Assembly: GCA_018652595.1 (NCBI GenBank)
Contig: JABIBU010000022.1
Location: 50,346 to 114,345, forward strand
Source: Candidatus Magasanikiibacteriota bacterium
GTDB lineage: Bacteria > Patescibacteriota > Patescibacteriia > Magasanikbacterales > UBA922
DNA: 64,000 bases
Direction of reading: 5' to 3'
Shown here: positions 1 to 64,000 of the stretch, piece by piece
Layout of the letters: every line of letters begins with the position of its first letter
How positions within the stretch are numbered: the first letter of the stretch is position 1
Position numbers and translations under genes: made by a program
Notes under the pieces: generated by a model
What the model was told of the DNA's origin: nothing
The model's input: the letters and a program-made list of their open reading frames with translations, nothing else
Database searches by the model: none

Positions 1-1
1 T

Positions 2-145
2 TTAGTTATTACCTTAATAATAACACCGCTCACAACTGCCGCACCAGTGATTTTGTATAGTGAATTAAAAAAAGTTCCACTAGGCACAGACAAACCAACA
101 CTTCCAGATCAAATTGAGACTCCTGCTGAACCGCCGATTAAATAA
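2..145 (+). CDS. 3' end of an unidentified gene running in from upstream (C-terminal fragment ...TAAPVILYSELKKVPLGTDKPTLPDQIETPAEPPIK*)
   Basis: Open frame from the window edge to a TAA at 143-145, followed by a terminator hairpin. Confidence 0.35.
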   Translation, partial: LVITLIITPLTTAAPVILYSELKKVPLGTDKPTLPDQIETPAEPPIK

Positions 146-169
146 TATAAAATATTAAAATCAAAAACT

Positions 170-196
170 AAAGACCCTCTACTGGGGTCTTTTCAA
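170..196 (+). terminator. Rho-independent terminator (AGACCC-loop-GGGTCT + T-run)
   Basis: Inverted repeat agaccc/gggtct followed by tttt. Confidence 0.6.
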
Positions 197-249
197 TTCC
201 CCCTGTTAATGGTAAAATGGACTTATGTTAACATTCTAAATAACTTGAT

Positions 250-1785
250 ATGAAATATACATCCATAATCGGCATGGAAGTCCATGTAGAGTTAAAAACC
301 AATTCCAAAATGTTTTGTTCATGCAAAAATGACCCTAATTTTGCTAATCCCAATACTAATATCTGTGAAATCTGTACTGGTCAGCCGGGGACTCTTCCTG
401 TGCCAAACAAGACTGCAATTGAATGGACTGTAAAAGTAGGCAAGGCTCTAGGTTGTGATATCCGCAAACTATCAAAATTTGATAGAAAACACTACTTTTA
501 TCCAGACCTACCAAAGGCCTATCAAATATCCCAATATGACGAACCAGTTGCAGAAAATGGTGAAATAACCTTAAGTTTTACAGTAGAGGAAAATATCAGA
601 GATATTGCCAAAATTGGCATAGAAAGGGCACATCTAGAAGAAGATACAGCCAAACTACTACATGACGATAAAAACGCCACATTGGTTGATTTTAACCGTG
701 CAGGCACCCCTCTGGTCGAGATTGTGACCAAACCAGACTTCAAAAGCTCTATGGAAGCCAAAGTGTACTGCCAAGAGCTCCGCACCCTTCTTCGTTACCT
801 AGGGGTGAGCGATGCTGATATGGAAAAAGGTCATATGCGCTGTGAAGCCAATATATCTGTTCAAGAGGCTGGTAAATTTGAAATTGATGACAAATTAGTA
901 AAGCCACTTGGAAATTATAAAATAAATCACAAAATAGAATTAAAAAACCTTAATTCTTTCAAAGCAGTGGAGCGAGGAATTGAATATGAAATAAAACGCC
1001 AGACAGAGCTACTAGAAAAAGGCGAGACTTGGGGACAAGAAACTCGTGGTTGGAATGATGACAAAGGCGAAACAGTCTTGCAACGTGTAAAAGAAAGCTC
1101 TGCAGACTATAGATATTTCCCAGAACCAGATATTCCCCCATTTCATCCCGAAAAAATCTCTGGCGTTGTTTCACTTCCAGAATTACCACAGGCCAAGCGT
1201 GCAAGATTTCACAGCGAATATGATCTGTCTTATGCTGATGCCAAATTACTTAGCGAAAACAAAAGTTGGGCCAATTTTACTGAAGAAGTAATGAGCGAAC
1301 TGACCGAATGGCTAGACTCTCTACCAGAAACAAAAAACAAAGCTGAAAATGTCCCACAAAAAATCGCTCGCCTAGCTGGGGCTTGGCTTACTAGTAAACT
1401 AATGGGAGTTTTGAAAGAAAAGAAATTAGATATTGATCAAATTAATTTTTCAGCTGAAAATTTTGCCGAGCTCATTGCTCTTATTTATACTGGCAGAGTA
1501 AACGGCACAAACGCTTATAAAATTCTTCTCATAATGGCAGGAAGCGACAAAGACCATGACCCAACTCACCTTCTAGAAGACAAAGGCTGGGGCCAAGTTT
1601 CTGATGAGGGTAAAATTAATGAAGTGGTGGACGAAGTAATAAAAAGCCATCCAAAACAAGTAGAAGAATTCAAATCTGGCAAAGAAACTGTTTTGAAATT
1701 CTTGATCGGAATGGTAATGAAAGCTACAGAAGGCAGTGCTGACCCTAAAGTTGTTGAGGGTGTTTTGCGAGGAAAGTTAGCGTAG
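250..1785 (+). CDS. gatB: Asp-tRNA(Asn)/Glu-tRNA(Gln) amidotransferase subunit B
   Basis: N-terminal IGMEVHVELKT... motif and overall GatB architecture with a C-terminal GatB/YqeY domain; 511 aa. Confidence 0.9.
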   Translation: MKYTSIIGMEVHVELKTNSKMFCSCKNDPNFANPNTNICEICTGQPGTLPVPNKTAIEWTVKVGKALGCDIRKLSKFDRKHYFYPDLPKAYQISQYDEPVAENGEITLSFTVEENIRDIAKIGIERAHLEEDTAKLLHDDKNATLVDFNRAGTPLVEIVTKPDFKSSMEAKVYCQELRTLLRYLGVSDADMEKGHMRCEANISVQEAGKFEIDDKLVKPLGNYKINHKIELKNLNSFKAVERGIEYEIKRQTELLEKGETWGQETRGWNDDKGETVLQRVKESSADYRYFPEPDIPPFHPEKISGVVSLPELPQAKRARFHSEYDLSYADAKLLSENKSWANFTEEVMSELTEWLDSLPETKNKAENVPQKIARLAGAWLTSKLMGVLKEKKLDIDQINFSAENFAELIALIYTGRVNGTNAYKILLIMAGSDKDHDPTHLLEDKGWGQVSDEGKINEVVDEVIKSHPKQVEEFKSGKETVLKFLIGMVMKATEGSADPKVVEGVLRGKLA

Positions 1786-1841
1786 TGCAAACATGGCAGT
1801 ATCCTGATTACGCATTATATATAAATTTTATTTCAAAAACT

Positions 1842-2615
1842 ATGAAGGTTCCCAAAAAGGCTTATTTTTTTATTGTCCCCTTATTAATAGCCGTATTTTG
1901 GATAGTCAATATCTATTCGAGTAAAATTACTGTATCAATTTATGATGGAACGACTGGGCAACCACTTATCGGAGCGGAGATTCAAGTTGATACATACTAC
2001 ACTTTTTTTGATAGTACAAAACATGACACTCAAATTATTTACACAGATGAAAATGGTAAAGCTACAGTTTATCCAACTCACAATAATCTTTCTAGTATCA
2101 CAGTATTCCACGAAGGCTATTTCCCAGAATCCATTGGTGGTAATACTCAAAAATATATATTAGCCATGTCACCGATTGAAGATTCTGGTCATTTTGTTAA
2201 TTTTTCATACACTTTTACCACTCCAAATGGAGATGAAATTGACTACAATCGTTTGAAATCGCAAAAACCACTTGATGATTATCTTTCTGATTCATATTTT
2301 AAATATTGGAGCTGGTTAGCAAACAAAAAGAAAGACTATTTATTGTGTGAAAATATCACTGAGATCAAAGACCATGACGACTGCTTAGTGTCTGTAGCCG
2401 AAACTACAAAAAATTATACTATTTGTGAATTAATTGATAAAAATACTTTTTGTTTTGCATCAGTTGCTTACAACACAAATAATGTGTCTATTTGTGATAA
2501 ATCTCATGATGTTGCATATTGTGAGTTATTATTTCAGTCAAAAAAAGGCATATGTTTGTCAGTAGAGGAAGCGAAAAAACTTGATATGAAAGTTCCGTGT
2601 ATAAATAATAAATAA
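1842..2615 (+). CDS. Hypothetical membrane-anchored protein with a Cys-rich C-terminal repeat (ORF track gives a GTG at 1785; ATG MKVPKK at 1842 more likely)
   Basis: N-terminal TM helix, beta-rich middle, C-terminal spaced Cys pattern (C-x11-C-x12-C-x8-C...). Confidence 0.45.
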   Translation: MKVPKKAYFFIVPLLIAVFWIVNIYSSKITVSIYDGTTGQPLIGAEIQVDTYYTFFDSTKHDTQIIYTDENGKATVYPTHNNLSSITVFHEGYFPESIGGNTQKYILAMSPIEDSGHFVNFSYTFTTPNGDEIDYNRLKSQKPLDDYLSDSYFKYWSWLANKKKDYLLCENITEIKDHDDCLVSVAETTKNYTICELIDKNTFCFASVAYNTNNVSICDKSHDVAYCELLFQSKKGICLSVEEAKKLDMKVPCINNK

Positions 2616-2624
2616 CAACAACAC

Positions 2625-2668
2625 TAAAAAAATAAAAAAGCCTCACAACATTGTGAGGCTTTTTGATA
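2625..2668. terminator. Bidirectional rho-independent terminator between convergent genes
   Basis: agcctcacaa-ca-ttgtgaggct 10-bp stem flanked by A-run and T-run. Confidence 0.75.
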
Positions 2669-2676
2669 TTATATTA

Positions 2677-5502
2677 CTAAACTGGTTCTGGCTGTGGTTG
2701 AGGCATAGGCTGTGGTTGGGGTGGTTGATTTGCACTAGAATCAACAGATGGTAGTGGAGGAGGTAATTGTATATCTTCTTTAGGTGTAAGAGGAGCAGGA
2801 AGAACATTCGGTGGCATCTGATCATTATGGAATTCCTCTCTAACCATATCCCCACGGTCAAAATCTCTAGGCTCTGGTCTGATATAATTATCAGGTTTAT
2901 CAAACCTAACTTCTTCATCTTTTTGAGGCATTTCATAACGATTATCGTGAATTTCTCCTACGGGTAGAGGTCCTTCTGGTTTTATTTCTAGTCGTCTTTC
3001 TTCTGGACGAAATTCTGAAGGAGGCGGGTGCGGAAGAGATGGGTCAAGTGGTTCCATCTGTCCCCCATCCTGTATACGACGTTCTTCTTCCCAGCGACGC
3101 TCTTCTTCTTTACGTCGCCCATCTTCTTCTGTTAACCTTTTTTGATCTTCAAACACATAGACCTCTTGTTTAATATTCTCATATTGATACATCTCATCCA
3201 TTTCTTGCCTTCTCTTTTCAAGACCACCATCCATGGTTTGATTAAATAGCTGTTCTTCTTCTCTTCTACATTCATCATCACAAAATGGATCAAATGATAA
3301 ATCTTTCTTAAATGTTTGTTTGCGTAGTTCAAATTCCTTGTCCATAACAGCTTGCCTAGCTCGCCTTTCTTCTTCTCGAACTTGTTTTAATTCTTCTTCA
3401 CCTTTGGCTGAGCCATATTTTTCTTGGAAAATACGCTCAATATTTCTATTTTCTTCTTGAATTTTATCGTGTGCTTTTCGTTCTTCATCACGTAATTCTT
3501 GCCCACGAATCATGTCTTGTTTATTATCCAGGCGTCCACGAAAATCTATACCGTTCTGATTAAGTTTTTCAAACACATCTTCATCAGCCCCAACAAATTT
3601 TTGTTTAAATTGAAGAAGTGCTTCTGGGTTATCAATATGTTCCACATAGTCTGTAATAAATCCTGACTGATGTTGAATTGCTTGGTCAAAAAACCTTCCA
3701 CCACCCACAAAAGGAGGAGGACCAAACCCATCAGGACCTACACCGGGAGGGGCAAATCCTTCTTCATCCCCAAATGGAGGTGGAGGTGGTGCAAAAAACA
3801 TTTCTGGATTTTGGGCAAATTCTTCTTTCAATCTTTGAAGTGTTTCAATATCCTCTGGATTATTTGATTCAATTTGTTGAAAAAATTTCTCACCTTCCGA
3901 TCTGGCGCGCTCAATAAATTTTGTCTTTACTTCACGTTCCATTTTATCCATAAATTCTCTCTGCTCTGGGGTTAATTCTTTTTCTAACTCTTCAATCAAT
4001 CGAAATGCGGTTGGGTCGGGATTATCTGCCATTTGTTTTGAAAGTTTTTCAAACCTATCAGCAACATCTTGTGCGCCTGTATCTCCAGAAAATGCCTCGC
4101 GAAATCTATTTAACCCTTCTGTGTGCCGCTGTTCCATTTCTTTTTGCAAATCTTCATCTTCAAAATTAACTCGCTGTCTTATTTCTTCCATCACACGCAT
4201 CTTTGCTACATCAGGTTCATTCTCTTTGAATCTGGCAAACTCTCGTTCTCTCATCCTATCCCTAAACTCTTGTTCAAAGTTGTCTCCTTCAAATCTCTCC
4301 ACGTTATTCTGTATCCTGCGTGCGGCAATATCTTTTGCTACTTCAATTTTTTGACGCAATTCCTCTGGAACATCCTCCAATTGTCTGATACGGTCAAAAA
4401 TTTCCATATGAATTGTCTCATCACCACCAACGTCTCTAACATATGACTCAAACTTTTCAGCATGCCGGGCTCGATCTTCCTCTGGTATTCGTTCAAATTC
4501 TTTGTTAAAACGATTCAAAGCGTTATCTTGTGCCCGAAGAATTGCTTCACGAGCTTGTTCTGGTACTCTTTCTCCAATTTGTTGCAAAACTTCCAAATTA
4601 CGAAAGTTTTTAAATTCACTTCCACGCTGTTTTTTAAGCACACGGTCAATTCTTTCAGTTAGATGCTCACCATCTTCTCCTACCTTCGAAAAAACATCAC
4701 CAACCGCTCTTGCAGACTTCTGTCTTGCCATATCTGCTTTTTCAAAAAGCCTTTGTGCTATTTCTGGTTCATAATCAAGTGCTTCTTCTCCAATTTTGGA
4801 AAAGATCTTTTGTTGCTTAATTTGGGTATCAAGCACATCATCCAAAAACCCATCCACTCTTACATCTCCTTCTTCTTGACCTTTATGCAAATCGTCCACT
4901 CTCTTTACAATTTTTTCAATTCTTCTGTTTACATTATCTATTTCCTTTATAATTTTTTCCACACCCTTTTGGTCGTCTATTCCCTCTCCCCATCTGTGCT
5001 GAAGTTCGACCAAATCTTCTCTCATAAACTGCAGGTCAAGCTCGCTGTCTTTTACATCATCAAATGTGACTGCTTTTTTAAAAAATCTACCAACTTTATC
5101 AAACAATCCTACTCTTGACCCTTCTGCCACTCCCAAATCCTCATTTGTTACAAATTCATCTTGAGCAGCCTCTTCTGATGTTCCAAAACCATCATCACCA
5201 ACTACCATGTCAGTTTCACCACCAGACAAAAGACCATCATCAAACTCATCGGTTCCTGCTGTCTGTTCAACATCTTCAGTCAATTGTTCATATTCACCCT
5301 CAAGACTTTTATGATCTTCTGGGCCCAATGTACCATTTTGCAAAGGCAAATCTAATCCACCTGTCTCACTAGATGGCTCATCCACTTCTGCTAGCGCTCC
5401 GTCTTGCCCCAAATCTAATGCCTCGGCTTCCTGTGCATTTGCAGGAAGAACAAATAAAAAACCAGCTATCAGCAATAGAACGCCTATTTTTTGATATTTC
5501 AT
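2677..5502 (-). CDS. Large secreted polyampholyte/coiled-coil protein with Pro/Gly-rich and PQ-repeat segments (hypothetical)
   Basis: Signal peptide MKYQKIGVLLLIAGFLFVLPANA; 941 aa extremely E/R/K/D-rich; FAPPPPPFGDEEGFAPPGVGPDGFGPPPF; C-terminal PQPQPMPQPQPEPV. Confidence 0.6.
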   Translation of the reverse strand: MKYQKIGVLLLIAGFLFVLPANAQEAEALDLGQDGALAEVDEPSSETGGLDLPLQNGTLGPEDHKSLEGEYEQLTEDVEQTAGTDEFDDGLLSGGETDMVVGDDGFGTSEEAAQDEFVTNEDLGVAEGSRVGLFDKVGRFFKKAVTFDDVKDSELDLQFMREDLVELQHRWGEGIDDQKGVEKIIKEIDNVNRRIEKIVKRVDDLHKGQEEGDVRVDGFLDDVLDTQIKQQKIFSKIGEEALDYEPEIAQRLFEKADMARQKSARAVGDVFSKVGEDGEHLTERIDRVLKKQRGSEFKNFRNLEVLQQIGERVPEQAREAILRAQDNALNRFNKEFERIPEEDRARHAEKFESYVRDVGGDETIHMEIFDRIRQLEDVPEELRQKIEVAKDIAARRIQNNVERFEGDNFEQEFRDRMREREFARFKENEPDVAKMRVMEEIRQRVNFEDEDLQKEMEQRHTEGLNRFREAFSGDTGAQDVADRFEKLSKQMADNPDPTAFRLIEELEKELTPEQREFMDKMEREVKTKFIERARSEGEKFFQQIESNNPEDIETLQRLKEEFAQNPEMFFAPPPPPFGDEEGFAPPGVGPDGFGPPPFVGGGRFFDQAIQHQSGFITDYVEHIDNPEALLQFKQKFVGADEDVFEKLNQNGIDFRGRLDNKQDMIRGQELRDEERKAHDKIQEENRNIERIFQEKYGSAKGEEELKQVREEERRARQAVMDKEFELRKQTFKKDLSFDPFCDDECRREEEQLFNQTMDGGLEKRRQEMDEMYQYENIKQEVYVFEDQKRLTEEDGRRKEEERRWEEERRIQDGGQMEPLDPSLPHPPPSEFRPEERRLEIKPEGPLPVGEIHDNRYEMPQKDEEVRFDKPDNYIRPEPRDFDRGDMVREEFHNDQMPPNVLPAPLTPKEDIQLPPPLPSVDSSANQPPQPQPMPQPQPEPV

Positions 5503-5748
5503 ATGTTTGTATCTAAGTTAATTAACACACTATGAGTATAGCACGGAAAACAAAAAATAAACAAAATCTATCCCCACCCCCACCCTTTGCAAGATAAGAC
5601 AAAACTGTTACAATTAATAAGTATGAAATACAGAAATGACAACCTGCAAGGAGGGTTGCCACAAAACAAAGGACTTATTGCACATAAAATATAATACCGC
5701 CTGTCTGGTGGTTTTTTCTTGTCTTAAATAATAACTTTCTAATAATAT

Positions 5749-8492
<2,744 letters not shown>

Positions 8493-8537
8493 TCCGCCGA
8501 CTGACGGACGAGAAATTCCTTTTCATGACTAGAACTA

Positions 8538-8568
8538 TAAAACAAAATAAACCCTTCTTAGAAGGGTT
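8538..8568 (+). terminator. Rho-independent terminator after purA
   Basis: aaacccttc-ttag-aagggttt followed by a T-run. Confidence 0.7.
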
Positions 8569-8709
8569 TATTTTTATAAAAATTATTTAAATGAAGAACC
8601 CCGCACATCATCTTGCCGAAGCAATAGACGTACGGGGCTCGAAAACCAGTAAGGCACCGACCAAGAATCTAGATGACCAGTGGGTCAATAGATCCGAGAT
8701 ACAAGTATC

Positions 8710-9261
8710 CTACTTAGAGCAGGGAAGCAAGTCGATCTTCCGCCAAACGTTGATGAGTAGACGGAAGTACAGCTTCCAGCAACCACCCTCATAACAGAGG
8801 GAGGCTATGTTGGGGCTCCTCCTCTCATCCAGGAAAATGGTACCAGACAAAATGATGTACTTCCTGTCTCTCAACTCCTCCGGGATGTCGGCCTGCTCAG
8901 CAAGAAAACGTACCGCATCTGAAAGACCAAAGTTGGCCTTGAGCGCAACAGCACGCTCACGCATTTCCGGTCCCTGGATCGAATTCTTGTCCCCGTCAAA
9001 ACAGGGGACAAATTTCAAATCCTCAACCTTAATACGTCTCGGAAGAACGTCTTCCACAACCTCCCAACCCGTCGGGATAAGCTCCGGACAGAGAATCTCT
9101 GCCGGAAAAAAAGTTTTGCCTGCCTGCTTTCCATCCAGAAAAGCCTGCAAACCTTCGCGGTTAACCCGCTCGGACCGAATTTGGTCCCCCAACTCCAACA
9201 ATTGCTCCAATGTTACCTTGCTCACGACACTCTCCTCACCCATAGGTAGACAACTAAGCAC
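8710..9261 (-). CDS. Orphan small protein in higher-GC islet A (track start is GTG at 9261; ATG MGEESVV at 9243)
   Basis: About 50% GC coding segment in about 33% GC surroundings; AGGTGA upstream of the GTG start; no family recognised. Confidence 0.45.
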   Translation of the reverse strand: MLSCLPMGEESVVSKVTLEQLLELGDQIRSERVNREGLQAFLDGKQAGKTFFPAEILCPELIPTGWEVVEDVLPRRIKVEDLKFVPCFDGDKNSIQGPEMRERAVALKANFGLSDAVRFLAEQADIPEELRDRKYIILSGTIFLDERRSPNIASLCYEGGCWKLYFRLLINVWRKIDLLPCSK

Positions 9262-9422
9262 TGAGCATCACCTGATGCACAATACCATAGCTGATACGCC
9301 TACAAGCAAAATAGCCAGGAACCACTCCCAGCCAAATTTCTATCTTTTTGGCTAAAATAAGATAAAAATTTGACTAGGATTTAATGACGTATAACTAATT
9401 TTATAAAGAACTTATAATATAT

Positions 9423-11561
9423 TTATAACACATTTAGGTGGTTTTGTCTATACTTAAAATACTCATCAATAGCGCCGTCAACAAGTCGCACAGCCAGACC
9501 AATATAATCCTCTGGATGTAATACTGTCAAAATTTCTTGTTTAACTACATCTTCCACATCTAGACCTGTTACAAACCTACGCAAATCTTCTAGAGTCACC
9601 TGCTTGCCACGTGATTCTTTTTTTACTATTTCATAAGCATCAATTCGACCATATTTTCTGAGGATTGTCTGTATTGCTTCAGTTATTATTTGTGGATTAT
9701 TATTAATTTCTTCGCGAGCAAATTCCACATTAGGACGGATAAGATCAAAAGCAATTTGTAAGTGTTTCAGAGCTACATATACATAACCAATAGCCTCACC
9801 ATAAGACTTTTCCAAATCATGATCAGACAAATCACGCTGTAAACGAGATACATCTAGCTCAGATGAAAAGACATTGAATAATGCGTTGGCTTTTTTTATA
9901 TTACCCTCTGCCACCTCAGCAAACCAAGGATTTATTTTGTGTGGCATTACAGACGAACCCACGTGGCTCTCCACCTTTGTAAAATACATTGTACCAAAAC
10001 CAGCATAGAGCGACATGTCTACAGCAATATCGCGAAGTACATTACCAACTTCTTGCACTGCTTGTAGTTTGGAAATCATATCCACATGTGTCCCCCGCTG
10101 ATCAGTCCAAAGTTCACACTCTAAATTTAAACGCTTGGTTAATTCTTTTGAATATTTTATCCAATCCAAATCTGGATAAGCCGATACAAAACTATTATAA
10201 TTCCCAACTGCTCCATTTATTTTTCCAGTCAATTTTACTGATTGCATTTTTTGCAAACCATTAGTTAGTCTAACTAAATAATTGGCAAATACCTTACCAA
10301 AAGTAGTCGGGCTCGCGGGCTGTACATGAGTCCTGGCCAAAAGTGGATTGTTTTTATATTTTTCAGACAAACTTTTCAACACTTCAGTTGTTTCCAATAC
10401 ACTTGGAACAAATAATTCACTCATTCCGTCATTCAGCATCATTTTGTAGGCCAAATTATTAATATCAGCCGAAGTCGTAAACATATGTACAAAACTGGCA
10501 ACATCTGATAGACTCGTGTTTTCCATTTTTTCTTTTATCCAAAGCTCGCATGCTTTCATGTCATGTTCAACAGGACCAACACCATTTCTACCCAAGTGAT
10601 CATACTGCAAAACTTCGTAAGCTGAACTTTCGGAAAAATTATCTGCCAAATCTTTTAACCATTCCTTTTCTTTTGGTGTAAATAATCTCACTACTTGCCC
10701 ATCAAAAAAATCAGATAAGCAGAGTAGATGTTCTATTTCGGCTTTTACACGATACTTGTGCAGTGCATACTCAGAAAAATAGTGGCGAAGTGGTGCGGTC
10801 ATTTCTCCATGTCGCCCATCCAAGGCTGAAGTACTTTGCAAAGATTTTTTATAACGATCTACTTTTATTACTTCTTCTAAAATATTTTCTATGTTTTCCA
10901 AATTCTTTACAATCAAAGCATCTTCAATACCCATCTCATGAAAATCTTCTCTAGTCGTTTGCCCTTGGCAAACCCCAACAAATTTTATTTTTTGATAAAA
11001 ACTGGAATAATAATCATCACTGTGATCACCAAACATTACAGTCTGTTCTGGCTTGATACCAATATTTTCTAAATGTTTAATAGCTTCTTCAAAAGCTCTT
11101 GGGTGTGGCTTTCTAAATTCCAGCTCAGGCGGAATATGCATAAAAGCAAAATCATCAATATCAAAACCAGCCTGAGCCAGTCTCTCTGACAACATTCTCA
11201 CTCTGTTCGTCACCAACCCAACGACTAAACCAGCCTGCTTTAGACTCTTTATTGCTTCTAGAGATCCAGAAGTAGGATCATACTTTTCACTTGGAGAGTG
11301 CTCTCTATAATTTCCCAAAACTACTTCCCACAATTCCTGTCCATTGCTAACACCAAGGAATAATTCCTTAAAAATATCTTCAAATGGCAAATTCTTTGCT
11401 TGAATCCGATAAATATCGTCTTTTGTTGGCTTAGATACAGAAAAACCACCCTTAATAAGGCGGTCTACAGTTTTTGTAATATTTTTTACCACAAAATCAT
11501 TAGAGGCAATCAAAGTATTGTCTACATCAAATATAACTGCTTTTATTTCTTTGTCTATCAT
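9423..11561 (-). CDS. purB: Fusion protein: N-terminal HAD-superfamily phosphatase domain + adenylosuccinate lyase
   Basis: FDVDNTL HAD motif I with a HAD core in the first ~230 aa; C-terminal TAPLRHYFSEYAL..., LARTHVQPASPTTFGK, GKINGAVGNYN, SSVMPHKINP, SRLQRDLSD collinear with E. coli PurB. Confidence 0.85.
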   Translation of the reverse strand: MIDKEIKAVIFDVDNTLIASNDFVVKNITKTVDRLIKGGFSVSKPTKDDIYRIQAKNLPFEDIFKELFLGVSNGQELWEVVLGNYREHSPSEKYDPTSGSLEAIKSLKQAGLVVGLVTNRVRMLSERLAQAGFDIDDFAFMHIPPELEFRKPHPRAFEEAIKHLENIGIKPEQTVMFGDHSDDYYSSFYQKIKFVGVCQGQTTREDFHEMGIEDALIVKNLENIENILEEVIKVDRYKKSLQSTSALDGRHGEMTAPLRHYFSEYALHKYRVKAEIEHLLCLSDFFDGQVVRLFTPKEKEWLKDLADNFSESSAYEVLQYDHLGRNGVGPVEHDMKACELWIKEKMENTSLSDVASFVHMFTTSADINNLAYKMMLNDGMSELFVPSVLETTEVLKSLSEKYKNNPLLARTHVQPASPTTFGKVFANYLVRLTNGLQKMQSVKLTGKINGAVGNYNSFVSAYPDLDWIKYSKELTKRLNLECELWTDQRGTHVDMISKLQAVQEVGNVLRDIAVDMSLYAGFGTMYFTKVESHVGSSVMPHKINPWFAEVAEGNIKKANALFNVFSSELDVSRLQRDLSDHDLEKSYGEAIGYVYVALKHLQIAFDLIRPNVEFAREEINNNPQIITEAIQTILRKYGRIDAYEIVKKESRGKQVTLEDLRRFVTGLDVEDVVKQEILTVLHPEDYIGLAVRLVDGAIDEYFKYRQNHLNVL

Positions 11562-11692
11562 AAATTTATCTAATCAGCCACTCCTTTCTTTTAAATCACC
11601 AATACTCGTCCTGCGTAGCCGTAGGCGAAGCACGGATCCCTCCTGCCTAAGGTATATTAGACTATCATGCCAATATAGTCAAGAAAAGCTAA

Positions 11693-11722
11693 GGCCGTCG
11701 ATTCCGAGGAACCGACGGCCAG
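11693..11722 (-). terminator. Hairpin GGCCGTCG-loop-CGACGGCC downstream of the islet B gene
   Basis: 8-bp GC-rich perfect stem; weak T-run. Confidence 0.4.
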
Positions 11723-11749
11723 ATGAAACAATGGCTGACCCGAAGAGTT

Positions 11750-12070
11750 CTACTCCTCGAAGACGAAGTTCGCCATAAGGAGAGCCTCGCGAACCACACG
11801 AAGAACAACTTTAAAAACATCGTTTGACAAGTCATCCTCCTTTTGAGCCATGGCACGCGTCTCTTCCAAGATTGCTGGAGCGTCATTGTAGATGACAACG
11901 GTCATCGAGTCCATCACCTGTAGAACCGTGAACCCCGCCGCTACCAGGCTTGTTGGTAAACCATGTTCGTTGAGATGCATCTCGAGACGCAAACGCATCT
12001 CGCCCACATCCTCAGGAAATCTGGAAACTAATATGCCGATCTCTTCACGAAGCTCTTTAATTGTGCTCAT
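11750..12070 (-). CDS. Orphan small protein in higher-GC islet B (106 aa)
   Basis: GC-rich ORF; GGAGGAG SD 6 nt upstream of the ATG; TTGACA-N17-TATGAT promoter upstream. Confidence 0.5.
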   Translation of the reverse strand: MSTIKELREEIGILVSRFPEDVGEMRLRLEMHLNEHGLPTSLVAAGFTVLQVMDSMTVVIYNDAPAILEETRAMAQKEDDLSNDVFKVVLRVVREALLMANFVFEE

Positions 12071-12282
12071 TGCATTCTCCTCCGAAATGAACGTTATATT
12101 ATGCCAAAATCATAACATAGAAAAACTAGACTGTCAACATACCCAAATATCCACAAAATACCTCTTGCGCTAATCTAAAAAAACTGATAAAATATGGAAG
12201 ATATGAAGAATAAATATATACAAAAAGAAGGTCGTTTCAAATTGCCAGCCGAGGCAGACCAATTCATTTATTTCTAATAATT

Positions 12283-12310
12283 CCACCCCGAAAACATCGG
12301 GGTGTTTTTT
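12283..12310 (+). promoter_or_regulatory. Intrinsic-terminator-like hairpin (CACCCCG-AAAACA-CGGGGTG + T6) directly abutting the start codon of the downstream amidohydrolase gene; candidate attenuator
   Basis: 7-bp GC stem + TTTTTT immediately before the ATG at 12311; no plus-strand gene upstream to terminate. Confidence 0.4.
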
Positions 12311-13282
12311 ATGCAAGATTGGAATTTAAAAAATAAATTTTTAACAGCTGTAAATACTAACGGTGGATTTGTAAATTGCCATGGACATTTTGATAAAGCC
12401 TTTTTTATCAGTCCAGAGAAATTAGATAATTCTATGCTTGACATGCAAGCTAAGTGGCAATTGAGTGATGATACAAAAAGAAATAGTTCAATTGATGAAA
12501 TAGCTGATAGAATTAGATGTGCTCTTGATATTATGATTGATCAAGGTGTAAAAACAACTCTAAGTTTTATAGATGCTTACTCAGCTGTCGGACAAAAAGC
12601 AGTAATAGCTGCCAATCAAGTTAAACAAGAGTATAAATATAAAATAAATTTTTTAATCGCCCCTCAGCCAATAGGCGGATTACTAGACCCCGAAGAAAGA
12701 AAAATATTTGAACTGGCAGCTAGTAAATCTGACATAGTCGGAGGTCTACCCTCACGAGATCGTCCTTACATACAAAAAAGTTTTGATATTCTTTTTTCTA
12801 TTGCAAAAAAACTAGACAAACCAATACACGTCCACATTGACCAAGAAAATAATCCAGATGAAAGAGACACTGAAACACTGATTTATTATACAAAAAAATA
12901 TGGCTATGAAGGCAGAGTAGTTGCAATTCATGCTGTATCAACTACCACACAACCAAAAAAATATAGAAAGCACTTGTACAAGAAAATGGCAGAACTCAAA
13001 ATAAGTGTGGTTGTTTGCCCGTCAGCAGCGCTTAGCATGAAACCAACAAATAATAAATTATCACCTATTCGTAATTCAATTGCTCCAATTTCAGAAATGA
13101 TAGAAGCTGGAATTACTGTTGGACTAGGCGTAGACAATATATATGATTTTTACCAGCCTTTTGTAGACGGGGATCTATGGTTTGAGACTAGAATGTTGAT
13201 GGAAGCTACTCGCTTTTATGATTTTGAAAAAGTTTTAAAAATTGTAACTGAAAATGGAAAAAAAATATTAAATATTAAATAA
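12311..13282 (+). CDS. Amidohydrolase-superfamily enzyme, cytosine deaminase (CodA)-like, lacking the N-terminal beta-sandwich domain (track start is GTG at 12302)
   Basis: HGHFD metal motif; HIDQENNPDERDTETL...AIHAVS aligns with CodA HCDEIDDEQSRFVETV...ASHTTA; GLGVDNIYDFYQP aligns with CodA GHDDVFDPWYP. Confidence 0.65.
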   Translation: MQDWNLKNKFLTAVNTNGGFVNCHGHFDKAFFISPEKLDNSMLDMQAKWQLSDDTKRNSSIDEIADRIRCALDIMIDQGVKTTLSFIDAYSAVGQKAVIAANQVKQEYKYKINFLIAPQPIGGLLDPEERKIFELAASKSDIVGGLPSRDRPYIQKSFDILFSIAKKLDKPIHVHIDQENNPDERDTETLIYYTKKYGYEGRVVAIHAVSTTTQPKKYRKHLYKKMAELKISVVVCPSAALSMKPTNNKLSPIRNSIAPISEMIEAGITVGLGVDNIYDFYQPFVDGDLWFETRMLMEATRFYDFEKVLKIVTENGKKILNIK

Positions 13283-13301
13283 TATAATTATTAAATAAAA
13301 T

Positions 13302-14939
13302 ATGGAACAAGACAAAAATACATATGCCCATATCGCCTCATATGAGCCAAAAAACAAAGAAGAGGTAAAAAAAGTAGTATTATTATATTCCGGTGGATTA
13401 GATACTTCGGTAATGCTCAAATGGATTAAAGATTTTTATGAAGCAGAAGTAATTGCTCTGTGTATTGATATTGGACAGCAGGTAGATGATTTGGATGCAA
13501 TAAAACAAAAAGCATTGGATTTGGGAGCAATAAAATCAATTGTCATTGACGCAAAAGACGAATTTGCTGATAAATACATCTCTCGTGGCATAAAAGCCAA
13601 TGGTCATTATCAGGGTGACTACAACTTAAGCACCCCAATAGGCAGACCACTCTTAGCAAAATTGGCTGTCCAGGTGGCCATGGAAGAAAAAGCCGACACT
13701 ATTGCTCATGGCTGTACTGGCAAGGGCAATGATCAAGTCAGAATTGAAGGTACTGTAGTTACCTTGAACCCAGATTTAAAAGTTATTGCCCCAGTAAGAG
13801 AATGGGGGATGGGTCGTGATGAGGAAATTGAATATGCCAAAAAGCATAATATTCCTATCCCCCACACAATTGACAAATCATATTCGTCTGACGACAATAT
13901 GTGGGGAGTAACCAGCGAAGGTGGTGAAATAGAAAATCCAGAACTTGTCCCACCAATGAAAAAAATTCTTCAGGTCTGCACACATCCGGCTGACGCACCA
14001 GACGAAGAAGAGTTGGTTGAAATTGAATTTGTCAAAGGTATTCCCACAGCTCTCAATAACGAGGAAATGAAATTAAGCGAACTTATTATAAAATTGAACA
14101 AGTTGTCCGGCAGACACGGTATTGGTATTGCCCACCATATTGAAGATCGAATCGTAGGTCTAAAAGTTAGAGGCATTTATGAACAACCGGCTGCTCACAC
14201 AATTATAAAAGCTCACAAAGAATTGGAAAAATACGTTTGCACTCGACACGAAAATAAATTCAAAGAATTAGTTGATCAGGAATGGGCATATCTTTGTTAC
14301 GGTGCTTTGTGGTTTGAACCGTTGATGAAAGATCTGTCAGGTTTTATAGACACCATGAATGAAAAGGTGAACGGAAAAGTAACTCTGCGCCTATTCAAGG
14401 GCCACTGCGACACAGTTGCACTAAAAACTCCAGACGCTCTATTTGACGAAAAACTAGCCACATTCATGAAGGATGACCTATTCAATCAAAATGCATCATC
14501 GGGCTTTATTGAACTATGGACCTTGCAAATGAAGATGGCAAAACAAAGCAAAAAGAATGTTCTACTTACTATAGGCGGACAAGAAAACAAAGAAGGTCTT
14601 CTCCCAGAAATAAAAGCACTTGAAAAATTGAATTGTGTGCTGTATGCTACCGAACATACGAGTGAATTCTTGGATAAGCACGGAGTCAAAAATCGGATGG
14701 TTTATAAGATATCCAATGGCGATTCTGAAAAAAGACCTAATATAGCAACACTACTAAGAGAAAGAAGATTTGATCTTATCATAAATATTCCCTCAGCCGA
14801 AAGAAACTTTACAACCGACACAGATGGTGAAAAAATTCGTGAATTAAGCATAAAAAGCAACGTGCCTTTGGTAACAAATATAGACGTTGCCAAACATACT
14901 ATCACTCAATTGCAAGATGTAATAGAAAACAAAATGTAA
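13302..14939 (+). CDS. argG: Argininosuccinate synthase fused to a C-terminal CarB-type MGS-like (allosteric) domain
   Basis: LYSGGLDTSV PP-loop, GCTGKGNDQVR, RGIYEQPAAHTII collinear with human-type ArgG; last ~130 aa (ATEHTSEFLDKHGV...RRFDLIINIPSA...) aligns to the CarB C-terminal MGS-like domain. Confidence 0.8.
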   Translation: MEQDKNTYAHIASYEPKNKEEVKKVVLLYSGGLDTSVMLKWIKDFYEAEVIALCIDIGQQVDDLDAIKQKALDLGAIKSIVIDAKDEFADKYISRGIKANGHYQGDYNLSTPIGRPLLAKLAVQVAMEEKADTIAHGCTGKGNDQVRIEGTVVTLNPDLKVIAPVREWGMGRDEEIEYAKKHNIPIPHTIDKSYSSDDNMWGVTSEGGEIENPELVPPMKKILQVCTHPADAPDEEELVEIEFVKGIPTALNNEEMKLSELIIKLNKLSGRHGIGIAHHIEDRIVGLKVRGIYEQPAAHTIIKAHKELEKYVCTRHENKFKELVDQEWAYLCYGALWFEPLMKDLSGFIDTMNEKVNGKVTLRLFKGHCDTVALKTPDALFDEKLATFMKDDLFNQNASSGFIELWTLQMKMAKQSKKNVLLTIGGQENKEGLLPEIKALEKLNCVLYATEHTSEFLDKHGVKNRMVYKISNGDSEKRPNIATLLRERRFDLIINIPSAERNFTTDTDGEKIRELSIKSNVPLVTNIDVAKHTITQLQDVIENKM

Positions 14940-14945
14940 TAATAC

Positions 14946-15860
14946 ATGTCTAAATTAAAAACCAGATTCCTAGACAAAGAATTCAAAAACCCCATTGTCC
15001 TTGCATCGGGCATCTTAGGGTTAACCGCGGCCAGCATGAACAATGCGGTGAATAATGGGTGTGGTGGTGTGACTGTAAAATCTGTTTCCAAAGATGCTAG
15101 ACCCGGACACCCAAATCCTACTATGACCGGCACTGATCATTATTTTATCAATGCGGTTGGGCTATCTAATCCAAGTGTGGCCGAAGGAATAAAAGAATTT
15201 GCAAAATTTAAGGAGATGACTAATGCGCCTTTGGTTGGTAGTATTTTTGCTGGAACACCAGATGAATTTGCTGAGGTAACTGAAATAATTTGTCAGTCCC
15301 CGATTGATTTTTTGGAAGTAAATGTTTCTTGCCCAAATGTAAGCAAAGAATTTGGCACACCTTTTGCTTACGATACCAAAGCGGTTGAGGTAATTACAAA
15401 AAAAGTAAAAGAAAAATCCACTGTACCAGTTATAATAAAACTTACTCCCCAAGCTTGGAACGTGGCTGAGATTGCAAAAGTAGCAGAAGATGCTGGCGCT
15501 GATGCTATTTGCGCTGGAAATACTATTTCTGGCATGGCAATAGATATCAGAGCAAGGAAGCCAGTGTTACACAACAAACAAGGTGGTGTATCTGGCCCTG
15601 CTTTATTTCCTGTGGCTTTGAAGGCTGTTTATGATATTTATAAAACTGTAAAAATCCCAATCATCGGCACTGGTGGAATTACCACAGGCGAAGATGCCAT
15701 CGCCATGGTTATGGCTGGGGCAAGCTTACTAGGTGTTGGTTCTGCAGTCTACTATCGAGGACAAGATGTATTTGAAAAAATAAATAATGAAATGACAGAA
15801 TTCATGAAAAAAGAAAATATAAATTCACTTGAAGAAATTAGAGGAATAGCTCATAAATAA
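14946..15860 (+). CDS. pyrD: Dihydroorotate dehydrogenase catalytic subunit (class 1B)
   Basis: NPIVLASGILG, ...GGVSGPALFPVALK..., TGGITTGEDA motifs. Confidence 0.88.
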   Translation: MSKLKTRFLDKEFKNPIVLASGILGLTAASMNNAVNNGCGGVTVKSVSKDARPGHPNPTMTGTDHYFINAVGLSNPSVAEGIKEFAKFKEMTNAPLVGSIFAGTPDEFAEVTEIICQSPIDFLEVNVSCPNVSKEFGTPFAYDTKAVEVITKKVKEKSTVPVIIKLTPQAWNVAEIAKVAEDAGADAICAGNTISGMAIDIRARKPVLHNKQGGVSGPALFPVALKAVYDIYKTVKIPIIGTGGITTGEDAIAMVMAGASLLGVGSAVYYRGQDVFEKINNEMTEFMKKENINSLEEIRGIAHK

Positions 15861-15861
15861 T

Positions 15862-16698
15862 ATGGAAAATAATAATCCACAATTTATTCCGATATCAAAA
15901 ATAGTTGAAGAAGCCCAAGATATTAAAACTTTTTATTTTGAACATAGTTTAAATTCCAAACCAGGACAATTTATAATGCTTTGGGTACCAGAGCATGACC
16001 AGAAGCCATTTTCTATTGCGTATGATGATGGTAAATCTTTTGGTCTAACTTTTTTCAAACGTGGCCCAACCACGACAAAACTTTTTGATATGAAAGTTGG
16101 TGAAAGAGTTGGGATTGAAGGTCCGTTTGGCACGAGCTTTTCTCGTAAACCCGATACTCACTACATCATGGTCGCTGGAGGTTATGGTGCGGCACCGTTG
16201 GGGTTCTTGGCAGAATCGCTTTTGTCTCCCCCTGCCGGAGGGGGAGATGCCCGCAGGGCAGAGGGGGTGGGAGTAGACTTCTGTGTTGGTGCTAGAAATA
16301 AAGATTTAGTTTTATTTAAAAACAGAATAGAAAAAATTCCAAATACAAAACTTCATATCGCGACAGACGACGGTAGCGAAGGACATAAAGGATACATCAC
16401 TGATATATTATCAAACTTAATTGATAGCGCTGAAAAAAAAGTATTAGTTGTCACTTGTGGTCCAGAACTTATGGAAAAAAAGATTTTGAATATCTGTAAT
16501 GAAAAAAATACCGATTGCGAAATAAGCATTGAGAGATATATGAAATGTGGAGTTGGTATTTGCGGACAGTGCGCAGTTGACCCAATTGGAATTTGCATGT
16601 GTAAAGAAGGTCCAGTAGTAAAACGCGAACTGGCCAATAAAATAACTGAGTTTGGAAAATACCATCGCGATAAAAGTGGAAAAATTATTTATTTTTAA
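15862..16698 (+). CDS. pyrK: Dihydroorotate dehydrogenase electron-transfer subunit with a GC-rich in-frame insertion
   Basis: FAD/NAD-binding fold, C-terminal 2Fe-2S Cys cluster CGVGICGQCAV, adjacent to pyrD. Confidence 0.85.
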   Translation: MENNNPQFIPISKIVEEAQDIKTFYFEHSLNSKPGQFIMLWVPEHDQKPFSIAYDDGKSFGLTFFKRGPTTTKLFDMKVGERVGIEGPFGTSFSRKPDTHYIMVAGGYGAAPLGFLAESLLSPPAGGGDARRAEGVGVDFCVGARNKDLVLFKNRIEKIPNTKLHIATDDGSEGHKGYITDILSNLIDSAEKKVLVVTCGPELMEKKILNICNEKNTDCEISIERYMKCGVGICGQCAVDPIGICMCKEGPVVKRELANKITEFGKYHRDKSGKIIYF

Positions 16699-16708
16699 TT
16701 TAAAAAAT

Positions 16709-17302
16709 ATGAAAGATTTAACACTAAAACTACACGAGATAGACGCGATTAAATTCGGAGAATTCAAACTCAAAAGCGGTATCATATCACCAATTTATAT
16801 TGACTTACGTGTGACAGTCTCCTATCCAAAAGTTTTGAAAATGGTTGCAGGTGCAATGTGGGAAAGAGTGAATAATATAAATTTTGACTTACTCTGTGGA
16901 GTACCCTACACTGCACTACCTTTTGCAACGGTTATGTCTGCAGAACATGATAAACCAATGGTCATGCGCCGCAAAGAAGTAAAAGGCTATGGAACTCGAA
17001 AAGCAATAGAGGGTTATTTTGAAAATGGACAAAATTGTCTCATTGTCGAAGATTTGATAACTAGTGGATCAAGTGTGTTTGAAACTATCGAACCGTTAGA
17101 GCATGAGGGATTAAAAATAACTGACATCGTAGTCCTGGTAGATCGTGAACAAGGCGGTAAAAAACATATTGAAGGCAAAGGATACAATCTACACTCCGTC
17201 TTAACAATTTCACAAGTCTTGGAAACGCTAGAGGTAGAAGAAAAACTAGACAGTGAAATGGTAAGCAAAGTAAAAGAATTTATCACCTCTAACCAAGTTT
17301 AA
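16709..17302 (+). CDS. pyrE: Orotate phosphoribosyltransferase (track ORF starts at 16652 overlapping pyrK; ATG MKDLTLK at 16709 more likely)
   Basis: [30 protein letters not shown]-binding motif. Confidence 0.88.
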
Positions 17303-17303
17303 T

Positions 17304-18068
17304 ATGCAAACATACAAACAACGCGCTGAACTCTGTTCAAATCCTACCGCTCACAGACTTTTTAAACTAATGGAAGAAAAGCAAACCAATTTGGCAATTG
17401 CGGCCGATGTAATATCAAAACAAGAGTTAATAAAAATTGCCGACGAACTTGGGCCTGAAATTTGTGTACTAAAAACTCATATAGATATTATAGAAGACTT
17501 TGATGACGACCTAGTAATACAATTGCAAAGACTATCCGAAAAACATAACTTCTTACTTTTTGAAGATAGGAAATTTGCTGACATCGGCAACACAGTAAAA
17601 CACCAATATGAAAATGGGGTCTACCATATTGCAGACTGGGCCGATATTACCAATGCTCACACTGTACCAGGACCAGGAGTTATCGAAGGGTTGAAAGAAG
17701 TCGGACTCAGGAAAGGACGGGGGCTTCTGCTCCTTGCTGAGATGAGCCCAAAAGGAAATCTGGCCACTGGTAGCTATACTGAGGCCAGCCTAAAGATGGC
17801 AGAGGAGCACAAAGACTTTGTTATAGGTTTTATAACAATGAAAAAATTACTTGATGATCCTTGTTTTATAAATATGACTCCGGGCGTAAAGCTCGTCCAA
17901 GGTGGAGATGCACTAGGTCAGCAATATAATACACCAGAAAAAGTGATCAAGGAGCAGGGTAGCGATATAATAATTGTAGGCCGAGGAATTTATCAAGCAG
18001 ACGATCCACTAGCCGAAGCAAAAAAATACCGAGAAGCTGGCTGGCAGGCATATCAAAATAGATTGTAA
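17304..18068 (+). CDS. pyrF: Orotidine-5'-phosphate decarboxylase (long/eukaryote-like form)
   Basis: LAIAADV...LKTHIDII...GRGIY motifs, 254 aa. Confidence 0.85.
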
Positions 18069-18079
18069 AATAATAATTA

Positions 18080-18120
18080 AAAAAGTAGAAACGTGCCATG
18101 ACACGTCTCTACTTTTTTAA
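18080..18120. terminator. Bidirectional terminator between pyrF and a convergent gene
   Basis: agtagaaacgt/acgtctctact stem flanked by A- and T-runs. Confidence 0.65.
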
Positions 18121-18127
18121 TTATTAT

Positions 18128-18823
18128 TTAGTGTGGCAACTGATCAATCATTTTCTTAAAATCCTGCACATCCTGCTTACTGAACCCAACTTTACCTTTA
18201 TCTTTCTTAATTTGTTTTTTCATACTCTTTCTTACCAATCTACCAAAAGATCCGCCAGTTGGTAATTTACTTGCATGAGAATCAATCAGTTGTAAAATAT
18301 ATTCTCTGTCTTTCGCACTTAAATTCTTATAGGTCGCCGGGCTTTTCATTACAGCCCGACGCAATTTCATCTTCATGCCCTGTGTACCGCTCATACGGCT
18401 TAATTTTCCAGTGCTAAATCCAGCCTTCTCAACAGCTTTACCATAAACATCTTTAGCTCCTGTTTCTGCATTTTTCAAAGCTTCAGCCTTTTCTTTTGCT
18501 TGTCTAGCTTTTACCATTCTACGAATATAATTATATCGCAACTCATCTCTCTCTTGATCTCCCATATTTTCTCTGGACAGTGATTCATCAACTTCGGCAG
18601 GTCTACTAATAGATGTTGTGGCTTTCTGACCAATTCCTTCTGGGTGTGTAATTGAAGTACTTATTTTTGTGCTTTCACCCATAGCCCGACTCATAGAAGT
18701 TTTAGCTCTCTTAATTGAATCCCTACCCAAATGGGTAGTAGAAAAACTCTGAGCTCTTCCTGACTGTGATGAGCCAGAAGTCTTATTAAAAATTGGTAAG
18801 TTTTTTAGAGGTCCGATTGGCAT
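18128..18823 (-). CDS. Hypothetical basic, low-complexity protein (231 aa)
   Basis: Long ORF with S/T/K/R-rich disordered composition; no recognisable domain. Confidence 0.5.
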   Translation of the reverse strand: MPIGPLKNLPIFNKTSGSSQSGRAQSFSTTHLGRDSIKRAKTSMSRAMGESTKISTSITHPEGIGQKATTSISRPAEVDESLSRENMGDQERDELRYNYIRRMVKARQAKEKAEALKNAETGAKDVYGKAVEKAGFSTGKLSRMSGTQGMKMKLRRAVMKSPATYKNLSAKDREYILQLIDSHASKLPTGGSFGRLVRKSMKKQIKKDKGKVGFSKQDVQDFKKMIDQLPH

Positions 18824-18839
18824 AATATAAATTTAATAA

Positions 18840-19820
18840 CTATTTTTCACTTAAAAAATCTTTTACTAGCTTCTCTGCTTTTTTATAATCCTTACACCAT
18901 TTAATTCTATCATCTCTCTTGAACCAGGTAAGTTGGCGCTTTGAATAACGACGAGTATCACGTTTTAATAATTCAATTGCCCTATCCAAATCATACTCAC
19001 CATCAAAATATCCCTTGAACTGACCATAGCCAATACCGCTCATGCTAGATAGTCCCCAACCATACTTTTGCTTTACTAGACCTTCCACTTCTTTCAAAAG
19101 TCCCAACTTCATCATTTCATCCACGCGACTGTTAATTCTTTTGTATAAAACTTCACGAGGTGTGTCTATTCCAATTTGCAAGACATCAAAAATAGGCTCG
19201 CCTTTTATTTGTTGCTCTGAAAAAGGTGTGCCACTGAGAATACAGACTTCCAAAGCCCTAATTATTCTTCTCGTATTATTTGAATCAACATTATTAGCCG
19301 ACTTTGGATCCAAAGCTTTCAACAATTTCATCAACTCTTGATTGCTTTTGTCTTTCAAGCTTTTTCTTAGCTTCCTATTTGGAGCCACACTTGGTATTTT
19401 CAAATTATCAACCAAAGAATGAATATAAAGCCCTGTACCGCCAGCCACTATCGGAATCCTTCCGTTCTTATGTGCTGTTTTGGACCACTTAACAGCCTTG
19501 TCCCTAAACTCCGGTACTGCAAAATTCTTTCCTGGATCCAAAAAATCAATCAAATGGTGTGGAACACCTTCTACATAGTAAGTCTTACGCAAACCGTCTC
19601 TTTTCCACTCACCCTTAGCTTTGGCAGTGCCTATGTTCATTTTTTTGAAAATCTGCCTAGAATCAGCAGAGATAATTTCACCATCAAACTTCTTTGCCAA
19701 TTTCAAACCCCAAGTGGTCTTCCCACCTGCTGTTGGGCCTAATATTACAATCAGTTTGGGTAATTTTCTTGTTTCTTTACGCATAAAGCATTGATTTCGC
19801 AGATTATTTACTGATTCCAC
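18840..19820 (-). CDS. miaA: tRNA dimethylallyltransferase
   Basis: P-loop GPTAGGKT, IISADSRQIFK, VAGGTGLYI motifs. Confidence 0.9.
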   Translation of the reverse strand: MESVNNLRNQCFMRKETRKLPKLIVILGPTAGGKTTWGLKLAKKFDGEIISADSRQIFKKMNIGTAKAKGEWKRDGLRKTYYVEGVPHHLIDFLDPGKNFAVPEFRDKAVKWSKTAHKNGRIPIVAGGTGLYIHSLVDNLKIPSVAPNRKLRKSLKDKSNQELMKLLKALDPKSANNVDSNNTRRIIRALEVCILSGTPFSEQQIKGEPIFDVLQIGIDTPREVLYKRINSRVDEMMKLGLLKEVEGLVKQKYGWGLSSMSGIGYGQFKGYFDGEYDLDRAIELLKRDTRRYSKRQLTWFKRDDRIKWCKDYKKAEKLVKDFLSEK

Positions 19821-20268
19821 TGAATTTCTTGTAATTTTTATAGTTAGCCAAACGTTTTACTTCTAAACTTTGGTTATTAAAATTTATGAGTAATCCTATT
19901 TCCAAGCCACTTGCTTTTAAATAGGATATAGTTTGAGTTTGAAATATTTTTGGCATCTCTCCTACTACCGCCTTTAGTTCAATTATGACCCTATTTTCTA
20001 CTACCAAATCTACTCGAAAAATTCCAATCCAAACATCTTCAAAATGTATATTATATTCTTTCTCACTCTCGATAGATATACCTTCTCTATCTAGAGCGAC
20101 TATCATTGCCTGATGATATACTTTTTCTGGAAAACCAGGGCCAATCTCACAATGTATTTTCATGGCAACACCAATTATTTGCCCTGTTAACTCACTCTCT
20201 TTATACATAATCTGTGAAATCTTTTTATAATCAATATAATCAATGCTATTATACCATATCCCCCTCAA
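19804..20268 (-). CDS. GxxExxY-family (PD-(D/E)xK-nuclease-like, PF13366-type) small protein wedged between miaA and miaB
   Basis: GPGFPEKVY motif and overall ~130-aa GxxExxY architecture; overlaps both neighbours at the track boundaries (start may be the internal M at ~20208). Confidence 0.6.
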   Translation of the reverse strand: MRGIWYNSIDYIDYKKISQIMYKESELTGQIIGVAMKIHCEIGPGFPEKVYHQAMIVALDREGISIESEKEYNIHFEDVWIGIFRVDLVVENRVIIELKAVVGEMPKIFQTQTISYLKASGLEIGLLINFNNQSLEVKRLANYKNYKKFSGISK

Positions 20269-21628
20269 GAAGCCATGTGTCGGCTTTTTTGATTTTTACT
20301 TCGACAATCTTACCAACCAAAGATTTATCACCAGAAAAATGAGTAAGTCTCATCTCACTGGAATTACCGGCACAAATCCCATCTTTGTATCTTTCTACCA
20401 ATACTGAGGCTGTCTTGCCGATAAATTTTTGATTTTTCTTGTAAGTAATTTCTTTCATCAGGTCTTGCAACACAAACCAGCGTCGTTTCTTTTCTTCAAT
20501 GCTTACATCGTCCTTAAAAGCCTTGTCTGCTACAGTACCAGAGCGCGTAGAGTATTTTGCTGGATAAGAAATATCAAAATCACATTCCTTATACATATCT
20601 ACAGTATCTTGAAATTCTTTTAAACTCTCACCACAAAATCCTACAATAATATCTGTGCCAATAGAAATACCTGGCTTTTTGGCTTTAATTTTCTTTATAA
20701 GATCAATAAAAAACTCCCGGTCATGTTTGCGATTCATTTTTCTAAGTACTTCTGTACTACCAGACTGAACCGGCAGATGAAGAAAGTTTATTTGCTTTGG
20801 AAGTGTAAGTGCGTCAATCACCTCATCATCCATATATATTGGATGCGGACCAGTCCAATGAATTCTCTCTATTCCTTCAACCTGATTTACCTCCCAAAGT
20901 AATTTGGCAAAATCATTTTTGCTATATTTATTTTCTTTAGAAAAAAATTCAGGGTCTAATGCCACGTAATGATTTACAATCTCACCTAGCAAAGTTATTT
21001 CTTTGCAGCCATTTTTTGCTAGTTTTTTTATTTCTTCCAAAATATCTTGCAAAGGTCTGTTTTTTTCTCTGCCTCTGGCATAAGGCACAGCACAATATGT
21101 ACAAAAATGATCACACCCAGTCTGGATAGGAATAAAAGCTTGAAAATCATTTTTATACTTTGGTGTAATTTTTAAGTATTCGCTATCTAAACCCAGCACC
21201 AATTTATCATCTGTAGATAATAAATTGGTGCTGGCTAAATTTATTTTTCTAAAATCAGGATTCAATTTGCACAACATGTCAGGAAGTTTTACCATGTCTG
21301 CCGTTGGAAAATATAGATCAACCTTTTGTAATTTTTTAAAAAGCTTTTTATCCTTGTCTCGACCAGGCATACAGCCAGTCACAGCCACAATTAAATTTGG
21401 TTTATTTTTCTTAAGCTTTGCAAAGTTTCGTGCACCACCAAATATGCGGTCTTCTGCACTATCGCGCACTGAACAACTATTCATAATTATCACATCAGCC
21501 TCTTCTGGTGTACCAACCTTTTCCAAACCCATATTACACAAAACAGACTCCATGCGTTCGCTGTCGTTCTTATTCATCTGACATCCAAAAGTAATTATAT
21601 TGTATTTATATTGCATATATTTATTCAT
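20249..21628 (-). CDS. miaB: tRNA-i6A37 methylthiotransferase (radical SAM)
   Basis: ITFGCQMNKNDSE MTTase N-domain, CxxxCxxC radical-SAM cluster (CDHFCTYC), TRAM C-terminus. Confidence 0.9.
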   Translation of the reverse strand: MNKYMQYKYNIITFGCQMNKNDSERMESVLCNMGLEKVGTPEEADVIIMNSCSVRDSAEDRIFGGARNFAKLKKNKPNLIVAVTGCMPGRDKDKKLFKKLQKVDLYFPTADMVKLPDMLCKLNPDFRKINLASTNLLSTDDKLVLGLDSEYLKITPKYKNDFQAFIPIQTGCDHFCTYCAVPYARGREKNRPLQDILEEIKKLAKNGCKEITLLGEIVNHYVALDPEFFSKENKYSKNDFAKLLWEVNQVEGIERIHWTGPHPIYMDDEVIDALTLPKQINFLHLPVQSGSTEVLRKMNRKHDREFFIDLIKKIKAKKPGISIGTDIIVGFCGESLKEFQDTVDMYKECDFDISYPAKYSTRSGTVADKAFKDDVSIEEKKRRWFVLQDLMKEITYKKNQKFIGKTASVLVERYKDGICAGNSSEMRLTHFSGDKSLVGKIVEVKIKKADTWLLEGDMV

Positions 21629-21795
21629 CCCTACCCTGAACTGACTGAATGATAATGAAGTCTAGTTCAGGGTGACAACCAAATGTTATAACATGATACT
21701 TATAACTCATAGTACACCCATTATATAGAAATTTGATAAAAAATCAAGCCTTACACCCAAAAAAGAAGAAACGCAGGCCTGTTGGGCTCGCGCTT

Positions 21796-22206
21796 CTAAC
21801 TCCTCGAAAACAGACTCACCACCTTTGCGGGTGGCTGGTCCGTCTTCCCGTTGTTTGTTGTAGAGGGTCCGCACCCCCGAAGGAACGACACACTGGTTAA
21901 ATCCTCGCCCTTTTTATACCACTCTTCCACGGTAAAGACGAGGGCAAAATCCCCAACATGATCTGGGAAACGACTTCGTGGAGTGGTTATATCTAGATAT
22001 ACCAACTCCAAGAGAGTCACTTTTTGCCCCAGATAAACAAAGGAGGGGTCTTGTCTTATTGCTGACTCGACCCACTTTTTCACATCTGCTTCACTGGGAA
22101 CATGACCATCTCCTGCCTCAAACAGGAGTTGCAACAGAGGACCATCCCGATCCTCACATGTTTTTTGATACCCCCAACTTTGGAGGTGTTCCAAGATTGC
22201 GCTCAT
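21796..22206 (-). CDS. Orphan small protein in higher-GC islet C (136 aa)
   Basis: About 50% GC; perfect AAGGAGGTG SD 8 nt before the ATG; TTGACA-N17-TATATT promoter. Confidence 0.55.
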   Translation of the reverse strand: MSAILEHLQSWGYQKTCEDRDGPLLQLLFEAGDGHVPSEADVKKWVESAIRQDPSFVYLGQKVTLLELVYLDITTPRSRFPDHVGDFALVFTVEEWYKKGEDLTSVSFLRGCGPSTTNNGKTDQPPAKVVSLFSRS

Positions 22207-22235
22207 AGCACACCTCCTTGATTTTGGGGAACATT

Positions 22236-22311
22236 ATAATATAGCGCACTTTCTTGGCTTTGTCAAGCCAAAAACTTGACAAAACTGTGGAAAAGTGCTA
22301 TACTATAGCAT
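22236..22311. promoter_or_regulatory. Divergent sigma70-like promoters with overlapping palindromic -35 region (TTTGTCAAG-N7-CTTGACAAA)
   Basis: Plus: TTGACA(22276-81)-N17-TATACT(22299-304). Minus: TTGACA(rc 22261-66)-N17-TATATT(rc 22238-43). Confidence 0.6.
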
Positions 22312-22341
22312 AGATAACCCTTTATTTTTACCCAGAATCAT

Positions 22342-23169
22342 ATGAATAGAGAGAATACAGCTCACCAAACAGAACCGCAGTCAACCCCCGAGGCAAAACC
22401 TACACACGATCTTAGTGGTGTTTTGGTAGAAAAAATGCATAAAAAGAAAGAAAAAATAGGCAAAACAGAAAGAAAGAGACTTGAGAGAGAGAAAAAAGCA
22501 AAAGAAAAAGCTGCAAAAGAAGCAGCCAGAAAAGCCCAGAGTGAAGCATCAAAAGGAGTAGCACGTGCCAAGGAAGAAATAAGAGTAATACCAACCACGA
22601 CAAGAGACAAAAAAGAAGGTGATTTATTTAGTGATTTTTCAAGTGAAATTCCTGTGACCACCCATCATGAAATTAAGGAAGATGAAGAGGGAGTTTTGGA
22701 CATAGGAGATGCTTATCGTAGGCCTGCAACAAAAAGAGAAATGCGGGAGGCTTATAGTAAATTACCTCCAACTGAAGAAGAGCAGCGACACATTGACGAA
22801 GGCACTGCCTCTTATGAAGAAGAAACACCTTTCAAAAAAGAAAAATTTAAATCAACAACACCTGTGGACGAAATCTCAAGTCCCGATTGGCAAGTTGAAG
22901 AAGGCTCAACACTAAAACAAAAGGATACGCTTGAAGAACCTTTTAAAGAGGGTGTAATAAGCAAAGGAATATCTTCAATAAAAGGTAAGTATGACTCCAG
23001 TGCTGAAGCAAAAATGAAAAAAAGAATTGACTCAACCCTAGAGCACAAAGGAGAGAAAATGATGAAAGAATCAGAAACCGCTGAAGAGCCAAAACCTGGT
23101 TTATTCGCCAGAATAGGGAATAGATGGAACAAATGGCGTGGTAAAAAAATGCTGAACAAAACAAAATAA
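22342..23169 (+). CDS. Hypothetical highly charged (K/E-rich) disordered protein (275 aa)
   Basis: Long ORF downstream of a consensus promoter; low-complexity composition. Confidence 0.5.
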   Translation: MNRENTAHQTEPQSTPEAKPTHDLSGVLVEKMHKKKEKIGKTERKRLEREKKAKEKAAKEAARKAQSEASKGVARAKEEIRVIPTTTRDKKEGDLFSDFSSEIPVTTHHEIKEDEEGVLDIGDAYRRPATKREMREAYSKLPPTEEEQRHIDEGTASYEEETPFKKEKFKSTTPVDEISSPDWQVEEGSTLKQKDTLEEPFKEGVISKGISSIKGKYDSSAEAKMKKRIDSTLEHKGEKMMKESETAEEPKPGLFARIGNRWNKWRGKKMLNKTK

Positions 23170-23177
23170 TTTTAAAC

Positions 23178-23216
23178 AAAAAAACACCCTTCGAAAATCG
23201 AAGGGTGTTTTTATTT
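23178..23216. terminator. Bidirectional rho-independent terminator
   Basis: acacccttcg-aaaa-cgaagggtgt + T-run. Confidence 0.75.
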
Positions 23217-23248
23217 TATATCTCACCAAGAAAATATAACAATATAAT

Positions 23249-25075
23249 CTATTTCCTCTCCTTCATCTCGCCCAAAACTCTTTCAACAAACTTATCCTTA
23301 CTCATGCTTTCCTGATCTTCTTGTCCACGAACACGAATCATCCAATCTTCGCCGTCTAATTCCTTATCGCCTACTACGACTATATAAGGAATTTTTTGTT
23401 TAGAGGCTTTTCTGATTTTATTGCCAACTGTTTCATCAGCGCTGTCAAATCCGACTCTAATGCCCGCATCAAATAATTCTTGTTTTATTTTCTTGGCACC
23501 CTCTACATGCTTTTCTGAGACAGGAACTAGATGAACTTGGACTGGTGCGAGCCAAGTTGGGAATGCTCCAGCATAGTGTTCAATCAGAAATCCGATTAGG
23601 CGCTCGTGAGTAGAAAGCGGTGCACGATGAATACAAATTGGGGTCTTTTCTTCGCCACCCTTATCAATATAAGTGAGATTAAATCTCTCTGGCACAGCAA
23701 AGTCCAATTGATTTGTTGATAAGGTAAACTGACGACCAATCACTGACCAAATCTCTACGTCAATCTTTGGCCCATAAAACGCAGCCTCATCTTCTACTTC
23801 TGTATAAGGCATGTCAGCTTTATTAAGTGCATTTCTTACTTGTTCTTCAGTCTTGATCCATAGAGCTTCATTGTCTACATATTTTTTACCAAGACCTTCT
23901 TTGCCATGCTTGGATAATCTCATCTGATATTTTTCAATTCCAAATAGATCGAAATAGTATTTGTACATTTCGAGTACTTTGATAAATTCCTCTTCAAACT
24001 GCTCTTCTGTACAATAAATATGGGCATCATTCATATTTAGAGACCTCACACGCATTAGGCCAAATAAGGCGCCGGAATCTTCAAAACGATAGCAATGACC
24101 ATATTCAGCCAAACGAACCGGCATTTCGCGATAACTGCGCTTGTGAGTGCCAAAAATCTTATGATGGTGCGGGCAATTCATGGCCTTTAGGTAATAAGTC
24201 TCATTATCCAGCTTCATTGGTGGAAACATACTACCCTTATAATATGGCAAATGACCTGAGCGAAGATATAGTTCTTCTTTTGCTATATGTGGAGTCTGTA
24301 CAATACTATATTCATATTTGCGCTCTAGTTCTTTGGCAAGTTTTTCAATTTCTTCAATAAGTACTGTGCCATTGGGATGCCAGAGAGGAAGACCTGGACC
24401 CACTTCATCATCAAAACTATAAATATCGAGGTCTTTGCCAAGCTTTCTGTGATCACGCTTCTCAGCCTCTTTCATCATCTCTTGATATTCTTTTAATTTT
24501 TCTTTGCTCTCAAAACAAACTCCATAGATTCTTTGCAGTTGCGGATTATTTTCATCCCCACGCCAATAAGCTCCTGCCAATTTTGTAAGCTTGAAAGCGC
24601 CAATTTCTTTGCTAGATTCCAAATGCGGACCACGGCAAAGGTCTACAAAATCTCCTGTCTTATATAGACTTACCTTTTCTATATCTGAACCAAGATCTTG
24701 CATTTCTTCTTCTGATAATTTGGTAGTTCCTTTTTCTTTCAAATCTTTTAGTAATAGTACTTTATAATCCTGACACTGCTTATCAAAAAATTTGATAGCC
24801 TCATCAATATCCATTTCTTGTCTTTCAAATCCTAAACCTTTTTTTGCCATCTTTCTGGCTTCCTTTTCAATTTTCTTTAAATCTTCGTCTGAGATATTTT
24901 CAGGAAAACCTATATCATAATAAAAACCATTTTCGACTACTGGCCCCACACCAAACTTGGCACCAGGAAATAATTTTTCTGCGGCCGCTGCTACGAGATG
25001 CGCGCATGAATGACGCATTACTTCCAATTCCTTATTTTCCATAAAATTATAGTTAGATTTATTTTTTATATTCAT
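23249..25075 (-). CDS. thrS: Threonyl-tRNA synthetase (no N-terminal TGS domain)
   Basis: RHSCAHL N2 editing motif, class II motifs (RVRSLNMNDAHIY, GAFPTWLAP), anticodon-binding C-terminus. Confidence 0.9.
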   Translation of the reverse strand: MNIKNKSNYNFMENKELEVMRHSCAHLVAAAAEKLFPGAKFGVGPVVENGFYYDIGFPENISDEDLKKIEKEARKMAKKGLGFERQEMDIDEAIKFFDKQCQDYKVLLLKDLKEKGTTKLSEEEMQDLGSDIEKVSLYKTGDFVDLCRGPHLESSKEIGAFKLTKLAGAYWRGDENNPQLQRIYGVCFESKEKLKEYQEMMKEAEKRDHRKLGKDLDIYSFDDEVGPGLPLWHPNGTVLIEEIEKLAKELERKYEYSIVQTPHIAKEELYLRSGHLPYYKGSMFPPMKLDNETYYLKAMNCPHHHKIFGTHKRSYREMPVRLAEYGHCYRFEDSGALFGLMRVRSLNMNDAHIYCTEEQFEEEFIKVLEMYKYYFDLFGIEKYQMRLSKHGKEGLGKKYVDNEALWIKTEEQVRNALNKADMPYTEVEDEAAFYGPKIDVEIWSVIGRQFTLSTNQLDFAVPERFNLTYIDKGGEEKTPICIHRAPLSTHERLIGFLIEHYAGAFPTWLAPVQVHLVPVSEKHVEGAKKIKQELFDAGIRVGFDSADETVGNKIRKASKQKIPYIVVVGDKELDGEDWMIRVRGQEDQESMSKDKFVERVLGEMKERK

Positions 25076-25595
25076 CTTTTAATATACTCATAATTCCATA
25101 ACTTATCTTTCTTTTCAATAATTTATTATATCCATAATTCCTTACTACTCCTTCCAGCTTAAAACCTGCTTTTTTGTAAGCTTTTAATGCTTTTTTATTA
25201 CCCATTTCCACGTTCAATTCAAACCTCTCGCCTTTTAATTTTTTAAAGAAATAATCAGCACACAAATTAATAATCTCTACGGCGTAACCCTTGCCCCAAT
25301 GGTCTTTTTCACCAATTATAATTCCCCAAGCCGCCACTTTGTTTTTCTTGTCTAATTTTAAACCAGTACCACCAATATGTTTTCCGCCTATCTCAATAGC
25401 CCAATTTACACTATCTTTATTTCTTTGCATTTTACGAATCGCCGTTTTTTCTTTTTCTAAGCTTATTTGCCAAACATCTTGGTTAAAATATTTCATTACT
25501 TCTTTATCACTAAACCAGCGCACATAATTCTCTGCGTCTTTTACCTTTAGCGGTCTCAAAATGACTCTAGGGCCTTTTAGTGCTGGTATTTTCAT
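25059..25595 (-). CDS. GNAT-family N-acetyltransferase (RimJ/RimL-like)
   Basis: GNAT core motifs (WGKGYA..., KAYKKAGF). Confidence 0.7.
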   Translation of the reverse strand: MKIPALKGPRVILRPLKVKDAENYVRWFSDKEVMKYFNQDVWQISLEKEKTAIRKMQRNKDSVNWAIEIGGKHIGGTGLKLDKKNKVAAWGIIIGEKDHWGKGYAVEIINLCADYFFKKLKGERFELNVEMGNKKALKAYKKAGFKLEGVVRNYGYNKLLKRKISYGIMSILKDEYKK

Positions 25596-25832
25596 AAAGA
25601 TTAATTAAACAAAAACCCCGATGCATAACTTCAACCAAAAGATTAAAATTACACACCGGGGTCCTGATTTTTCAAGACGGTTCCACCCGTTGTTTTACTC
25701 ATTAAATTGTCTCCAGCTTAGCCTTAATAGGACCCTTTGGGTAGGTACTTGGTAGGCACCTCAATCGCTAGTAGTAATACTATATAATATATCTAAAAAT
25801 CTGTCAACATCACTAAATTAATAATTACTCAG

Positions 25833-26969
25833 TTACTCTACTTTCTTCACCACCACATTCACATGCTCGGCCACATGAGGCACACTTAGCATCCAGGCAG
25901 GATTAAACTTGATCTCTACACCCTGCACATGATCTAGTGAAAGCAAATAACGGCGAACTTCATCCTTTGTCTTTCCAAAGAAAAGCATTTTTTGTAATTG
26001 TTTGCTTTCTGGATCCAGCTCTACTAAGCCAGCATAAAATATATTCAAGACTGCCATTTTGTTATCCAGATCATAATCTCCCAAAGTAACTGTGGGCTCT
26101 GAATCACAAGGAGATACTTTTTCAATATCGCCCACGACTCGTTTTTCTAAACCTTTTTTGGCAATGCTTAACACCTCGTCTTTGTCATAAAAAACTCCGA
26201 CCACAGTAGCGCTTCCGCTCAGATCAAACTCTTCTATTTCTTCATCTGTGCCTACATCAGTCTTCACCTCATGTTGCACCACAGAAAAGACACCCTCTAG
26301 CCCAGGATTTATTTCCAAAAGATCTTCTATACCCTTATTTTTCAATTCCTCTACCAATTCTTCTTCTGCTTTTTTCAAATCTGCACTAGTTAGCACTCCA
26401 TAGGTTCTCACTCCACCTTTCATAGACTGCTCACTAGTTGCATAGATAAACTCCTGTGTGTCTTCACGCAAACCTGGAATAGTAAACTTGGTAGGACCTA
26501 TTTCACTCTTCTTACCTTCTTCATCAGCATAGACTTCTGCATCTATCGCACCTTGGGCCGGCACAGTTACCCTACTTTTTAGTCTAAATAAAATTCCATC
26601 TGGACTAAGCAGTCTGGTAGTTGCCACCAAGGGTTGGGCAAAATCTTTTTCATTATGCAGTGTGACAAATCCAATGGCGACAGAGACCTCTTCTTTGGTA
26701 GACTCTGGTTTGAAGGTCTTTTGTAGACTAACCTCTGTGGTGACTATCTGCCCATTACCACCCTCATCTTTATTATTAATCTCCAAAGTAGAATTAACCT
26801 CAACCGGATCTGGCTTGGTGATTACAGTGATTGTCGCCCGCTTGGATGACATGAATACAATAACTGCCAATAGTGCGATTGTCAAAAACAAAAATGACAA
26901 AGCTACAATTTTGTAAAATCTAACTGATTGGCCCCCATCCAAATTGGTCTCTTTTCTTCTTGGAGTCAT
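25833..26969 (-). CDS. Membrane-anchored extracytoplasmic protein (hypothetical; pilus-assembly context)
   Basis: Single N-terminal TM after a short cytoplasmic tail; 378 aa; immediately downstream of pilB in the same orientation. Confidence 0.5.
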   Translation of the reverse strand: MTPRRKETNLDGGQSVRFYKIVALSFLFLTIALLAVIVFMSSKRATITVITKPDPVEVNSTLEINNKDEGGNGQIVTTEVSLQKTFKPESTKEEVSVAIGFVTLHNEKDFAQPLVATTRLLSPDGILFRLKSRVTVPAQGAIDAEVYADEEGKKSEIGPTKFTIPGLREDTQEFIYATSEQSMKGGVRTYGVLTSADLKKAEEELVEELKNKGIEDLLEINPGLEGVFSVVQHEVKTDVGTDEEIEEFDLSGSATVVGVFYDKDEVLSIAKKGLEKRVVGDIEKVSPCDSEPTVTLGDYDLDNKMAVLNIFYAGLVELDPESKQLQKMLFFGKTKDEVRRYLLSLDHVQGVEIKFNPAWMLSVPHVAEHVNVVVKKVE

Positions 26970-27000
26970 AAAAATAAAGTTTATTGGTTTAATTGTTTAT

Positions 27001-28764
27001 TTAATCAATAACACGGAATACTTCGTCTAAAGAAGTCAGACCTTCTAGTGCTTTTATAATTCCATCTTGAACCATTGTCACCATGCCTGCATTAATTGCA
27101 GCTTGCTCAATATCGTGTTCTGCTACATTACCTGCAAGCACCATCTGCTCTATATCTGTATTCATAAGTAAGATTTCATAAATACCAATTCGCCCTTTGT
27201 AACCAATTCCACCACAGGCGTCACAACCACCACCCTTATAAAAAACTAATTCTTTTTTGGTAGTCTCTGCTTTTGCTTTTTCTGGCATAGTAGCAATAAA
27301 TTTTTCTACTTCTGCTTTTTGTTTATCGTCCAACTCAATCTTTTCTTTACATTTTTCACAGACACGGCGCACCAAACGCTGGCCGATAATAGCATTCAGA
27401 GCCGGAGCTAACAAAAATGGCTTCACCCCCATAGATACAAAACGCGGTATTGCCCCAGCTGCGCTATTTGTATGAACAGTAGAAAACATAAGGTGACCAG
27501 TGAGGGCTGCCTGGACAGAGGTGTCAGCAGTATCAAGATCACGAATTTCTCCGACCATTACAATATCTGGATCTTGACGCAATATTGAACGCAGACCCTT
27601 GGCAAATGTAAATCCTTTGTCAGTATCTATCTGACTCTGGTTAATTCCTTCCATTTTATACTCGACCGGATCTTCTAGAGTAATAATCTTTACGCCCGGT
27701 TTATTTAATGTTTCTAAAACCGCATAAAGTGTTGTAGTCTTACCAGAACCAGTCGGGCCAGTAGTCACTATCATGCCATTTGGTCGTGTAATCTCTCGTC
27801 TCAATTTTTCTTCGGTATCTCCATATAAACCAAGACTGGACAACTCTAATCCCTTTCGCGACTGATCCAAAAGACGCATCACAATGCTCTCACCATAAAC
27901 AGTCGGGATAGTAGAAACACGCACATCCACATCCCCTTTTTCTAGTTTTATTGTAAAACGACCGTCTTGTGGTTTGTTGGTAATGTTAATTTTTAAAGAT
28001 GAAAACAACTTAACTCTAGAAACCAACTTTTTGTAAACTTCTTTTTTCAAAGTTGCAGCATCATGCAAAATACCATCCAAACGAACCCTAACAACGATCT
28101 CTTCTTCCTCGGCCTCAACATGGAGATCAGACGCCTCCAATTTTAATGCCGCACCCAAAAGAAGTACAACTAAATCGGTCGTGGACTGCTTATCAAGTAT
28201 TTTTTGAAAGGAGGAAAAATCTTTAACATCAGCTTGTACTTTTTTTAAATCTTCTTCTTTTATCTCCACATCCTTGCTAATTGCCTTTATTATCGGCAGG
28301 TTGGCATAAAGCTTCAAAGTCCTATCCAAACTATTTTTGGATATTACATAGAGGGCCCCGCTAGCATGTTTTTTTTCTTCAACCTGATGAAATAGTTCTC
28401 TCACCTCTTCGTTGTCTGGCTGGGTACTACCCAATCTAAACTCGTCTGGGGTAGAAAAAAAACAAATTGTACCAAGACGTTTCGCATCATCAAATGAGAC
28501 CTGCTTCAAAGCTTCTTGTCCGATTGGAAACTTTTCTAAATCAATATGAGGAAGTCCCAATGAAGCTGCAAAACCGGCCGCCTCTCTCTCGCGTTCCTTT
28601 ATGGCTACTTGTCCCATTTTCTTTTTGAACTTTTTTTCTATTTCTGGAGAAGAAATATGCAAATCAACGTGATCTTTTGTTTCTTCTGGAGTATCCAAAG
28701 CCTGCCCATCGTCATTCGCTGGCTTCTCTTTTAGCAAATCATCAATTGTTGACAAATCAGACAT
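27001..28764 (-). CDS. pilB: Type IV pilus/type II secretion assembly ATPase (GspE/PilB family)
   Basis: Walker A GPTGSGKTT, Asp/His boxes, tetracysteine CEKC...CDACGG zinc motif, N-terminal GspE_N-like region. Confidence 0.88.
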   Translation of the reverse strand: MSDLSTIDDLLKEKPANDDGQALDTPEETKDHVDLHISSPEIEKKFKKKMGQVAIKEREREAAGFAASLGLPHIDLEKFPIGQEALKQVSFDDAKRLGTICFFSTPDEFRLGSTQPDNEEVRELFHQVEEKKHASGALYVISKNSLDRTLKLYANLPIIKAISKDVEIKEEDLKKVQADVKDFSSFQKILDKQSTTDLVVLLLGAALKLEASDLHVEAEEEEIVVRVRLDGILHDAATLKKEVYKKLVSRVKLFSSLKINITNKPQDGRFTIKLEKGDVDVRVSTIPTVYGESIVMRLLDQSRKGLELSSLGLYGDTEEKLRREITRPNGMIVTTGPTGSGKTTTLYAVLETLNKPGVKIITLEDPVEYKMEGINQSQIDTDKGFTFAKGLRSILRQDPDIVMVGEIRDLDTADTSVQAALTGHLMFSTVHTNSAAGAIPRFVSMGVKPFLLAPALNAIIGQRLVRRVCEKCKEKIELDDKQKAEVEKFIATMPEKAKAETTKKELVFYKGGGCDACGGIGYKGRIGIYEILLMNTDIEQMVLAGNVAEHDIEQAAINAGMVTMVQDGIIKALEGLTSLDEVFRVID

Positions 28765-28767
28765 GTT

Positions 28768-29742
28768 TTATTTTCCAAAGTAATGCATTACCCTACTCTT
28801 TACTCCTGTCTTATGCATTTTCATAAATAAATAGGTCCAAGTAGAAATTATAAAGACAGAAAAAACACTAGCTACAAGCATAATAAACAAGGCGTTTAGT
28901 CCTACCCCCACCATAAGTCCGACAAACCACAACGAAAGACTCCCAGTAACATTAACTATTGCCCAACTAATTAGTGTAGGTAAAAAGAGAATCATCATAC
29001 CAAACAACACTGCTAGAGCCAATACCAAATTCATCAACAGAGTAATCAAACCAACTTCAAATGAGACTAACCAGTGACCAGTAAACAATTTCCAAGCAGC
29101 TGCCCAAGCCTCTCCAAAACTATATTCCTCTACCACCACATAGCCCGCTGCATAAATAGCCAAAAATGAAATTACCATACCCACAAAAGCGGCTATGACA
29201 AATACTAATAAAAATAATAATGACAAACCAACACCGTTACTAAACATCAGCTTCCAAGCTACATATCCTACTGGCAAAGCCATCAAACAGTAGGCTACTT
29301 TTTTTATTAAATTTATAAAAAACATTCTCCAAAAGTGCTCCACACCCACATGCCACTCTTCTCCAGCATTTGGAAGTTTTTTGTGCTTTACAGACACGGC
29401 TGCAGCTTTTATTAGTGCGCCCTGAGAAACAACTGACACAAAGATAAGAAGCAAACCAAAACCAACTAAAACAACCATAAGACTAACAAACCAAAGCCAG
29501 CCATCCAAAGGCAGCTTCATTTGGGCTGTTCCAGATAATAGTTCTTTACCAAAAGTAAACCAACTAGACCAAACAAGGTGAATTGGTCTACCAGAAGCTG
29601 ACATTCCTACCTTACTTAATAATTCCAAAATTCCCATCTGCCCCAAAAAGACAGAAAATAAACCAAAGACCCAGAGTATTTTATGTTCTTTGGCAAATTG
29701 CCAACTGTGAGATAAAGCCTCACGATAGAGTGGAGTTTTCAT
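28768..29742 (-). CDS. Polytopic integral membrane protein (about 8 TM, hypothetical)
   Basis: Hydrophobicity pattern; 3-nt spacing to pilB; not PilC/GspF-like. Confidence 0.5.
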   Translation of the reverse strand: MKTPLYREALSHSWQFAKEHKILWVFGLFSVFLGQMGILELLSKVGMSASGRPIHLVWSSWFTFGKELLSGTAQMKLPLDGWLWFVSLMVVLVGFGLLLIFVSVVSQGALIKAAAVSVKHKKLPNAGEEWHVGVEHFWRMFFINLIKKVAYCLMALPVGYVAWKLMFSNGVGLSLLFLLVFVIAAFVGMVISFLAIYAAGYVVVEEYSFGEAWAAAWKLFTGHWLVSFEVGLITLLMNLVLALAVLFGMMILFLPTLISWAIVNVTGSLSLWFVGLMVGVGLNALFIMLVASVFSVFIISTWTYLFMKMHKTGVKSRVMHYFGK

Positions 29743-29821
29743 ACTAAAAAATTACAAACCTATCTGCTGACAGGCAAGATTAATTATAAAATTATTGTAA
29801 GTATATTATATCACATTTTTT

Positions 29822-29860
29822 GATAAAATAAAAAAAGAGACACAAAATTTTGTGTCTCTA
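29822..29860 (-). terminator. Rho-independent terminator after ftsH
   Basis: agagacaca-aaatttt-tgtgtctct followed by a T-run on the minus strand. Confidence 0.7.
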
Positions 29861-29880
29861 CGATATAATCTTGATTTTCT

Positions 29881-31746
29881 TTATTTTTCAGCCTCTACTT
29901 TATCCGGCATAGCTTCAGCGGAGCCGGACATAATCTTACTAAACACATCTTGTTCCACAGTTTCTTTTTCCAACAAAACTTTTACTAGATCATCCATTTT
30001 ATTCTTATTTGTCTTTATTACTTCCTTCGCAGTTACCAAAGCATTGTTTAGCAATTCATTAATCTCTTCGTCAATCATCTCAGCTGTTTTTTCACTGTAA
30101 TTTTTCTTTTCATGAATATCTTGGGCCAAGAAAATAAGTCCTTCATTGTCAGCATACATGCGAGGTCCGAGCTTGTCACTCATACCATAATGCATTACCA
30201 TTTTCTTTGCCATCTGAGTTGCCTTCTTTAGATCGCTTGATGGCCCGGTAGAAAGTTGGTCATCTCCATAAACAATTTTCTCAGTCATATATCCACCCAA
30301 TATCATAGCAAGATCATCTTTGAACTTGGCAATGGTAGAATAACGAATTTCTTTTTCCGGCATTGATAAGGTATAGCCACCAGCCATACCACGACCAATG
30401 ATTGAAACTTTTCTTACTGAATCACAGTTCTTTAAAAAGTGCCCAACAACAGCATGCCCAGCTTCATGATAAGCAGTCATCTCACGCTCTTGATCGCTCA
30501 TAACACGTGATTTTTTCTCCGGCCCAAGCATTACCTTTTCAATACTATCTAATACTTCTTCTTCATCGATCTTTTTCTTACCAAGACGAACTGCCATAAT
30601 GGCTGCCTCATTCAAAAGATTGGCAAGATCAGCACCAGAAAATCCTGGCGTACGCTCGGCCACCTTACGCAAAGAAACTCCTTTGGTAAGTGGTTTGCCC
30701 TTGGCGTGAACTTTCAAAATTTGTTCTCTATCTTCTATATCTGGCATATCTATAACAACACGGCGATCAAAACGACCAGGCCGAAGCAGGGCAGGATCTA
30801 ATACATCAGGACGATTGGTTGCGGCGACTACTATCACACCCAGATTTGGATCAAAGCCATCCATCTCAACCAGAATTTGATTTAAAGTTTGTTCTCTTTC
30901 ATCATGAGAACCACCAAGGCCGGCACCACGCTTGCGAGCGACAGCATCAATCTCATCTATAAAGATAATAGACGGAGCAGCTTTTTTGGCTTTATCAAAT
31001 AAGTCACGAACACGCGAAGCCCCAACACCAACGAACATTTCTACAAACTCAGATCCTGAAATATGGAAAAACGGTACGTCAGCTTCACCAGCTACTGCTT
31101 TGGCAAGTAAAGTTTTACCAGTACCAGGCGAGCCCATTAGGAGCAACCCCTTAGGGATTTTGGCACCCATCTCTGTAAACTTTTTTGGGTTTTTTAAGAA
31201 ATCTACTACTTCATTCAGTTCTTCCTTAGCTTCTTTGGCGCCGGCAACATCCTTGAATGTCTTTTTACTTTTATCATCTGGTTTATTTTGTTTGGCCTTA
31301 GATTGCCCGAAGCCCATAGCCTTATTATTCATGCCTTGCATCTGGCGAGACATAAACCAAATAATACCGATAATAAGAAGAATCGGCAACATGGCTGGCA
31401 AAATCAAAGTCATCCAGTATGTAAATCCAGACTCTTCTTTTACTAATAAATTTACCTTCTGCAATTTTTCTGACTCAACACCATAATCACTCATCAATTC
31501 TGCAAACGATTGGCCTGGTTCCTTTTTTACTTCTAATACTTTTTCTTCTTCACCTTTCAGAGTAGCTAACAAAAAGTCACCACGAACTTCTACTTCTATT
31601 ACTCGCTCTTCATTAATGTTTTGGATTAGTCTATTAACGCCAACCTTTTCTGGTTCTACATCGCCAGAATAAGTAAAACTAAGAATTGCTGCAAAAGTCA
31701 GCAGAACGATAAAAATTATACTAAAGTTTTTTATCAAATTTTTCAT
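29881..31746 (-). CDS. ftsH: ATP-dependent zinc metalloprotease FtsH
   Basis: N-terminal TMs, AAA module [13 protein letters not shown], second region of homology, HEAGHA zinc motif. Confidence 0.92.
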
Positions 31747-31845
31747 AGATTAGATTTTTGCCTGCTCACAAGTGAGAAAGGCTATTTCTTAATAAATTAG
31801 TCCCTTAATTATAGCGGAATTGTGGGAAAAGTCAAGCTGTGCACC

Positions 31846-31882
31846 ATATTAACAAAAGAGACGCGAATTATTCGCGTCTCTA
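31846..31882 (-). terminator. Rho-independent terminator after rpsA
   Basis: agagacgcgaat-t-attcgcgtctct 12-bp stem. Confidence 0.7.
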
Positions 31883-31902
31883 GTCAATTACCTGAAATCT
31901 GG

Positions 31903-33216
31903 TTACTTTTTTTCTTCTTCACTCTTATCCTCACCTTCGCTCTTAGCTTCGGGAGACTTCGCTTCGCTCGCTTCCTTGTCCACCGTAGCCTTGGCGGAGG
32001 TGGATTCCTTCTTAACTTTCTTCTTTTTATCAGCCTTTTCTTTCTTCTCTTCCTTCACTTCTTCAGCTTTTTCCTCGATGACCTCTTCTTTTGGCTCTTC
32101 GGCCTTTTCTTCTTTTACAACTTCTTTAGTCTTTTTGTCGCCCAATAGCTTTAGACCTAGACGATGTTCAGAAGGTTCAATTGAAATTACTTCGAAGTCT
32201 GATTTTTGGCCAATTGTAAATCTCTCACGTAACTCAGCAGCATCTCTGGCGCTTAGCTCAGAGATATGAGCAAGTCCGTGAATATCCTCGTCTAGCTTTA
32301 CCATTAGACCAAAATTTTCAATCTTGTGGATTTCGCCATTCAAAGTTTCACCTACTTTATATTTTTCTTTTACACTCTTCCAAGGATCATCTACCAAACG
32401 TTTTACAGAAAGATAGATCTTGGATTTGTTGATATCAATGATTTGGGCATTTACTTTTTGGCCGACTTTCAAAACATCACGGGGATGATCAATTCTCTGC
32501 CATACAATTTCGGAAATATGTACTAGACCTTCTAGACCTTCGCCAAACTTGATAAAAGCACCAAAGGAGGTTAGGGCGCTTACTTCGCCCTCTACTACAT
32601 CACCAACATTGAATGAGTCAAGAACAGCTTTTTGTTCATCTTCCCAAACAGCCTTTTCTGAAATAATTAATTTTTCATCTTTTTCAATAGCGTCCAGAAC
32701 CTTTACTTGCATCTTCTTGCCAATCAAACCGCGCAAGTGTTCCAAGATTCTATTCTTGTCTCCACCTTGGACACGAGGATAGTTATCTGGTGACAATTGT
32801 GAAACAGGCATAAAACCTACTAAAGCATCTAACTGCATCATTAGACCGCCTTTGTTGGCAGCTAAGACTTTTCCTTCTAGAGTAATACCGTCTTCGGCAT
32901 TTTTCTTCATTCTAGACCATACAAGATGATGTCCAGCAACACGGAAAGAAAGTTCCATCTCACCATTTTCATTTTCTTTTTCTAGGATAGTTGCTTCTGC
33001 TTCATCACCAACTTTTACATTGGAAAATTCTTTTGACTCAGCAAATAACTCTGGACCACGAACTATACCGGTGACAACACCTTCTATATCCAAGCGGACC
33101 TCACCGTTATCGACTGAGATTACTATACCTTTTACCAATTCACCTTCCTTTGGTAACACGGCAAAAAAGTTCTTTAGCAAATTTGCGAATGAACTAGGGT
33201 TTTTTTCGTCTGACAT
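31903..33216 (-). CDS. rpsA: 30S ribosomal protein S1 with a K/E-rich C-terminal tail
   Basis: Four S1 (OB) repeats; lysine/glutamate-rich C-terminal extension. Confidence 0.85.
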   Translation of the reverse strand: MSDEKNPSSFANLLKNFFAVLPKEGELVKGIVISVDNGEVRLDIEGVVTGIVRGPELFAESKEFSNVKVGDEAEATILEKENENGEMELSFRVAGHHLVWSRMKKNAEDGITLEGKVLAANKGGLMMQLDALVGFMPVSQLSPDNYPRVQGGDKNRILEHLRGLIGKKMQVKVLDAIEKDEKLIISEKAVWEDEQKAVLDSFNVGDVVEGEVSALTSFGAFIKFGEGLEGLVHISEIVWQRIDHPRDVLKVGQKVNAQIIDINKSKIYLSVKRLVDDPWKSVKEKYKVGETLNGEIHKIENFGLMVKLDEDIHGLAHISELSARDAAELRERFTIGQKSDFEVISIEPSEHRLGLKLLGDKKTKEVVKEEKAEEPKEEVIEEKAEEVKEEKKEKADKKKKVKKESTSAKATVDKEASEAKSPEAKSEGEDKSEEEKK

Positions 33217-33540
33217 AAATTAAGAATTATATTTAACCTGTTGGTGACGAAACCAGACAAGCTTCCCGATTAATTCGGGATTAATAAGTGGGGAGATTAT
33301 ACAATATTACAAAAAAAATGTCAACCCCGCACCATTTTCACTAAGTTTTACCTTGATAAAAGTGTTGGGGGGGGCAAGAGTGACGTTTTTCTGTTGAATT
33401 CATTCCCAAAGAGGAATGTCCTGTGGGTATTAGAAACTAGGGTGGTAGGGTACTCATTTTGAACTCGTGGACGACCCTACCAGGAAGACTAGCTTCCGAG
33501 GAAAGAATTCGTCCATGAGTTGGACTATGGTGGGGGGGTG

Positions 33541-34083
33541 CTAGTCGTGAGGAATGATCCCCTCGCACTTCTCCATATTGGGGTTAAGTAGCATCTGAAG
33601 ATCCTCCTGAATGAAGAACCTGTAGGCCTCCCGACCATTGGTTAGGGTGCGAACAGGCTGGTTGTCGTACCATTTGCCCCGAGGAACTAGGACGCAGCCC
33701 CTGCCCCCAATCGGCTTCATCTCGAAACCGACGTCCTGGGTGTTACCGGTCTTGAGGACCAATACCCTTGCTAGGACATGTGTGTCCCCGCAGTTCTCCG
33801 GCATGGAGAAAGCGTAATAGGTAGAGGTCTCATCAACGAGCCTCAGCTCCTCCCCGTAGGAGAATGAACTAAGAAGGGTAGTCTCCCTAATCTCGAGCAT
33901 GCTGACCGGTACGGCCATCACACTAGGAGGTGAAACCGAAAAGTCTACTGTAATGACTCCGCCCCACATGGTCTCCGCCTTGGTAATCACCTGCTCAAGA
34001 GAGCTTGTTTTGCCTTGGGCCAAGGGAGTAGAAACAATAAAACAACTAAACATAACCACTACGAGAAGGTGCCAGATCTTCAT
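33541..34083 (-). CDS. Orphan secreted protein in higher-GC islet D (180 aa)
   Basis: Signal peptide MKIWHLLVVVMFSCFIVSTPLAQG; AAGGAGGGAG SD; perfect consensus promoter upstream. Confidence 0.55.
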   Translation of the reverse strand: MKIWHLLVVVMFSCFIVSTPLAQGKTSSLEQVITKAETMWGGVITVDFSVSPPSVMAVPVSMLEIRETTLLSSFSYGEELRLVDETSTYYAFSMPENCGDTHVLARVLVLKTGNTQDVGFEMKPIGGRGCVLVPRGKWYDNQPVRTLTNGREAYRFFIQEDLQMLLNPNMEKCEGIIPHD

Positions 34084-34159
34084 AACTCCCTCCTTATAGG
34101 GGTTAAAAAACTAAAATAGAGTACCCACCTTAATTTCTAATATAAATTTTAAAGAACCC

Positions 34160-34200
34160 CAACAATGGATTATAGTCTGTTTTAGGGCTTTTGTCAAGCC
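34160..34200 (-). promoter_or_regulatory. Perfect sigma70 consensus promoter TTGACA-N17-TATAAT for the islet D gene
   Basis: rc of 34191-96 = TTGACA; rc of 34168-73 = TATAAT; 17-nt spacer; embedded in GGGCTTTTGTCAAGCCC. Confidence 0.65.
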
Positions 34201-34377
34201 CCGGTGCCCAACTTAGATAACTTAACCAATTGGAAACACTGTGTTGGCTTGTTTTTTGCTAAAATAAGCCAAAAATATACCCCCCATTCACAGCCTATAA
34301 CCACTTGCGGTTTTACAATAAATAATGTATAATATAGCCACTTTTTACTTTATACTTTGTAACTTTTAACTAAATTT

Positions 34378-34992
34378 ATGCATATCTCATGGCTGGGCAA
34401 TACTGCCGTAAAAATACAAGTAAAACCTTTTGATAAGGACGTAACTATAGTAATAGACCCTTACAAACCAGAAAAAGGCTCTTTTCCACGAAGTCTAACC
34501 CCAGACATCGGCCTCTACACCAAGGGTGAGAAAGATTCCATAACACTGTCTGGAGATCCTTTTGTTTTGGATACTCCTGGTGAATGTGAGACAAAAGGCG
34601 TATTAATAACCACTGTACAGAGCGAAAAGGCCGAAGATATAAAAATTAGATTAGATGCTGAACAAATGAGTGTAGGGCATTTGGGATTGGCAAATAAACA
34701 ACTAACAGAAAAAGAGTTAGAGGTTTTGGCAGATGTAGATATTTTGTTGATACCAGTAGGAGGGGATGACTGCTACGATGCTCAGACTGCAGCAAAGGCT
34801 GCGACCTCAATTGAGCCAAAAATTATTATTCCAATTGCTTTTAAGTCTGATAATAATACAAATGCTAGACCGGTAGAAGACTTTTTGAAAGAAATGGGTG
34901 TGGCTAGCACAGCACCAGAAAAGAAATTTATTATAAAGAAAAAAAACCTACCGACCGAAGAAACACAGGTAATAGTCTTGGCCAAAGAATAA
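34378..34992 (+). CDS. Metallo-beta-lactamase-fold hydrolase (COG2220/UlaG-like)
   Basis: MHISWLGNTAVKIQ N-terminal beta-strand typical of MBL-fold proteins, HxHxD-like region, about 200 aa. Confidence 0.6.
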   Translation: MHISWLGNTAVKIQVKPFDKDVTIVIDPYKPEKGSFPRSLTPDIGLYTKGEKDSITLSGDPFVLDTPGECETKGVLITTVQSEKAEDIKIRLDAEQMSVGHLGLANKQLTEKELEVLADVDILLIPVGGDDCYDAQTAAKAATSIEPKIIIPIAFKSDNNTNARPVEDFLKEMGVASTAPEKKFIIKKKNLPTEETQVIVLAKE

Positions 34993-35013
34993 AAAAATGT
35001 AATTTTTCAAAAT

Positions 35014-35766
35014 ATGCCTGTCAAAAAAACACCAAAGAATAAAAAAAGTGGTAGCCCTTCGAAAAAGAAAGTTTCCAAAACTAAACCTGCTGTTAAAAAA
35101 ACCAAAAAGAAGAGGGTTTCTCCAAAAAAATCTACAAACAAGGTAAATAAAAAAGAATTAAAAAAAGCAGTAGACAGACTACCGGGTTTAATTGCAGAAA
35201 AAGCAAAGTTAGAAAAAAAAGAAATCGCACCAGAACAAATAACGGAAAGACCTAGAGATGTGATAGAAATTCGAGAACTAAAACCAACAGGAGAGACAAA
35301 GACAAGGGTAGGTCAAAATTATGACGATGGCCGAGACAAAAAATGGCTAATGTGGCTAGGGGTAATAATTTTTGCCACTGCCATACTTGCGCTCTGGGGA
35401 TGGAATTTAATAGTAAAATTTCAAGATACAGCAAAAATAGATAACCTTGGAATAATAAAGGAAGTAAAAGAAGAAATCCAAACAACTTTGAAGGTGTCTG
35501 AGACAGAAGAAGACGAAGAAACAAATGAAGCAGAGTCCGTGAACCCACCACCTGAGGGAGAAGACGGTGAAAGCCTGAAAGAAAAACTAAAACAAAACAT
35601 AGCCAGCATTATAACAACAATAAAAACTGGCACTACAACTCCAAATGTAGAAAAAGAAGACGCTGGATTTCCAACAAATGCGAGCAGTACCAACACAGAG
35701 ATTATAGAAAAGCTAGATAACACTATAGAAAAAAATAATAACGAAATAATAACACCTTCATTGTAA
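35014..35766 (+). CDS. Membrane protein with an N-terminal lysine-rich SPKK/histone-H1-like tail and an acidic extracellular region (hypothetical)
   Basis: [30 protein letters not shown]...; single [22 protein letters not shown]; acidic C-terminal half. Confidence 0.55.
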
Positions 35767-35770
35767 AATT

Positions 35771-38278
35771 ATGGCCAAGAAAAAAATGATTTCAAAAATA
35801 AAACAAGACAGATTAGAAATCGATCCGGTAGGAAAAATTGAACCTATTCAACTGGTAGATGAGATGAAAAAATCTTATCTAGACTATGCTATGAGTGTAA
35901 TTGTATCTCGTGCTCTACCAGATGTCCGAGATGGATTGAAACCGGTACACAGAAGAATCTTGTACGCCATGTGGAATGTAGGCTTGAAGTCTAATGCAAA
36001 ATTCAAAAAGTCTGCCCATGTAGTCGGTGAAGTAATGGCCAAGTACCATCCCCATGGTGACTCTGCTATTTATGATTCTATGGTGAGGATGGCTCAAGAC
36101 TTTTCTATGAGAACACCCTTGGTAAATGGCCAGGGTAACTTTGGTTCTATGGATGGTGACAGTGCTGCTGCCATGCGTTATACAGAGGCCAAACTACAGT
36201 CTGTGGCCGAAGAACTACTTCACGATATAGACAAAAATACTGTAAACTTTAGACCAAACTACGATGGCTCTACCAGGGAACCTACCGTACTACCCAGCAA
36301 GCTACCAGGATTATTATTGAACGGTTCTATGGGTATTGCAGTTGGTATGGCCACCAATATTCCACCGCACAACCTAAGTGAATTATGCGACGGCATCACA
36401 GCTCTTATTGATAACCCAAAAACTGCCGTGGAGGGATTGATGGAACACATAAAAGGACCAGACTTCCCAACTGGCGGTATTATTTATAATAAAAAAGATA
36501 TTGCTGCAGCTTATGCTACTGGTAGAGGCGGAATAGTACTCCGAGCCAAGACTGAAATCCAAGAAAGTAAGTCTGGACAATTTCATATTATAGTCACAGA
36601 AGTTGCCTATCAAACAAACAAAGCCACACTACTAGAAAAAATTGCCGGACTTGTCCACGAAAAGAAAATTGACGGCATCAAGGACCTAAGAGACGAATCA
36701 AACAAAGATGGCGTACGCGTGGTTATTGATTTGAAAAAAGATGCTTATCCCAAAAAGGTTTTGAATCGATTGTACAAGCTCACTGATTTGCAGACTACTT
36801 TTCATGTAAACACTTTGGCACTGATCGATGGAATCCAACCACGTGTTTTAAACTTGAAAACAATTCTAGAAGAATATATCAAACACAGACAAGAAGTAAT
36901 CAAACGCAGAACTCAGTTTGACCTAGACAAAGCAAAAGACCGTGCTCATATTTTGGAAGGCCTCAAAAAAGCATTGGATAAAATTGATCTAGTAATAAGC
37001 ACGATTCGCAAATCAAAAGATAAAGACGAAGCCAAAGTAAACTTGATGAAGAAATTCAAATTTACTGAGAGACAAACTGTTGCAATTCTAGAAATGAAAC
37101 TGCAACAACTTGCCAATTTGGAAAGAAAGAAAATTGAAGACGAATTGAAAGAGAAAAAAGCATTAATAAAAGAACTGGAAGCATTACTTGCTAGCCCAAA
37201 AAGAATTCTAGGCGTGATTAAAAAAGAAATAAAAGAAGTAAAGGAAAAATTTGGCAATGAAAGACGCACCAAAATCATCCCCCATGGTGTAAAAGAATTC
37301 AAAATCGAAGATTTGATTCCAAATGAACCAACTATTATTATGGCCACCAAGGATGGCTACATCAAGCGCCTACCGCCAGACACATTTAAGACTCAATCTC
37401 GTGGCGGCAAAGGTGTAATTGGCCTCACCACCAAAGAAGAAGATGTAGTAGACCTCATGATCACTACTAACACTCATGATAATATTTTGTTCTTCACCTC
37501 TCGTGGACGAGTATTCCAACTTCGAGCCTACGATATCCCAGAAGCCAAGCGTACTGGAAAAGGCCAGGCATTGGTAAACTTCTTACAACTTGCACCAAAT
37601 GAAAAGGTCTCGTCAATTCTATCCATGAGTGACATCAACAAATACAAGTTCTTAGTCATGGTAACAAGCAAGGGCAACACAAAGAAGACTGCCCTTACAG
37701 ATTTTGACAATGTAAGGCGCTCTGGTCTAATTGCTATCAAACTAAAACCAGAAGACAAGCTAGAATGGGTCCGTCCATCTACTGGTAAGGATGAGGTTAT
37801 TATCGCTACCTCTCTTGGTCAAGCTATTAGATTCAAAGAATCTGGTATTCGTGCAATGGGCAGAACTGCTAGCGGTGTTCGTGGTATCAGACTAAAATCT
37901 AATGACGAAGTTATTGGTATGGATGTGGTAGACCCCGAACTAATAAAAAAGAAGGTTTTGGAAATGCTAGTAATATCAGAAAATGGTCTTGGCAAAAAAA
38001 CCAAGATATCTGAATACAAAGTTCAAGGCAGGGGTGGGTCTGGTATCAAAACCATGTCTATCACTACCAAAACTGGAAAACTAATCGCCATGAGAGTGAC
38101 AAATAATACCGAAGATCAAGACCTCATGATGATCTCAGTAAAAGGCCAAGTAATCCGCACCCCACTAAAAGCTGTCTCCACTCTCGGCCGAGCTACTCAA
38201 GGTGTGAGGATCATGCGATTCAAAGCCGAAGGCGACAAGGTGGCGAGCATAACACTACTTGAAAGCATAAAAGAATAG
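35771..38278 (+). CDS. gyrA: DNA gyrase subunit A
   Basis: [28 protein letters not shown], active-site Tyr region, C-terminal beta-pinwheel repeats. Confidence 0.93.
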
Positions 38279-38295
38279 AAACACTTAAACAAATA

Positions 38296-38328
38296 TAAAA
38301 AATCCCCGGGAAGAGGGATTTTTTATTT
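38296..38328. terminator. Bidirectional terminator between gyrA and ruvA
   Basis: aaatccc-cgggaaga-gggattt + T-run. Confidence 0.7.
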
Positions 38329-38374
38329 GTTTATTATCTGTGTAATCCTTTAAAAATCTATTTGAATCAGTGTA

Positions 38375-38950
38375 TTATTTACCAGCACCCTTCAACGCTT
38401 CCCTCAACAACTGTTCACCAGTCTTACCCTCTACATCCAAATCTTTAACAACCTGCCTCGCCTCTTCTTTGGAATAACCCAGAGAAACTAAACCATCAAT
38501 CGCATCACCCATAACACTCCCCGCCTTTTCCACAACTTTTGACTTTTGAACTTCCACTTTCGATTTGAGTTCTACTGTCAATCTTTCTGCAGTTCTCTTC
38601 CCAACCCCACTTACTTTTGTAAGATAATCAACATCACTATTAGAAATTGCATTTTGAATTTCGTCTAAACTTCCCAGACCAAGAATATTCAAAGCACTTT
38701 TTGGTCCGATGCCATTAACAGAAATTAAAAGCTCGAAAAAATCTTTTTCTTCCAAAGTTTCAAACCCATACAAGTCCATTGCATTTTCTGATACTCGTAA
38801 ATAGGTATGGAGCCCCACCTCATTACCCACTTCCAAACTGGCGCACTTTTCAGTTTGCAAACCTACTTCGTAGCCAACCCAGCCAGCTGTCAAAACAGTA
38901 AGGCTATTTTCTTTTTTAGTAATAATTTTTCCTTGTATAAATGATATCAT
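38375..38950 (-). CDS. ruvA: Holliday junction branch migration protein RuvA
   Basis: MISFIQGKI...VGYEV N-terminal OB fold, HhH pairs, about 190 aa. Confidence 0.88.
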   Translation of the reverse strand: MISFIQGKIITKKENSLTVLTAGWVGYEVGLQTEKCASLEVGNEVGLHTYLRVSENAMDLYGFETLEEKDFFELLISVNGIGPKSALNILGLGSLDEIQNAISNSDVDYLTKVSGVGKRTAERLTVELKSKVEVQKSKVVEKAGSVMGDAIDGLVSLGYSKEEARQVVKDLDVEGKTGEQLLREALKGAGK

Positions 38951-39112
38951 AATATTTAATCAACTTCTCCACAGCAAGCTGATGGAGTATAGATAGGTAG
39001 TTTCAAAGCAAGTTTCTAGAAATTAAACTCTCTTGTCCCGACAATAGTCGGGATTAAAGTAACCTGGAGGGATTTGCCAAATTGCAAACCCCACCGCTCC
39101 TTCCTGTGCCTC

Positions 39113-39543
39113 CTAAAGCTTGAGTTTGCCAAAGTGAATACGCAAAACGGTAGAGAAATCTGCCACGCTACAAGAGCGCGGAGGTGTCTTAGGGTCTGTA
39201 TCGACATCTTCCAGACGATAGTTGATGACACCATCGCTGATGGCATAACCAGACCAACTCAAAACATGTCTAGGGTCATCCCCCTTATTAACCCAGACGA
39301 AATCTTCTCCCTCAAACGTTCCTCTCTTCATCAATACGACCTCTTCTTGAATTTCTGCGGAAACCACCTTCTCAAACAAGAAGAAAGCTGTCCGATAGGA
39401 ACATCAGATTCACCACGACCCTCAACAAACACTCGCACCACGACCCCTCCAGGAAGCAGTGCGGAAATAATCTTGGCCCGATGAACTATGTCATCAGGAG
39501 TCATCCAATGTTCCACATAAACACGGGCGCTCTGTTGCATCAT
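39113..39543 (-). pseudogene. Higher-GC islet E: small orphan gene split by a frameshift (two overlapping ORFs 39331-39543 and 39113-39379)
   Basis: Two overlapping protein-like frames joined at a CTT-CTT-rich run; TTGACT-N17-TATTAT promoter just downstream of the tsf terminator. Confidence 0.45.
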
Positions 39544-39607
39544 ACCCCCAAAAAAACATATTGAAGTTCATCTTCCACAATCTAATAATAGCAACTTTCT
39601 TCGTGTA

Positions 39608-39640
39608 AGTCAAAACCGCCCTGAAGGGCGGTTTTTTAAA
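39608..39640 (-). terminator. Rho-independent terminator after tsf
   Basis: aaaaccgccc-tgaa-gggcggtttt. Confidence 0.75.
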
Positions 39641-39659
39641 TATCTAATGTAAAATATTT

Positions 39660-40310
39660 TTATTCTCCCATTTGCTCAGCCACTTCTTCGGCAAAATCAC
39701 AGGCTTTCTTTTCAATGCCCTCACCCAGCTCAAAGCGGGAAAAACGACGCAAGGTAACCTTTTCACCAATTTCGGCACTGGCCTGGACCAACACCTGCTC
39801 CACTGTTTTGTCTTCGTCTTTGATAAAGGACTGCTCTAGAAGACAAATTTCACTATAAAATTTACCCAATTTTCCTTCTACAATCTTTTCAATCATCTCT
39901 TCTGGCTTGCCTTCGTTTTTCAATTGCTCGGCATAAACATCCTTTTCTTTTGCAATCTCGTCTTCTGACACTTCTTCACGACTTAGATATTTTGGTGATA
40001 CAGCTGCGATATGCATAGCCATATCATGAGCCAAATCCTTAAACTTGTCGGTCTTGGCAACAAAATCTGTTTCACAATTAAGTTCAAGTAAAACTCCGAT
40101 CTTCCCATTGCCGTGGATATAGCTATAGACCAAGCCTTCGGCTGCAATTTTGTCAGCACGCTTGGCAGCTTTTGCAATACCTTTTTTCCTTAGCTCATCA
40201 ATAGCCTTATCAATATTTCCATCAGCCCCTTCTAAGGCTTTTTTACAATCCATCATACCTGCTCCTGTTTTTGCTCGGAGCGCAGCAATGTCTTGTGCGG
40301 TAATACTCAT
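39660..40310 (-). CDS. tsf: Elongation factor Ts (short form)
   Basis: ITAQDIAALRAKTGAGMMDCKKAL UBA-like N-terminus, dimerisation domain. Confidence 0.9.
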   Translation of the reverse strand: MSITAQDIAALRAKTGAGMMDCKKALEGADGNIDKAIDELRKKGIAKAAKRADKIAAEGLVYSYIHGNGKIGVLLELNCETDFVAKTDKFKDLAHDMAMHIAAVSPKYLSREEVSEDEIAKEKDVYAEQLKNEGKPEEMIEKIVEGKLGKFYSEICLLEQSFIKDEDKTVEQVLVQASAEIGEKVTLRRFSRFELGEGIEKKACDFAEEVAEQMGE

Positions 40311-40357
40311 AATTTTTATTTTTAATATTTTGAAATAAATTTAACTAACAGAATCCA

Positions 40358-41074
40358 TTACTTGGATGGGTTTTGACCGATTGTTTTTTCTTGTTGATCA
40401 ACCCCTATCTTTATTGCATCAGATACTAGACTCACCATCATCTTGATGGAGTTAATAGCATCGTCATTTGCGGGAATAAATAAATCTGCTTTATCAGGAT
40501 TAGCATTAGTATCAGAAATTCCAATTACAGGTACTTTCATTTTTGTTGCTTCTGTTACAGCTGTCTTTTCACGCTGTAGAGAAGGGATAAACAAAGCATC
40601 TGGTAACTCTTTTAGACCAGCCAAACCAGATAGGCTAATATCCATCTTTATAAGTTGCTTGGCAATATCAATTTGTTCTTTTTTGGTATATTTTTCAAGT
40701 TCACCACTGGCCTGCTCTTCTTTCAATTTGTTGTATCTAGCGATAAGTTTTTTGATCTCTGAAAAGTTGGTAATAAGACCACCAACCCAACGATCTACTA
40801 AATAAGGCATACCACAATTAATCGCGGCTTCCTTTACGATTTCTTTGGCTTGGGGGTTGGTAGAAACAAATAAAATTTTCTTACCGTCCTTTGCCATTTT
40901 TTGGACTTCTACCAAAAATTCTTCTGTCATTGTTTTGGTCTTTTCCAAATCAATAATATGTACACCATTACGCTTGGTAAAGATATACTCGTCCATTTTT
41001 GGATGACGTCTGGTAGTCTGGTGCCCAAAGTGAACTCCAGCCTGCAACATCTCCAAAATACTAGGTATTTTCAT
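40358..41074 (-). CDS. rpsB: 30S ribosomal protein S2 (track ORF extends to 41101; MKIPSIL start more likely)
   Basis: LEMLQAGVHFGHQTTRRHPKM signature. Confidence 0.9.
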   Translation of the reverse strand: MKIPSILEMLQAGVHFGHQTTRRHPKMDEYIFTKRNGVHIIDLEKTKTMTEEFLVEVQKMAKDGKKILFVSTNPQAKEIVKEAAINCGMPYLVDRWVGGLITNFSEIKKLIARYNKLKEEQASGELEKYTKKEQIDIAKQLIKMDISLSGLAGLKELPDALFIPSLQREKTAVTEATKMKVPVIGISDTNANPDKADLFIPANDDAINSIKMMVSLVSDAIKIGVDQQEKTIGQNPSK

Positions 41075-41282
41075 AGTTTTTTCCTTATTCCTCTCTATCA
41101 CGACCTTTTGGGATGGCCAAAAGGAGGAAAAAATGCGATAGATGAGGGATTAATTAGTACTTTTCGCGAACACGAGAAGTGACAATATAATACAATATTT
41201 TAACTTTTTTGTCAAGAGAATAACATTTAAGTACATTTTATGATATAATACTATTAATCTAATAAATTATTAAGATAACCTT

Positions 41283-42353
41283 ATGCCAAAAGTGAATAAA
41301 AATAAACTAAGTTTTACAAAAATGCGGTCTAGTTTTTTCTTTGGACTGATCATTATTTTGACTATTTCTATACTATACATATTCAAGCCGTTTATTTATC
41401 CGATATTTTGGGCAGCTGTAATAGCAATGATGTTTTATCCGATTTTTAGTTGGCTCAACCGCTACATGAAGGCACCAAACCTGTCTGCCTTTATTGTTCT
41501 AATACTCGTAATAGTAACCATTTTCTTGCCTTTGGTTTTGTTATCTAGCCTACTTGTGAATGAATCCGTTGATCTATATCAATCAGTATCAAAATGGGAC
41601 CTAAGCGATCAAGTTCAAGATGTATCAATCTGGGTAGAAAAAACATCTTTTGCCCCATATATAGAAAAAGCCCAAACAGAGTGGGCCAACTATGCGGCCA
41701 ATACAGCCAAAAGTGTAAGTGTATTTCTATTTAATAATATTAAAAGCGTAACTCAAAATTCTCTACGCTTTATATTCATGATGTTTATAATGCTTTATAC
41801 CTTGTTTTACTTTTTGAAAGATGGTGAAAAAATGTTAAAACGCCTAATGCACTTATCACCCCTCGGAGACAAATACGAAAAAATGCTTTATGAAAAGTTC
41901 CGTTCTGCCTCTCGTGCGACCCTGAAAGGAACATTTATTATTGGTAGTATCCAAGGTATTTTAGGTGGAATACTTTTTTGGGCCACTGGCATAGAAGGTG
42001 CTTTTATCTGGGGTATTATTATGGTGGCACTATCTATCATCCCAGCTATAGGCTCTGTGATTATTTGGTTCCCTGCTGGGATTATAATGTTGATAATTGG
42101 AAATATTTGGCAGGGTGTTGTCATCTTAGTAATCGGCACACTGGTTATTAGCATGATAGACAATCTTCTTAGGCCACCTATGGTTGGAAAAGATATTCAG
42201 ATGCATCCTTTACTCGTATTATTTTCAACCCTAGGCGGAATACTAATATTTGGAATTTCTGGATTTATTATAGGTCCAATACTCGCGGCTCTGTTTGTTG
42301 CTATTATGACTATCTATGACCATCATTATAGGAATGAATTGCAGAATAATTAG
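41283..42353 (+). CDS. AI-2E family transporter (PerM/UPF0118)
   Basis: About 8 TM helices with the characteristic long cytoplasmic loop, 356 aa. Confidence 0.7.
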   Translation: MPKVNKNKLSFTKMRSSFFFGLIIILTISILYIFKPFIYPIFWAAVIAMMFYPIFSWLNRYMKAPNLSAFIVLILVIVTIFLPLVLLSSLLVNESVDLYQSVSKWDLSDQVQDVSIWVEKTSFAPYIEKAQTEWANYAANTAKSVSVFLFNNIKSVTQNSLRFIFMMFIMLYTLFYFLKDGEKMLKRLMHLSPLGDKYEKMLYEKFRSASRATLKGTFIIGSIQGILGGILFWATGIEGAFIWGIIMVALSIIPAIGSVIIWFPAGIIMLIIGNIWQGVVILVIGTLVISMIDNLLRPPMVGKDIQMHPLLVLFSTLGGILIFGISGFIIGPILAALFVAIMTIYDHHYRNELQNN

Positions 42354-42369
42354 TACACATCGTAGATAA

Positions 42370-42405
42370 AAAAATAGTACGTACTTTAGTGCGTACTATT
42401 TTTAA
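42370..42405. terminator. Bidirectional terminator
   Basis: atagtacg-loop-cgtactat + T-run. Confidence 0.65.
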
Positions 42406-42417
42406 TTTGTAAAAAAC

Positions 42418-42882
42418 TTATTCCTTTATACTTTTTATCATCTTCTCAATTGACTCCTCTGCCTTTGTCCTCAAGTCTTCCTCGCTCATATTTATAGCAA
42501 CACCTTTTTCTAGCTCAGCCATTTCTTCGCGTATCAAATCCTCTCTCATTTTCTCCACTTCCACCACATAATCTTTTATTTTTAATTTTAATTCTTCAAC
42601 TTTCTTCTTATCTTGTCGAATAGATGTCGGATCATCATCGTCCTGTACCAACTGCAATTGCGCTCGTAGATTCCTAATCGCCTGTGTCACTTCTTGCATG
42701 TGCAAAACAATATTTTGCATCTGTTTTTTACTAGATTTTACCTCCTTTACCAAAAAATCTGCTTTTTCCATAGCGGAGGCGCTTTTTAGTTCAGCATCAA
42801 CTTCACTTTCCTTTGACTCACGAGATTCATGGCTCTTCTCCTGCTCATTCGAATAAATTTTCTTTTCTGCTTCTAAAGACAT
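42418..42882 (-). CDS. Hypothetical coiled-coil protein (154 aa)
   Basis: Heptad-rich K/E composition; no recognisable domain. Confidence 0.45.
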   Translation of the reverse strand: MSLEAEKKIYSNEQEKSHESRESKESEVDAELKSASAMEKADFLVKEVKSSKKQMQNIVLHMQEVTQAIRNLRAQLQLVQDDDDPTSIRQDKKKVEELKLKIKDYVVEVEKMREDLIREEMAELEKGVAINMSEEDLRTKAEESIEKMIKSIKE

Positions 42883-42977
42883 AGTAATACTATTGTAACA
42901 TTAAAGTATTTTACTTTCAAACAAAAAACTCCCAAAATGAGAGTTCTGATTGCTGGGCATAACGCAGTGAAGCCCAG

Positions 42978-43060
42978 TGCTCGGGGCGGGACTCGAACCC
43001 GCACAGTATTGCTACCAAGGGATTTTAAGTCCCTCGTGTCTACCATTCCACCACCCGAGC
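42978..43060 (-). tRNA. tRNA-Leu (anticodon UAA) with long variable arm
   Basis: rc gives gctcggg...aggga-cttaaaa-tccct...gcgggttcgagtcccgc-cccgagc-a cloverleaf. Confidence 0.8.
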
Positions 43061-43108
43061 ATTATTGTACGAAGAGATTATAGCAAAATAATGAAAATAA
43101 AACAAGAC

Positions 43109-43648
43109 CTAGCCCTTGACCCAGCTTTCTTCCTTAACGCCCTCTTGCTTATTCAGCCATCTACCTAAAACAAACAACAAATCACTTAACCGATTCAAAT
43201 ATTGTTTAATTAAATCATCAACTTCATATTTTTCTGACAATCCAATCATTACTCGCTCAGCTCGACGACAAACTGTTCGCGACTGATAACTTAGAGCCGC
43301 ACCCTCACAACCACCGGGCAAAATAAAATTATTAAGCTCTGGCAAATCTTTATTCATCTCATCAATCCAGTTTTCCAAATATTCTACATCTTCTTTTTTT
43401 AATTTTGGCAGACTATCCAAATCGGTCTGCAGGCCAGCAAGATTTGACCCAATAACAAAAAGCTTGTGCTGAACCTGAACTAACTTTTCCCCAACCTCAC
43501 TATCTAATTCTGCAATCAAAACACCCAAACCAGCATTGAGCTCATCCACCTCACCAATCGCTTCCATTTCCAAACAAGACTTGGAAATCCGTTTCCCACC
43601 AAGCATTGATGTCTCCCCCTTGTCTCCGGTTTTTGTGTAGATCTTCAC
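43109..43648 (-). CDS. ATP:cob(I)alamin adenosyltransferase, PduO-type
   Basis: MKIYTKTGDKGETS N-terminus and PduO/MMAB helical bundle, 179 aa. Confidence 0.85.
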   Translation of the reverse strand: MKIYTKTGDKGETSMLGGKRISKSCLEMEAIGEVDELNAGLGVLIAELDSEVGEKLVQVQHKLFVIGSNLAGLQTDLDSLPKLKKEDVEYLENWIDEMNKDLPELNNFILPGGCEGAALSYQSRTVCRRAERVMIGLSEKYEVDDLIKQYLNRLSDLLFVLGRWLNKQEGVKEESWVKG

Positions 43649-43869
43649 AGAATTATAGATTATGAATTATAGATATTAAACCACATTTAAATAGTCATAG
43701 CAAGTCGCAGAAAAAACTTGGGGGTTTGGGGGTAAAACTGTTTGAGCCCCCACTCGCGTTGTAAATGATTATTTACTTAATAGCTATGGGGCGAGTTTTT
43801 TATCCCCAAAACTTTTTGTTGCTTTTTGGTTACAAAAAGTAAAGGCACTGATGTCGCTATACCCAAAAC

Positions 43870-43900
43870 CCGACTTAGCTAGTCGGGCTTAATTTATTTA
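43870..43900 (-). terminator. Candidate terminator for nrdJ (CCCGACT-loop-AGTCGGG)
   Basis: 7-bp stem followed by a T-run on the minus strand. Confidence 0.5.
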
Positions 43901-43969
43901 ATCCTAATGCGCCTACTGCGGTGCTAAAAGGGGTCCCTCGGCTGCGCTCGGGATGACATTGGTGATTGA

Positions 43970-46900
43970 CTAACTACACCCCAAACTATCCCCACAATTC
44001 AAACACTTATAGCAAGTACCATTCCTAACGGTAACATGTCCACAAGTAGGACAAGCAGGAGCATCGCCCATCATCTCTGACAAGGCTGCGCTACTAGCAT
44101 CTTGTATAGCCTCTTCTTTTTCCATGGTTGGCAATGTGGCCTGATCCTGAACTTCACTAACTTCTACTTCTTCCTTTTTTTCTGGCAAATCCATCGTTTC
44201 TTGTGGAGCTGTGGTCTCTGCTAGTTTGGCAAGATTTTCGAATTTCTTTTTTTGAATTCCTTTTGGAAGAACTTGCACATAGTCTGTCCGTCCGAGATAC
44301 TCCATTCCCAAAACTTTGAAAACAAAATCTATTACAGAGGTGCAGCTCTTGATATTGGGATGATCTGTAAATCCACTAGGTTCAAACCTAGTAAACAAAA
44401 AGTTTTCTACATACTTTTCTAGTGGCACACCATATTGCAGCCCCATAGAAACAGAGATTGCAAACATATTTAGTGTACTTCTAAATCCAGCGCCTTCCTT
44501 GTACATGTCAATAAAGATTTCTGCTAGGCGTCCGTCTGGATATTCGCCAGTTCTAAGCCAAATTTGCTGAGTACCAATTTTGGCAGAGACGGTGATACCA
44601 CCACGCTTTGCTGGAACTTTTCTTTTTTCTCCGTGCAAATAAACTCTTCTCTCGGCCACCTCACCATCTTTACTGTATGATTCCATTGGTGTTTGAATCC
44701 CGACATGTTGACTCAAAATCTCACTAGCCTGTCTAATTGCGTCATCTTCATCATTTGTTTCCACCATTCTAGATACCTGAATTACTTCTTCTTTTTTTAC
44801 TACAACCTCTTCTTTTAGCTCTACCTTATCTTCTACCTCTTCTTTATCTTCATCACCTTTATTTTTTGAAGAAGTTGAGAGTGGTTGGCTCAATTTACAA
44901 CCATCACGATAAATTGCAACTGCCTTTAGAGCTAATTTCCAAGACTGTTCATAAGTATATTTTACATCTTCTAGGGTTGCCTCATTTGGCATATTAATAG
45001 TTTTGGAAATTGCACCGGACAAAAATGGTTGGACAGAAGCCATCATATTCACGTGGCCCATAAAGTGGATAAATCTTTCGCCTTTTTTACCATTTTTATT
45101 TGCAGTATCAAATACTGGGTAGTGCTCTTCTTTCAAATGTGGCGCACCCTCAACTGTCATAGATCCGCAAACATATTGGTTGGCCTCCTCGATCTGCTCT
45201 TCTGTATAACCCATGGCTTTTAGCATATTAAAGTCAGGGGCATTATATTCTTCTGTCTTAAATCCAACTCGTTTCATACAATCTTCTCCCAAAGTCCAAA
45301 CATTGAAAGCAAACTTAATTTCAAAAGCACCTTTTAGAGCTTTATTTAGACTAACAATATCTCCATCGTTAAATCCTTTGGCTTTCAAGCTCTCTGCGCT
45401 AACATGTGGAGAACTTGTTATGTCAGCCGTACCTTTGGCGTAGTCTAAAATACCCCCTATCTCCTCATCGCTGTATTCTAGATTTTCTAGCGCCAATGGC
45501 ATTGCTTCGTTTGCAATACGAAAGTATCCGCCACCTGCCAATTTTTTAAACTTTACTAGTGCAAAATCTGGCTCTACTCCTGTAGTCGCACAGTCCATAA
45601 GTAAACCAATTGTTCCAGTTGGTGCAAGTAGTGTAGTCTGAGCATTGCGATACCCATACTTTTCACCCATAGACAGAGCATCATTCCAAGATTCACGAGT
45701 AGCAGCTAGTAAATAGGCAGGAGCATGCTGAGGATCAATACCAACTGGCATCACTGTCAATTTTTCATACTCACTATTATCAGCATTGAACGCTGCTCTA
45801 CGATGATTACGCATTACTCGAAGCATATCTTCGCGATTGTATTCAAACTTTGGAAATGGACCAAGCAATCTAGACATCTCAGCACTGGTCTTGTAAGACT
45901 CGGCTGTCATAAGAGATGTAATAGAACCAGCAAAAGCACAGGCTTCTTCTGACTCATAAGGAATGCCATTCATCATAAGCACAGAACCAAGGTTGGCATA
46001 GCCAAGACCTAGTGTTCTAAAATCATAACTACCTTGAGCAATTTCTTCACTTGGGAATTGCGCCATGAGAATACTAACTTCTAAAACAGTAGTGACGAGT
46101 CTAGTAGCATGTTTGAACTGTTCTATTTCAAAATTTCTATTTTTTACATCAAAAAACTTGAGCAAATTGAAAGATGCCAAATTACATGCGGTGTCATCCA
46201 AAAACATATATTCGCTACATGGATTGGAAGCATTGATTCTGCCTGACTGAGGACAAGTATGCCAGTCGTTGATAGTACCATCAAACTGAATACCTGGATC
46301 AGCACAAGCCCAAGCTGCATAAGAAACTCTTTCCCACAGGTCTTTGGCTTTCATTTTTTTACAAGTACTACCGTCAGTTCGCCAAGTAAGATTCCAAGAA
46401 CCATCATTTTTTACTGATTCCATAAACTTATGTGGCACACGGACAGAGTTGTTGGAGTTTTGACCAGAAACTGTTTGGTATGCTTCCCCCTCATAGTCTG
46501 ATGCATAACCAGCGGCAATCAGAGCTGCGACTTTTTTTTCTTCTTTTACTTTCCACCCTACAAATTCTTCAATATCAGGATGGTCCATGTCGAGCACAAC
46601 CATTTTTGCCGCACGTCTGGTAGTACCACCGGATTTTATAGCTCCGGCGGCTCTATCGCCAATTTTGAGCCAACTCATAAGCCCTGATGATTGACCACCA
46701 CCCGACAGTGACTCACCAGATCCACGAAGTCCTGAAAAATTAGTGCCCGTACCAGAGCCGTATTTGAAAAGACGCGCTTCCCTAACCCACAAATCCATAA
46801 TACCACCTTCGTTTACCAAATCGTCTTTGATAGATTGTATGAAACAAGCATGTGGTTGAGGATGAGTATAAGCATCTTTGGCTTTTGTCATGACTCCGGT

Positions 46901-47479
46901 GTCAGGATCTACATAATGGTGACCTTGGGGACTACTGTTGATGCCGTAAGCCCAATTGAGTCCAGTATTAAACCACTGCGGAGAATTTGGCGCCACCATC
47001 TGTTTGAGATGCATTACCACCAACTCATCATAAAAAATCTCTGCATCCTCTGCACTAGCAAAGTAGCCATATTTTTCTCCCCAATAACGCCAAGTACCCA
47101 CTAGACGATGAATGGTTTGTTTGGTGCTAGTCTCGGGTCCAAGCACGGGCGACCCATCCACTTTTAATTTTGGGTTACCTCTATCATCATATTGGGGCAC
47201 ACCTGTTTTTCTAAAATATTTTTGAGCAATAATATCAGTTGCCACTTGCGACCACTCTTTTGGGATCTCAATATCTTTCATTTCAAACACAACTGTACCA
47301 TCTGGCTCACGAATGATAGATAATCGCTTTTCATACTCCACTGAATCATATGGACTTTGTCCTTCTTTGCTAAAAACACGCTTAAAACGTAGGCCATTTT
47401 CAGTATTATACTTGAAGTTTGTATCTGTCTCTTGGCCAAGATGTAAATCTTGAATCAATTTGGAATCAGTCGGCCCCAT
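43970..47479 (-). CDS. nrdJ: Class II adenosylcobalamin-dependent ribonucleotide reductase (long monomeric/dimeric NrdJ type)
   Basis: FKRVFSKEGQSPYDSVEYEKR N-terminus, SNPCSE active-site motif, C-terminal CPTCG...CYKCLNCG zinc ribbon; 1169 aa, no intein motifs seen. Confidence 0.88.
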   Translation of the reverse strand: MGPTDSKLIQDLHLGQETDTNFKYNTENGLRFKRVFSKEGQSPYDSVEYEKRLSIIREPDGTVVFEMKDIEIPKEWSQVATDIIAQKYFRKTGVPQYDDRGNPKLKVDGSPVLGPETSTKQTIHRLVGTWRYWGEKYGYFASAEDAEIFYDELVVMHLKQMVAPNSPQWFNTGLNWAYGINSSPQGHHYVDPDTGVMTKAKDAYTHPQPHACFIQSIKDDLVNEGGIMDLWVREARLFKYGSGTGTNFSGLRGSGESLSGGGQSSGLMSWLKIGDRAAGAIKSGGTTRRAAKMVVLDMDHPDIEEFVGWKVKEEKKVAALIAAGYASDYEGEAYQTVSGQNSNNSVRVPHKFMESVKNDGSWNLTWRTDGSTCKKMKAKDLWERVSYAAWACADPGIQFDGTINDWHTCPQSGRINASNPCSEYMFLDDTACNLASFNLLKFFDVKNRNFEIEQFKHATRLVTTVLEVSILMAQFPSEEIAQGSYDFRTLGLGYANLGSVLMMNGIPYESEEACAFAGSITSLMTAESYKTSAEMSRLLGPFPKFEYNREDMLRVMRNHRRAAFNADNSEYEKLTVMPVGIDPQHAPAYLLAATRESWNDALSMGEKYGYRNAQTTLLAPTGTIGLLMDCATTGVEPDFALVKFKKLAGGGYFRIANEAMPLALENLEYSDEEIGGILDYAKGTADITSSPHVSAESLKAKGFNDGDIVSLNKALKGAFEIKFAFNVWTLGEDCMKRVGFKTEEYNAPDFNMLKAMGYTEEQIEEANQYVCGSMTVEGAPHLKEEHYPVFDTANKNGKKGERFIHFMGHVNMMASVQPFLSGAISKTINMPNEATLEDVKYTYEQSWKLALKAVAIYRDGCKLSQPLSTSSKNKGDEDKEEVEDKVELKEEVVVKKEEVIQVSRMVETNDEDDAIRQASEILSQHVGIQTPMESYSKDGEVAERRVYLHGEKRKVPAKRGGITVSAKIGTQQIWLRTGEYPDGRLAEIFIDMYKEGAGFRSTLNMFAISVSMGLQYGVPLEKYVENFLFTRFEPSGFTDHPNIKSCTSVIDFVFKVLGMEYLGRTDYVQVLPKGIQKKKFENLAKLAETTAPQETMDLPEKKEEVEVSEVQDQATLPTMEKEEAIQDASSAALSEMMGDAPACPTCGHVTVRNGTCYKCLNCGDSLGCS

Positions 47480-47898
47480 AGATTTATATTATTAAAAAAA
47501 TTTATAATTAGTTAATCTGAAAGCTTATTTTATCAGTTATTTTCTATTACCACAAGCACACCACAAAGCGATAAAAAAACGCCTCTAAAAAATATAAAAT
47601 GGCGCCTTTCAAAAATCATCGTAGTACAACATGTAGTGTTTGATTTCTTTTTCAAACCACTACATCTTGTGTTTAAAACAGGCTAAGCATATTATAGCAT
47701 ATATACAAACCAACCACCAAATAATTGTCGCGACACTATATTTTTGGCTTGGCTAAGCCGTGGTATGATGTTTGCACAAGCTTAAAACACAGCTTATCAA
47801 GTTAGTTATCCACAGCACACCATTCACGAAGCCACAATGCACTTCAGGCAATGTAAAAAGTTGTCAAAAAAGCTCAAAAAAGGTACAATACAGCTACT

Positions 47899-48951
47899 AT
47901 GACTGAAGAATTTTATAAGTTAGACGAAGATCTAAATCCTCGTCTAGTTGACCCAAAAGAACAAGCTGAAGAGGAAGTAATAGAAATAACACTTAGACCA
48001 CAAACCTTGGGTGAATTTGTTGGACAAAAACAAATAAAGGCGCCACTAAATATCTCGATCGAAGCCGCAAAGAAACGTAGTGAGCCAATTGAACATGTCT
48101 TGCTCTACGGCAATCCTGGGCTTGGAAAAACTACTCTGGCCAATATTATCGCCAAAGAAATGGGAACCAACATAAAGATAACCGCTGGACCAGCCCTAGA
48201 GAGAGTGGGTGATCTGGCTGCAATTTTATCAAATCTAGAAGAAGGTGATGTTTTGTTTATTGACGAAATTCACCGAATGAACAAAACTATTGAAGAGGTT
48301 TTATATTCTGCCATGGAAGATTTTGCTATTGATTTGATACTTGGAAAAGGTCCAGCTGCCAGAACAATGCGCATGCCACTAGACAAATTTACTTTGATCG
48401 GCGCGACTACTAAAATGAGTTTATTATCGGGGCCACTAAGAGATAGATTTGGACATGTATTTCATCTTAACTTCTACGAACACAGTGATATTGAAAAAAT
48501 AGTTACTCGTAATGCAAAAATTTTGAGTCTAGACGCTCATCCAGAAGCTTGCGAAGTGATTTCCAAACGTGCCAGAAGGACTCCTAGAGTGGCCAACAGA
48601 CTTTTAAAACGTGTCAGGGACTTTGCTGAAGTCAAATTTGATGGTAAAATAGATAAGGACATTACTCACCAAGCGCTGGAGATGCTAAGCATAGATGAAC
48701 ACGGTCTTGATGAAGTGGATAAAAAAATTCTAACTGCAATAATAGAAAAATTTGAAGGTGGTCCAGTAGGCCTAAATACTTTGGCTGCAGCAGTAGCAGA
48801 AGAAATGGATACCATAGAAAGCATCTACGAACCATACCTATTACAGACCGGGATGATCGAACGAACACCACGCGGCAGAAAAGCGACCAAGCTGGCCTAT
48901 GAACACCTAGGAATAAAGCTAAACAAAAAACAACAAGAAGGACTACTCTAA
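47899..48951 (+). CDS. ruvB: Holliday junction DNA helicase RuvB
   Basis: Walker A GNPGLGKTTLANIIA, sensor motifs, winged-helix C-terminus. Confidence 0.92.
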   Translation: MTEEFYKLDEDLNPRLVDPKEQAEEEVIEITLRPQTLGEFVGQKQIKAPLNISIEAAKKRSEPIEHVLLYGNPGLGKTTLANIIAKEMGTNIKITAGPALERVGDLAAILSNLEEGDVLFIDEIHRMNKTIEEVLYSAMEDFAIDLILGKGPAARTMRMPLDKFTLIGATTKMSLLSGPLRDRFGHVFHLNFYEHSDIEKIVTRNAKILSLDAHPEACEVISKRARRTPRVANRLLKRVRDFAEVKFDGKIDKDITHQALEMLSIDEHGLDEVDKKILTAIIEKFEGGPVGLNTLAAAVAEEMDTIESIYEPYLLQTGMIERTPRGRKATKLAYEHLGIKLNKKQQEGLL

Positions 48952-48960
48952 CTTATACAT

Positions 48961-49221
48961 ATGCTAACAATCCCACTATATACTTTCCTCTTCCTCTACT
49001 TGATCTTCCTAGTAGTCTTTGTGGCTTTTGCTATTATGAATTTTTATCATATTATCATGACTGCTTCTTTTACCCTAGCAAGTTTTATTATTACTTTTTT
49101 TACCTTTACACTTACAATTTTGACCCTATACTTCACATGGCAAGTAATAAGTATGGCAAATTGGCAAGCTGAGGTGCTATTATTTAATACTGAATGGCTG
49201 ACTGGGTCAGTAATTTTTTAA
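48961..49221 (+). CDS. Small hydrophobic membrane protein (2-3 TM, hypothetical)
   Basis: 86-aa ORF, strongly hydrophobic. Confidence 0.4.
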   Translation: MLTIPLYTFLFLYLIFLVVFVAFAIMNFYHIIMTASFTLASFIITFFTFTLTILTLYFTWQVISMANWQAEVLLFNTEWLTGSVIF

Positions 49222-49226
49222 GGCCT

Positions 49227-49763
49227 ATGCAAATCTCCCATTTAATAAAACAAAAAGCTTACGAAAAAATAGAGTATCTGTTACGCAGGCATCCTATTAC
49301 TTTTATACCTATTTTATCTTTGTTTATAGTGCTGTGCCTAGTTCCAGTAGCCTTGTATTTCTTGATAACTTTTATCTACCCACAGATTCTAGTCGGCCCT
49401 ATCTCTTTTCCACTCCTAGCCCTATTTGCTAGTCTATACTACCTAAGTATTTACTTATTTTTTTACGCACAATTTATAGACTTTTATCTGGATCTCTGGA
49501 TTGTAACAAATGATAGAATTGTAGACATAGAACAATTTGGGCTTTTTTCAAGGACAACATCCGAGCTAGATCTTTATAGAATCCAAGATGTGTCTGTACA
49601 TGTCACAGGATTTTTCCCCACAATATTCAAATATGGAAACATACACATAAAAACTGCCTCTAGTAATAGCGATATTGTCTTTAGAAATGTTCCCAATCCA
49701 AATCAGGTACGACAGGGGTTGATACAACTGTCAGAACAAGATTTGAAATTTCATCATACATAA
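49227..49763 (+). CDS. Membrane protein with a bacterial PH (bPH2, YdbS/YdbT-like) domain
   Basis: Two TM helices followed by IVTNDRIVDIE...SELDLYRIQDV bPH2 signature. Confidence 0.6.
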   Translation: MQISHLIKQKAYEKIEYLLRRHPITFIPILSLFIVLCLVPVALYFLITFIYPQILVGPISFPLLALFASLYYLSIYLFFYAQFIDFYLDLWIVTNDRIVDIEQFGLFSRTTSELDLYRIQDVSVHVTGFFPTIFKYGNIHIKTASSNSDIVFRNVPNPNQVRQGLIQLSEQDLKFHHT

Positions 49764-49766
49764 ACC

Positions 49767-49814
49767 AGCCGTAAGTTATAAGCTGTAAGCTGTAAGCTGT
49801 AAGCCATAAGTATT
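49767..49814 (+). repeat. Heptanucleotide tandem repeat (AGCTGTA)x3 perfect plus degenerate flanking copies (~7 units) abutting the downstream start codon
   Basis: agccgta agttata agctgta agctgta agctgta agccata agtatt then ATG. Confidence 0.8.
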
Positions 49815-50114
49815 ATGCACAACCTGTCTTTGTGGTTCACAAATCTATCGCTCCAAACACAATTTTTAATTATATATTTAATTGTGATAAACATTATCAC
49901 TTTTTTTTATTTTGGATTAGACAAATTGAAATCTCAACTACAACATCGCCGTATTAGTGAAAAAATTCTGTGGATTTTATCTGCAGTCGGAGGATCAGTC
50001 GGGGCGCTACTAGCAATGAACTTCTTTCGTCACAAGACCAAAAAACTATCTTTTCAGGCGGGCATTGCCATGATTTTGGCTGGGCAGATATTGATTGTTT
50101 TGTTTTTGATTTAA
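49815..50114 (+). CDS. DUF1294-family small membrane protein
   Basis: RISEKILWILSAVGGSVGALLAMNFFRHKT signature. Confidence 0.6.
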   Translation: MHNLSLWFTNLSLQTQFLIIYLIVINIITFFYFGLDKLKSQLQHRRISEKILWILSAVGGSVGALLAMNFFRHKTKKLSFQAGIAMILAGQILIVLFLI

Positions 50115-50183
50115 AAATTTTAATAATAAAAAACAATCCTCTCATGGGATTGTTTTTTATTATGTGTATTTTGTATCGTGTAA

Positions 50184-50747
50184 TTATTCCCCCGCCCTAC
50201 AACTATAGTCTCCAGTCTCAGTATTCACTAGAATCTCTTCGCCTTCTTTTATAAAAATCGGGGCATGAATCTTTAGTCCATTATCAAGTCCAATTTCTTT
50301 TGTTACATTGCCACTGGCAGTATCACCTCTTACTGCCGGAGGTGAATCTACCACCTTATATTGCACCTTCTTTGGTAGCTCAATCGCCACCACACCACCT
50401 TCGTGCATTAAGGCAATTACTTCTAGACCTTCTTTTAAATATTTTGCGTCATCACCCACAATACCAGAGTTAACTTCCAAGGTCTCATAATTATCATTAT
50501 TCATAAAAGAATACATCCCACCACTTTCATATAAATATTGTAAATTTTGTCTATCAACTCTCACATTATCTATTGACTCACCAGACTTATAGGTGATCTC
50601 AACAGTCTTGCCAGTAGATATGCTTTTTAGTTTAGCCTTTGTAAAAGCTTTTCCCTTACCAGGATTGGTAAACTGAAAAGTGGTGACCACAAACAGATCC
50701 CCATTACGACGAATCACTGCTCCTTTTTTTATATCAGTTGTATCTCC
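50184..50747 (-). CDS. efp: Elongation factor P (track ORF extends to 50777)
   Basis: NPGKGKAF loop, three OB/KOW-like domains, 187 aa. Confidence 0.85.
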   Translation of the reverse strand, partial: GDTTDIKKGAVIRRNGDLFVVTTFQFTNPGKGKAFTKAKLKSISTGKTVEITYKSGESIDNVRVDRQNLQYLYESGGMYSFMNNDNYETLEVNSGIVGDDAKYLKEGLEVIALMHEGGVVAIELPKKVQYKVVDSPPAVRGDTASGNVTKEIGLDNGLKIHAPIFIKEGEEILVNTETGDYSCRAGE

Positions 50748-50892
50748 CATATTTTTATATTTTAATGTAAAGCCCAATTATAGTAACATACCATCAATAT
50801 TTTGACAACAATAAAACTACCCACTCCTACTTCTAATCCAAAAAGATTGAACCAAAAGTAGTTTCGGGTAGCCTCATTATAAATTCCCTCCG

Positions 50893-51189
50893 CTACCTTT
50901 TTCTCCCAAACAACCGAGAGAAAAACCCACCCTCATCGCCCTCGTCGGGTTGTTCTAAATTGTACTTGCAATCTCCAGCATCTTTTTTTGGGCAAGCAGT
51001 GGTCATGCGAGACAGCTCGGCGGGCCTGGTGCCCTTTTTGCAATTACTGCATACTCCAAAAACATCACACCTACTGCCCCTAGCAATGACATGGCATTCT
51101 ACTACTTTGAATACCTGTGAGGAATTGCATTTGGGACACACTGTCTTAAATTCTCTAGCCCCAACTTGGGACTTCTTGTCTTCTGGCAT
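50893..51189 (-). CDS. Cys-rich zinc-ribbon small protein in higher-GC islet G (start MPEDKK; track ORF extends through the A8G8 tract to 51237)
   Basis: CPKC...CH...C...CSNC...C...C..C spacing; about 47% GC. Confidence 0.5.
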   Translation of the reverse strand: MPEDKKSQVGAREFKTVCPKCNSSQVFKVVECHVIARGSRCDVFGVCSNCKKGTRPAELSRMTTACPKKDAGDCKYNLEQPDEGDEGGFFSRLFGRKR

Positions 51190-51509
51190 ATCCCCCCCCT
51201 TTTTTTTGTGCGAGTAATTATATATACAGTAAAACATGTATTATACAAAAAGTCAACACAAAGCAAAAACCCGCCTTAACAGACGAGTTTTGCCATACAG
51301 TATTTGGGCACCTTCAGTATTTCTGAATTAAACCCACGATTATTATACACTATTTGCAAAAATCATGCAAAATAGCTGTGGATTACTCTGAAACAGAGTA
51401 ACCTTGAGCTGGATAAAATCCAACATTAGAGACATTATACAAGAGATGTGTTTTTTTGTCAACAGAGTTGACAATGTTGATAATTTAATGTAAAATAATG
51501 TTCAGTTAT

Positions 51510-51581
51510 GCGGGTATGGTATAATGGTTATTATCTCAGTTTTCCAAACTGATGATACGGGTTCGATTCCCGTTACCCGCT
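51510..51581 (+). tRNA. tRNA-Gly (UCC)
   Basis: gcgggta acceptor, anticodon loop tttccaa, T-arm acgggttcgattcccgt. Confidence 0.8.
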
Positions 51582-51637
51582 CTACACCTTGACATTTTGT
51601 CTAGGGTTTGATATAATTATCAACACAATTTACATAT

Positions 51638-51710
51638 CGCGGGGTAGAGCAATTGGCAGCTCGTTGGGCCCATAACCCAAAGGTTCTCGGTTCAAGTCCG
51701 AGCCCCGCAA
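51638..51710 (+). tRNA. Initiator tRNA-fMet (CAU)
   Basis: C1:A72 mismatch, three G:C pairs in the anticodon stem, loop cccataa. Confidence 0.8.
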
Positions 51711-51716
51711 CAAAGT

Positions 51717-51790
51717 GCGGTAGTAGTTCAGTTGGCTAGAACGTCTCCTTGCCAAGGAGAAGGTCGCCAGTTCGAGTCTGGTCTACCGCT
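51717..51790 (+). tRNA. tRNA-Gly (GCC)
   Basis: gcggtag acceptor, anticodon loop ttgccaa, T-arm gccagttcgagtctggt. Confidence 0.75.
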
Positions 51791-51794
51791 CACA

Positions 51795-51830
51795 AAAAAA
51801 ACATCGCTAAAAAATAGCGATGTTTTTTTA
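51795..51830 (+). terminator. Rho-independent terminator after the tRNA cluster
   Basis: aacatcgcta-aaaaa-tagcgatgtt + T7. Confidence 0.8.
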
Positions 51831-51918
51831 TACATTTTTTACCATACACTACTTTACAAAATCATACACATATGGTAACTTTATGTTATCTACCACAACA
51901 AACCTGAAGAGGGAAGAT

Positions 51919-52128
51919 ATGCCATGGAACAGAGAATTACCACTTACAGTGGGAACAAAGGTACTCCGTGATGTCAACGGAAAAACAGGAACAATAAAGA
52001 AGTTGGTCAGGAAGAAAGATGGGAGCATCACCAGAATTGTAATATTGATGGACGGAATGAGGATAGATCTAAATTTCCGTAGCGTCGCCTTTATGGCAGA
52101 CTTCTCGATAGCCCCCGAAAAAGTATAG
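51919..52128 (+). CDS. Small hypothetical protein, moderately GC-enriched (islet H; start MPWNREL)
   Basis: GAAGAGGGAAG SD-like motif upstream; 69 aa. Confidence 0.4.
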   Translation: MPWNRELPLTVGTKVLRDVNGKTGTIKKLVRKKDGSITRIVILMDGMRIDLNFRSVAFMADFSIAPEKV

Positions 52129-52168
52129 TGCCCCAACCTCTCTCGCATGCTTATACATTGTGCGGTAG

Positions 52169-52245
52169 GCTAAAAACAACCCCATGCCTACTTAAATTCT
52201 AATATTACTTTAGAATTTGAGTAGGGAGGATAGGGGTTGTTTTTA
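52169..52245. repeat. 77-nt near-perfect hairpin/palindrome (about 33-bp stem with small bulges)
   Basis: ctaaaaacaacccc...cctac...ttaaattctaa-tattac-ttagaattt...gtagg...ggggttgtttttag. Confidence 0.75.
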
Positions 52246-52282
52246 GTTTATATTAATTCTAAAATCACAGTTATCATGCTCA

Positions 52283-52315
52283 CAAAAACCCCTCTTACTT
52301 AAGATGGGGTTTTGT
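52283..52315. terminator. Bidirectional terminator (AAAACCCC-loop-GGGGTTTT)
   Basis: 8-bp stem, A/T runs on both sides. Confidence 0.7.
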
Positions 52316-52345
52316 ATAAAAATAAAAAATGTCTTACATCATGTT

Positions 52346-52774
52346 CTATCTTCTTTTGCCTTTGGTCCACTTATTGTCATTAAACATCAAAACTACCAAA
52401 AGTAAGAATGTAAAAATAATTGCCTCACCATACCAACCAATACCAACTGCCATACCAATCGCAGACACTGCCCAAAGCCCGGCAGCAGTAGTTAGGCCTT
52501 CTATTGTACCTCCATCTTTGTGTATAATAATACCAGCCCCCAAAAAACCAATACCGGTTAAAATCTGCGCTGCAACCCTAGTTGGTTCACCATTAGCAAA
52601 ACCATACAGAGACATCATGGTAAAAAGTGCAGCACCCGCCGCTACCAAACCATAGGTTCTAGGGCCTGCTGACTTACCAATGTGCTCTCTTTGCCATCCT
52701 AAAATCCCACCAAGGAATAAGGCTAATAATATTTGTCCGGCAAAAATTAAATAGTTTAAGATTGCTGTCTCCAT
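52346..52774 (-). CDS. mgtC: MgtC/SapB-family membrane protein
   Basis: LFLGGILGWQRE...GPRTYGLVAAGAALF signature, 142 aa. Confidence 0.75.
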   Translation of the reverse strand: METAILNYLIFAGQILLALFLGGILGWQREHIGKSAGPRTYGLVAAGAALFTMMSLYGFANGEPTRVAAQILTGIGFLGAGIIIHKDGGTIEGLTTAAGLWAVSAIGMAVGIGWYGEAIIFTFLLLVVLMFNDNKWTKGKRR

Positions 52775-52904
52775 ATTTTTTTAATTAATTTTTAAGACTC
52801 TCTATATTTTACCATAAAAAAGATATAATTCACACATCATCAACACTTACACCACAGATAACTTGACTTTTTATAGCCGATTTGATATAATTATCTCGTT
52901 TTAT

Positions 52905-52978
52905 GGGCCTGTAGCTCAGCTGGTTAGAGCACCTGCTTTGCAAGCAGGGGGTCAGGAGTTCGAATCTCCTCAGGTCCA
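52905..52978 (+). tRNA. tRNA-Ala (UGC)
   Basis: gggcctg acceptor, anticodon loop tttgcaa, ggagttcgaatctcc T-arm. Confidence 0.8.
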
Positions 52979-52984
52979 CAAAAG

Positions 52985-53079
52985 TCTAAAATAAAAACAA
53001 AAAGCCGAGGTAGCTCAGGGGCCCGCCCGCAACGCCTGAGCAAGCTCTAAACTTGCGATGGCGGGCGAGCATAGTGTGC
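52985..53079 (+). repeat. Duplicated 5' portion of tRNA-Phe (leader + acceptor/D-arm, about 30 nt direct repeat) followed by a GC-rich nested hairpin; tRNA fragment, not a functional tRNA
   Basis: ctaaaataaaaa(caaaaa)gccgaggtagctcagggg matches 53111-53140; no 3' acceptor strand downstream. Confidence 0.6.
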
Positions 53080-53121
53080 CAAAAGACATCTTTTGTAAAA
53101 AAAGTTTAATCTAAAATAAAA

Positions 53122-53194
53122 AGCCGAGGTAGCTCAGGGGTAGAGCAGTGGACTGAAAATCCTCGTGTCGGCGGTTCAAATCCGCCCCTCGGCA
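53122..53194 (+). tRNA. tRNA-Phe (GAA)
   Basis: gccgagg acceptor, anticodon loop ctgaaaa, ggcggttcaaatccgcc T-arm. Confidence 0.8.
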
Positions 53195-53310
53195 CTAGGG
53201 CTTCGTTTGTCTTTCAACAAACTATGCCCTATAAATTTATTCCGTTTTAATTATAGCTACGACCTGTAACTGAGTTTACGATGCGTAGTCCTGATTAAAA
53301 CAGGACGAAG

Positions 53311-53384
53311 CATCGGAGTGTAGCTCAGTTGGCTAGAGCACTGCGTTTGGGACGCAGGGGTCGAAGGTTCAAGTCCTTTCACTC
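53311..53384 (+). tRNA. tRNA-Pro (UGG)
   Basis: cggagtg acceptor, anticodon loop tttggga, gaaggttcaagtccttt T-arm. Confidence 0.78.
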
Positions 53385-53385
53385 C

Positions 53386-53418
53386 GACGAAAAAACTTCC
53401 TTAAATAGGAAGTTTTTT
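53386..53418 (+). terminator. Rho-independent terminator after the tRNA cluster
   Basis: aacttcc-ttaaata-ggaagtt + T5. Confidence 0.75.
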
Positions 53419-53440
53419 ATTTGTTCTAAAATTTAAAATC

Positions 53441-55141
53441 CTAACTGTCATGCGCCCCCATAGTAAATCTCAACTTCATTTCGTCTTTTTGTTCTTTTTT
53501 CAGTACTTTAAATGTTCTTTTGGTCCAAGGATGGTCCTTCAAAATCTCGGCAACCCACTGACCACCAAGGAGGTGTGGCATCATTACATAATTGGCGCCT
53601 GCTTCGTACAAATCATCCAAGAAAATATTGTGATACAAGTTGGCAACAATTAGTGTTTTACTATTTTGTTTTCTGACATGCTTTATCATATTTTTTTGAT
53701 CATCCGCCTCAGGAATAGTAGATATAATCAATTTTGATTTTTCGATGGGTAAAGAATCCAAAAATTCTACATCTGCTATATCACCAAAAAAAGCTGGGAT
53801 ACCCCTATGCTTGAGACGAGAAATTGCATCTGGATTATAATCAATTACTGCAAATTTTATTTTCTTCTCAGCTAGAGCTTCGCAGACCTTCCAGCCAATC
53901 CTATGATAACCGATAACCCAGACTTTATAGGGATCAACACTTTCCTTGTCCCTGTGCTCCTCTATGCTACCAAACTTATTTAAGAGTGGTAAAATCTTAC
54001 GATATACTTGTTCGTTGTAAGTAATAACATAAGACGACGCAACAATAGTAATCAAAGCCACCATAGTCAAAATAGCCAATTCATTACCGTGTAAATAACC
54101 GGTTTCTTGAGCTTTAAAAATCAAAATAAAGCCAAACTCACTAACCTGAGCAGCTGTAACGCCGGCCAAAAAAGCACTGCGCTTGGTGTACTTAAACCGC
54201 CTCATTACAAAATAAAGGATTACTGGATCAGCCACTAAAACAAAAATTGATAAAACAATTGCAGGGACAAGGGCTGTCTGTATATCACCAAATTGTAATT
54301 CACTACCTAAAACAACAAAAAACAATACAATAAAAAAGTCTCTAAGTGGCTTGATACGACTACTAATTTCTGGCTGATAGACAGACGCACCAAGAGAAAT
54401 ACCGGCAATAATTGCACCAATCTCTATACTAAAGCCTGCCCGATAAACCAAACTAGCGATCCCAAAACACCAAGCAATCGTAAAAATAAAAAGCATCTCT
54501 CCATTCTGAGCAACCTTATCCATTATTTTTGGTAACAGAAACTTTGCCATAAGGAATACAAAAGCTACCAAAAATATTCCTTTTACCAAAACAGATAGAG
54601 CTGTCTCGTACCACACGACTCCATCAACGCCAGAGGTGTTTAAAAAAATCATTATAGAAACTGCAATAATATCCTGTACCAAAAGCAAACCAATAACATA
54701 ACGACCGTAGACTGATTCTAAATCTTTTTTGTCTGATAATAATTTGATTACAATAATGGTACTAGAAAAAGTAACGGCGATTCCTATAAAAAAAGATGTG
54801 ATCAAACCAAAGCCCAATAATTTCATTATCAAAAATCCCAAAACAGCCGTAACTGTAAATTGAATTCCACCACCAACAAATACCGCTTTGCCAACTTTTT
54901 TTATATAATCAAAATTGAGACTAAGTCCCACAATAAACAAAAGCAAGACGATTCCAAATTGAGCAAAAGTTTGAAAGAATTCTTCTCCACCGTGAACGAG
55001 ATTCAAAAATAGAGGCCCAGCAACTAACCCAGCAATAATATACGCCACTATGAGTGGTTGTCTGAGAAAACGTATCACAAAAGCAATACTAACAGTAATG
55101 CCCAATATAATACTAATTTGTAGAAAAATATTTTCTACCAT
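53441..55141 (-). CDS. Monovalent cation:proton antiporter (CPA2, KefB-like) with a C-terminal RCK/TrkA-N domain
   Basis: 12-13 TM Na+/H+-exchanger core plus VWVIGYHRIGWKVCEAL Rossmann RCK domain. Confidence 0.8.
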   Translation of the reverse strand: MVENIFLQISIILGITVSIAFVIRFLRQPLIVAYIIAGLVAGPLFLNLVHGGEEFFQTFAQFGIVLLLFIVGLSLNFDYIKKVGKAVFVGGGIQFTVTAVLGFLIMKLLGFGLITSFFIGIAVTFSSTIIVIKLLSDKKDLESVYGRYVIGLLLVQDIIAVSIMIFLNTSGVDGVVWYETALSVLVKGIFLVAFVFLMAKFLLPKIMDKVAQNGEMLFIFTIAWCFGIASLVYRAGFSIEIGAIIAGISLGASVYQPEISSRIKPLRDFFIVLFFVVLGSELQFGDIQTALVPAIVLSIFVLVADPVILYFVMRRFKYTKRSAFLAGVTAAQVSEFGFILIFKAQETGYLHGNELAILTMVALITIVASSYVITYNEQVYRKILPLLNKFGSIEEHRDKESVDPYKVWVIGYHRIGWKVCEALAEKKIKFAVIDYNPDAISRLKHRGIPAFFGDIADVEFLDSLPIEKSKLIISTIPEADDQKNMIKHVRKQNSKTLIVANLYHNIFLDDLYEAGANYVMMPHLLGGQWVAEILKDHPWTKRTFKVLKKEQKDEMKLRFTMGAHDS

Positions 55142-55259
55142 AATCTTATTTTAACACTTATATATTTTTATACCTGAATTATAGCACAAAATTAGTGTTT
55201 TGTCTTTTTTGAAAAATAAAAAAACAGCTGTTAGCTGCTAATAATTATATAAGTCATCT

Positions 55260-55288
55260 CCAACCGGCGCACTATGTGCGCCGGTTGG
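55260..55288. repeat. Perfect GC-rich palindrome CCAACCGGCGCAC-TAT-GTGCGCCGGTTGG
   Basis: 13-bp arms, 3-nt loop; about 70% GC in a 33% GC genome. Confidence 0.85.
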
Positions 55289-55450
55289 AGCCTCCGCAAG
55301 CCCGTGGTTCCTCAATCCACGAACTCTTCCTCGTCGCTCTTGGTGAGGTGCGCCGGGATTCCTCCTTGCGCCGCCACACAACAATTGACGGGGTGCTCAC
55401 GCGCCCTTCGATCATCATCACTCTCTCGAGTGTCGACACCTTGATTACCG

Positions 55451-55774
55451 TTATCCTGAGTCATCTACTTCCTCCATTTCTGTTTCGACCACCCAGACCT
55501 CCTGGGTTGCCGTTGATTCCTTTTCATTACGAACCATGCGTCGCCCGAGCCCCCAACAAAAAATCGGAATCCAACTCTCGGCGAACTCCTGCGGGCAACG
55601 CGCTGAAAAGGTCCAAGCATGATCGCCCGGAACTTTCACTTCGACCCAGTCAACAGTGCCATCATCCTTCACCGCACCACGGCGAAATAGATTGACACGA
55701 CCATTCTGGGTACTACGCACTACCCTACGAACCCCCATGGCTCGATGAGCAATAAAAAACTGGATACGATCCAT
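55451..55774 (-). CDS. Orphan small protein in higher-GC islet F (107 aa), followed by an overlapping ~50-aa acidic ORF (about 55311-55464, minus strand)
   Basis: AAGGGGGG SD; TTGACG-N17-TATATA promoter; downstream ORF MTQDNGNQGVDTRESDDDRRAREHPVNCCVAAQGGIPAHLTKSDEEEFVD starts 13 nt before the upstream stop. Confidence 0.45.
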   Translation of the reverse strand: MDRIQFFIAHRAMGVRRVVRSTQNGRVNLFRRGAVKDDGTVDWVEVKVPGDHAWTFSARCPQEFAESWIPIFCWGLGRRMVRNEKESTATQEVWVVETEMEEVDDSG

Positions 55775-55841
55775 ATACCCCCCTTAAAAACGTAAAAAAA
55801 GAAAAGCTCTTATTTATATATACCATAATAAAGCAAAGCCG

Positions 55842-58800
55842 TCAACCCTTTCTACGTTTCACCACCGCCACAGCCACACCAGTCATGCGCCTAGCAAAAC
55901 CTACCACCCCAGCTCCGCGTGCTTTGGCAAAAAGACCTACTAGAATAGAAGTAAGCCCGCCAGCTGTAGCCGTAAGATACTTTTCAACTGTTTCTTTTTT
56001 CTCTTCTCCTTCCTCATTTTCAATTTTTGTTACAAAGCTTTCTGCTACGCCTGTTTTTTTGATATCCTCTTGCGAGCGTGGTAATATTTGATAACCTGTT
56101 TTTGTTTGTGCTAGCAGACCAGAAACTTTGACCAAATCACCCGCCTGTAAAATCTTTTTGTTTATACCTGCTCCCCGTTTGAAATATACTTTTATCTCTT
56201 CAGTTCCATCATCTACATACATATATGAACTTTTTAGCTCTGTTATTTCGCCGCTGACCTGGACCAGCCAACCTTCGTATGGTTCTTGTAGATCAGCTAT
56301 CTCAACTGATTTTGGAACTGGACTAGCCTGATGATCAATTACTTTTATATCACCACGATCAACCAGCTTAATTCTAGTCTCACCATAAGCCTCGGAAATT
56401 TCTCCTGTCACTTCTACCCTATCACCGACCTTCAAGTCTGGGAAATCTTTTTTGTACATGTAAACCTGAACACCAGGACTACCTACTATATAAAAATATT
56501 GTGAACCCAAAACCCCTGGCTCAACCGCCACGATACCTACAACTTTTACCTTGTCCCCAATATCCTCGTCGCGTAATTTTTCCAAAGTTGTATTTATAAT
56601 TGGCTTTATCATTTTTGATTTTGCCCGACTGACTGTTTTTGTTTTTGCAAGAAGCGCCACACTACTAATTATATTTTCTTTTCCAGCCGTAACGGCAGAT
56701 GTCCAAAGCCATTTCTCATTTTCATCAGCAATATAACTAGCACCCTCTAGCACATCATCGTATCTTACTTCTTGTAAGATTGTACCATCGGGATAAAGCA
56801 AACGCACCGAATCACTAGTGTTGTTCAAAGCTAATTTACTGTCTTGCCGACCTACGATAAAATATTCTCCAGGTTGAATAATAGTTCCATTGGGAAAAGT
56901 GTAAGCTCGCGATCCTCCTTCTTCGTCGTCTATCTTTATTCCGGATAGATCTATCTCTTCATCCCCAGAATTATACAATTCAATAAATTCTGTAGTGTCC
57001 GAACCTTCTGGATTGGGAATAAACTCAGATATTTTTATTTTTGAAATATTTCCAGATTCAAAATAACCACCCACAAAATCCAGAACATTTTTAACTGTAA
57101 TAATTACCTGCTTTTCTGAAACATTACCCGAACCATCAGTGGCTTTGAGTTTTACACCATAAACCCCCTCATTATTAAAAATATGCTCCACAACAATACC
57201 CTCATCATTAGTCCCGTCTCCAAAATCCCACTCAAAACTCATTTCTTCTGCTTCTGGGTCAGTCGTATCTGACGCATCAAAAATTACCGATTCACCTTGG
57301 GCAACTTCCGTATCCACATCTATAGAAATTATTGGCGCGGCACTTACTCCCTCTATTATATTTGCCTTGCCAGAGGTGGTCTTAATTGTCCAGGCCCAAG
57401 TACCATCATCTTTGCGTGCATAAGTCTCAGACTCCCCTGCTCTGCCGGCATATTTTACTGAATCAACCAGGCTACTGTTAGTTGAATAAAGTTTTACTTC
57501 ATCACCACCAGTATTATTTAATGCAATTCCAGTCATGGAGCGCTTGAAAACTATAAAATCTCCCGACTTAATACTACCTTGGGTTATTTTATATTTTTTA
57601 GAAGTAGAATCACTCAAAAACCAATTTTTTAAATTAATAGTTTCGCTACCTTCATTTTTTAATTCTATAAACTCATCCTCATTGTCAGATCCGACCGGAT
57701 TTGGCATGATTTCATTTATTTTTATTTGAGCTGATGTAAGAAGTTGCTCGACGACTTCACCACCCTCGGTTACCACAGAGACAATATTACTACTACCCGG
57801 CGTAATAGTAGAAGTTAAGACAAAATCATAGTAATCATTATTACCATCCTGTCCATCAATTTTTCTAATCAGACTTAGTGGATCATCTGGTGCGGGTGCG
57901 TTGTCTGATATGTTTCCATCATCCCATGTACCATAGGTTACTTGGTCGATCTTCGTGCCATCTGGAGCAAATAAAACAATACTATCTCCACTATTATTTA
58001 AATTACCCTTAGGGCTTTCTATTGTTTTAAAACTTCGCACAGAAATATTACCATTCAGATTTGTTTTGCTCTCACCACCATCTTCGATCCACCAGCCAGC
58101 CAAATCTACTGAACTAGCAGTACGATTATATAGCTCGACAAACTCAACAGCCCCATCTGTTGGGTCGCTGACGATTTCATTTATAACAACCTCGGATCGA
58201 CTATAGGTCACCGTAGGAGCAGGCTCTACTGTTCCACCTCCACCCCCTCCAGAACTTGGCACGGAGACTACTGGTGCAGCTATTTGATTACTTGCACCTT
58301 TTGTAACTGTAGTAGTTTCAGCAAAATCATTTTTATTATTTCCAGTGTTTTGTCCATTTATAATTCTAGCTATTGAATTTGGATCACTTACTGCTAATGC
58401 ATTGTCTGATGTGTCACCATCATCCCAATCTCCGTAACTAACAGAATCAACAATTTCATCTAAATCATTTTTTAAAATAATTATATCACCACTATTATTT
58501 AACTTGCTTGAACTTAGTTCTATTACAAAAAACCCACCGGCTTCTATTGTGCTAGTAGGCGAAGCAATACTGCCCATACCGTCGTATAATTTCCAACCTG
58601 TCAAATCAATACTTGAGGTGGTTGGATTATAAATTTCAATCCATTCATTCTCTCCTGACACGGGATCAGACACAAACTCATTAATAATTAAACCCGAAGT
58701 TGTAGTAGCTACAGCTTCGGGCTCTTCTTCTTTCTCAGATTCAACTAGCACACCCAAACTAGTAGAGGCAAAAGCTCCGTCATCATCTTCTATATTTAAA

Positions 58801-59561
58801 ATTAAATTAAAAGTCCCAGTCGTTGTAAAAATATAATTTAAAATACCACTACCACCAACTGAGACACCATCCAATAACCACTCGTAACTTGAAATAATTC
58901 CGTCTAGATCAGACGAATCACTCGCATCAAACATTGCTTCCTGATCTATATACGCTGTTGAACTACCAGCAATTACAGCCGTCGGAATCTGATTCTCTTC
59001 CGTGTCTTCCGTGTTCCAATAGTTTGGCTGTCCAGCAGTATGTGAGCTGACATGCTCTTGCCAATTATTTTCATCTGTAATTAATTCTGCTGAATCTTTT
59101 CTCTCCAAAGAAAAATTAGAAATTGCCTGATAAGTAAATTGTTCTGTTAGATCGCCCGCAGAATTTTTCAGAGCAATCTCTTCTCCGCTTTTATTTAGAG
59201 TGCCCCAAGAAGAATCAAAAACCGTACTAGTAACATCTGGATTATCCTCAAAAAAATAAAGATCGTTTTGTACGATCAATGCATATTCCCCAGATTGTAT
59301 TATAAAATCTTGTTCTGTACTAGATGACGCCAGACTCAAACTATGATTTGTCTCATCTTCATAAAATTTCCAACCTGTTACATCTGTGGCCACTGTTCCC
59401 TTATTGTAAATCTCAATCCACTGGTGACCACTGCTGGCACACCCTGTTGAGCATATTTCATTTATTACAATATCTGAATTTTCTGAACGAACTGAATTAA
59501 AAAATAAAAAAATCGCCATTACAAAAACGACGAATAAGATCGTAGGCTTAAAATTTTTCAT
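55842..59561 (-). CDS. Giant secreted surface protein with five lamin-tail domains, PKD-like domains, an OB-fold segment and a C-terminal TM/basic anchor
   Basis: Signal peptide; five repeats of the (V/I)INE(I/F)...EW/F(I/V)E(L/I)YN LTD signature; FDASD(S/T)(S/T)D PKD-like motifs; C-terminal LTSILVGLFAKARGAGVVGFARRMTGVAVAVVKRRKG. Confidence 0.75.
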   Translation of the reverse strand: MKNFKPTILFVVFVMAIFLFFNSVRSENSDIVINEICSTGCASSGHQWIEIYNKGTVATDVTGWKFYEDETNHSLSLASSSTEQDFIIQSGEYALIVQNDLYFFEDNPDVTSTVFDSSWGTLNKSGEEIALKNSAGDLTEQFTYQAISNFSLERKDSAELITDENNWQEHVSSHTAGQPNYWNTEDTEENQIPTAVIAGSSTAYIDQEAMFDASDSSDLDGIISSYEWLLDGVSVGGSGILNYIFTTTGTFNLILNIEDDDGAFASTSLGVLVESEKEEEPEAVATTTSGLIINEFVSDPVSGENEWIEIYNPTTSSIDLTGWKLYDGMGSIASPTSTIEAGGFFVIELSSSKLNNSGDIIILKNDLDEIVDSVSYGDWDDGDTSDNALAVSDPNSIARIINGQNTGNNKNDFAETTTVTKGASNQIAAPVVSVPSSGGGGGGTVEPAPTVTYSRSEVVINEIVSDPTDGAVEFVELYNRTASSVDLAGWWIEDGGESKTNLNGNISVRSFKTIESPKGNLNNSGDSIVLFAPDGTKIDQVTYGTWDDGNISDNAPAPDDPLSLIRKIDGQDGNNDYYDFVLTSTITPGSSNIVSVVTEGGEVVEQLLTSAQIKINEIMPNPVGSDNEDEFIELKNEGSETINLKNWFLSDSTSKKYKITQGSIKSGDFIVFKRSMTGIALNNTGGDEVKLYSTNSSLVDSVKYAGRAGESETYARKDDGTWAWTIKTTSGKANIIEGVSAAPIISIDVDTEVAQGESVIFDASDTTDPEAEEMSFEWDFGDGTNDEGIVVEHIFNNEGVYGVKLKATDGSGNVSEKQVIITVKNVLDFVGGYFESGNISKIKISEFIPNPEGSDTTEFIELYNSGDEEIDLSGIKIDDEEGGSRAYTFPNGTIIQPGEYFIVGRQDSKLALNNTSDSVRLLYPDGTILQEVRYDDVLEGASYIADENEKWLWTSAVTAGKENIISSVALLAKTKTVSRAKSKMIKPIINTTLEKLRDEDIGDKVKVVGIVAVEPGVLGSQYFYIVGSPGVQVYMYKKDFPDLKVGDRVEVTGEISEAYGETRIKLVDRGDIKVIDHQASPVPKSVEIADLQEPYEGWLVQVSGEITELKSSYMYVDDGTEEIKVYFKRGAGINKKILQAGDLVKVSGLLAQTKTGYQILPRSQEDIKKTGVAESFVTKIENEEGEEKKETVEKYLTATAGGLTSILVGLFAKARGAGVVGFARRMTGVAVAVVKRRKG

Positions 59562-59641
59562 ATCCCCCTAGTTAAGATTTAAAAAATATATCTTTTTCCC
59601 AATTAATGGGATTATTTTTTATATTCTTATCATTATACCAC

Positions 59642-59676
59642 TTAAAAAACAAAAAACCCACCTCTCGGTGGGTTTT
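59642..59676 (-). terminator. Rho-independent terminator after recA
   Basis: aacccacc-tctc-ggtgggtt, T-run on the minus strand. Confidence 0.7.
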
Positions 59677-59698
59677 GATATCTAAAAAATCTATGACT

Positions 59699-60760
59699 CT
59701 ATTTCTCTACACTCTCCTTCTCACCTGGTTTTCCTTCTTCCTCATCTGGTGCGTCACCCTGCTTTACTGCCTCCCAAATTTTGGCTTTAATTTCTTTCAT
59801 CAATTTTGTATTCTCTCTCAAATACATTTTTGCTTTTTCGCGACCGACCCCAAACTTTTCTTCGCCATAAGAATAGCTGTTGCCAGACTTATTAATAATC
59901 TTGTGTTCAATGCCGGCATCCAGCAAATCACCCGACAGAGAAATTCCTTCGTTGTACATAATATCAAACTCGGTAGTTTTAAACGGAGCAGCTACTTTAT
60001 TTTTCACCACCTTAGCTTTTACACGATTACCAATAATTTTATCGCCTTGTTTAATCTGAGCACGACGACGAACTTCAATCCTTACCGAACAATAAAACTT
60101 TAGAGCATTACCACCGGAAGTGGTCTCTGGACTACCAAAGAATACTCCAATCTTGTGCCTGATTTGATTTATAAAAATAACAATTGTATTTGATTTACTA
60201 ACAACACCTGTCAACTTGCGCAAAGCCTGAGACATTAGCCTAGCTTGCAATCCCATATGTGAATCACCCATGTCACCATCAATTTCCTTTTGTGGGACAA
60301 GAGCAGCTACTGAATCTACTACCACCACATCCACAGCATTGGAACGAACAAGGGTCTCCAAAATCTCCAGAGCTTGTTCACCGGTATCTGGCTGAGAAAT
60401 AAGCAAATTATCCACATCCACGCCTATTTTCTTAGCATAGTCGGGATCTAGTGCATGCTCGGCATCAATAAATGCTGCGATACCACCCTCTTTTTGGACC
60501 TCTGATATAATGTGCTGGGCTAATGTAGTCTTACCACTAGCTTCTGGACCAAAAATCTCAATAATACGCCCCCTAGGCACACCACCAACCCCTAGTGCGA
60601 TGTCCAGTGTTATTGAGCCAGTAGAAACAGCAGGGACTTGCATGGCCCTGGCCTCTCCAAATTTCATAATGGCGTTTTCACCATATTTTTGTCTAATTTG
60701 ATCAATTGCAGTCTGTGCCACTTCCAATTTTATCTTGCTTTCTTCTTTATTTTTGGCCAT
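59699..60760 (-). CDS. recA: Recombinase RecA
   Basis: Walker [13 protein letters not shown]1/L2 loops, 353 aa. Confidence 0.95.
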
Positions 60761-60849
60761 ATCTTTAAATGATTATATTTATTACTAAGTCGTCTTTTAG
60801 ACTTTTTTATTTATTTGCCCCACTAACTTTCCTATTCATTGTTATATAG

Positions 60850-60886
60850 TTTAATATAAAAAGTGAGGGTATACACTCCTCACTTC
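60850..60886 (-). terminator. Rho-independent terminator after the RodZ-like gene
   Basis: aagtgagg-gtatacact-cctcactt. Confidence 0.65.
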
Positions 60887-60921
60887 ATAGAATACATTGT
60901 TTTAAAAGGGGTGTCAAATGC

Positions 60922-61596
60922 CTAATTATCCTCAATTTTGAGCGTAACGTGACGCACCTCCCTGGTAGTTTTACCGTGTTTTTTTCTAGCCTCGATTGTC
61001 AGAGTGTTCACCCCAGGAGACAAATCTATAACTTCTTCAAAATTACCCTCTTCGTCAGTGCCAATGTCCTTTCCGTTGAGTGATACACTGACCTCTTTGT
61101 CTGTCTCACCATTCAACACCATAGACATTTCATTTGTTATGAAACCTTGTGGAGGTGAGTAGACTTCCAATCTTGGTGGTTCTACTATATTTTTTACTTG
61201 CATGCCTAGATAAAAAAACAAAGAAAGTAAAAATATAATCACAAAACCATAACGTAAAAATGCAGGCAGGTCATGCAAATAATTTCTTTTCACTTCTTTG
61301 TTTGGGTGAACCATTTTCTTTTTTTTGTCTGACTCTTCAGACAAGTATTGCTGTAAGTAAGGACCTGGATCAATAGACAAGGCCTCTAAATAGCTTTTTA
61401 CAAAATTTTTTTGATAGATTTCTGCTTTTGGCAAATCCTGAAACCGGCATTCCTCCAGAGCTTGCAAAAAATCCTTACTTATCTTGGTTTTTTTTGATAA
61501 CCTCTCCAAACTAAAACCACAACTCTCTCTCGCCTCTTTCAAACGAAGACAAACTCTCTTTGGTGGGTTTAGTTTTTTTTTCTTGAAAACTGACAT
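60922..61596 (-). CDS. HTH (XRE-type) membrane protein, RodZ-like
   Basis: N-terminal HTH (LRLKEARESCGFSLERLSKKTKIS), one TM, extracytoplasmic beta-rich C-terminus. Confidence 0.6.
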   Translation of the reverse strand: MSVFKKKKLNPPKRVCLRLKEARESCGFSLERLSKKTKISKDFLQALEECRFQDLPKAEIYQKNFVKSYLEALSIDPGPYLQQYLSEESDKKKKMVHPNKEVKRNYLHDLPAFLRYGFVIIFLLSLFFYLGMQVKNIVEPPRLEVYSPPQGFITNEMSMVLNGETDKEVSVSLNGKDIGTDEEGNFEEVIDLSPGVNTLTIEARKKHGKTTREVRHVTLKIEDN

Positions 61597-61600
61597 AAAT

Positions 61601-63973
61601 CTAGTACTTCATCTCTTCTTCCTCATCATCATCGTCGTCATAACCATCTTCGTTATCCTCATCCAAGCCTTCGTCTTCTTCATCGTCTTCCAAATCATCC
61701 TCATCTTCTTCGCTTTCTTCTTCCAACTCCTCATCTTCATTCTCGTCATCTTCTAGGTTTTCATCATCTTCATCGTCAAACACATTCAACTCACCGCCAG
61801 CGTCCATTGCTTCCTCTATCACTCGCTCAGTAATTAAAATTTCTCGTGGCTTGGCACCATCTGCCGGACCAATAATACCAGCAGACTCGAGCTCGTCTAG
61901 AATCCTAGCTGCACGCGCATATCCAATTTTCATACGACGCTGCAAAAATGACGCACTCGCCTTTCCAGCATCTAAAATTACTTCTCTGGCCTGATTAAAC
62001 AGAGCATCTTGATCGTCTGATGGGCCACCAAACATGCTAGATGTTCCGTTTCCACCCTTTTCTACAATTGAATCATCATACTCTACCTTTTCACCAGATT
62101 TGAGATAGTCCACTACGGCATTTACTTCATTTTCTGAAATAAATGCACCTTGTACACGCTTTGGCTTGGACATGTCTGCTGTAAGGAAGAGCATGTCACC
62201 ACGGCCCAACAGCTTGTCTGCGCCAGGACAATCCAGGATTGTACGCGAATCAATAATGGACGCAACTGAAAAGGCAATCCTAGCTGGAATATTAGCTTTC
62301 ATTAGCCCAGTAATAATATCTACTGACGGTCGCTGAGTGGCTACGATCAAATGAATACCAACAGCACGAGCCATTTGGGCCAAACGAATAATCCCAGCTT
62401 CAACTTCGGATGCAGCCGATGCCATCAGATCTGCCAACTCATCGATAATAAATACCAAGCGAGGAATTTTATCATTTGGGTGTTTTTTATTATAAGAGCC
62501 AATATCACGACTTCCATCAGCTGCAAGCATTTCAAATCTCCTGTCCATTTCCCCAGTTGTCCATTTCAAAGCATTTACTGTTTTTTGGACATTGGTAATA
62601 ACAGGAGTAAGTAAGTGCGGAATGCCATTGTATAGTGTTAATTCAACTCGTTTTGGATCTACCATTATAAAACGCAGGTCCTCTGCAGTATTTTGATATA
62701 GCAGACTCATTATAATCGTGTTGATACAGACTGTCTTACCAGCACCAGTAGCACCAGCAACGAGCAGATGAGGCATCTTTGGTAAGTCTGCAAACCAGAC
62801 TTTACCGGCCACATCTTTTCCAAGAGCAATCATCATATTGTGATCACGGCGAACAAATTCTTTTGATTCCAAAGTCTCCTTTAGGGTTACCATGGCCGCT
62901 TTATGGTTTGGCACTTCTATTCCAACTAATGATTTACCAGGAATTGGCGCTTCCATTCTAATTGGATGAGCTGCCAAAGCCAAAGACAAATCATTTGATA
63001 GAGACGTAATCCTAGAAAGCTTTATGCCTTTATCAGGTTTTAGAGAGTATTGTGTAACGGTCGGACCAACTCGCACCTCACCTACCTCAACACCGATATT
63101 AAATTCGGAAAAAGTATCGTGAATAATCGCTGCGTTAGCCTTTATATCACCACTGGTTGGCTTGCTTTTTTTGGTGGTAAGCAGGCTAACTGGAGGAACA
63201 TTTTTTATAACAACCTTTTTGTCCCAAGGTGAAGACTCGTGCTTTTTTTGTTTTCCTCCATCTTCTTCGTCTTCTTCATCCTCATCTTCTTCGTTCAATT
63301 TCTTTTTTGCAAAAATAGATTTCTTTTTGGGCTCATCTTCCTCATCTTCTTCCTCGTATTCATCTTCTTCGTCCTCGTACTCTTCTTCATCTTCATATTC
63401 ATCATAGTCCCCCTCTACTTCTGTCCGTTTTTCCCCCTTACGGACAAAGACACTAAATGATCCAACAATCACTCTACCAATCCAACCTAGACCGGCAAAT
63501 AATTTTTTGTTTATCATTATAAAATGAGTAACCGAAGTATTAAAAATCAAAAAGACCGACACTGCCACCATGCCAACCAGAATAACACCCCCAGCAACAG
63601 TACCGAGATATTCACGCAGTGGCCAAGCCATCATACCAAAAATTCCACCACCATGACCTTCTAGTGCCATTCTCCACATTTCATTTGTCTCAAAACCAAT
63701 ATGCATCAAGCTAGACATGGCCAAGAAAAAAATAATAGAGCCAATGCCGTGAGTCGACTTGTAGTCGTACTCGATATCCTTGAATAGGAAAAAGGCGAAA
63801 ATAAATAAAATAAATGGCACAGTAAATCGAATTGAACCAAACAAAAAGCTGAGGGCATACTCATTGAGCATTATTCCCACAGCACCGGCCTTTTCAAAAA
63901 AACTAAGCCCTACTATCACAGCAAAAATTACAAGTACAATTGCTATAATCCCCCTAGATAAAACTGGGTCCAA
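61601..63973 (-). CDS. ftsK: DNA translocase FtsK/SpoIIIE with extremely acidic linker and C-terminal tail; N-terminus continues beyond the window edge (track start is a TTG; frame stays open to 64000)
   Basis: Walker A GATGAGKTVCINT, FtsK alpha/beta motor, gamma winged-helix C-terminus; poly-D/E tracts. Confidence 0.85.
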   Translation of the reverse strand: MDPVLSRGIIAIVLVIFAVIVGLSFFEKAGAVGIMLNEYALSFLFGSIRFTVPFILFIFAFFLFKDIEYDYKSTHGIGSIIFFLAMSSLMHIGFETNEMWRMALEGHGGGIFGMMAWPLREYLGTVAGGVILVGMVAVSVFLIFNTSVTHFIMINKKLFAGLGWIGRVIVGSFSVFVRKGEKRTEVEGDYDEYEDEEEYEDEEDEYEEEDEEDEPKKKSIFAKKKLNEEDEDEEDEEDGGKQKKHESSPWDKKVVIKNVPPVSLLTTKKSKPTSGDIKANAAIIHDTFSEFNIGVEVGEVRVGPTVTQYSLKPDKGIKLSRITSLSNDLSLALAAHPIRMEAPIPGKSLVGIEVPNHKAAMVTLKETLESKEFVRRDHNMMIALGKDVAGKVWFADLPKMPHLLVAGATGAGKTVCINTIIMSLLYQNTAEDLRFIMVDPKRVELTLYNGIPHLLTPVITNVQKTVNALKWTTGEMDRRFEMLAADGSRDIGSYNKKHPNDKIPRLVFIIDELADLMASAASEVEAGIIRLAQMARAVGIHLIVATQRPSVDIITGLMKANIPARIAFSVASIIDSRTILDCPGADKLLGRGDMLFLTADMSKPKRVQGAFISENEVNAVVDYLKSGEKVEYDDSIVEKGGNGTSSMFGGPSDDQDALFNQAREVILDAGKASASFLQRRMKIGYARAARILDELESAGIIGPADGAKPREILITERVIEEAMDAGGELNVFDDEDDENLEDDENEDEELEEESEEDEDDLEDDEEDEGLDEDNEDGYDDDDDEEEEMKY

Positions 63974-64000
63974 ACTACTTTTTTTACGACGATATTTTCT

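Follow-up and report, generated by a model that had tools for sequence, protein, structure and literature searches.

We favour, with moderate confidence, the explanation that eight short segments (islets I1 to I8) in a 64-kb window of a Magasanikbacteria (CPR/Patescibacteria) genome, this window being the whole stretch of DNA analysed, are moron-like accessory cassettes which came from a GC-richer, SD-using origin and are partly ameliorated. The segments had been singled out in a preliminary description, whose observations proved largely real and were partly confirmed, while its interpretation was partly supported. Each islet would be an independent, self-contained transcription unit with promoter, SD, one or two small ORFs and terminator, set singly in a spacer among conserved, syntenic, AT-rich housekeeping genes like morons in phage genomes. 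The data support a distinct class of small self-contained cassettes among SD-less housekeeping genes.

The GC content of the window is 38.6%, with 48.1% inside the eight segments and 37.9% outside them. The background is thus 38% and not 33% as described earlier, and the 1-kb flanks of the segments range from 33 to 40%. The islets are flanked by housekeeping genes such as purA/purB, rpsA, tsf/ruvA and efp. I8, I4, I1, I2, I3 and I5 correspond to the top six non-overlapping 500-nt GC windows in the 64 kb, the seventh being a tRNA cluster. The I6 segment (50890-51240) is moderately GC-rich (45.6%, reached by 5.7% of the windows of equal length), and the I7 segment (51900-52130; 42.9%) is marginal as a GC islet, because 19% of such windows match it. 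At third codon positions nine islet ORFs have a GC content (GC3) of 0.45-0.65, compared to 0.20-0.38 in 44 host genes, with zero overlap (Mann-Whitney p = 1.4e-6). The proportion of adenine at sense-strand third positions (A3) is 0.10-0.18 in I1, I2, I4, I5a, I5b and I8 and 0.30-0.36 in host genes; I7 is not adenine-poor. As had been stated, there is a small ORF in each segment, mostly on the minus strand (only I7 is on the plus strand), but I5 and I8 hold two.

An SD was called when the energy of the duplex with the anti-SD was <= -6 kcal/mol. It is present in eight of nine islet ORFs and in two of 44 host genes (Fisher p = 4e-7), and the GC3 and SD contrasts together bear out the view that these genes look foreign in their composition and in their signals for translation. 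The housekeeping genes named previously are indeed SD-less, with one correction: the gene at 55842-59561 encodes an LTD/PKD/OB-fold surface protein which has kept a poly-G SD although its composition is host-like, and nrdJ is located at 43970-47479. In eight related loci, the GC3 of SD-led genes averages 0.13 above the locus median. Consensus sigma-70 promoters were also found, perfect in I4 (TTGACA-17-TATAAT) and with a score of 11/12 in I2 and I3, but they are not specific for islets, since equally good ones are found ahead of rpsA and a tRNA operon (both perfect) and of rpsB, ftsH and gene 22342. Near I6, a perfect promoter at 51434-51462 precedes a conserved candidate sRNA and not I6, and a promoter scan gave nothing convincing for I1. 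An own promoter is clear for I2, I3, I4 and I8, and a terminator for I2 and I8.

I1 (8710..9225, minus strand) encodes 171 aa from the GTG at 9225, or 177 aa from the ATG at 9243, and has the SD GAGGAGAG at 9230-9237 (minus strand). Its GC-rich, structured 3' tail (8590..8709, minus strand), read directly from the sequence, contains nested hairpins including a TTGC-TTCG-GCAA stem-loop and no supported ORF; it lies upstream of a bidirectional terminator (8544-8574) detected by a terminator scan. None of the islet ORFs matched a family in Pfam, PHROGs, NCBIfam or PADLOC, as anticipated, but small protein families were found for I2, I4 and I7, and I1 has >300 homologues, every named one being from CPR, so that not all ORFs are orphans. 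I1 belongs to a family of DGR-type variable proteins that is restricted to CPR. The homologue P0031, which is ~47% identical to I1 across the C-terminal 130 aa, has a VR in its last 124 nt and a paired TR beside bAvd and RT. In the DGR target of this family, 18 of the 19 TR-VR mismatches fall on TR adenines; one family member is the target of an active DGR. The AF2 model of I1 (pLDDT 91) shows a weak predicted resemblance to C-type-lectin folds.

I2 (11750..12070, minus strand; 106 aa, GC3 0.56) encodes a small protein predicted to be helical. On the same strand it has the SD GGAGGAGAA (12075-12083), a TTGACA-17-TATGAT promoter with a TG extension (12109-12137) and an intrinsic terminator with a 12-bp stem (11693..11720). 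The GC-rich sequence downstream of this terminator (11565-11690) corresponds to the promoter and 5' leader of purB and lies outside I2. The syntenic orthologue P0035 in L076 (50% identity, dN/dS 0.18) is GC-rich and SD-led, and the SD and promoter of I2 are kept there. I3 (21796..22206, minus strand; 136 aa, GC3 0.49) matched only itself in homology searches and is a true orphan confined to this population. Its ORF length, the SD AAGGAGG (22213-22219) and the promoter TTGACA-17-TATATT (22238-22266), both on the minus strand, suggest that it is coding. The latter overlaps the palindrome GGCTTGACAAAGCC (22256-22269, exact), which recurs with two mismatches at I4 (34187-34200). A motif common to two islets exists as reported, but in the L074 orthologue of I4 the arms of the palindrome are not kept.

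I4 (33541..34083, minus strand; 180 aa) has a signal peptide and conserved cysteines and represents a secreted or lipoprotein family; its AF2 model has a pLDDT of 81, and no structural relative was found. The SD AAGGAGGGAG (34086-34095) and the perfect promoter (34169-34197), both on the minus strand, are identical in L074, and the 5' UTR of ~75 nt is conserved. The interval from the stop codon of I4 to the promoter of rpsA holds a long, conserved hairpin (33441..33519, minus strand; 23-bp consensus stem), with 97-100% identity to L074 as compared to ~62% for the I4 coding sequence. It had no match in Rfam, and it is either a 3' stabiliser or terminator of I4 or a separate small RNA.

According to their gene arrangement, I5 and I8 appear to be translationally coupled two-gene units, all features of which are on the minus strand. 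I5a (39331..39543, 70 aa) is preceded by the poly-G SD GGGGG (39545-39549), and its stop codon overlaps the start codon (TGATG) of I5b (39113..39331, 72 aa; SD AAGAAGAGG at 39340-39348). The recorded protein P0021 is identical to I5b over all 72 aa. The corresponding site of L074 also holds two coupled ORFs, with a weak orthologue of I5a (30% identity, E = 0.011) and no detectable similarity to I5b. I8a (55451..55774, 107 aa; SD AAGGGGGG at 55778-55785) has an orthologue in L062 (54% identity, dN/dS 0.18), where the TTGACG-17-TATATA promoter (about 55810-55840) is conserved. The start of I8b (55312..55464, 50 aa, acidic; SD GGAGGAAG at 55468-55475) overlaps the end of I8a. We regard I8b as a candidate ORF on the basis of its position and of an analogous SD-led ORF of ~58 aa in L062 rather than of sequence similarity. 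The I8 terminator hairpin (55252..55286), which was read directly and has a perfect 15-bp stem, is retained in L062 despite altered sequence. I6 (50893..51189, minus strand; 98 aa) encodes a Cys-rich, zinc-ribbon-like protein and has a poly-G SD within 51191-51207; its orthologues in L063 (66% identity, dN/dS 0.29) and L068 (34% identity) both have the SD AAGGAGGG. The weakest islet is I7 (51919..52128, plus strand; 69 aa, GC 43%, GC3 0.49), with the SD-like GAGGGAAG and an orthologue in L063 (50% identity, dN/dS 0.52) preceded by a GGGGGAG SD.

The islet ORFs are genuine coding genes, because there are syntenic orthologues with dN/dS values of 0.14-0.52 (five pairs; 0.04-0.09 for flanking genes) and AlphaFold gives confident models for I1 and I4. 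A coding signal is thus present in relatives; like the absence of SDs from housekeeping genes, this leaves the earlier interpretation unrefuted. When compared with one another, the islet proteins showed no similarity and are mutually unrelated, and the term "family-like" does not apply, the shared palindrome not being conserved either. In L007, L001 and L002 the order pyrC-purB-purA-guaB is kept with spacers of 13-275 bp and neither I1 nor I2, while L076 has I2 and lacks I1. The I8 cassette is absent from L063 and L064, and I6 from L062; other spacers of the relatives hold different GC-rich, SD-led orphan genes. The islets diverge 3-4 times faster than neighbouring genes. They evolve under purifying selection, with gain or loss between close relatives. 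The syntenic positions of the I2, I4, I6, I7 and I8 orthologues imply vertical inheritance across species-level divergence.

How, then, could such genes have arisen? To the preliminary description they looked horizontally acquired or otherwise distinct; horizontal acquisition goes too far as a finding, given the syntenic copies of five islets in relatives and the lack of a link to a donor or phage (no donor was found in our search, and IMG/VR gave no match). We nevertheless infer a foreign origin: the GC-rich, adenine-poor synonymous sites and the SD are most likely the trace of a GC-richer, SD-using source pool, made up probably of other CPR lineages or of mobile elements that they carry. After arrival the genes would have undergone slow, strand-asymmetric amelioration via C-to-T change. 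The SD may have been kept because GC-rich, structured mRNA needs it, whereas core mRNAs would start on unstructured, AT-rich leaders. For amelioration speaks the GC3 gradient in the I1 family (0.80, 0.76, 0.75, 0.60, 0.60 and 0.43), the SD being lost in the member with the lowest, nearly host-like value, the L081 paralogue. Compared to its L080 homologue, I4 has lost C and gained T at third positions, with A and G unchanged. Among polarised third-position changes in I4, 20 are GC-to-AT and 4 the opposite, although the outgroup composition biases this test, as seen with a housekeeping control. Besides the lack of a donor, several observations speak against this explanation. By a rough relaxation argument, GC3 ~0.6 in the I2, I4 and I8 pairs would require an ancestral GC3 of ~0.9 or a GC-maintaining force, and the L078 DGR target, with 61% GC beside RT and Avd genes of 30-34%, is not easily accounted for by co-acquisition and neutral decay. 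Nor did the islet boundaries show inverted repeats, target-site duplications or an integrase.

Such a force is at the centre of a competing explanation, which we consider clearly less probable but serious: GC-rich, adenine-poor coding and the SD could be actively maintained, making the accessory genes a separate expression class. Possible reasons would be mRNA stability, SD- or condition-dependent translation (comparable to that of SD-led rpsU in the Bacteroidia, which avoid SDs) or avoidance of adenine by targets of DGRs. In line with this, both members of the I2, I4 and I8 pairs have GC3 ~0.6 and A3 ~0.1 at pS ~0.71, which is near saturation, and orthologues keep the SD motifs next to spacer sequence that diverges. 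Further, GC3 is above that of the own host in I1 and all six of its sampled homologues (hosts with 30-50% GC), and in I4 and its two; and the GC-rich L078 target has A3 of 0.00 in the VR and 0.07-0.12 in the remainder. However, the L081 paralogue shows that this state is not obligatory, GC3 within a family forms a continuum with polarised changes mainly from GC to AT, and I7 is not adenine-poor. Moreover, saturation of synonymous sites is incomplete, because fourfold-degenerate sites still hold ancestral signal.

It is improbable that all or most islets are DGR targets or were inserted by retroelements, with adenine loss and fast evolution as by-products of adenine-specific mutagenic retrohoming. 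The active DGR target in the I1 family, the low A3 of six ORFs and the enrichment of DGRs in CPR (PMC8144416) would agree with it. The clade 2 targets of CPR DGRs have no recognisable domains and probably novel C-type-lectin folds (PMC8144416), and I1, as a P0031 homologue with a weakly lectin-like model, resembles them. But homology to a DGR target is confined to I1, this comparison does not extend to the other seven islets, and the 64-kb window contains neither RT nor Avd, nor a TR-like repeat for any islet. Divergence runs along whole genes instead of being confined to the C-terminal VR, and the available population copies are essentially identical. The adenine missing from third positions is replaced mostly by G, not by equal shares of the three other bases, and T, too, is depleted in distant homologues.

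Even less probable, and largely refuted, is that a single mobile system (a transposon family, for example, or prophage morons or integron cassettes) carries the islets as cargo, which would make them a true element family: the moron-like anatomy, the atypical composition and the tRNA genes adjoining I6 and I7 would suit it, but the housekeeping flanks are in conserved order, there are no PHROG matches, IMG/VR relatives, integrase or transposase, no repeats or attC-like sites are common to the islets, and the I3/I4 palindrome is not conserved. The least probable proposal, that the islets are structured non-coding RNA genes with chance ORFs in GC-rich sequence, starts from the fact that many GC-rich islands of AT-rich genomes turn out to be RNA genes and from the strongly conserved structured elements beside I4 and I6, but is refuted for I1, I2, I4, I6, I7 and I8: pN is far below pS, orthologues preserve the ORF lengths, the codon-position GC pattern is of the coding type, the AF2 models are confident, I1 has hundreds of protein homologues, and tRNAs are the sole Rfam matches at gathering score.

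The accessory-cassette explanation can be compared to known systems. In work by Hendrix and Juhala on lambdoid phages, morons are reportedly promoter-gene-terminator units with deviant base composition between conserved genes. Like these, the islets are small genes with own promoter and terminator and deviant composition, inserted where insert-free relatives keep the gene order, and patchy in close relatives. Unlike them, they reside in a cellular housekeeping chromosome instead of a prophage, searches gave no homologues from phages, and vertical inheritance across species-level divergence applies to several of them. They share short length, lineage restriction, fast evolution, atypical composition and patchiness with ORFans and taxonomically restricted HGT islets. 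In bacteria, ORFans and foreign genes have mostly been described as AT-richer than the host, whereas the islets are GC-richer and SD-led in an SD-less core and, unlike HGT genomic islets, have no mobility genes and no known donor. I5 and I8 resemble type II toxin-antitoxin or toxin-immunity pairs in that two small ORFs share one promoter, stop and start codons overlap and divergence is very fast, but they had no toxin, antitoxin or defence match in Pfam, NCBIfam or PADLOC. Toxin/immunity or effector roles are guesses from this coupling and from the I4 signal peptide.

Bacteroidia translate independently of SD, with a sequestered anti-SD and an SD-led rpsU. For their SD-independent translation, references are cited in PMC9723584. 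In the genome studied here, too, core genes are SD-less with A/T-rich leaders and a small minority has strong SDs conserved in orthologues, but the phylum is another one, and the SD-led genes are accessory and GC-rich, with no ribosomal-protein autoregulatory circuit. The eight islets together would constitute a lineage-specific accessory gene pool of this Candidatus Magasanikbacteria genome. They are part of the flexible gene pool of the organism and not a new kind of genetic element.

The proteins encoded in the window have exact copies in four Candidatus Magasanikbacteria (CPR/Patescibacteria) MAGs, on 16-21 contigs. A Pfam scan of the large ORFs revealed ordinary housekeeping content: purA, a HAD-purB fusion, a pyrC-like amidohydrolase, a miaB-like gene, rpsA, Lactamase_B, ruvA, tsf, efp, thrS, a type IV pilus ATPase, ruvB, recA, a Na/H exchanger and a class II ribonucleotide reductase (43970-47479). 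The last is the nrdJ-type reductase, while the region 55842-59561, previously taken for nrdJ, encodes an LTD/PKD/OB-fold surface protein instead. The window contains seven tRNA genes, and at the Rfam gathering score no family besides tRNAs was detected in it.

The overall GC content is 38.6%. Together, the segments of the eight islets (I1 to I8, of which I5 and I8 are two-ORF units) have 48.1% GC compared to 37.9% in the rest of the window, so that their higher GC content stands, although the background of about 33% assumed in the preliminary description was too low, the enrichment of I6 is moderate and that of I7 is marginal, because its GC content is matched or exceeded by 19% of the windows of the same length. 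The six non-overlapping 500-nt windows with the highest GC content in the 64 kb correspond to I8, I4, I1, I2, I3 and I5, followed by a tRNA cluster in seventh place. At the third codon position the separation is complete, the nine islet ORFs ranging in GC3 from 0.45 to 0.65 and the 44 host genes used for comparison from 0.20 to 0.38 (zero overlap, p = 1.4e-6). The codon-position pattern of the islet ORFs (GC1 > GC2, high GC3) is of the type seen in coding sequences.

The leaders of the host genes are A/T-rich and without a Shine-Dalgarno (SD) site. Of the nine islet ORFs, eight reach a duplex energy of -6 kcal/mol and so have an SD by this cut-off, compared to two of the 44 host genes (p = 4e-7), which bears out the proposed contrast in initiation signals between islets and housekeeping genes. 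The SD of I1 is GAGGAGAG, ahead of a GTG start at 9225 which agrees with the start of its homologues. The SDs of I2, I3 and I4 are GGAGGAGAA, AAGGAGG and AAGGAGGGAG, respectively; I5a has GGGGG, I5b AAGAAGAGG, I6 a poly-G stretch and I8a AAGGGGGG, and the motif before the start of I7 is GAGGGAAG. One of only two genes with host composition and an SD-like site is the LTD/PKD/OB-fold surface protein gene (55842-59561, minus strand, 1239 aa), which has GGGGG; in the relatives L063 and L070 this gene is preceded by AGGAGG or AAGGAGG. According to the third-position skews, G and T prevail on the minus strand of the window, with G3 > C3 and T3 >= A3 in the host genes encoded there and the opposite in plus-strand genes. 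Therefore, the minus strand is probably the leading strand. It carries eight of the nine islet ORFs. Another local GC peak (0.55, at about 16001-16400) lies within the pyrK-like gene (15862-16698, plus strand), which has 65% identity to its orthologue in the related locus L076 compared to 86-91% for the neighbouring genes.

The islets had been considered family-like. All-against-all blastp and blastn comparisons gave chance matches only, which rules out a single protein or DNA family, and neither a 25-nt match between I1 and I4 nor the palindrome is a conserved feature. The motif said to be shared by two islets does exist, since GGCTTGACAAAGCC occurs twice in the window, but its arms are not kept in the I4 orthologue and it is therefore taken as a -35 box within a chance palindrome. 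The islet proteins had no matches in Pfam, PHROGs, NCBIfam and PADLOC, and no defence systems were found. The concatenated islet proteins were compared exhaustively by phmmer to 1.84 billion representatives. More than 300 homologues were obtained for I1, six for I4, and one each for I2 and I7. Among the best 150 matches, those listed, I3, I5a, I5b, I6 and I8 match only themselves, and weak matches to I3, I5, I6 and I8 may rank below these; according to a separate search, I3 is a true orphan. Syntenic orthologues were found in related genomes for I4 (L074, between Lactamase_B and rpsA, 55% identity), I2 (L076, between the pyr genes and purB, 50%), I8 (L062, 54%), and I6 and I7 (L063, at the same chromosomal sites, 66% and 50%), in loci whose flanking housekeeping proteins are 78-93% identical. 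The small ORFs do show a coding signal: ORF lengths are kept between these orthologues, and dN/dS (Nei-Gojobori) is 0.18 for I2, 0.14 for I4, 0.29 for I6, 0.52 for I7 and 0.18 for I8, compared to 0.04-0.09 for neighbour genes, with a dN three to four times that of the core. Thus, as judged from these substitution patterns, these islet ORFs are protein-coding genes under purifying selection. The AlphaFold2 models are confident for I1 (pLDDT 91) and I4 (pLDDT 81). Structured non-coding RNA in place of coding islets was rejected, because the Rfam gathering score is reached by tRNAs alone and pN of the ORFs is far below pS; E-value Rfam scans of the I4 and I6 flanks gave nothing credible.

At least 11 of the 12 consensus promoter positions are matched at 14 sites in the window. 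I2, I3 and I4 have one such promoter each (that of I4 is perfect), but rpsA (perfect, 33296-33324), a tRNA operon (perfect), rpsB, ftsH and gene 22342 are equally served, so that consensus sigma70 promoters are not a feature of the islets. No convincing promoter was found for I1. Further, the perfect promoter at 51434-51462 does not belong to I6. It precedes a conserved structured element of approximately 170 nt with a terminator, a candidate sRNA (51262-51430, minus strand) between a tRNA operon and I6. This element, which follows a TTGACA-17-TATAAT promoter, contains four hairpins and ends in an intrinsic terminator (fold z = -5.4). L062, L063 and L068 have it at 88-97% identity, and this includes L062, where I6 is missing. 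It belongs to no Rfam family, the best weak match being the rnk leader (E = 0.003). Downstream of the I4 stop codon and ahead of the perfect rpsA promoter follows a second element, a hairpin of approximately 80 nt with a 23-bp stem (33441-33519, minus strand). Its identity to L074 is 97-100%, compared to approximately 62% for the adjacent I4 coding sequence, and it has no match in Rfam. It may act as a 3' stabiliser of an mRNA or be an sRNA of its own. For the 321-nt spacer as a whole, the fold z is -4.3. Finally, the region 11565-11690 (minus strand), assigned before to the second islet, is the purB promoter (TTGACT-17-TAATAT, 11654-11682) with a GC-rich 5' leader of approximately 90 nt. The leader, for which no Rfam match was found, might be a regulatory structure.

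The presence of the islets varies. In the more distant loci L001, L002 and L007, the order pyrC-purB-purA-guaB is kept with spacers of 13-275 bp which contain neither I1 nor I2. Even close relatives, whose housekeeping DNA is approximately 80-84% identical, differ: L076 has no I1, L062 no I6, and L063 and L064 no I8; the junction at the empty I8 site is marked only by the microhomology GAC. The islets thus combine an unusual composition with a scattered occurrence in close relatives, as horizontally acquired islets do, while neither a donor nor mobility machinery was detected: the named homologues, which are of the I1 family, are all from CPR, and there is no integrase. Scans against PHROGs and IMG/VR did not reveal a link to phages. 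The islets resemble phage morons in having their own promoters (I2, I3, I4 and I8) and terminators (I2 and I8) and a deviant composition, but not in a prophage setting, since they are flanked by purA, purB, the miaB-like gene, rpsA, tsf, ruvA, efp, tRNAs and the Na/H exchanger gene, and a prophage location was rejected. Cassette swapping between conserved flanks was rejected for I4, because, apart from the hairpin element and the promoters, its flanks do not as a rule exceed the coding sequence in conservation. Integron gene cassettes do not fit islets scattered over 47 kb with own promoters, no shared repeat and no neighbouring integrase.

Other spacers of the relatives L062 and L063 hold further GC-rich, SD-led orphan genes, which are Pfam-negative. 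According to independent gene calls in eight related loci, SD-led genes are on average 0.13 higher in GC3 than the locus median. Thus, the window shows a property that is general in the clade, namely an AT-rich, SD-less core next to GC-rich, SD-led flexible genes.

Several single genes of the relatives deserve mention. Spacers that are empty in the window hold larger insertions in L062 (6121-9378), L063 (16725-18723) and L074 (12382-13860). Among their contents are a 223-aa gene of L062 (61.5% GC, GC3 0.80) with a histidine-phosphatase-like motif and no Pfam match, a gene for a 199-aa signal-peptide protein of L063, and an SD-led gene whose 492-aa product matches Sigma70_r4 weakly. In L071, from another CPR genome whose other genes have approximately 43-52% GC, His_Phos_1, an I1 homologue, purD and purN (6789-8585 and 12716-14794) have 59-63% GC, and SD-like sites precede the first three of them and not purN. 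GC-rich genes are therefore not confined to small orphans. The purB gene of the window (9423-11561, minus strand) encodes a 712-aa HAD-hydrolase/adenylosuccinate-lyase fusion common to L001-L011. Although L076 is otherwise a close relative, its purB (8340-9689) is unfused (449 aa, 36% identity) and inverted in orientation, as if this core gene had been replaced by a xenologue.

All named members of the I1 family are from Magasanikbacteria, Parcubacteria or unclassified Patescibacteria. I1 is 47% identical over 134 aa to P0031, a protein encoded in L078, where the 3' end of the P0031 gene is repeated downstream over 124 nt, ahead of bAvd and reverse transcriptase (RT) genes. The two copies of the repeat (variable repeat, VR, at 8439-8562 and template repeat, TR, at 8907-9030) differ at 19 positions, and 18 of these mismatches are at adenines of the downstream copy, the TR. 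This adenine bias is the signature of an active diversity-generating retroelement (DGR). The target gene has 61% GC, with an A3 of 0.00 in the VR, while its own RT and bAvd genes have 30-34% GC. The DGR of this Magasanikbacteria MAG (L078, 8001-10464) is complete and apparently active, with RelB/ParE and PemK toxin-antitoxin genes nearby. CPR are rich in DGRs with targets devoid of recognisable domains (PMC8144416). I1 alone among the islets is homologous to a protein with a TR-paired C-terminal VR and mismatches at TR adenines, but it differs from DGR variable proteins in that its locus is without TR, RT and Avd in the window: no TR-like repeat of any islet was found there, and tblastn with the L078 RT gave no match.

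At the level of gene organization, I5 is best read from its sequence as two coupled genes. I5a and I5b overlap at TGATG, a 72-aa product is on record, and at the same site L074 has a coupled, SD-led, GC-rich gene pair, with a trace of similarity for I5a only. Given the record of the product and the identical layout in L074, a frameshifted pseudogene was rejected. Likewise, the end of I8a overlaps the start of I8b, a second SD-led ORF of 50 aa with a counterpart in L062. In their two small overlapping ORFs with SD-led second ORFs, a layout repeated in L074 and L062, I5 and I8 resemble type II toxin-antitoxin systems; no toxin or antitoxin homology was found for I5a, I5b and I8a in Pfam, NCBIfam and PADLOC. 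I6 is Cys-rich and zinc-ribbon-like.

Why the islets are GC-rich and SD-led was addressed by fourfold-degenerate-site identity, by the joint GC state of sites in orthologues and by polarising substitutions, tests limited by small numbers, incomplete saturation and outgroup bias. With modest confidence we favour a foreign origin with incomplete amelioration over maintenance by selection. The islets would then be foreign genes whose GC-rich composition was only partly ameliorated. In line with this, GC3 in the I1 family is graded (0.80, 0.76, 0.75, 0.60, 0.60 and 0.43), and the member with 0.43 has no SD; the LTD/PKD gene has kept its SD at a host-like composition; and polarised third-position changes in I4 are 20 from GC to AT and four in the reverse direction, in small numbers and with outgroup bias. 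Compared to its L080 homologue (GC3 = 0.80), I4 of the window has lost C3 and gained T3 with unchanged G3 and A3, a shift which looks like one-strand C-to-T decay.

Alternatively, GC-richness and SD could be maintained by selection, which we consider rather unlikely. This explanation draws on the observation that I2, I4 and I8 have a GC3 of approximately 0.6 and an A3 of approximately 0.1 in both members of each orthologous pair while synonymous sites are near saturation (pS about 0.71), a state that, by a rough relaxation argument, would need an ancestral GC3 near 0.9. In addition, the SD motifs are conserved between orthologues, every sampled member of the I1, I2 and I4 families is GC-richer than its own host genome, and the L078 target gene with its 61% GC lies beside its own AT-richer RT and Avd genes. 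It is tempting to speculate, improbable as we consider it, that there is a two-tier expression code in this CPR lineage and perhaps in CPR more widely, with an AT-rich, SD-less core and a GC-rich, adenine-poor, SD-dependent accessory set kept by selection. The latter would comprise fast-evolving surface, secreted and DGR-linked genes, its state persisting through near-saturating synonymous divergence. If true, composition and SD would be the mark of mRNAs that form a class under regulation or special protection, and not of recent foreign DNA.

The feature, which had been regarded as the best candidate for something undescribed, is real but is not an undescribed genetic element: the islets are accessory gene cassettes of moron-like type without mutual relationship, and one is in a DGR-target family. 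Unusual are the direction of the bias (GC-richer than the host) and the clean split between core and accessory genes in initiation signals, both persisting across species-level divergence; in the literature we found no description of an SD-less core versus SD-led, GC-rich accessory genes in CPR.

Small hypothetical genes abound in CPR/Patescibacteria genomes and are hard to rank. In this window, GC3 and SD are two simple signals which cleanly part a flexible, fast-evolving pool, including a relative of DGR variable proteins, a lipoprotein family and coupled gene pairs, from the conserved core. The genes of this pool are the likeliest candidates for a part in contacts with host cells or phages. 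They offer a test case for the time over which a reduced, AT-rich genome retains a foreign composition, and for whether organisms that avoid SD sites still use them for a special subset of genes. Last but not least, if the GC-richness is selected and not donor-derived, this would be an unusual bacterial example of codon and initiation signals specific to a gene class.

What the first reader, a model, noticed from the sequence alone, without database searches (positions are those of the whole stretch)
9423..11561. HAD phosphatase fused in-frame to adenylosuccinate lyase (PurB), inside a guaB-purA-purB salvage cluster
The N-terminal ~230 aa carry the HAD motif I FDVDNTL and the HAD core. The remainder is a full-length PurB with all signature motifs. 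PurB produces AMP (and AICAR); a fused phosphatase/nucleotidase domain would couple AMP formation to dephosphorylation or act on a pathway intermediate. That is an uncommon architecture. guaB and purA lie immediately upstream, suggesting a compact IMP-to-AMP/GMP interconversion module in an organism that probably lacks de novo purine synthesis.
Basis: partly seen in the sequence, partly recalled or inferred. Interest (0 to 1): 0.55.

Follow-up and report, generated by a model that had tools for sequence, protein, structure and literature searches.

The report
HAD phosphatase fused to adenylosuccinate lyase
A real, conserved two-enzyme protein in ultra-small (CPR) bacteria joins a phosphatase to the last enzyme of AMP synthesis, and it is one form of a wider, undescribed phosphatase–PurB–PurA gene module whose PurB has a rebuilt phosphate pocket.

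Summary
Window 9423-11561 (minus strand) is one uninterrupted 712-aa ORF. Residues 1-233 are a HAD-IA phosphatase with all four catalytic motifs. Residues 239-712 are an E. coli-type adenylosuccinate lyase (PurB). The fusion is not an artefact: the identical protein occurs on 23 contigs, and about 54 protein clusters (37-100% identity, Patescibacteria/CPR) share the architecture.

The HAD belongs to a distinct subfamily that is linked to the IMP→AMP branch in several arrangements:
- HAD-PurB, PurB-HAD, PurA-HAD and PurB-PurA-HAD fusions.
- Stand-alone HAD genes directly upstream of purB in DPANN-type contigs (5 of 5 examined).

All HAD-linked PurBs form one clade. They keep the catalytic residues but replace ribose-5'-phosphate pocket residues that are near-invariant in the 63 canonical E. 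coli-type PurBs compared: N90→E, N309→V, S340→H, Y16→H. Seventy-nine canonical PurB loci have no such HAD nearby. The partner PurA is canonical.

The HAD substrate cannot be called from sequence or fold. My best guess is a purine 5'-nucleotidase acting on the pathway product (AMP→adenosine), at about 0.4. guaB and purA are adjacent but convergent, not upstream.

I rate it a new variant of a known kind. I found no description in the literature searched.

The parts
9423..11561 (-). Whole HAD-PurB fusion gene (712 aa plus stop)
   Evidence: Single ORF. Pfam HAD_2 + Lyase_1 + ASL_C. Identical protein on 23 contigs and about 54 homologous clusters with the same architecture.
10863..11561 (-). HAD-IA phosphatase domain with C1 cap (residues 1-233)
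   Evidence: Pfam and NCBIfam hits. AF2 model of the domain has pLDDT 95.6. Foldseek matches C1-cap HAD phosphatases.
11511..11531 (-). HAD motif I, FDVDNTL (nucleophile D12, acid/base D14)
   Evidence: D12, D14, N15 and T16 are invariant in alignments A1 and A3.
11202..11210 (-). HAD motif II, T118-N119-R120 (the subfamily's 'TNR')
   Evidence: N119 and R120 invariant, T118 at least 90% conserved.
11100..11111 (-). HAD motif III, K151-P152-H153-P154
   Evidence: K151 and P152 invariant within the fusion family and at least 90% conserved in the wider subfamily.
11013..11030 (-). HAD motif IV, G178-D179-H180-S-D182-D183
   Evidence: G178 and D183 invariant, D179 at least 90% conserved.
10848..10862 (-). 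Very short junction (residues 234-238) between the last HAD helix and the PurB N-terminus
   Evidence: AF2 secondary structure. Conserved Y237, S240 and L241. In DPANN operons the HAD stop and the purB start are 12-42 nt apart.
9423..10847 (-). Adenylosuccinate lyase (E. coli type) domain, residues 239-712
   Evidence: PRK09285 at 428.8 bits. PDB 3bhg 1.6e-86. Foldseek 2ptq TMt 0.93.
10326..10328 (-). Catalytic His H412 (E. coli H171)
   Evidence: Invariant.
9927..9959 (-). Signature loop G535-SSVMPHKINP-545, containing the catalytic Ser (E. coli S295)
   Evidence: Invariant.
10809..10814 (-). R250-H251 (E. coli R15-Y16, 5'-phosphate site). Tyr is replaced by His.
   Evidence: The role of the residues is taken from PMC13539675.
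10566..10568 (-). E332 (E. coli N90, ribose contact). Asn is replaced by Glu.
   Evidence: 56/56 in the clade versus N in 63/63 canonical.
9912..9914 (-). V550 (E. coli N309, 5'-phosphate site). Asn is replaced by Val.
   Evidence: V/C/I in 56/56 of the clade versus N in 61/63 canonical.
9816..9821 (-). H581-D582 (E. coli S340-T341). Ser is replaced by His and Thr by Asp.
   Evidence: H in 55/55 and D/E in 54/55 of the clade, versus S in 63/63 and T in 61/63 canonical.
7188..8492 (+). purA (adenylosuccinate synthetase), canonical, convergent with the fusion gene
   Evidence: Pfam 541 bits; NCBIfam PRK01117 537 bits, above the 402 cut-off. Catalytic and IMP-phosphate residues retained.
5749..7179 (+). 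guaB (IMP dehydrogenase with CBS pair)
   Evidence: TIGR01302 523.6 bits, above the 481.5 cut-off. The guaB-purA / fusion synteny is kept in L003 and L005.

Best explanation
The gene encodes a genuine bifunctional enzyme of a Candidatus Magasanikbacteria-like (CPR/Patescibacteria) bacterium.

Its C-terminal two thirds are an adenylosuccinate lyase. It cleaves adenylosuccinate, made by the neighbouring canonical PurA, into AMP and fumarate.

Its N-terminal third is a catalytically competent Mg-dependent HAD phosphatase. It belongs to a dedicated subfamily that travels with PurB and PurA as a fused or adjacent gene in CPR bacteria, in archaeal DPANN-type contigs (one is a Nanoarchaeota-annotated record) and in contigs of unknown origin.

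The HAD is attached about 15 residues before the R-H dipeptide that forms one wall of the PurB 5'-phosphate pocket. That pocket is rebuilt in every HAD-linked PurB.

Most likely mechanism (inferred, not shown): the HAD is a purine 5'-nucleotidase that takes the pathway's nucleotide product, AMP, and converts it to adenosine and phosphate. The module would then be a regulated nucleotide-to-nucleoside switch at the IMP/AMP node of a purine-salvaging organism. This would resemble other enzymes fused to a HAD phosphatase that removes the phosphate from their product.

Layered confidence:
- Real bifunctional protein and conserved HAD-PurB-PurA module: above 0.9.
- The PurB part is a working adenylosuccinate lyase: about 0.8.
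- The HAD is a phosphatase acting on a purine nucleotide of this branch: about 0.6.
- The substrate is specifically AMP: about 0.4.
For: The fusion is real and conserved:
- One ORF.
- The identical protein is on 23 contigs and about 54 diverged clusters share the architecture.
- The AF2 model of the whole protein has pLDDT 88.6 and pTM 0.83.

The HAD looks catalytically competent:
- All four motifs are invariant or nearly so across 51 homologues and across the wider subfamily.

Pathway linkage:
- An exhaustive profile search finds the nearest HAD relatives in PurA-HAD, PurB-PurA-HAD and PurB-HAD proteins.
- Five of five stand-alone members examined lie directly upstream of purB, mostly with purA and once with guaB.
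- Control: 79 canonical PurB loci, including other CPR phyla, have no such HAD within 4 kb.

PurB chemistry is retained:
- H171, S295, K301, N303, T122, S123, Q247, R335 and R344 equivalents are conserved.
- The fold matches E. coli ADL at TM 0.93.

The pocket is remodelled only in HAD-linked PurBs:
- N90→E 56/56, N309→V/C/I 56/56, S340→H 55/55, Y16→H 39/56.
- Canonical sequences have N, N, S and Y in at least 61/63.
- These positions are the AMP phosphate and ribose contacts according to PMC13539675.

Other support:
- The partner PurA is canonical at the IMP-phosphate ligands, so adenylosuccinate and AMP are the nucleotides produced.
- Precedent for a HAD domain dephosphorylating the product of its fused partner: A. 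baumannii MtlD is among the structural neighbours.
Against: - No family model or structural neighbour identifies the HAD as a nucleotidase. The best matches are uncharacterised HADs, phosphoglycolate phosphatases and a pyrophosphatase.
- Destroying AMP that has just cost a GTP is hard to justify physiologically without regulation.
- A relative (P0050) has lost the cap and every HAD catalytic residue yet keeps the domain core and the H340/V309 pocket. So the HAD also has a non-catalytic role, and the pocket changes do not depend on HAD activity.
- R15 and R344 remain, so the pocket still looks phosphate-binding. The meaning of the substitutions is open.
Confidence: 0.4

Rival explanations
1. 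The HAD is an IMP-directed (or IMP/GMP/XMP) 5'-nucleotidase. It would act as an overflow valve at the IMP branch point, competing with PurA and GuaB for IMP. This would be functionally like eukaryotic ISN1 or cN-II, perhaps controlled by the ligand state of the fused PurB.
For: - The module sits with both IMP-consuming enzymes: guaB-purA next to the fusion and a guaB-HAD-purB-purA operon with a Ham1-type ITPase nearby in L014.
- The HAD is fused to PurA as readily as to PurB. That fits a role at the start of the branch as well as at its end.
Against: - No similarity to ISN1 or cN-II families was detected.
- It gives no reason why the PurB phosphate pocket should co-vary with HAD linkage.
- The most frequent partner is PurB, not PurA.
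Confidence: 0.2
2. The HAD acts between PurA and PurB. It dephosphorylates adenylosuccinate to succinyladenosine, and the remodelled PurB then cleaves the nucleoside, so the pathway yields adenosine without passing through AMP.
For: - Three neutral phosphate and ribose ligands of PurB (Y16, N309, S340) are replaced in every HAD-linked PurB. In PurB-HAD proteins position 16 is Asp or Glu, which is unfavourable next to a phosphate.
- PurA is unchanged.
Against: - The two phosphate-binding arginines (R15, R344) stay invariant, and position 340 gains His or Lys. That suits an anionic group rather than a 5'-OH.
- P0050 has a dead HAD and purD nearby but keeps the H340/V309 pocket, so the pocket presumably still handles phosphorylated substrates.
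Confidence: 0.07
3. The HAD does not act on a purine nucleotide. It could be a pyrophosphatase or a small phospho-acid phosphatase, or a mainly structural or regulatory domain that stabilises or controls the PurB tetramer. Its genomic linkage would then reflect co-regulation or assembly rather than consecutive chemistry.
For: - The nearest sequence and structure neighbours are COG0546-type phosphoglycolate phosphatases, PpaX/BT2127 pyrophosphatases and uncharacterised HADs.
- The 'TNR' motif resembles the 'TNK' of phosphoglycolate phosphatases (from memory).
- P0050 retains a catalytically dead, cap-less HAD core, which shows a non-catalytic role exists.
Against: - The catalytic residues and several cap residues (N57, F60, F64, F68, Y85, R86) are invariant or nearly so over very wide divergence. 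That argues for a specific substrate.
- The exclusive association with PurB/PurA in five arrangements is hard to explain for a housekeeping phosphatase. It is absent next to 79 canonical PurBs.
Confidence: 0.25
4. The fusion is an artefact: a sequencing frameshift or misassembly joining two adjacent genes.
For: In DPANN-type contigs the same two genes are separate and only 12-42 nt apart, so a single error could mimic a fusion.
Against: - The identical 712-aa protein is called on 23 independently assembled contigs.
- About 54 clusters at 37-88% identity, from different samples and assemblers, have the same continuous architecture and a conserved junction.
Confidence: 0.01

Closest known systems
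Escherichia coli-type adenylosuccinate lyase (PurB; PDB 2PTQ/2PTR, Legionella 3BHG; NCBIfam PRK09285)
   Same: - Same fold (Foldseek TM 0.93) and about 34-38% identity.
- Catalytic His and Ser, the SSxMPHKxNP loop, the ASL_C domain and the fumarate/adenine-side ligands are conserved.
   Different: - It carries an N-terminal HAD domain.
- It scores just below the equivalog cut-off (428.8 versus 446).
- Ribose-5'-phosphate pocket residues N90, N309, S340, T341 and usually Y16 are replaced by E, V, H, D/E and H.
Bifunctional enzymes with a HAD phosphatase domain that removes the phosphate from the partner's product. One example is Acinetobacter baumannii MtlD (mannitol-1-phosphate dehydrogenase/phosphatase, PDB 7OCN). 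From memory: trehalose-6-P synthase/phosphatase, HisB, and plant riboflavin kinase/FMN hydrolase.
   Same: - A C1-cap HAD domain is fused to a metabolic enzyme of the same pathway.
- The MtlD HAD domain is a structural neighbour (TMq 0.71).
- The logic of a partner that makes a phosphorylated product and a fused phosphatase is the model for the best explanation.
   Different: - No sequence-level family relationship beyond the HAD superfamily.
- In those systems the dephosphorylated compound is the known end product. Here the benefit of making adenosine is unclear, and the substrate is untested.
Uncharacterised HAD-IA proteins PH1655 (PDB 2HOQ; TIGR02253 'CTE7' family) and Bacteroides fragilis 3D6J
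   Same: Best sequence and structure matches for the HAD domain. Same C1 cap topology and catalytic motifs.
   Different: - Only about 21-22% identity.
- TIGR02253 scores 72.7 against a cut-off of 169.75.
- They lack the subfamily signature (DxDNT, N57/F60/F64/F68, Y85-R86, TNR...R127) and are not linked to purB.
Purine 5'-nucleotidases of the HAD superfamily (ISN1, cN-II, E. coli YrfG/YjjG), recalled from memory as functional analogues
   Same: HAD-type phosphatases that control purine nucleotide pools at the IMP/AMP/GMP node. This is the kind of activity proposed here.
   Different: - No detectable specific homology. The YjjG model TIGR02254 scores 24.4 against a cut-off of 159.9.
- None of them is known to me to be fused to PurA or PurB.

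Membership tests
HAD superfamily phosphatase, subfamily IA (C1 cap) | Motif I DxDx(T/V) with the nucleophile Asp and the Asp+2 acid/base | tested here: met
   F11-D12-V-D14-N-T16-L. D12, D14 and T16 are invariant.
HAD superfamily phosphatase, subfamily IA (C1 cap) | Motif II Ser/Thr, motif III Lys, motif IV acidic pair (G/S)(D/S)x3-4(D/E) | tested here: met
   T118; K151; G178-D179-H-S-D182-D183. All are invariant or at least 90% conserved.
HAD superfamily phosphatase, subfamily IA (C1 cap) | Rossmannoid core with a helical cap inserted after motif I | tested here: met
   AF2 model pLDDT 95.6 with helices 20-91 between strands 1 and 2. Foldseek top hits are C1-cap HADs.
HAD superfamily phosphatase, subfamily IA (C1 cap) | Mg-dependent phosphomonoesterase activity and an identified substrate | not testable with these tools
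   Needs an enzyme assay.
Adenylosuccinate lyase, E. coli type (PRK09285 / Lyase_1 + ASL_C) | Fumarase/aspartase-superfamily fold with the ASL_C domain | tested here: met
   Pfam Lyase_1 and ASL_C. Foldseek 2ptq TMt 0.93, rmsd 2.1.
Adenylosuccinate lyase, E. coli type (PRK09285 / Lyase_1 + ASL_C) | Catalytic acid His171, catalytic base Ser295 and the signature loop SSxMPxKxNP | tested here: met
   H412 and G535-SSVMPHKINP-545 are invariant in the clade.
Adenylosuccinate lyase, E. coli type (PRK09285 / Lyase_1 + ASL_C) | Curated equivalog score cut-off | tested here: not met
   428.8 bits against a cut-off of 446 (PRK09285); 221 against 326 (TIGR00928).
Adenylosuccinate lyase, E. coli type (PRK09285 / Lyase_1 + ASL_C) | Canonical ribose-5'-phosphate ligands (E. 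coli R15, Y16, N90, D92, N309, S340, R344) | tested here: not met
   R15, D92 and R344 (here K585) are kept. Y16→H251, N90→E332, N309→V550, S340→H581. Residue roles from PMC13539675.
Adenylosuccinate lyase, E. coli type (PRK09285 / Lyase_1 + ASL_C) | Cleavage of adenylosuccinate (and SAICAR) | not testable with these tools
   Needs an assay or complementation of ΔpurB.
TIGR02253 (CTE7) HAD hydrolases | Score above the family cut-off | tested here: not met
   72.7 against 169.75.
Phosphoglycolate phosphatase (TIGR01449 / PRK13222) and PpaX pyrophosphatase (PRK13288) | Score above the family cut-off | tested here: not met
   31.3 against 180; 46.4 against 225; 51.1 against 218.
YjjG-type HAD nucleotidases (TIGR02254) | Score above the family cut-off | tested here: not met
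   24.4 against 159.9.
Proposed 'PurB/PurA-linked HAD' subfamily (defined here) | Signature DxDNT, N57, F60/F64/F68, Y85-R86, T-N-R120, R127 and GD(H)xxD, together with fusion or adjacency to a PurB of the H340 clade | tested here: met
   Invariant columns of A3. Architectures and contexts. Control.

The most novel reading that the evidence does not exclude
HAD + PurB (H340 clade) + PurA would be a previously unrecognised three-enzyme module of ultra-small symbionts (CPR bacteria, DPANN archaea and others). In it, the phosphatase receives the nucleotide directly from a PurB whose 5'-phosphate pocket has been rebuilt for hand-off. The module would convert IMP to adenosine, or would toggle between AMP and adenosine output. 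That would be a dedicated nucleotide-to-nucleoside switch with substrate channelling, not a chance domain fusion.
Probability: 0.3. Interest if true: 0.75.

Novelty: new variant of a known kind. Interest (0 to 1): 0.6.

Why it matters
CPR bacteria and DPANN archaea live on salvaged nucleotides, and how they balance and dispose of purine nucleotides is poorly understood.

This analysis points to a phosphatase that has been fused to the two AMP-branch enzymes in several different arrangements. It co-occurs perfectly with a PurB clade that has changed ribose-phosphate contacts which are near-invariant in the canonical E. coli-type PurBs compared here. That marks an unannotated, testable step in the purine economy of these organisms.

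It also gives three practical results:
- A natural experiment on how adenylosuccinate lyase recognises the 5'-phosphate.
- A sequence signature (PurB H340/V309/E90, plus the HAD motifs 'DxDNT...YR...TNR') that would let annotators separate these proteins. They currently carry generic names such as 'HAD hydrolase-like protein' or 'lyase family protein'.
- A clear set of enzyme assays that would settle the function.

Tried and rejected
Searches that gave little or nothing:
- Word-indexed homologue searches with the HAD domain alone, or with alignment A3, returned almost nothing (1 and 4 proteins). The exhaustive profile search was needed.
- The search for related loci with HAD alignments A3 and A1 failed because no stretch was conserved enough.
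- The single genome-contig scan with A2 was swamped by the generic PurB pattern. It returned only one fusion-family fragment (L016), so it says nothing about taxonomic breadth. I reused it as a negative control.

Attempts to assign a HAD substrate that failed:
- The PDB profile search and Foldseek gave only generic or uncharacterised HAD-IA neighbours.
- The distance between the HAD and PurB active sites could not be measured, because model coordinates are not exposed.

Literature:
- Four literature searches found no description of a HAD-PurB or HAD-PurA fusion or module (one search was a follow-up read).
- The primary E. coli ADL structure papers are not held. The roles of the phosphate-site residues therefore rest on the Leishmania ASL paper and on my memory of E. 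coli numbering. I checked the numbering against the 4nsl alignment and the residue check.

Ideas rejected or downgraded:
- Frameshift artefact: rejected.
- P0264 (NB-ARC/TPR-HAD) and P0238 (tandem HAD) as members of the subfamily: rejected, because they lack the signature.
- PurA also being remodelled at its IMP-phosphate site: rejected.
- A strict link between an intact HAD and His at PurB position 16: rejected. Several intact-HAD fusions keep Tyr.
- PurB cleaving the dephosphorylated nucleoside: downgraded, for the reasons given under the rival explanations.
Full report
**Observation.** Window 9423-11561 holds a single 712-aa ORF on the minus strand.
- Pfam places HAD_2/Hydrolase on residues 6-197 and Hydrolase_like on 149-222. 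Lyase_1 covers 338-553 and ASL_C covers 572-687.
- The NCBIfam adenylosuccinate-lyase equivalog PRK09285 covers residues 239-695 at 428.8 bits, just under its 446-bit cut-off.
- The best solved relatives are Legionella and E. coli/Salmonella PurB (E about 1e-86 to 1e-82, residues 240-695).
- An AlphaFold2 model of the whole protein is confident (pLDDT 88.6, pTM 0.83). Its PurB part superposes on E. coli ADL with TM 0.93.

**Not an artefact.**
- A protein identical over all 712 residues is called on 23 contigs from several projects. One source names it 'HAD hydrolase-like protein [Candidatus Magasanikbacteria bacterium]'.
- About 54 further clusters of 690-760 aa, at 37-88% identity, have the same HAD + Lyase_1 + ASL_C architecture. 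Where named, they come from Magasanikbacteria, Uhrbacteria, Parcubacteria or 'Patescibacteria group'.
- In 51 full-length members, HAD motifs I (D12, D14, T16), II (T118), III (K151) and IV (G178-D179...D183) are invariant or nearly so. The same holds for the PurB catalytic His (H412) and the SSxMPHKxNP loop.
- The junction is very short and conserved.

**Surroundings.**
- guaB (5749-7179) and purA (7188-8492) lie on the plus strand, so they converge on the fusion gene rather than lying upstream of it.
- Terminator-like hairpins sit just upstream (11720-11693) and downstream (9334-9312) of the fusion gene on its own strand. These are consensus matches only, but they suggest a monocistronic unit.
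- The guaB-purA / fusion arrangement recurs in two relatives at 67% and 50% identity (L003, L005). It does not recur in an Uhrbacteria genome (L004).
- The rest of the window is housekeeping plus a pyrimidine operon. No other purine gene is present, so loss of de novo purine synthesis cannot be judged from this window.

**A dedicated HAD subfamily.** A profile of the fused HAD domains was searched exhaustively against 1.84 billion representative proteins. It found 55 representatives at E ≤ 1e-30.
- Among the best hits were PurA-HAD proteins (P0122, P0127).
- There was also a PurB-PurA-HAD triple fusion (P0123).
- Seven hits were PurB-HAD proteins with the HAD at the C-terminus.
- Many hits were stand-alone proteins of about 215-230 aa.

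All of these share a signature beyond the generic motifs: DxDNT, N57, F60/F64/F68, Y85-R86, T-N-R120, R127 and GD(H)xxD.

I could look up the genomic context of five stand-alone members. Each one lies directly upstream of purB:
- HAD-purB-purA in a Nanoarchaeota-type genome.
- HAD-x-purB-purA.
- HAD-purB.
- HAD-purB next to purA.
- CYTH-guaB-HAD-purB-purA with a Ham1-type ITPase nearby.

The PurA-HAD gene directly follows a purB.

As a control, I examined 79 canonical PurB loci from named genomes. They include Doudnabacteria, Saccharibacteria, Nomurabacteria and Peregrinibacteria. None contains a HAD of this subfamily within 4 kb.

**A distinct PurB clade.** In a neighbour-joining tree the HAD-linked PurBs form one clade, separate from canonical E. 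coli-type PurBs. The subclades follow the architectures. The table compares 56 sequences of the CPR/DPANN part of the clade with 63 canonical sequences.

| E. coli position | HAD-linked clade | Canonical PurB |
|---|---|---|
| N90 | E in 56/56 | N in 63/63 |
| N309 | V/C/I in 56/56 | N in 61/63 |
| S340 | H in 55/55 | S in 63/63 |
| T341 | D/E in 54/55 | T in 61/63 |
| Y16 | H in 39/56 | Y in 62/63 |

- PurB-HAD proteins have D or E at position 16 and a non-Asn residue at 309 in six of the seven.
- The PurB of the guaB-HAD-purB-purA operon has F16, M309 and K340.
- According to the Leishmania ASL structure paper, the residues equivalent to R15, Y16, N309 and R344 form the AMP phosphate site. 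N90 and D92 contact the ribose, and S340 is substrate-binding (PMC13539675).
- The catalytic residues and the fumarate/adenine-side residues are unchanged.
- The partner PurA enzymes keep every catalytic residue and every IMP-phosphate residue examined.

So only the ribose-5'-phosphate pocket of PurB is rebuilt, and it is rebuilt only where this HAD is present. The two arginines remain and position 340 becomes cationic. I therefore read the pocket as still phosphate-binding but with altered geometry or affinity.

**A natural variant.** P0050 (633 aa, 50% identical, same synteny) has lost the HAD cap.
- Its motifs have degenerated: FDVDNTL→LHIDSIP, T118→V, GDHSDD→GNCLAD.
- It nevertheless retains the HAD core fused to PurB.
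- Its genome has purD and a canonical pyrB-pyrI nearby.
- Its PurB has Y at position 16 but keeps V309 and H340.

This shows two things. The HAD core has a non-catalytic, structural or regulatory role. HAD catalysis is dispensable in at least one lineage that appears to have de novo purine genes.

**What the HAD does.** Neither family models nor structure identify a substrate.
- The best NCBIfam family (TIGR02253) scores far below its cut-off.
- The nearest PDB sequences and folds are uncharacterised HADs (3D6J, PH1655), phosphoglycolate phosphatases, a Bacteroides pyrophosphatase, and the HAD domain of the bifunctional mannitol-1-phosphate dehydrogenase/phosphatase MtlD.

The inference therefore rests on four points:
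- The exclusive, repeated fusion and adjacency to PurB and PurA.
- The co-varying PurB phosphate pocket.
- The attachment of the HAD about 15 residues before the R250-H251 wall of that pocket.
- The usual logic of HAD fusions, in which the phosphatase removes the phosphate from the partner's product.

I commit to a purine 5'-nucleotidase acting on AMP, giving adenosine and Pi, as the most likely activity (about 0.4). This would make the protein a switch between nucleotide and nucleoside output at the IMP/AMP node of a salvage-dependent organism. The rivals are:
- An IMP/GMP-type overflow nucleotidase (0.2).
- A non-nucleotide or mainly regulatory HAD (0.25).
- Dephosphorylation of adenylosuccinate followed by cleavage of the nucleoside (0.07).

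The main weakness of the AMP idea is physiological: it undoes a GTP-costing synthesis unless it is regulated.

**Comparison with what is known.**
- The PurB part works like, and is structurally, an E. coli-type adenylosuccinate lyase. It fails two membership criteria, the curated score cut-off and the canonical phosphate/ribose ligands. I therefore file it as a divergent clade of that family.
- The HAD part meets every defining feature of HAD-IA phosphatases that sequence and fold can test. It belongs to no characterised family.
- The four literature searches and one follow-up read found no paper describing a HAD-PurB or HAD-PurA fusion or module.
- The proteins are in public databases only under generic names.

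**Verdict.** However, the key functional claim, the HAD substrate, remains inference. Novelty: new variant of a known kind. Interest: 0.6.

Noticed in passing
window 12302-18068 (+); also L003 3267-9762 and L005 7381-9745: An operon runs divergently from the fusion gene. Its order is: AtzC/cytosine-deaminase-like amidohydrolase (NCBIfam PRK06886 'hypothetical'), ArgG fused to a C-terminal MGS-like domain (the fold of the carbamoyl-phosphate synthetase allosteric domain), pyrD, pyrK, pyrE, pyrF. No pyrB, pyrC or carAB lies in the operon or the window. In relative L005 the same position is occupied by canonical OTCace-PyrI-OTCace genes. Speculation: ArgG plus an amidine-hydrolysing amidohydrolase could transfer the carbamoyl group of citrulline to aspartate (argininosuccinate + H2O → ornithine + carbamoyl-aspartate). 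That would bypass carbamoyl phosphate and ATCase.
   Followed up: partly
L005 10001-11902 (protein P0050): This member of the fusion family has a degenerate HAD domain. The cap is deleted, the nucleophile Asp is replaced by His, and motifs II-IV are lost, but the core is still fused to PurB. purD and pyrB/pyrI are nearby.
   Followed up: partly
L012 4800-6788 and flanks: A PurB-HAD protein (HAD at the C-terminus) sits on a contig rich in F-box-like and LRR proteins. That gene content suggests an amoeba-associated bacterium or a giant virus rather than CPR or DPANN. The origin was not determined.
   Followed up: no
L014 3155-9485: A Ham1-type ITP/XTP pyrophosphatase and a CYTH-domain protein lie next to a guaB-HAD-purB-purA operon. 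This suggests a broader IMP-recycling gene cluster.
   Followed up: no
L003 15465-16373; L010 1603-2490: An EamA (DMT-family) transporter gene lies next to the purine module in two unrelated loci, beside guaB in L003 and beside the PurB-PurA-HAD triple fusion in L010. It could be a nucleoside or nucleobase transporter.
   Followed up: no
window 8710-9261 (-) versus 8807-9355 (+): Two overlapping ORFs of about 183 aa lie on opposite strands between purA and the fusion gene. Public gene calls chose the plus-strand one, whose translation is Ser/Arg-rich and looks non-coding. The minus-strand ORF looks more protein-like. Neither has a Pfam hit.
   Followed up: partly
window 2677-5502 (-): A 941-aa protein with an N-terminal signal-like segment, a very acidic, Glu/Arg-rich and repetitive body, and a Pro-rich C-terminus. 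It had no family on record when called on public contigs. It may be a surface or secreted protein of the symbiont.
   Followed up: no
window 43109-47479 (-): A class II (B12-dependent) ribonucleotide reductase with a TSCPD domain lies next to a cobalamin adenosyltransferase. This is consistent with a nucleotide-salvaging lifestyle that still makes its own dNTPs.
   Followed up: no
protein P0055: A 1046-aa 'hypothetical protein [Fragaria x ananassa]' scores 433 bits against the query, between the fusion family and the archaeal PurBs. It could be contamination of a plant assembly or an unusual eukaryotic architecture. Not examined.
   Followed up: no

Follow-up and report, generated by a model that had tools for sequence, protein, structure and literature searches.

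Organization of the Operon and Its Flanking Regions

The window analyzed here is a 64-kb stretch of DNA from a Candidatus Magasanikbacteria bacterium, an ultra-small member of the CPR. The operon of the original prediction is confirmed: the + strand carries a single tight operon of six ORFs between positions 12311 and 18068, with intergenic spacings of 1–19 bp, and all six ORFs passed a curated family threshold. The first (12311–13282) encodes an amidohydrolase of 323 residues belonging to the PRK06886 family (370.7 bits, cutoff 340), and the second (13302–14939) an argininosuccinate synthase fused to an MGS domain (ArgG-MGS; 514 bits vs. 334 with PRK00509 and 55 bits vs. 24.1 with Pfam MGS). 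These are followed by PyrD, the catalytic subunit of a class 1B type dihydroorotate dehydrogenase (14946–15860; TIGR01037, 328.7 vs. 270), PyrK, the electron-transfer subunit of dihydroorotate dehydrogenase B (15862–16698; NF000796, 267.4 vs. 224), the orotate phosphoribosyltransferase PyrE (16709–17302; NF010382, 231.7 vs. 208) and the OMP decarboxylase PyrF (17304–18068; TIGR01740, 206 vs. 92.3). Gene callers place the start of PyrE at the ATG in 16709, and a longer ORF begins with a TTG at 16652. The four pyr genes correspond to three enzymatic steps of UMP synthesis, and not to the last four as had been stated.

With respect to a canonical pyr operon (Bacillus pyrR-P-B-C-AA-AB-K-D-F-E), pyrD, pyrK, pyrE and pyrF of the window are also of the usual kind and lie close together, but the amidohydrolase and ArgG-MGS stand 5' of them, where the usual first pyrimidine enzymes encoded by pyrB, pyrC and carAB would be expected. 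The predicted absence of carAB, pyrB and pyrC from the operon, and of argH from its vicinity, was borne out by tblastn searches, which found no pyrB, pyrC, carA, carB, OTC or argH across the 64-kb window, in agreement with the Pfam annotation of the neighbors. No source of citrulline was seen within the window. The region around the operon is a general nucleotide-metabolism island containing guaB, purA and HAD-purB. The lyase encoded upstream on the - strand (9423–11561) is not argH but a HAD-adenylosuccinate lyase fusion that adjoins purA and guaB.

A terminator-like site was predicted from the sequence at 12284–12310 (+ strand). It consists of a hairpin (CACCCCG-AAAACAT-CGGGGTG) and a T6 run that abuts the first ATG, looks like a terminator or attenuator placed before the first gene, and lies in a leader RNA with a folding z of -3.06. 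The same design, with a run of U6–8, is found 5' of homologous operons in four other loci (L080, L081, L003 and L009; see below). The gene upstream of the leader is divergent in the window, L003 and L009, and co-directional in L080, where it ends about 550 bp upstream. A leader terminator is likewise present in attenuation-controlled pyr operons, but neither PyrR nor a PyrR-binding RNA was found at the operon of the window; the leader matched no Rfam family. At the opposite end, a long inverted repeat flanked on either side by T runs (18075–18122, terminator-like site with no strand assigned) is a predicted bidirectional terminator for the operon and the convergent gene at 18128–18823.

The ArgG-MGS Fusion

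The ArgG part of the fusion comprises residues 20–417, approximately, with the Pfam domains Arginosuc_synth and Arginosuc_syn_C at 24–412. It passed the equivalog HMMs and shares with ArgGs of solved structure (EC 6.3.4.5; Thermus thermophilus 1J1Z, Legionella 6XNQ) 50–55% identity across the entire catalytic core, the SGGLDTS ATP-pyrophosphatase motif and the citrulline and aspartate ligands. In 117 fused homologues the positions that bind citrulline, aspartate and ATP are kept, apart from four exceptions: in human numbering, S92P and A10L are invariant, Ser189 is replaced by Thr in 115 of the 117 sequences, and Ala36 by a variable hydrophobic residue. Since the active site is canonical, the product should be argininosuccinate. 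Differently from ArgG, the window protein has an additional C-terminal domain of about 125 residues, and the fused form has the PRK06886 amidohydrolase and pyr genes as neighbors rather than argF and argH.

The additional domain (residues ~420–545; Pfam MGS match at 433–525, nucleotides ~14598–14876) confirms the predicted fusion to a CarB MGS-like domain. Its best CarB match covers positions 929–1050 of TIGR01369, and its best match of solved structure is the allosteric domain of human CPS1 (2yvq); it matches the same Pfam family as the allosteric domain of the CPSase large subunit (E. coli CarB 937–1073, human CPS1 and the CAD equivalent). The equivalents of CarB T974, T977, K993, N1015, D1025, R1030 and T1042 (E. 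coli numbering) are present in all 15 MGS sequences compared, and K954 is likewise kept, with an Arg in one of them. We take these residues to correspond to the phosphate and ribose site for IMP and UMP in CarB; since they are kept, a regulatory role is also plausible. The design logic may well be that of CPSase, i.e., nucleotide sensing built into the first committed pyrimidine enzyme, but the domain is found here on ArgG, on the amidohydrolase, on an AsnA-like protein or alone, and never on CPSase.

The fusion is common in CPR, where it forms over 110 clusters at 90% identity. Among the clusters listed, most are nameless and every name given is plain "argininosuccinate synthase". We found no paper that discusses it.

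The PRK06886 Amidohydrolase

The only name carried by PRK06886 in NCBIfam is "hypothetical protein"; source databases label the enzyme as a cytosine deaminase-related hydrolase. The protein had been described as truncated; it covers positions 8–325 of the 327 of the PRK06886 profile and is thus full length for its own family, which consists of a TIM barrel without the β-sandwich domain of CodA. It is very strongly conserved, with about 60% identity across CPR phyla. Sequence and model comparisons identify it as a TIM-barrel metal hydrolase akin to CodA and AtzC. An AF2 model (pLDDT 89) gave Foldseek TM values of 0.80–0.85 to CodA, 5-methylcytosine deaminase and AtzC. The expected membership in the superfamily of dihydroorotase (PyrC) holds, but dihydroorotase HMMs gave no match and dihydroorotases were absent among the best 50 structural matches.

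The best structural matches are CodA and 5-methylcytosine deaminase (1K6W, 4R88; TM 0.84–0.85), which share the same mononuclear metal ligands; H24, H26, H175 and D275, together with H207, are retained. The site is predicted to be of the mononuclear CodA/AtzC type, as opposed to the usual binuclear type of dihydroorotases. The protein does not group with cytosine deaminases, however: identity is 22–24%, CodA HMMs scored 78–90 bits against cutoffs of 403–483, the catalytic glutamate of the CodA HxxE motif (Glu217) is an invariant glutamine (Gln178), CodA Asp314 is Asn, and neither codB nor upp is in the context.

The closest protein of solved structure by sequence is AtzC, N-isopropylammelide isopropylaminohydrolase (2QT3, 4CQB; E = 1e-19, ~24% identity, TM 0.80). 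The two have in common the HxH-DK motif, the DN(I)xDF(W/Y)xPF loop and the equivalents of AtzC Lys65 and Asn304 (K29 and N276). The window protein is nonetheless outside the AtzC family: it has 323 residues instead of 403 and no β-sandwich domain, His219 and Asp220 of AtzC are Asp177 and Gln178, and the genomic context is wholly different.

Comparative Analysis of Gene Neighborhoods

The comparison of gene neighborhoods tied the amidohydrolase to ArgG-MGS or ArgH. Where it is encoded as a stand-alone protein, one or the other is present in 31 of 34 loci. ArgG-MGS occurs in 8 of the 34 and is adjacent in all eight; ArgH occurs in 23, in 22 of which it is adjacent (≤300 bp), and it is a bona fide ArgH (TIGR00838, 322 bits vs. 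279.5). Argininosuccinate is the sole metabolite common to ArgG and ArgH. MGS and amidohydrolase are encoded together in a single ORF (~475 residues) in a further 41 loci, most of them from outside CPR (Planctomycetes, Verrucomicrobia, sulfur and cable bacteria, among others); two of these loci were inspected and showed no conserved neighbors. CPR carry the homologous MGS domain on ArgG, and it also occurs alone (L080) or on the AsnA-like protein (L065).

A natural control is provided by ArgGs that lack the MGS domain. A metagenome scan yielded 76 such loci, and in the approximately 29 with recognizable neighbors these were OTC, ArgH or CarAB, and never the amidohydrolase. In contrast, wherever the downstream DNA is covered, the amidohydrolase and pyrD come next after the fused ArgGs. 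MGS-less ArgGs are found in ordinary arginine operons and fused ArgGs in pyr operons.

The amidohydrolase is combined with ArgG-MGS, ArgH or both, and with pyrD/K/E/F, in six operon variants that come from different CPR lineages: (1) the window, L003, L009 and L070; (2) L080; (3) L081; (4) L045 and L065; (5) L014; and (6) L006. None of them contains pyrB, pyrC or carAB in the DNA covered, which extends up to 10 kb per side and ends within about 3 kb downstream in L003 and L009. In a Roizmanbacteria locus (L071), ArgG-MGS is followed by a guanidino hydrolase similar to DDAH and arginine dihydrolase, instead of the PRK06886 enzyme.

Other loci link the amidohydrolase with further pyrimidine genes. 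Alongside the amidohydrolase and argH, L054 and L068 contain canonical pyrB and pyrC together with OTC or carAB, and therefore the amidohydrolase is not simply a replacement. In L054 the amidohydrolase, ArgH and OTC adjoin pyrB and pyrC; carA lies directly 3' of the amidohydrolase in L016 and L068; a uridine-kinase-like gene adjoins it in L072; and in several loci it stands beside a PRTase that scores as PyrE-like and not as Upp. In one Actinomycetota MAG contig (L034), a lower-GC MGS-amidohydrolase gene takes the place of the C-terminal 60% of pyrC, flanked by a truncated pyrR'-'pyrB ORF and intact carAB. We regard this displacement as weak evidence, since it rests on one MAG contig, and faulty assembly could have produced it.

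A Proposed Route from Argininosuccinate to UMP

The best reading of these contexts, which we put forward tentatively, is that UMP synthesis would be entered here by a non-canonical route: argininosuccinate, instead of carbamoyl phosphate and aspartate, would be the precursor of the ring, and would be hydrolyzed to ornithine and dihydroorotate or carbamoyl-aspartate under nucleotide feedback exerted through MGS. ArgG-MGS, with its intact active site, would form argininosuccinate from citrulline, aspartate and ATP; in relatives with argH beside the amidohydrolase, the lyase working in reverse may form it from arginine and fumarate. In the central step the amidohydrolase, proposed to be an argininosuccinate-cleaving hydrolase with a mononuclear metal, would cut the guanidino C–N bond and release ornithine. 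The other product might be N-carbamoyl-aspartate or, starting from the six-membered cyclic anhydride of argininosuccinate, dihydroorotate directly, in analogy with AtzC acting on N-isopropylammelide. Dihydroorotate would then be converted into UMP by PyrD/PyrK, PyrE and PyrF, whose assignments are supported by family membership. As suggested by the conserved ligand residues and the alternative fusions, the CarB-type MGS domain would make the committed, ATP-consuming step subject to feedback, with a uridine or inosine nucleotide as the probable effector; alternatively, or in addition, it may dock ArgG to the amidohydrolase.

Several observations were counted in favor of this route, among them the association in 31 of 34 loci, the contrasting contexts of MGS-less and fused ArgGs, the six operon variants, the canonical ArgG active site, the kept MGS ligand residues and, as weak evidence, the displacement in L034. 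AtzC and CodA, the closest characterized relatives (E = 1e-19 and TM 0.85, respectively), act on the amidine carbon of a ring, from which they displace an amine, and the AtzC reaction, in which a ring carbon between two nitrogens loses an N-alkylamine by hydrolysis, may serve as a model for the release of ornithine. The MGS-amidohydrolase fusions would represent a Rosetta-stone link, and the guanidino hydrolase of L071 was taken as a non-homologous substitute for the amidohydrolase. On the other side, carbamoyl-aspartate as product would need a dihydroorotase, which the operon does not encode, and dihydroorotate an extra cyclization step. The canonical pyrB and pyrC of L054 and L068 and the lack of a citrulline source in the window also count against it. 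Moreover, among the non-CPR carriers of MGS-amidohydrolase are cultured, free-living bacteria (Telmatocola, Zavarzinella), which presumably have complete canonical pathways and no evident need for a bypass. We know of no biochemical precedent for the argininosuccinate-cleaving reaction, and no literature was found on the route, on the amidohydrolase or on its pairing with ArgG-MGS.

It is conceivable, if unlikely, that ordinary functions merely lie side by side, with ArgG-MGS serving arginine synthesis from scavenged citrulline and bearing a domain that senses nucleotides or ornithine, the amidohydrolase being an unrelated deaminase and the clustering reflecting the packing of small CPR genomes. 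The canonical ArgG part and the surrounding nucleotide island would fit, as would the classical co-regulation of arginine and pyrimidine genes via carbamoyl phosphate (PMC6245113). Against this stand the lack of argH in the window, the contrasting contexts of MGS-less and fused ArgGs, the fusion of the same MGS domain to the amidohydrolase in other phyla, and an association (31/34) far too consistent for chance packing. That the amidohydrolase is a non-canonical dihydroorotase cyclizing carbamoyl-aspartate, with ArgG and ArgH nearby only through aspartate or regulation, would agree with its superfamily, its position just 5' of pyrD (and of carA in L016 and L068) and the replacement of most of pyrC between pyrB and carA in L034. 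We consider it quite improbable, given the HMM and structural searches, the metal site and the canonical PyrC already encoded in the same operon in L054 and L068; besides, nothing would supply carbamoyl-aspartate in the operons devoid of pyrB, and the association with ArgG/ArgH and the MGS fusions would be left unexplained.

A role in metabolite repair appears very unlikely. Argininosuccinate anhydrides arise spontaneously (PMC6918381), and an enzyme adjoining ArgH or ArgG, in a superfamily where hydrolysis of cyclic amides is common, could re-open them for use by ArgH; yet the gene is very strongly conserved and kept in ~1 Mb genomes where most biosynthesis has been lost, it forms part of pyr operons and is fused to a nucleotide-type regulatory domain, and the window operon has no ArgH to benefit. 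There is similarly little probability that the enzyme deiminates a guanidino group, e.g., arginine to citrulline and ammonia, thereby feeding ArgG as an arginine deiminase analogue, and forming with ArgG and ArgH an aspartate-deaminating cycle or feeding carbamoyl phosphate with OTC. Release of ammonia from amidines and guanidines is typical of the clade, and the L054 arrangement would suit it, but in the window and the five other variants argininosuccinate would be a dead end or part of a futile, ATP-burning three-enzyme cycle, the deaminase catalytic Glu is absent, and the pyr linkage and missing pyrB/OTC would find no explanation. Finally, a salvage deaminase supplying uracil from cytosine or a related base to a phosphoribosyltransferase is extremely improbable: it has in its favor the CodA fold, the database name, and the uridine-kinase-like and PRTase neighbors, but not the CodA HMM scores, the replacement of the essential Glu217 and of Asp314, the PyrE-like rather than Upp-like character of the PRTases, or the links to ArgG, ArgH and MGS.

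The original prediction had offered either allosteric cross-talk between arginine and pyrimidine metabolism or an alternative route to an orotate precursor. The two are compatible and not mutually exclusive: comparative genomics favors the route, itself a proposal drawn from context, and the kept CarB residues make regulation plausible. The wide conservation of the pairing suggests an undescribed synthesis of the pyrimidine ring from argininosuccinate. More speculatively, the hairpin and U-run of the leader may add transcriptional attenuation.

Gene content of the pyrimidine operon

The operon at 12311-18068 of the window consists of six ORFs on the + strand, with intergenic gaps of 1-19 bp only. 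The organism is assigned to Candidatus Magasanikbacteria (CPR/Patescibacteria), as MAGs so named contain identical proteins. Pfam and NCBIfam profile searches placed all six as originally predicted, each passing the threshold of its own family. The first gene (12311-13282) encodes a 323-aa amidohydrolase matching PRK06886, a 'hypothetical protein' family, with 370.7 bits (cutoff 340). The second (13302-14939) encodes a 545-aa argininosuccinate synthase (PRK00509, 514.1 bits vs. a cutoff of 334) that carries a Pfam MGS domain at residues 433-525 and is called ArgG-MGS here. The other four genes code for the late steps of UMP synthesis, and every one exceeds its curated NCBIfam equivalog or subfamily threshold: PyrD (14946-15860; TIGR01037, 328.7 vs. 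270), PyrK (15862-16698; NF000796, 267.4 vs. 224), PyrE (16709-17302; NF010382, 231.7 vs. 208) and PyrF (17304-18068; TIGR01740, 206 vs. 92.3). Residues ~122-138 of PyrK form a short insertion rich in Gly/Ala/Arg and in GC (PPAGGGDARRAEGVGV, window ~16225-16275), which is atypical of this 38%-GC genome; the orthologue in the homologous locus L070 is shorter by 9 residues.

The operon is preceded by gatB, guaB, purA and a divergent gene for a HAD-adenylosuccinate lyase fusion, and followed by miaA, miaB and thrS. Family libraries annotated the rest of the window as housekeeping genes up to ~43.6 kb, and ORFs past this point were covered by tblastn alone. When PyrB, PyrC, OTC, CarA, CarB, ArgH and AsnA-like queries from related loci were used in tblastn, no such genes were found in the 64-kb window, the sole match being a weak similarity of ArgH to the PurB-type lyase of the HAD fusion. 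The absence of argH from the vicinity, noted in the original prediction, therefore extends to all 64 kb, and the ArgG of the window, having neither argH nor OTC there, lacks the association with arginine genes (argF, argH). CarAB, PyrB and PyrC may be absent from the genome as a whole.

The HAD-adenylosuccinate lyase fusion (712 aa, 9423-11561, - strand) has an N-terminal HAD phosphatase and a lyase part of the E. coli type (PRK09285, 428.8 bits, slightly below the cutoff of 446), and adjoins purA (7188-8492, + strand) and guaB (5749-7179, + strand). It was considered as the missing ArgH and rejected, because it scores as an E. coli-type PurB, reaches merely 34 bits with argH and has purA and guaB as neighbours. 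PurB-like genes were also seen near the amidohydrolase in loci L011 and L013.

At 12284-12310 (+ strand) a GC-rich hairpin is followed by a run of six T that touches the start codon of the first operon gene, and a bidirectional terminator lies 3' of pyrF. A hairpin with a U6-8 run directly before the first operon gene was also found in L080 (~8965-9000), L081, L003 and L009. The sequences of the stems vary among these five loci and the design is common to all. In L080 the gene 5' of the hairpin is co-directional, and the window, L003 and L009 have a divergent gene there. No Rfam match was obtained in the leader at either gathering or permissive thresholds. The element resembles a 5'-leader attenuator, possibly sensitive to UTP.

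The amidohydrolase is a full-length PRK06886 protein

The amidohydrolase had been described as truncated and CodA-like. The first description was not borne out: the protein covers positions 8-325 of the 327 of PRK06886, a family consisting of the TIM barrel only, and scores above the equivalog cutoff. A pseudogene or truncated CodA was rejected on account of this full length, of the identity of about 60% across CPR phyla (58-66%) and of the confident AF2 model (pLDDT 89, pTM 0.90). PRK06886 is also a compact family: 1.84 billion proteins yielded 78 representatives at E ≤ 1e-30.

Among proteins of solved structure, AtzC (N-isopropylammelide isopropylaminohydrolase) is the nearest in sequence (E = 1e-19) and CodA comes second, and the model superposes on CodA, 5-methylcytosine deaminase and AtzC with TM scores of 0.80-0.85 (Foldseek; 0.85 best). 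The ligands of a mononuclear metal (H24, H26, H175 and D275, plus H207) are kept on the TIM barrel. The likeness to CodA thus holds for the fold and for the metal site, which in both proteins is made of HxH, the strand-5 His and the strand-8 Asp, but not for the cytosine-deaminase profiles, which give 78.6-89.5 bits against cutoffs of 403-483, nor for the catalytic residues. The Glu of the HxxE motif (Glu217), which CodA requires for activity, is replaced by Gln178 in 63 of 63 family members, and ≥95% of these have Asn276 at the position of CodA Asp314. The active site of AtzC, which we take to comprise His60, His62, His217 and Asp303 together with Lys65, His219, His249 and Asn304, has equivalents in the amidohydrolase for H60, H62, K65 (Lys29), H217, H249, D303 and N304 (Asn276); AtzC His219 corresponds to Asp177, and the overall identity is only ~24%.

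No dihydroorotase model matched the protein at E ≤ 0.01, nor did it qualify as an allantoinase or hydantoinase, and no dihydroorotase was present among the 50 best PDB fold matches of the model. By the sequence and model features tested, the amidohydrolase therefore does not appear to be a cytosine deaminase, nor does it appear to be a dihydroorotase. It is a member of the clade whose enzymes hydrolyse C-N bonds at carbons of the amidine type.

The ArgG-MGS fusion

The predicted fusion was confirmed by the Pfam search, in which the MGS domain (PF02142, residues 433-525) scored 55 bits as compared to a gathering score of 24.1, with ArgG models covering residues 20-417 (TIGR00032, 458.1 bits, cutoff 268.2). 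The ArgG part is 50-55% identical to ArgGs of solved structure. The best 120 homologues of ArgG-MGS show at least 60% identity; all 117 of those above 500 aa have the MGS domain, which is missing from two shorter ones of 435 and 450 aa. These proteins come from Magasanik-, Moran-, Roizman- and Torokbacteria, Microgenomates and other CPR groups, and the fusion is thus a lineage-wide feature of CPR. Where the databases give them a name it is invariably plain 'argininosuccinate synthase', and the majority of clusters are unnamed.

The ATP-pyrophosphatase motif and the positions of the citrulline and aspartate ligands, presumably Y87, T119, N123, D124, R127, S180, S189, E270 and Y282 in human ASS1 (UniProt P00966), are kept in the ArgG of the window and in the 117 fused homologues. 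Deviations, in human numbering, are the invariant changes S92P and A10L, the change S189T, and I, V or L at the position of A36. Because these positions are conserved, the fused ArgG should still yield argininosuccinate from citrulline, aspartate and ATP. Urea or another ureido compound in place of citrulline was rejected as unnecessary, the citrulline ligands being conserved.

The MGS part matches positions 929-1050 of the CarB model TIGR01369 (E = 5.6e-14), and its nearest solved match is the allosteric domain of human CPS1 (2yvq). A role as catalytic methylglyoxal synthase or IMP cyclohydrolase is unsupported, since the matches are CarB and CPS1 allosteric domains and methylglyoxal synthase is reached at E ~1. 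In the IMP/UMP site of E. coli CarB we assume that K954, T974, T977 and K993 contact the phosphate and N1015 the ribose. When 15 MGS domains were compared, taken from ArgG-MGS and from MGS-amidohydrolase proteins (fusions with an N-terminal MGS domain), the equivalents of T974, T977, K993, N1015, D1025, R1030 and T1042 were found in all 15, and that of K954 was Lys in 14 and Arg in one; T1016 and T1017 were not conserved. The predicted ligand is a nucleotide, or else ornithine, and its binding may modulate the attached enzyme.

The same domain occurs elsewhere in the gene cluster, as a separate 131-aa gene between the amidohydrolase and pyrD in L080 (11591-11986) and at the C-terminus of an AsnA-like protein in L065. 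That a domain within one cluster is attached to ArgG, attached to the amidohydrolase or free-standing is a classical signature of cooperating proteins. The AF2 model of the MGS-amidohydrolase fusion, inspected for domain docking, had a pTM of 0.65 and a low-confidence linker.

Association of the amidohydrolase with ArgG-MGS and ArgH

When one genome per species was scanned, 69 loci encoding the amidohydrolase were recovered, and later additions brought the number of distinct loci to 75. In 41 of them the gene is a single ORF of ~475 aa, with the same MGS domain at the N-terminus and the amidohydrolase part at the C-terminus. These loci are nearly all non-CPR (Planctomycetes, Verrucomicrobia, Beggiatoa/Thioploca, Thiodictyon, cable bacteria, Competibacteraceae, Myxococcales, Actinomycetota, Dehalococcoidia and others), and the PRK06886 score of the non-CPR fused form is 432 bits. 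No conserved neighbours of the fused gene were found between the Telmatocola and Rhodomicrobium loci. The other 34 loci, from CPR, encode the stand-alone form. ArgG-MGS is directly adjacent in 8 of these and ArgH lies within 300 bp in 22, and this ArgH is bona fide (TIGR00838, 322 bits vs. a cutoff of 279.5). Overall, the comparison of gene neighbourhoods gave ArgG-MGS or ArgH at 31 of the 34 stand-alone loci; a 32nd (L053) has an ArgG cut off at the contig end. Argininosuccinate is the one metabolite common to ArgG and ArgH.

A metagenome scan with the ArgG-MGS alignment returned 80 loci. No PRK06886 gene was found near the ArgG in any of the 76 loci where it is MGS-less; ~29 of these had recognisable neighbours, which were classical arginine contexts (OTC-ArgG-ArgH, CarAB). 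Among the loci with a fused ArgG, L079 is too short for its neighbours to be judged, and in L080 and L081 the fused ArgG is followed by the amidohydrolase and then pyrD, in L080 also by pyrK and pyrE. The contexts of MGS-less and fused ArgG are a natural control for the association.

At least six arrangements, in different lineages, join the amidohydrolase (AH), ArgG-MGS and/or ArgH, and pyrD, pyrK, pyrE and pyrF. The order AH-ArgG_MGS-PyrD-K-E-F is found in the window, L003, L009 and L070 (OZ246405.1, a 1.23-Mb contig), ArgG_MGS-AH-MGS-PyrD-K-LOG-F-E in L080 and ArgG_MGS-AH-PyrD in L081. ArgH takes part in ArgG_MGS-AH-(EamA or AsnA_MGS)-PyrD-like-ArgH-PyrF-PyrE (L045, L065), EamA-AH-ArgH-x-PyrD-K-x-E-F (L014) and PyrE-PyrD-x-AH-ArgH-AsnA-like (L006). 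No pyrB, pyrC or carAB was found in the six variants within ≤10 kb per side, L003 and L009 ending within ~3 kb downstream. Two further loci also contain canonical enzymes, in the orders PyrB-D-K-C-E-F-AH-ArgH-OTC (L054) and AH-CarA-CarB-PyrB-PyrC-ArgH-PyrD-K (L068), and this indicates that the amidohydrolase is more than a simple replacement of PyrC.

It is firmly established that the pyr operon occurs here in a new form and that ArgG, the MGS domain and the amidohydrolase make up a conserved three-way module, and this link is solid even if the reaction proposed below is wrong. A full-text literature search for the ArgG-MGS fusion, PRK06886, an argininosuccinate-cleaving hydrolase, partial CPR pyr pathways and operons of this kind returned nothing relevant.

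A possible route from argininosuccinate to dihydroorotate

Our tentative interpretation, which we regard as a serious possibility, is that the amidohydrolase converts argininosuccinate into ornithine and N-carbamoyl-aspartate or dihydroorotate, with nucleotide feedback through the MGS domain. This is the simplest scheme that uses all the links among ArgG, ArgH, MGS and pyr genes; substrate and product are suggested by the gene context and by analogy with AtzC and CodA. ArgG-MGS would produce argininosuccinate from citrulline and aspartate; in the argH-linked relatives it may be formed from arginine and fumarate by ArgH working in reverse, the equilibrium constant of ArgH being in the 10 mM range. 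The amidohydrolase would then attack the guanidino carbon, with ornithine as the leaving group. The second product would be N-carbamoyl-aspartate or dihydroorotate. Argininosuccinate anhydride, which resembles the substrate of AtzC, also exists in a six-membered form, and dihydroorotate could arise directly if this cyclic form were the substrate; spontaneous formation of the anhydride has been described for the five-membered ring (PMC6918381). Dihydroorotate would pass to PyrD/K, PyrE and PyrF, and feedback on the committed step would act on ArgG where this enzyme is dedicated to the route, and on the amidohydrolase where ArgG is shared with arginine synthesis.

It is unlikely that the operon simply holds an ordinary ArgG beside an unrelated deaminase, a reading contradicted by the MGS-less ArgG control and by the MGS fusions. 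An alternative dihydroorotase is less probable still, given the fold and the type of site, the co-occurrence with PyrC and the missing source of carbamoyl-aspartate. We consider it improbable that the amidohydrolase is a repair hydrolase of argininosuccinate anhydrides: such a function fits the linkage with ArgG and ArgH, but fits poorly with the embedding among pyr genes, the nucleotide-type domain and the retention in 1-Mb genomes. A guanidino deiminase supplying citrulline has a similarly small probability, as argininosuccinate would be a dead end in the operon of the window. A salvage deaminase of the cytosine type, for which the catalytic Glu is missing and the HMM scores are far under the cutoff, seems very improbable indeed.

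With somewhat more reserve, we suggest that the argininosuccinate route may be general. Many CPR, and possibly other bacteria through MGS-amidohydrolase, would need no carbamoyl phosphate, aspartate transcarbamoylase or dihydroorotase to make the pyrimidine ring; argininosuccinate, from ArgG-MGS or from ATP-free reversal of ArgH, would be split into ornithine and dihydroorotate by an AtzC/CodA-like hydrolase under feedback through a transplanted CarB domain. To our knowledge, de novo pyrimidine synthesis is regarded as among the most invariant pathways in biology, and CPR bacteria are, as far as we know, commonly described as incapable of nucleotide synthesis. If the proposal is true, both the metabolic pathway and the enzyme activity are new, with a new reaction and a function for the conserved 'hypothetical' PRK06886 in many phyla. 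A large fraction of CPR could then form UMP from host- or environment-derived arginine or citrulline, and KEGG-module reconstructions, which would score the pathway as incomplete, would need changing. It would also be a case of a regulatory domain shifting between enzymes to track the committed step of a pathway.

Additional features of the compared loci

EamA-family (DMT) transporter genes directly adjoin the amidohydrolase gene in L014 (9111-9989) and L045 (10951-11376), and may encode importers or exporters of arginine, citrulline or ornithine. A protein resembling asparagine synthetase A and the class II aaRS core recurs just 3' of AH-ArgH in L005 (12332-13186), L006, L008 and L012, and in L065 (10889-12307) it has an MGS domain of its own at the C-terminus; adenylation of a carboxylate, e.g. 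for ring closure, is a conceivable role of this protein. In L080 pyrK is separated from pyrF by the insertion of a SLOG/LOG-family (LDcluster4) gene (13644-14213). In L072, a CPR contig with ArgG-MGS, an aspartate ammonia-lyase/fumarase-like gene (20280-21590), a possible source of fumarate, lies directly 5' of pyrD, and the amidohydrolase gene is ~4 kb away, beside a uridine-kinase-like gene.

Two loci are suggestive with regard to the module. In L071 (Roizmanbacteria), the genes that come after ArgG-MGS are a DDAH/arginine-dihydrolase-like gene (6327-7136), whose product belongs to a superfamily other than that of the amidohydrolase, one in which guanidino groups are hydrolysed as well, and an 8-oxoguanine-deaminase-like amidohydrolase gene (7133-8476). 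Further 3' are genes for a 454-aa protein without family match, a PyrE-like and a UPRT-like protein, and a CTP synthase gene is divergent upstream. In L034 (Actinomycetota MAG; 7822-10960), an MGS-amidohydrolase gene of lower GC content (58% vs. 69%) takes the place of the C-terminal 60% of pyrC, which is cut at ~170 codons. It is flanked by a truncated pyrR'-'pyrB ORF, in which the N-terminal half of PyrR is joined to PyrB minus its first ~28 residues, and by intact carA-carB. This single contig, to be read with caution, represents either in-situ gene displacement or misassembly.

In the window itself, ORFs without family match lie on both sides of the operon, one coding for an acidic protein of 106 aa (11750-12070, - strand) and the other for a lysine-rich protein of 231 aa (18128-18823, - strand), and further assemblies of this organism contain both of them. 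Six tRNA genes (Gly-TCC, Met, Gly-GCC, Ala, Phe and Pro) are clustered at 51510-53388 (+ strand).
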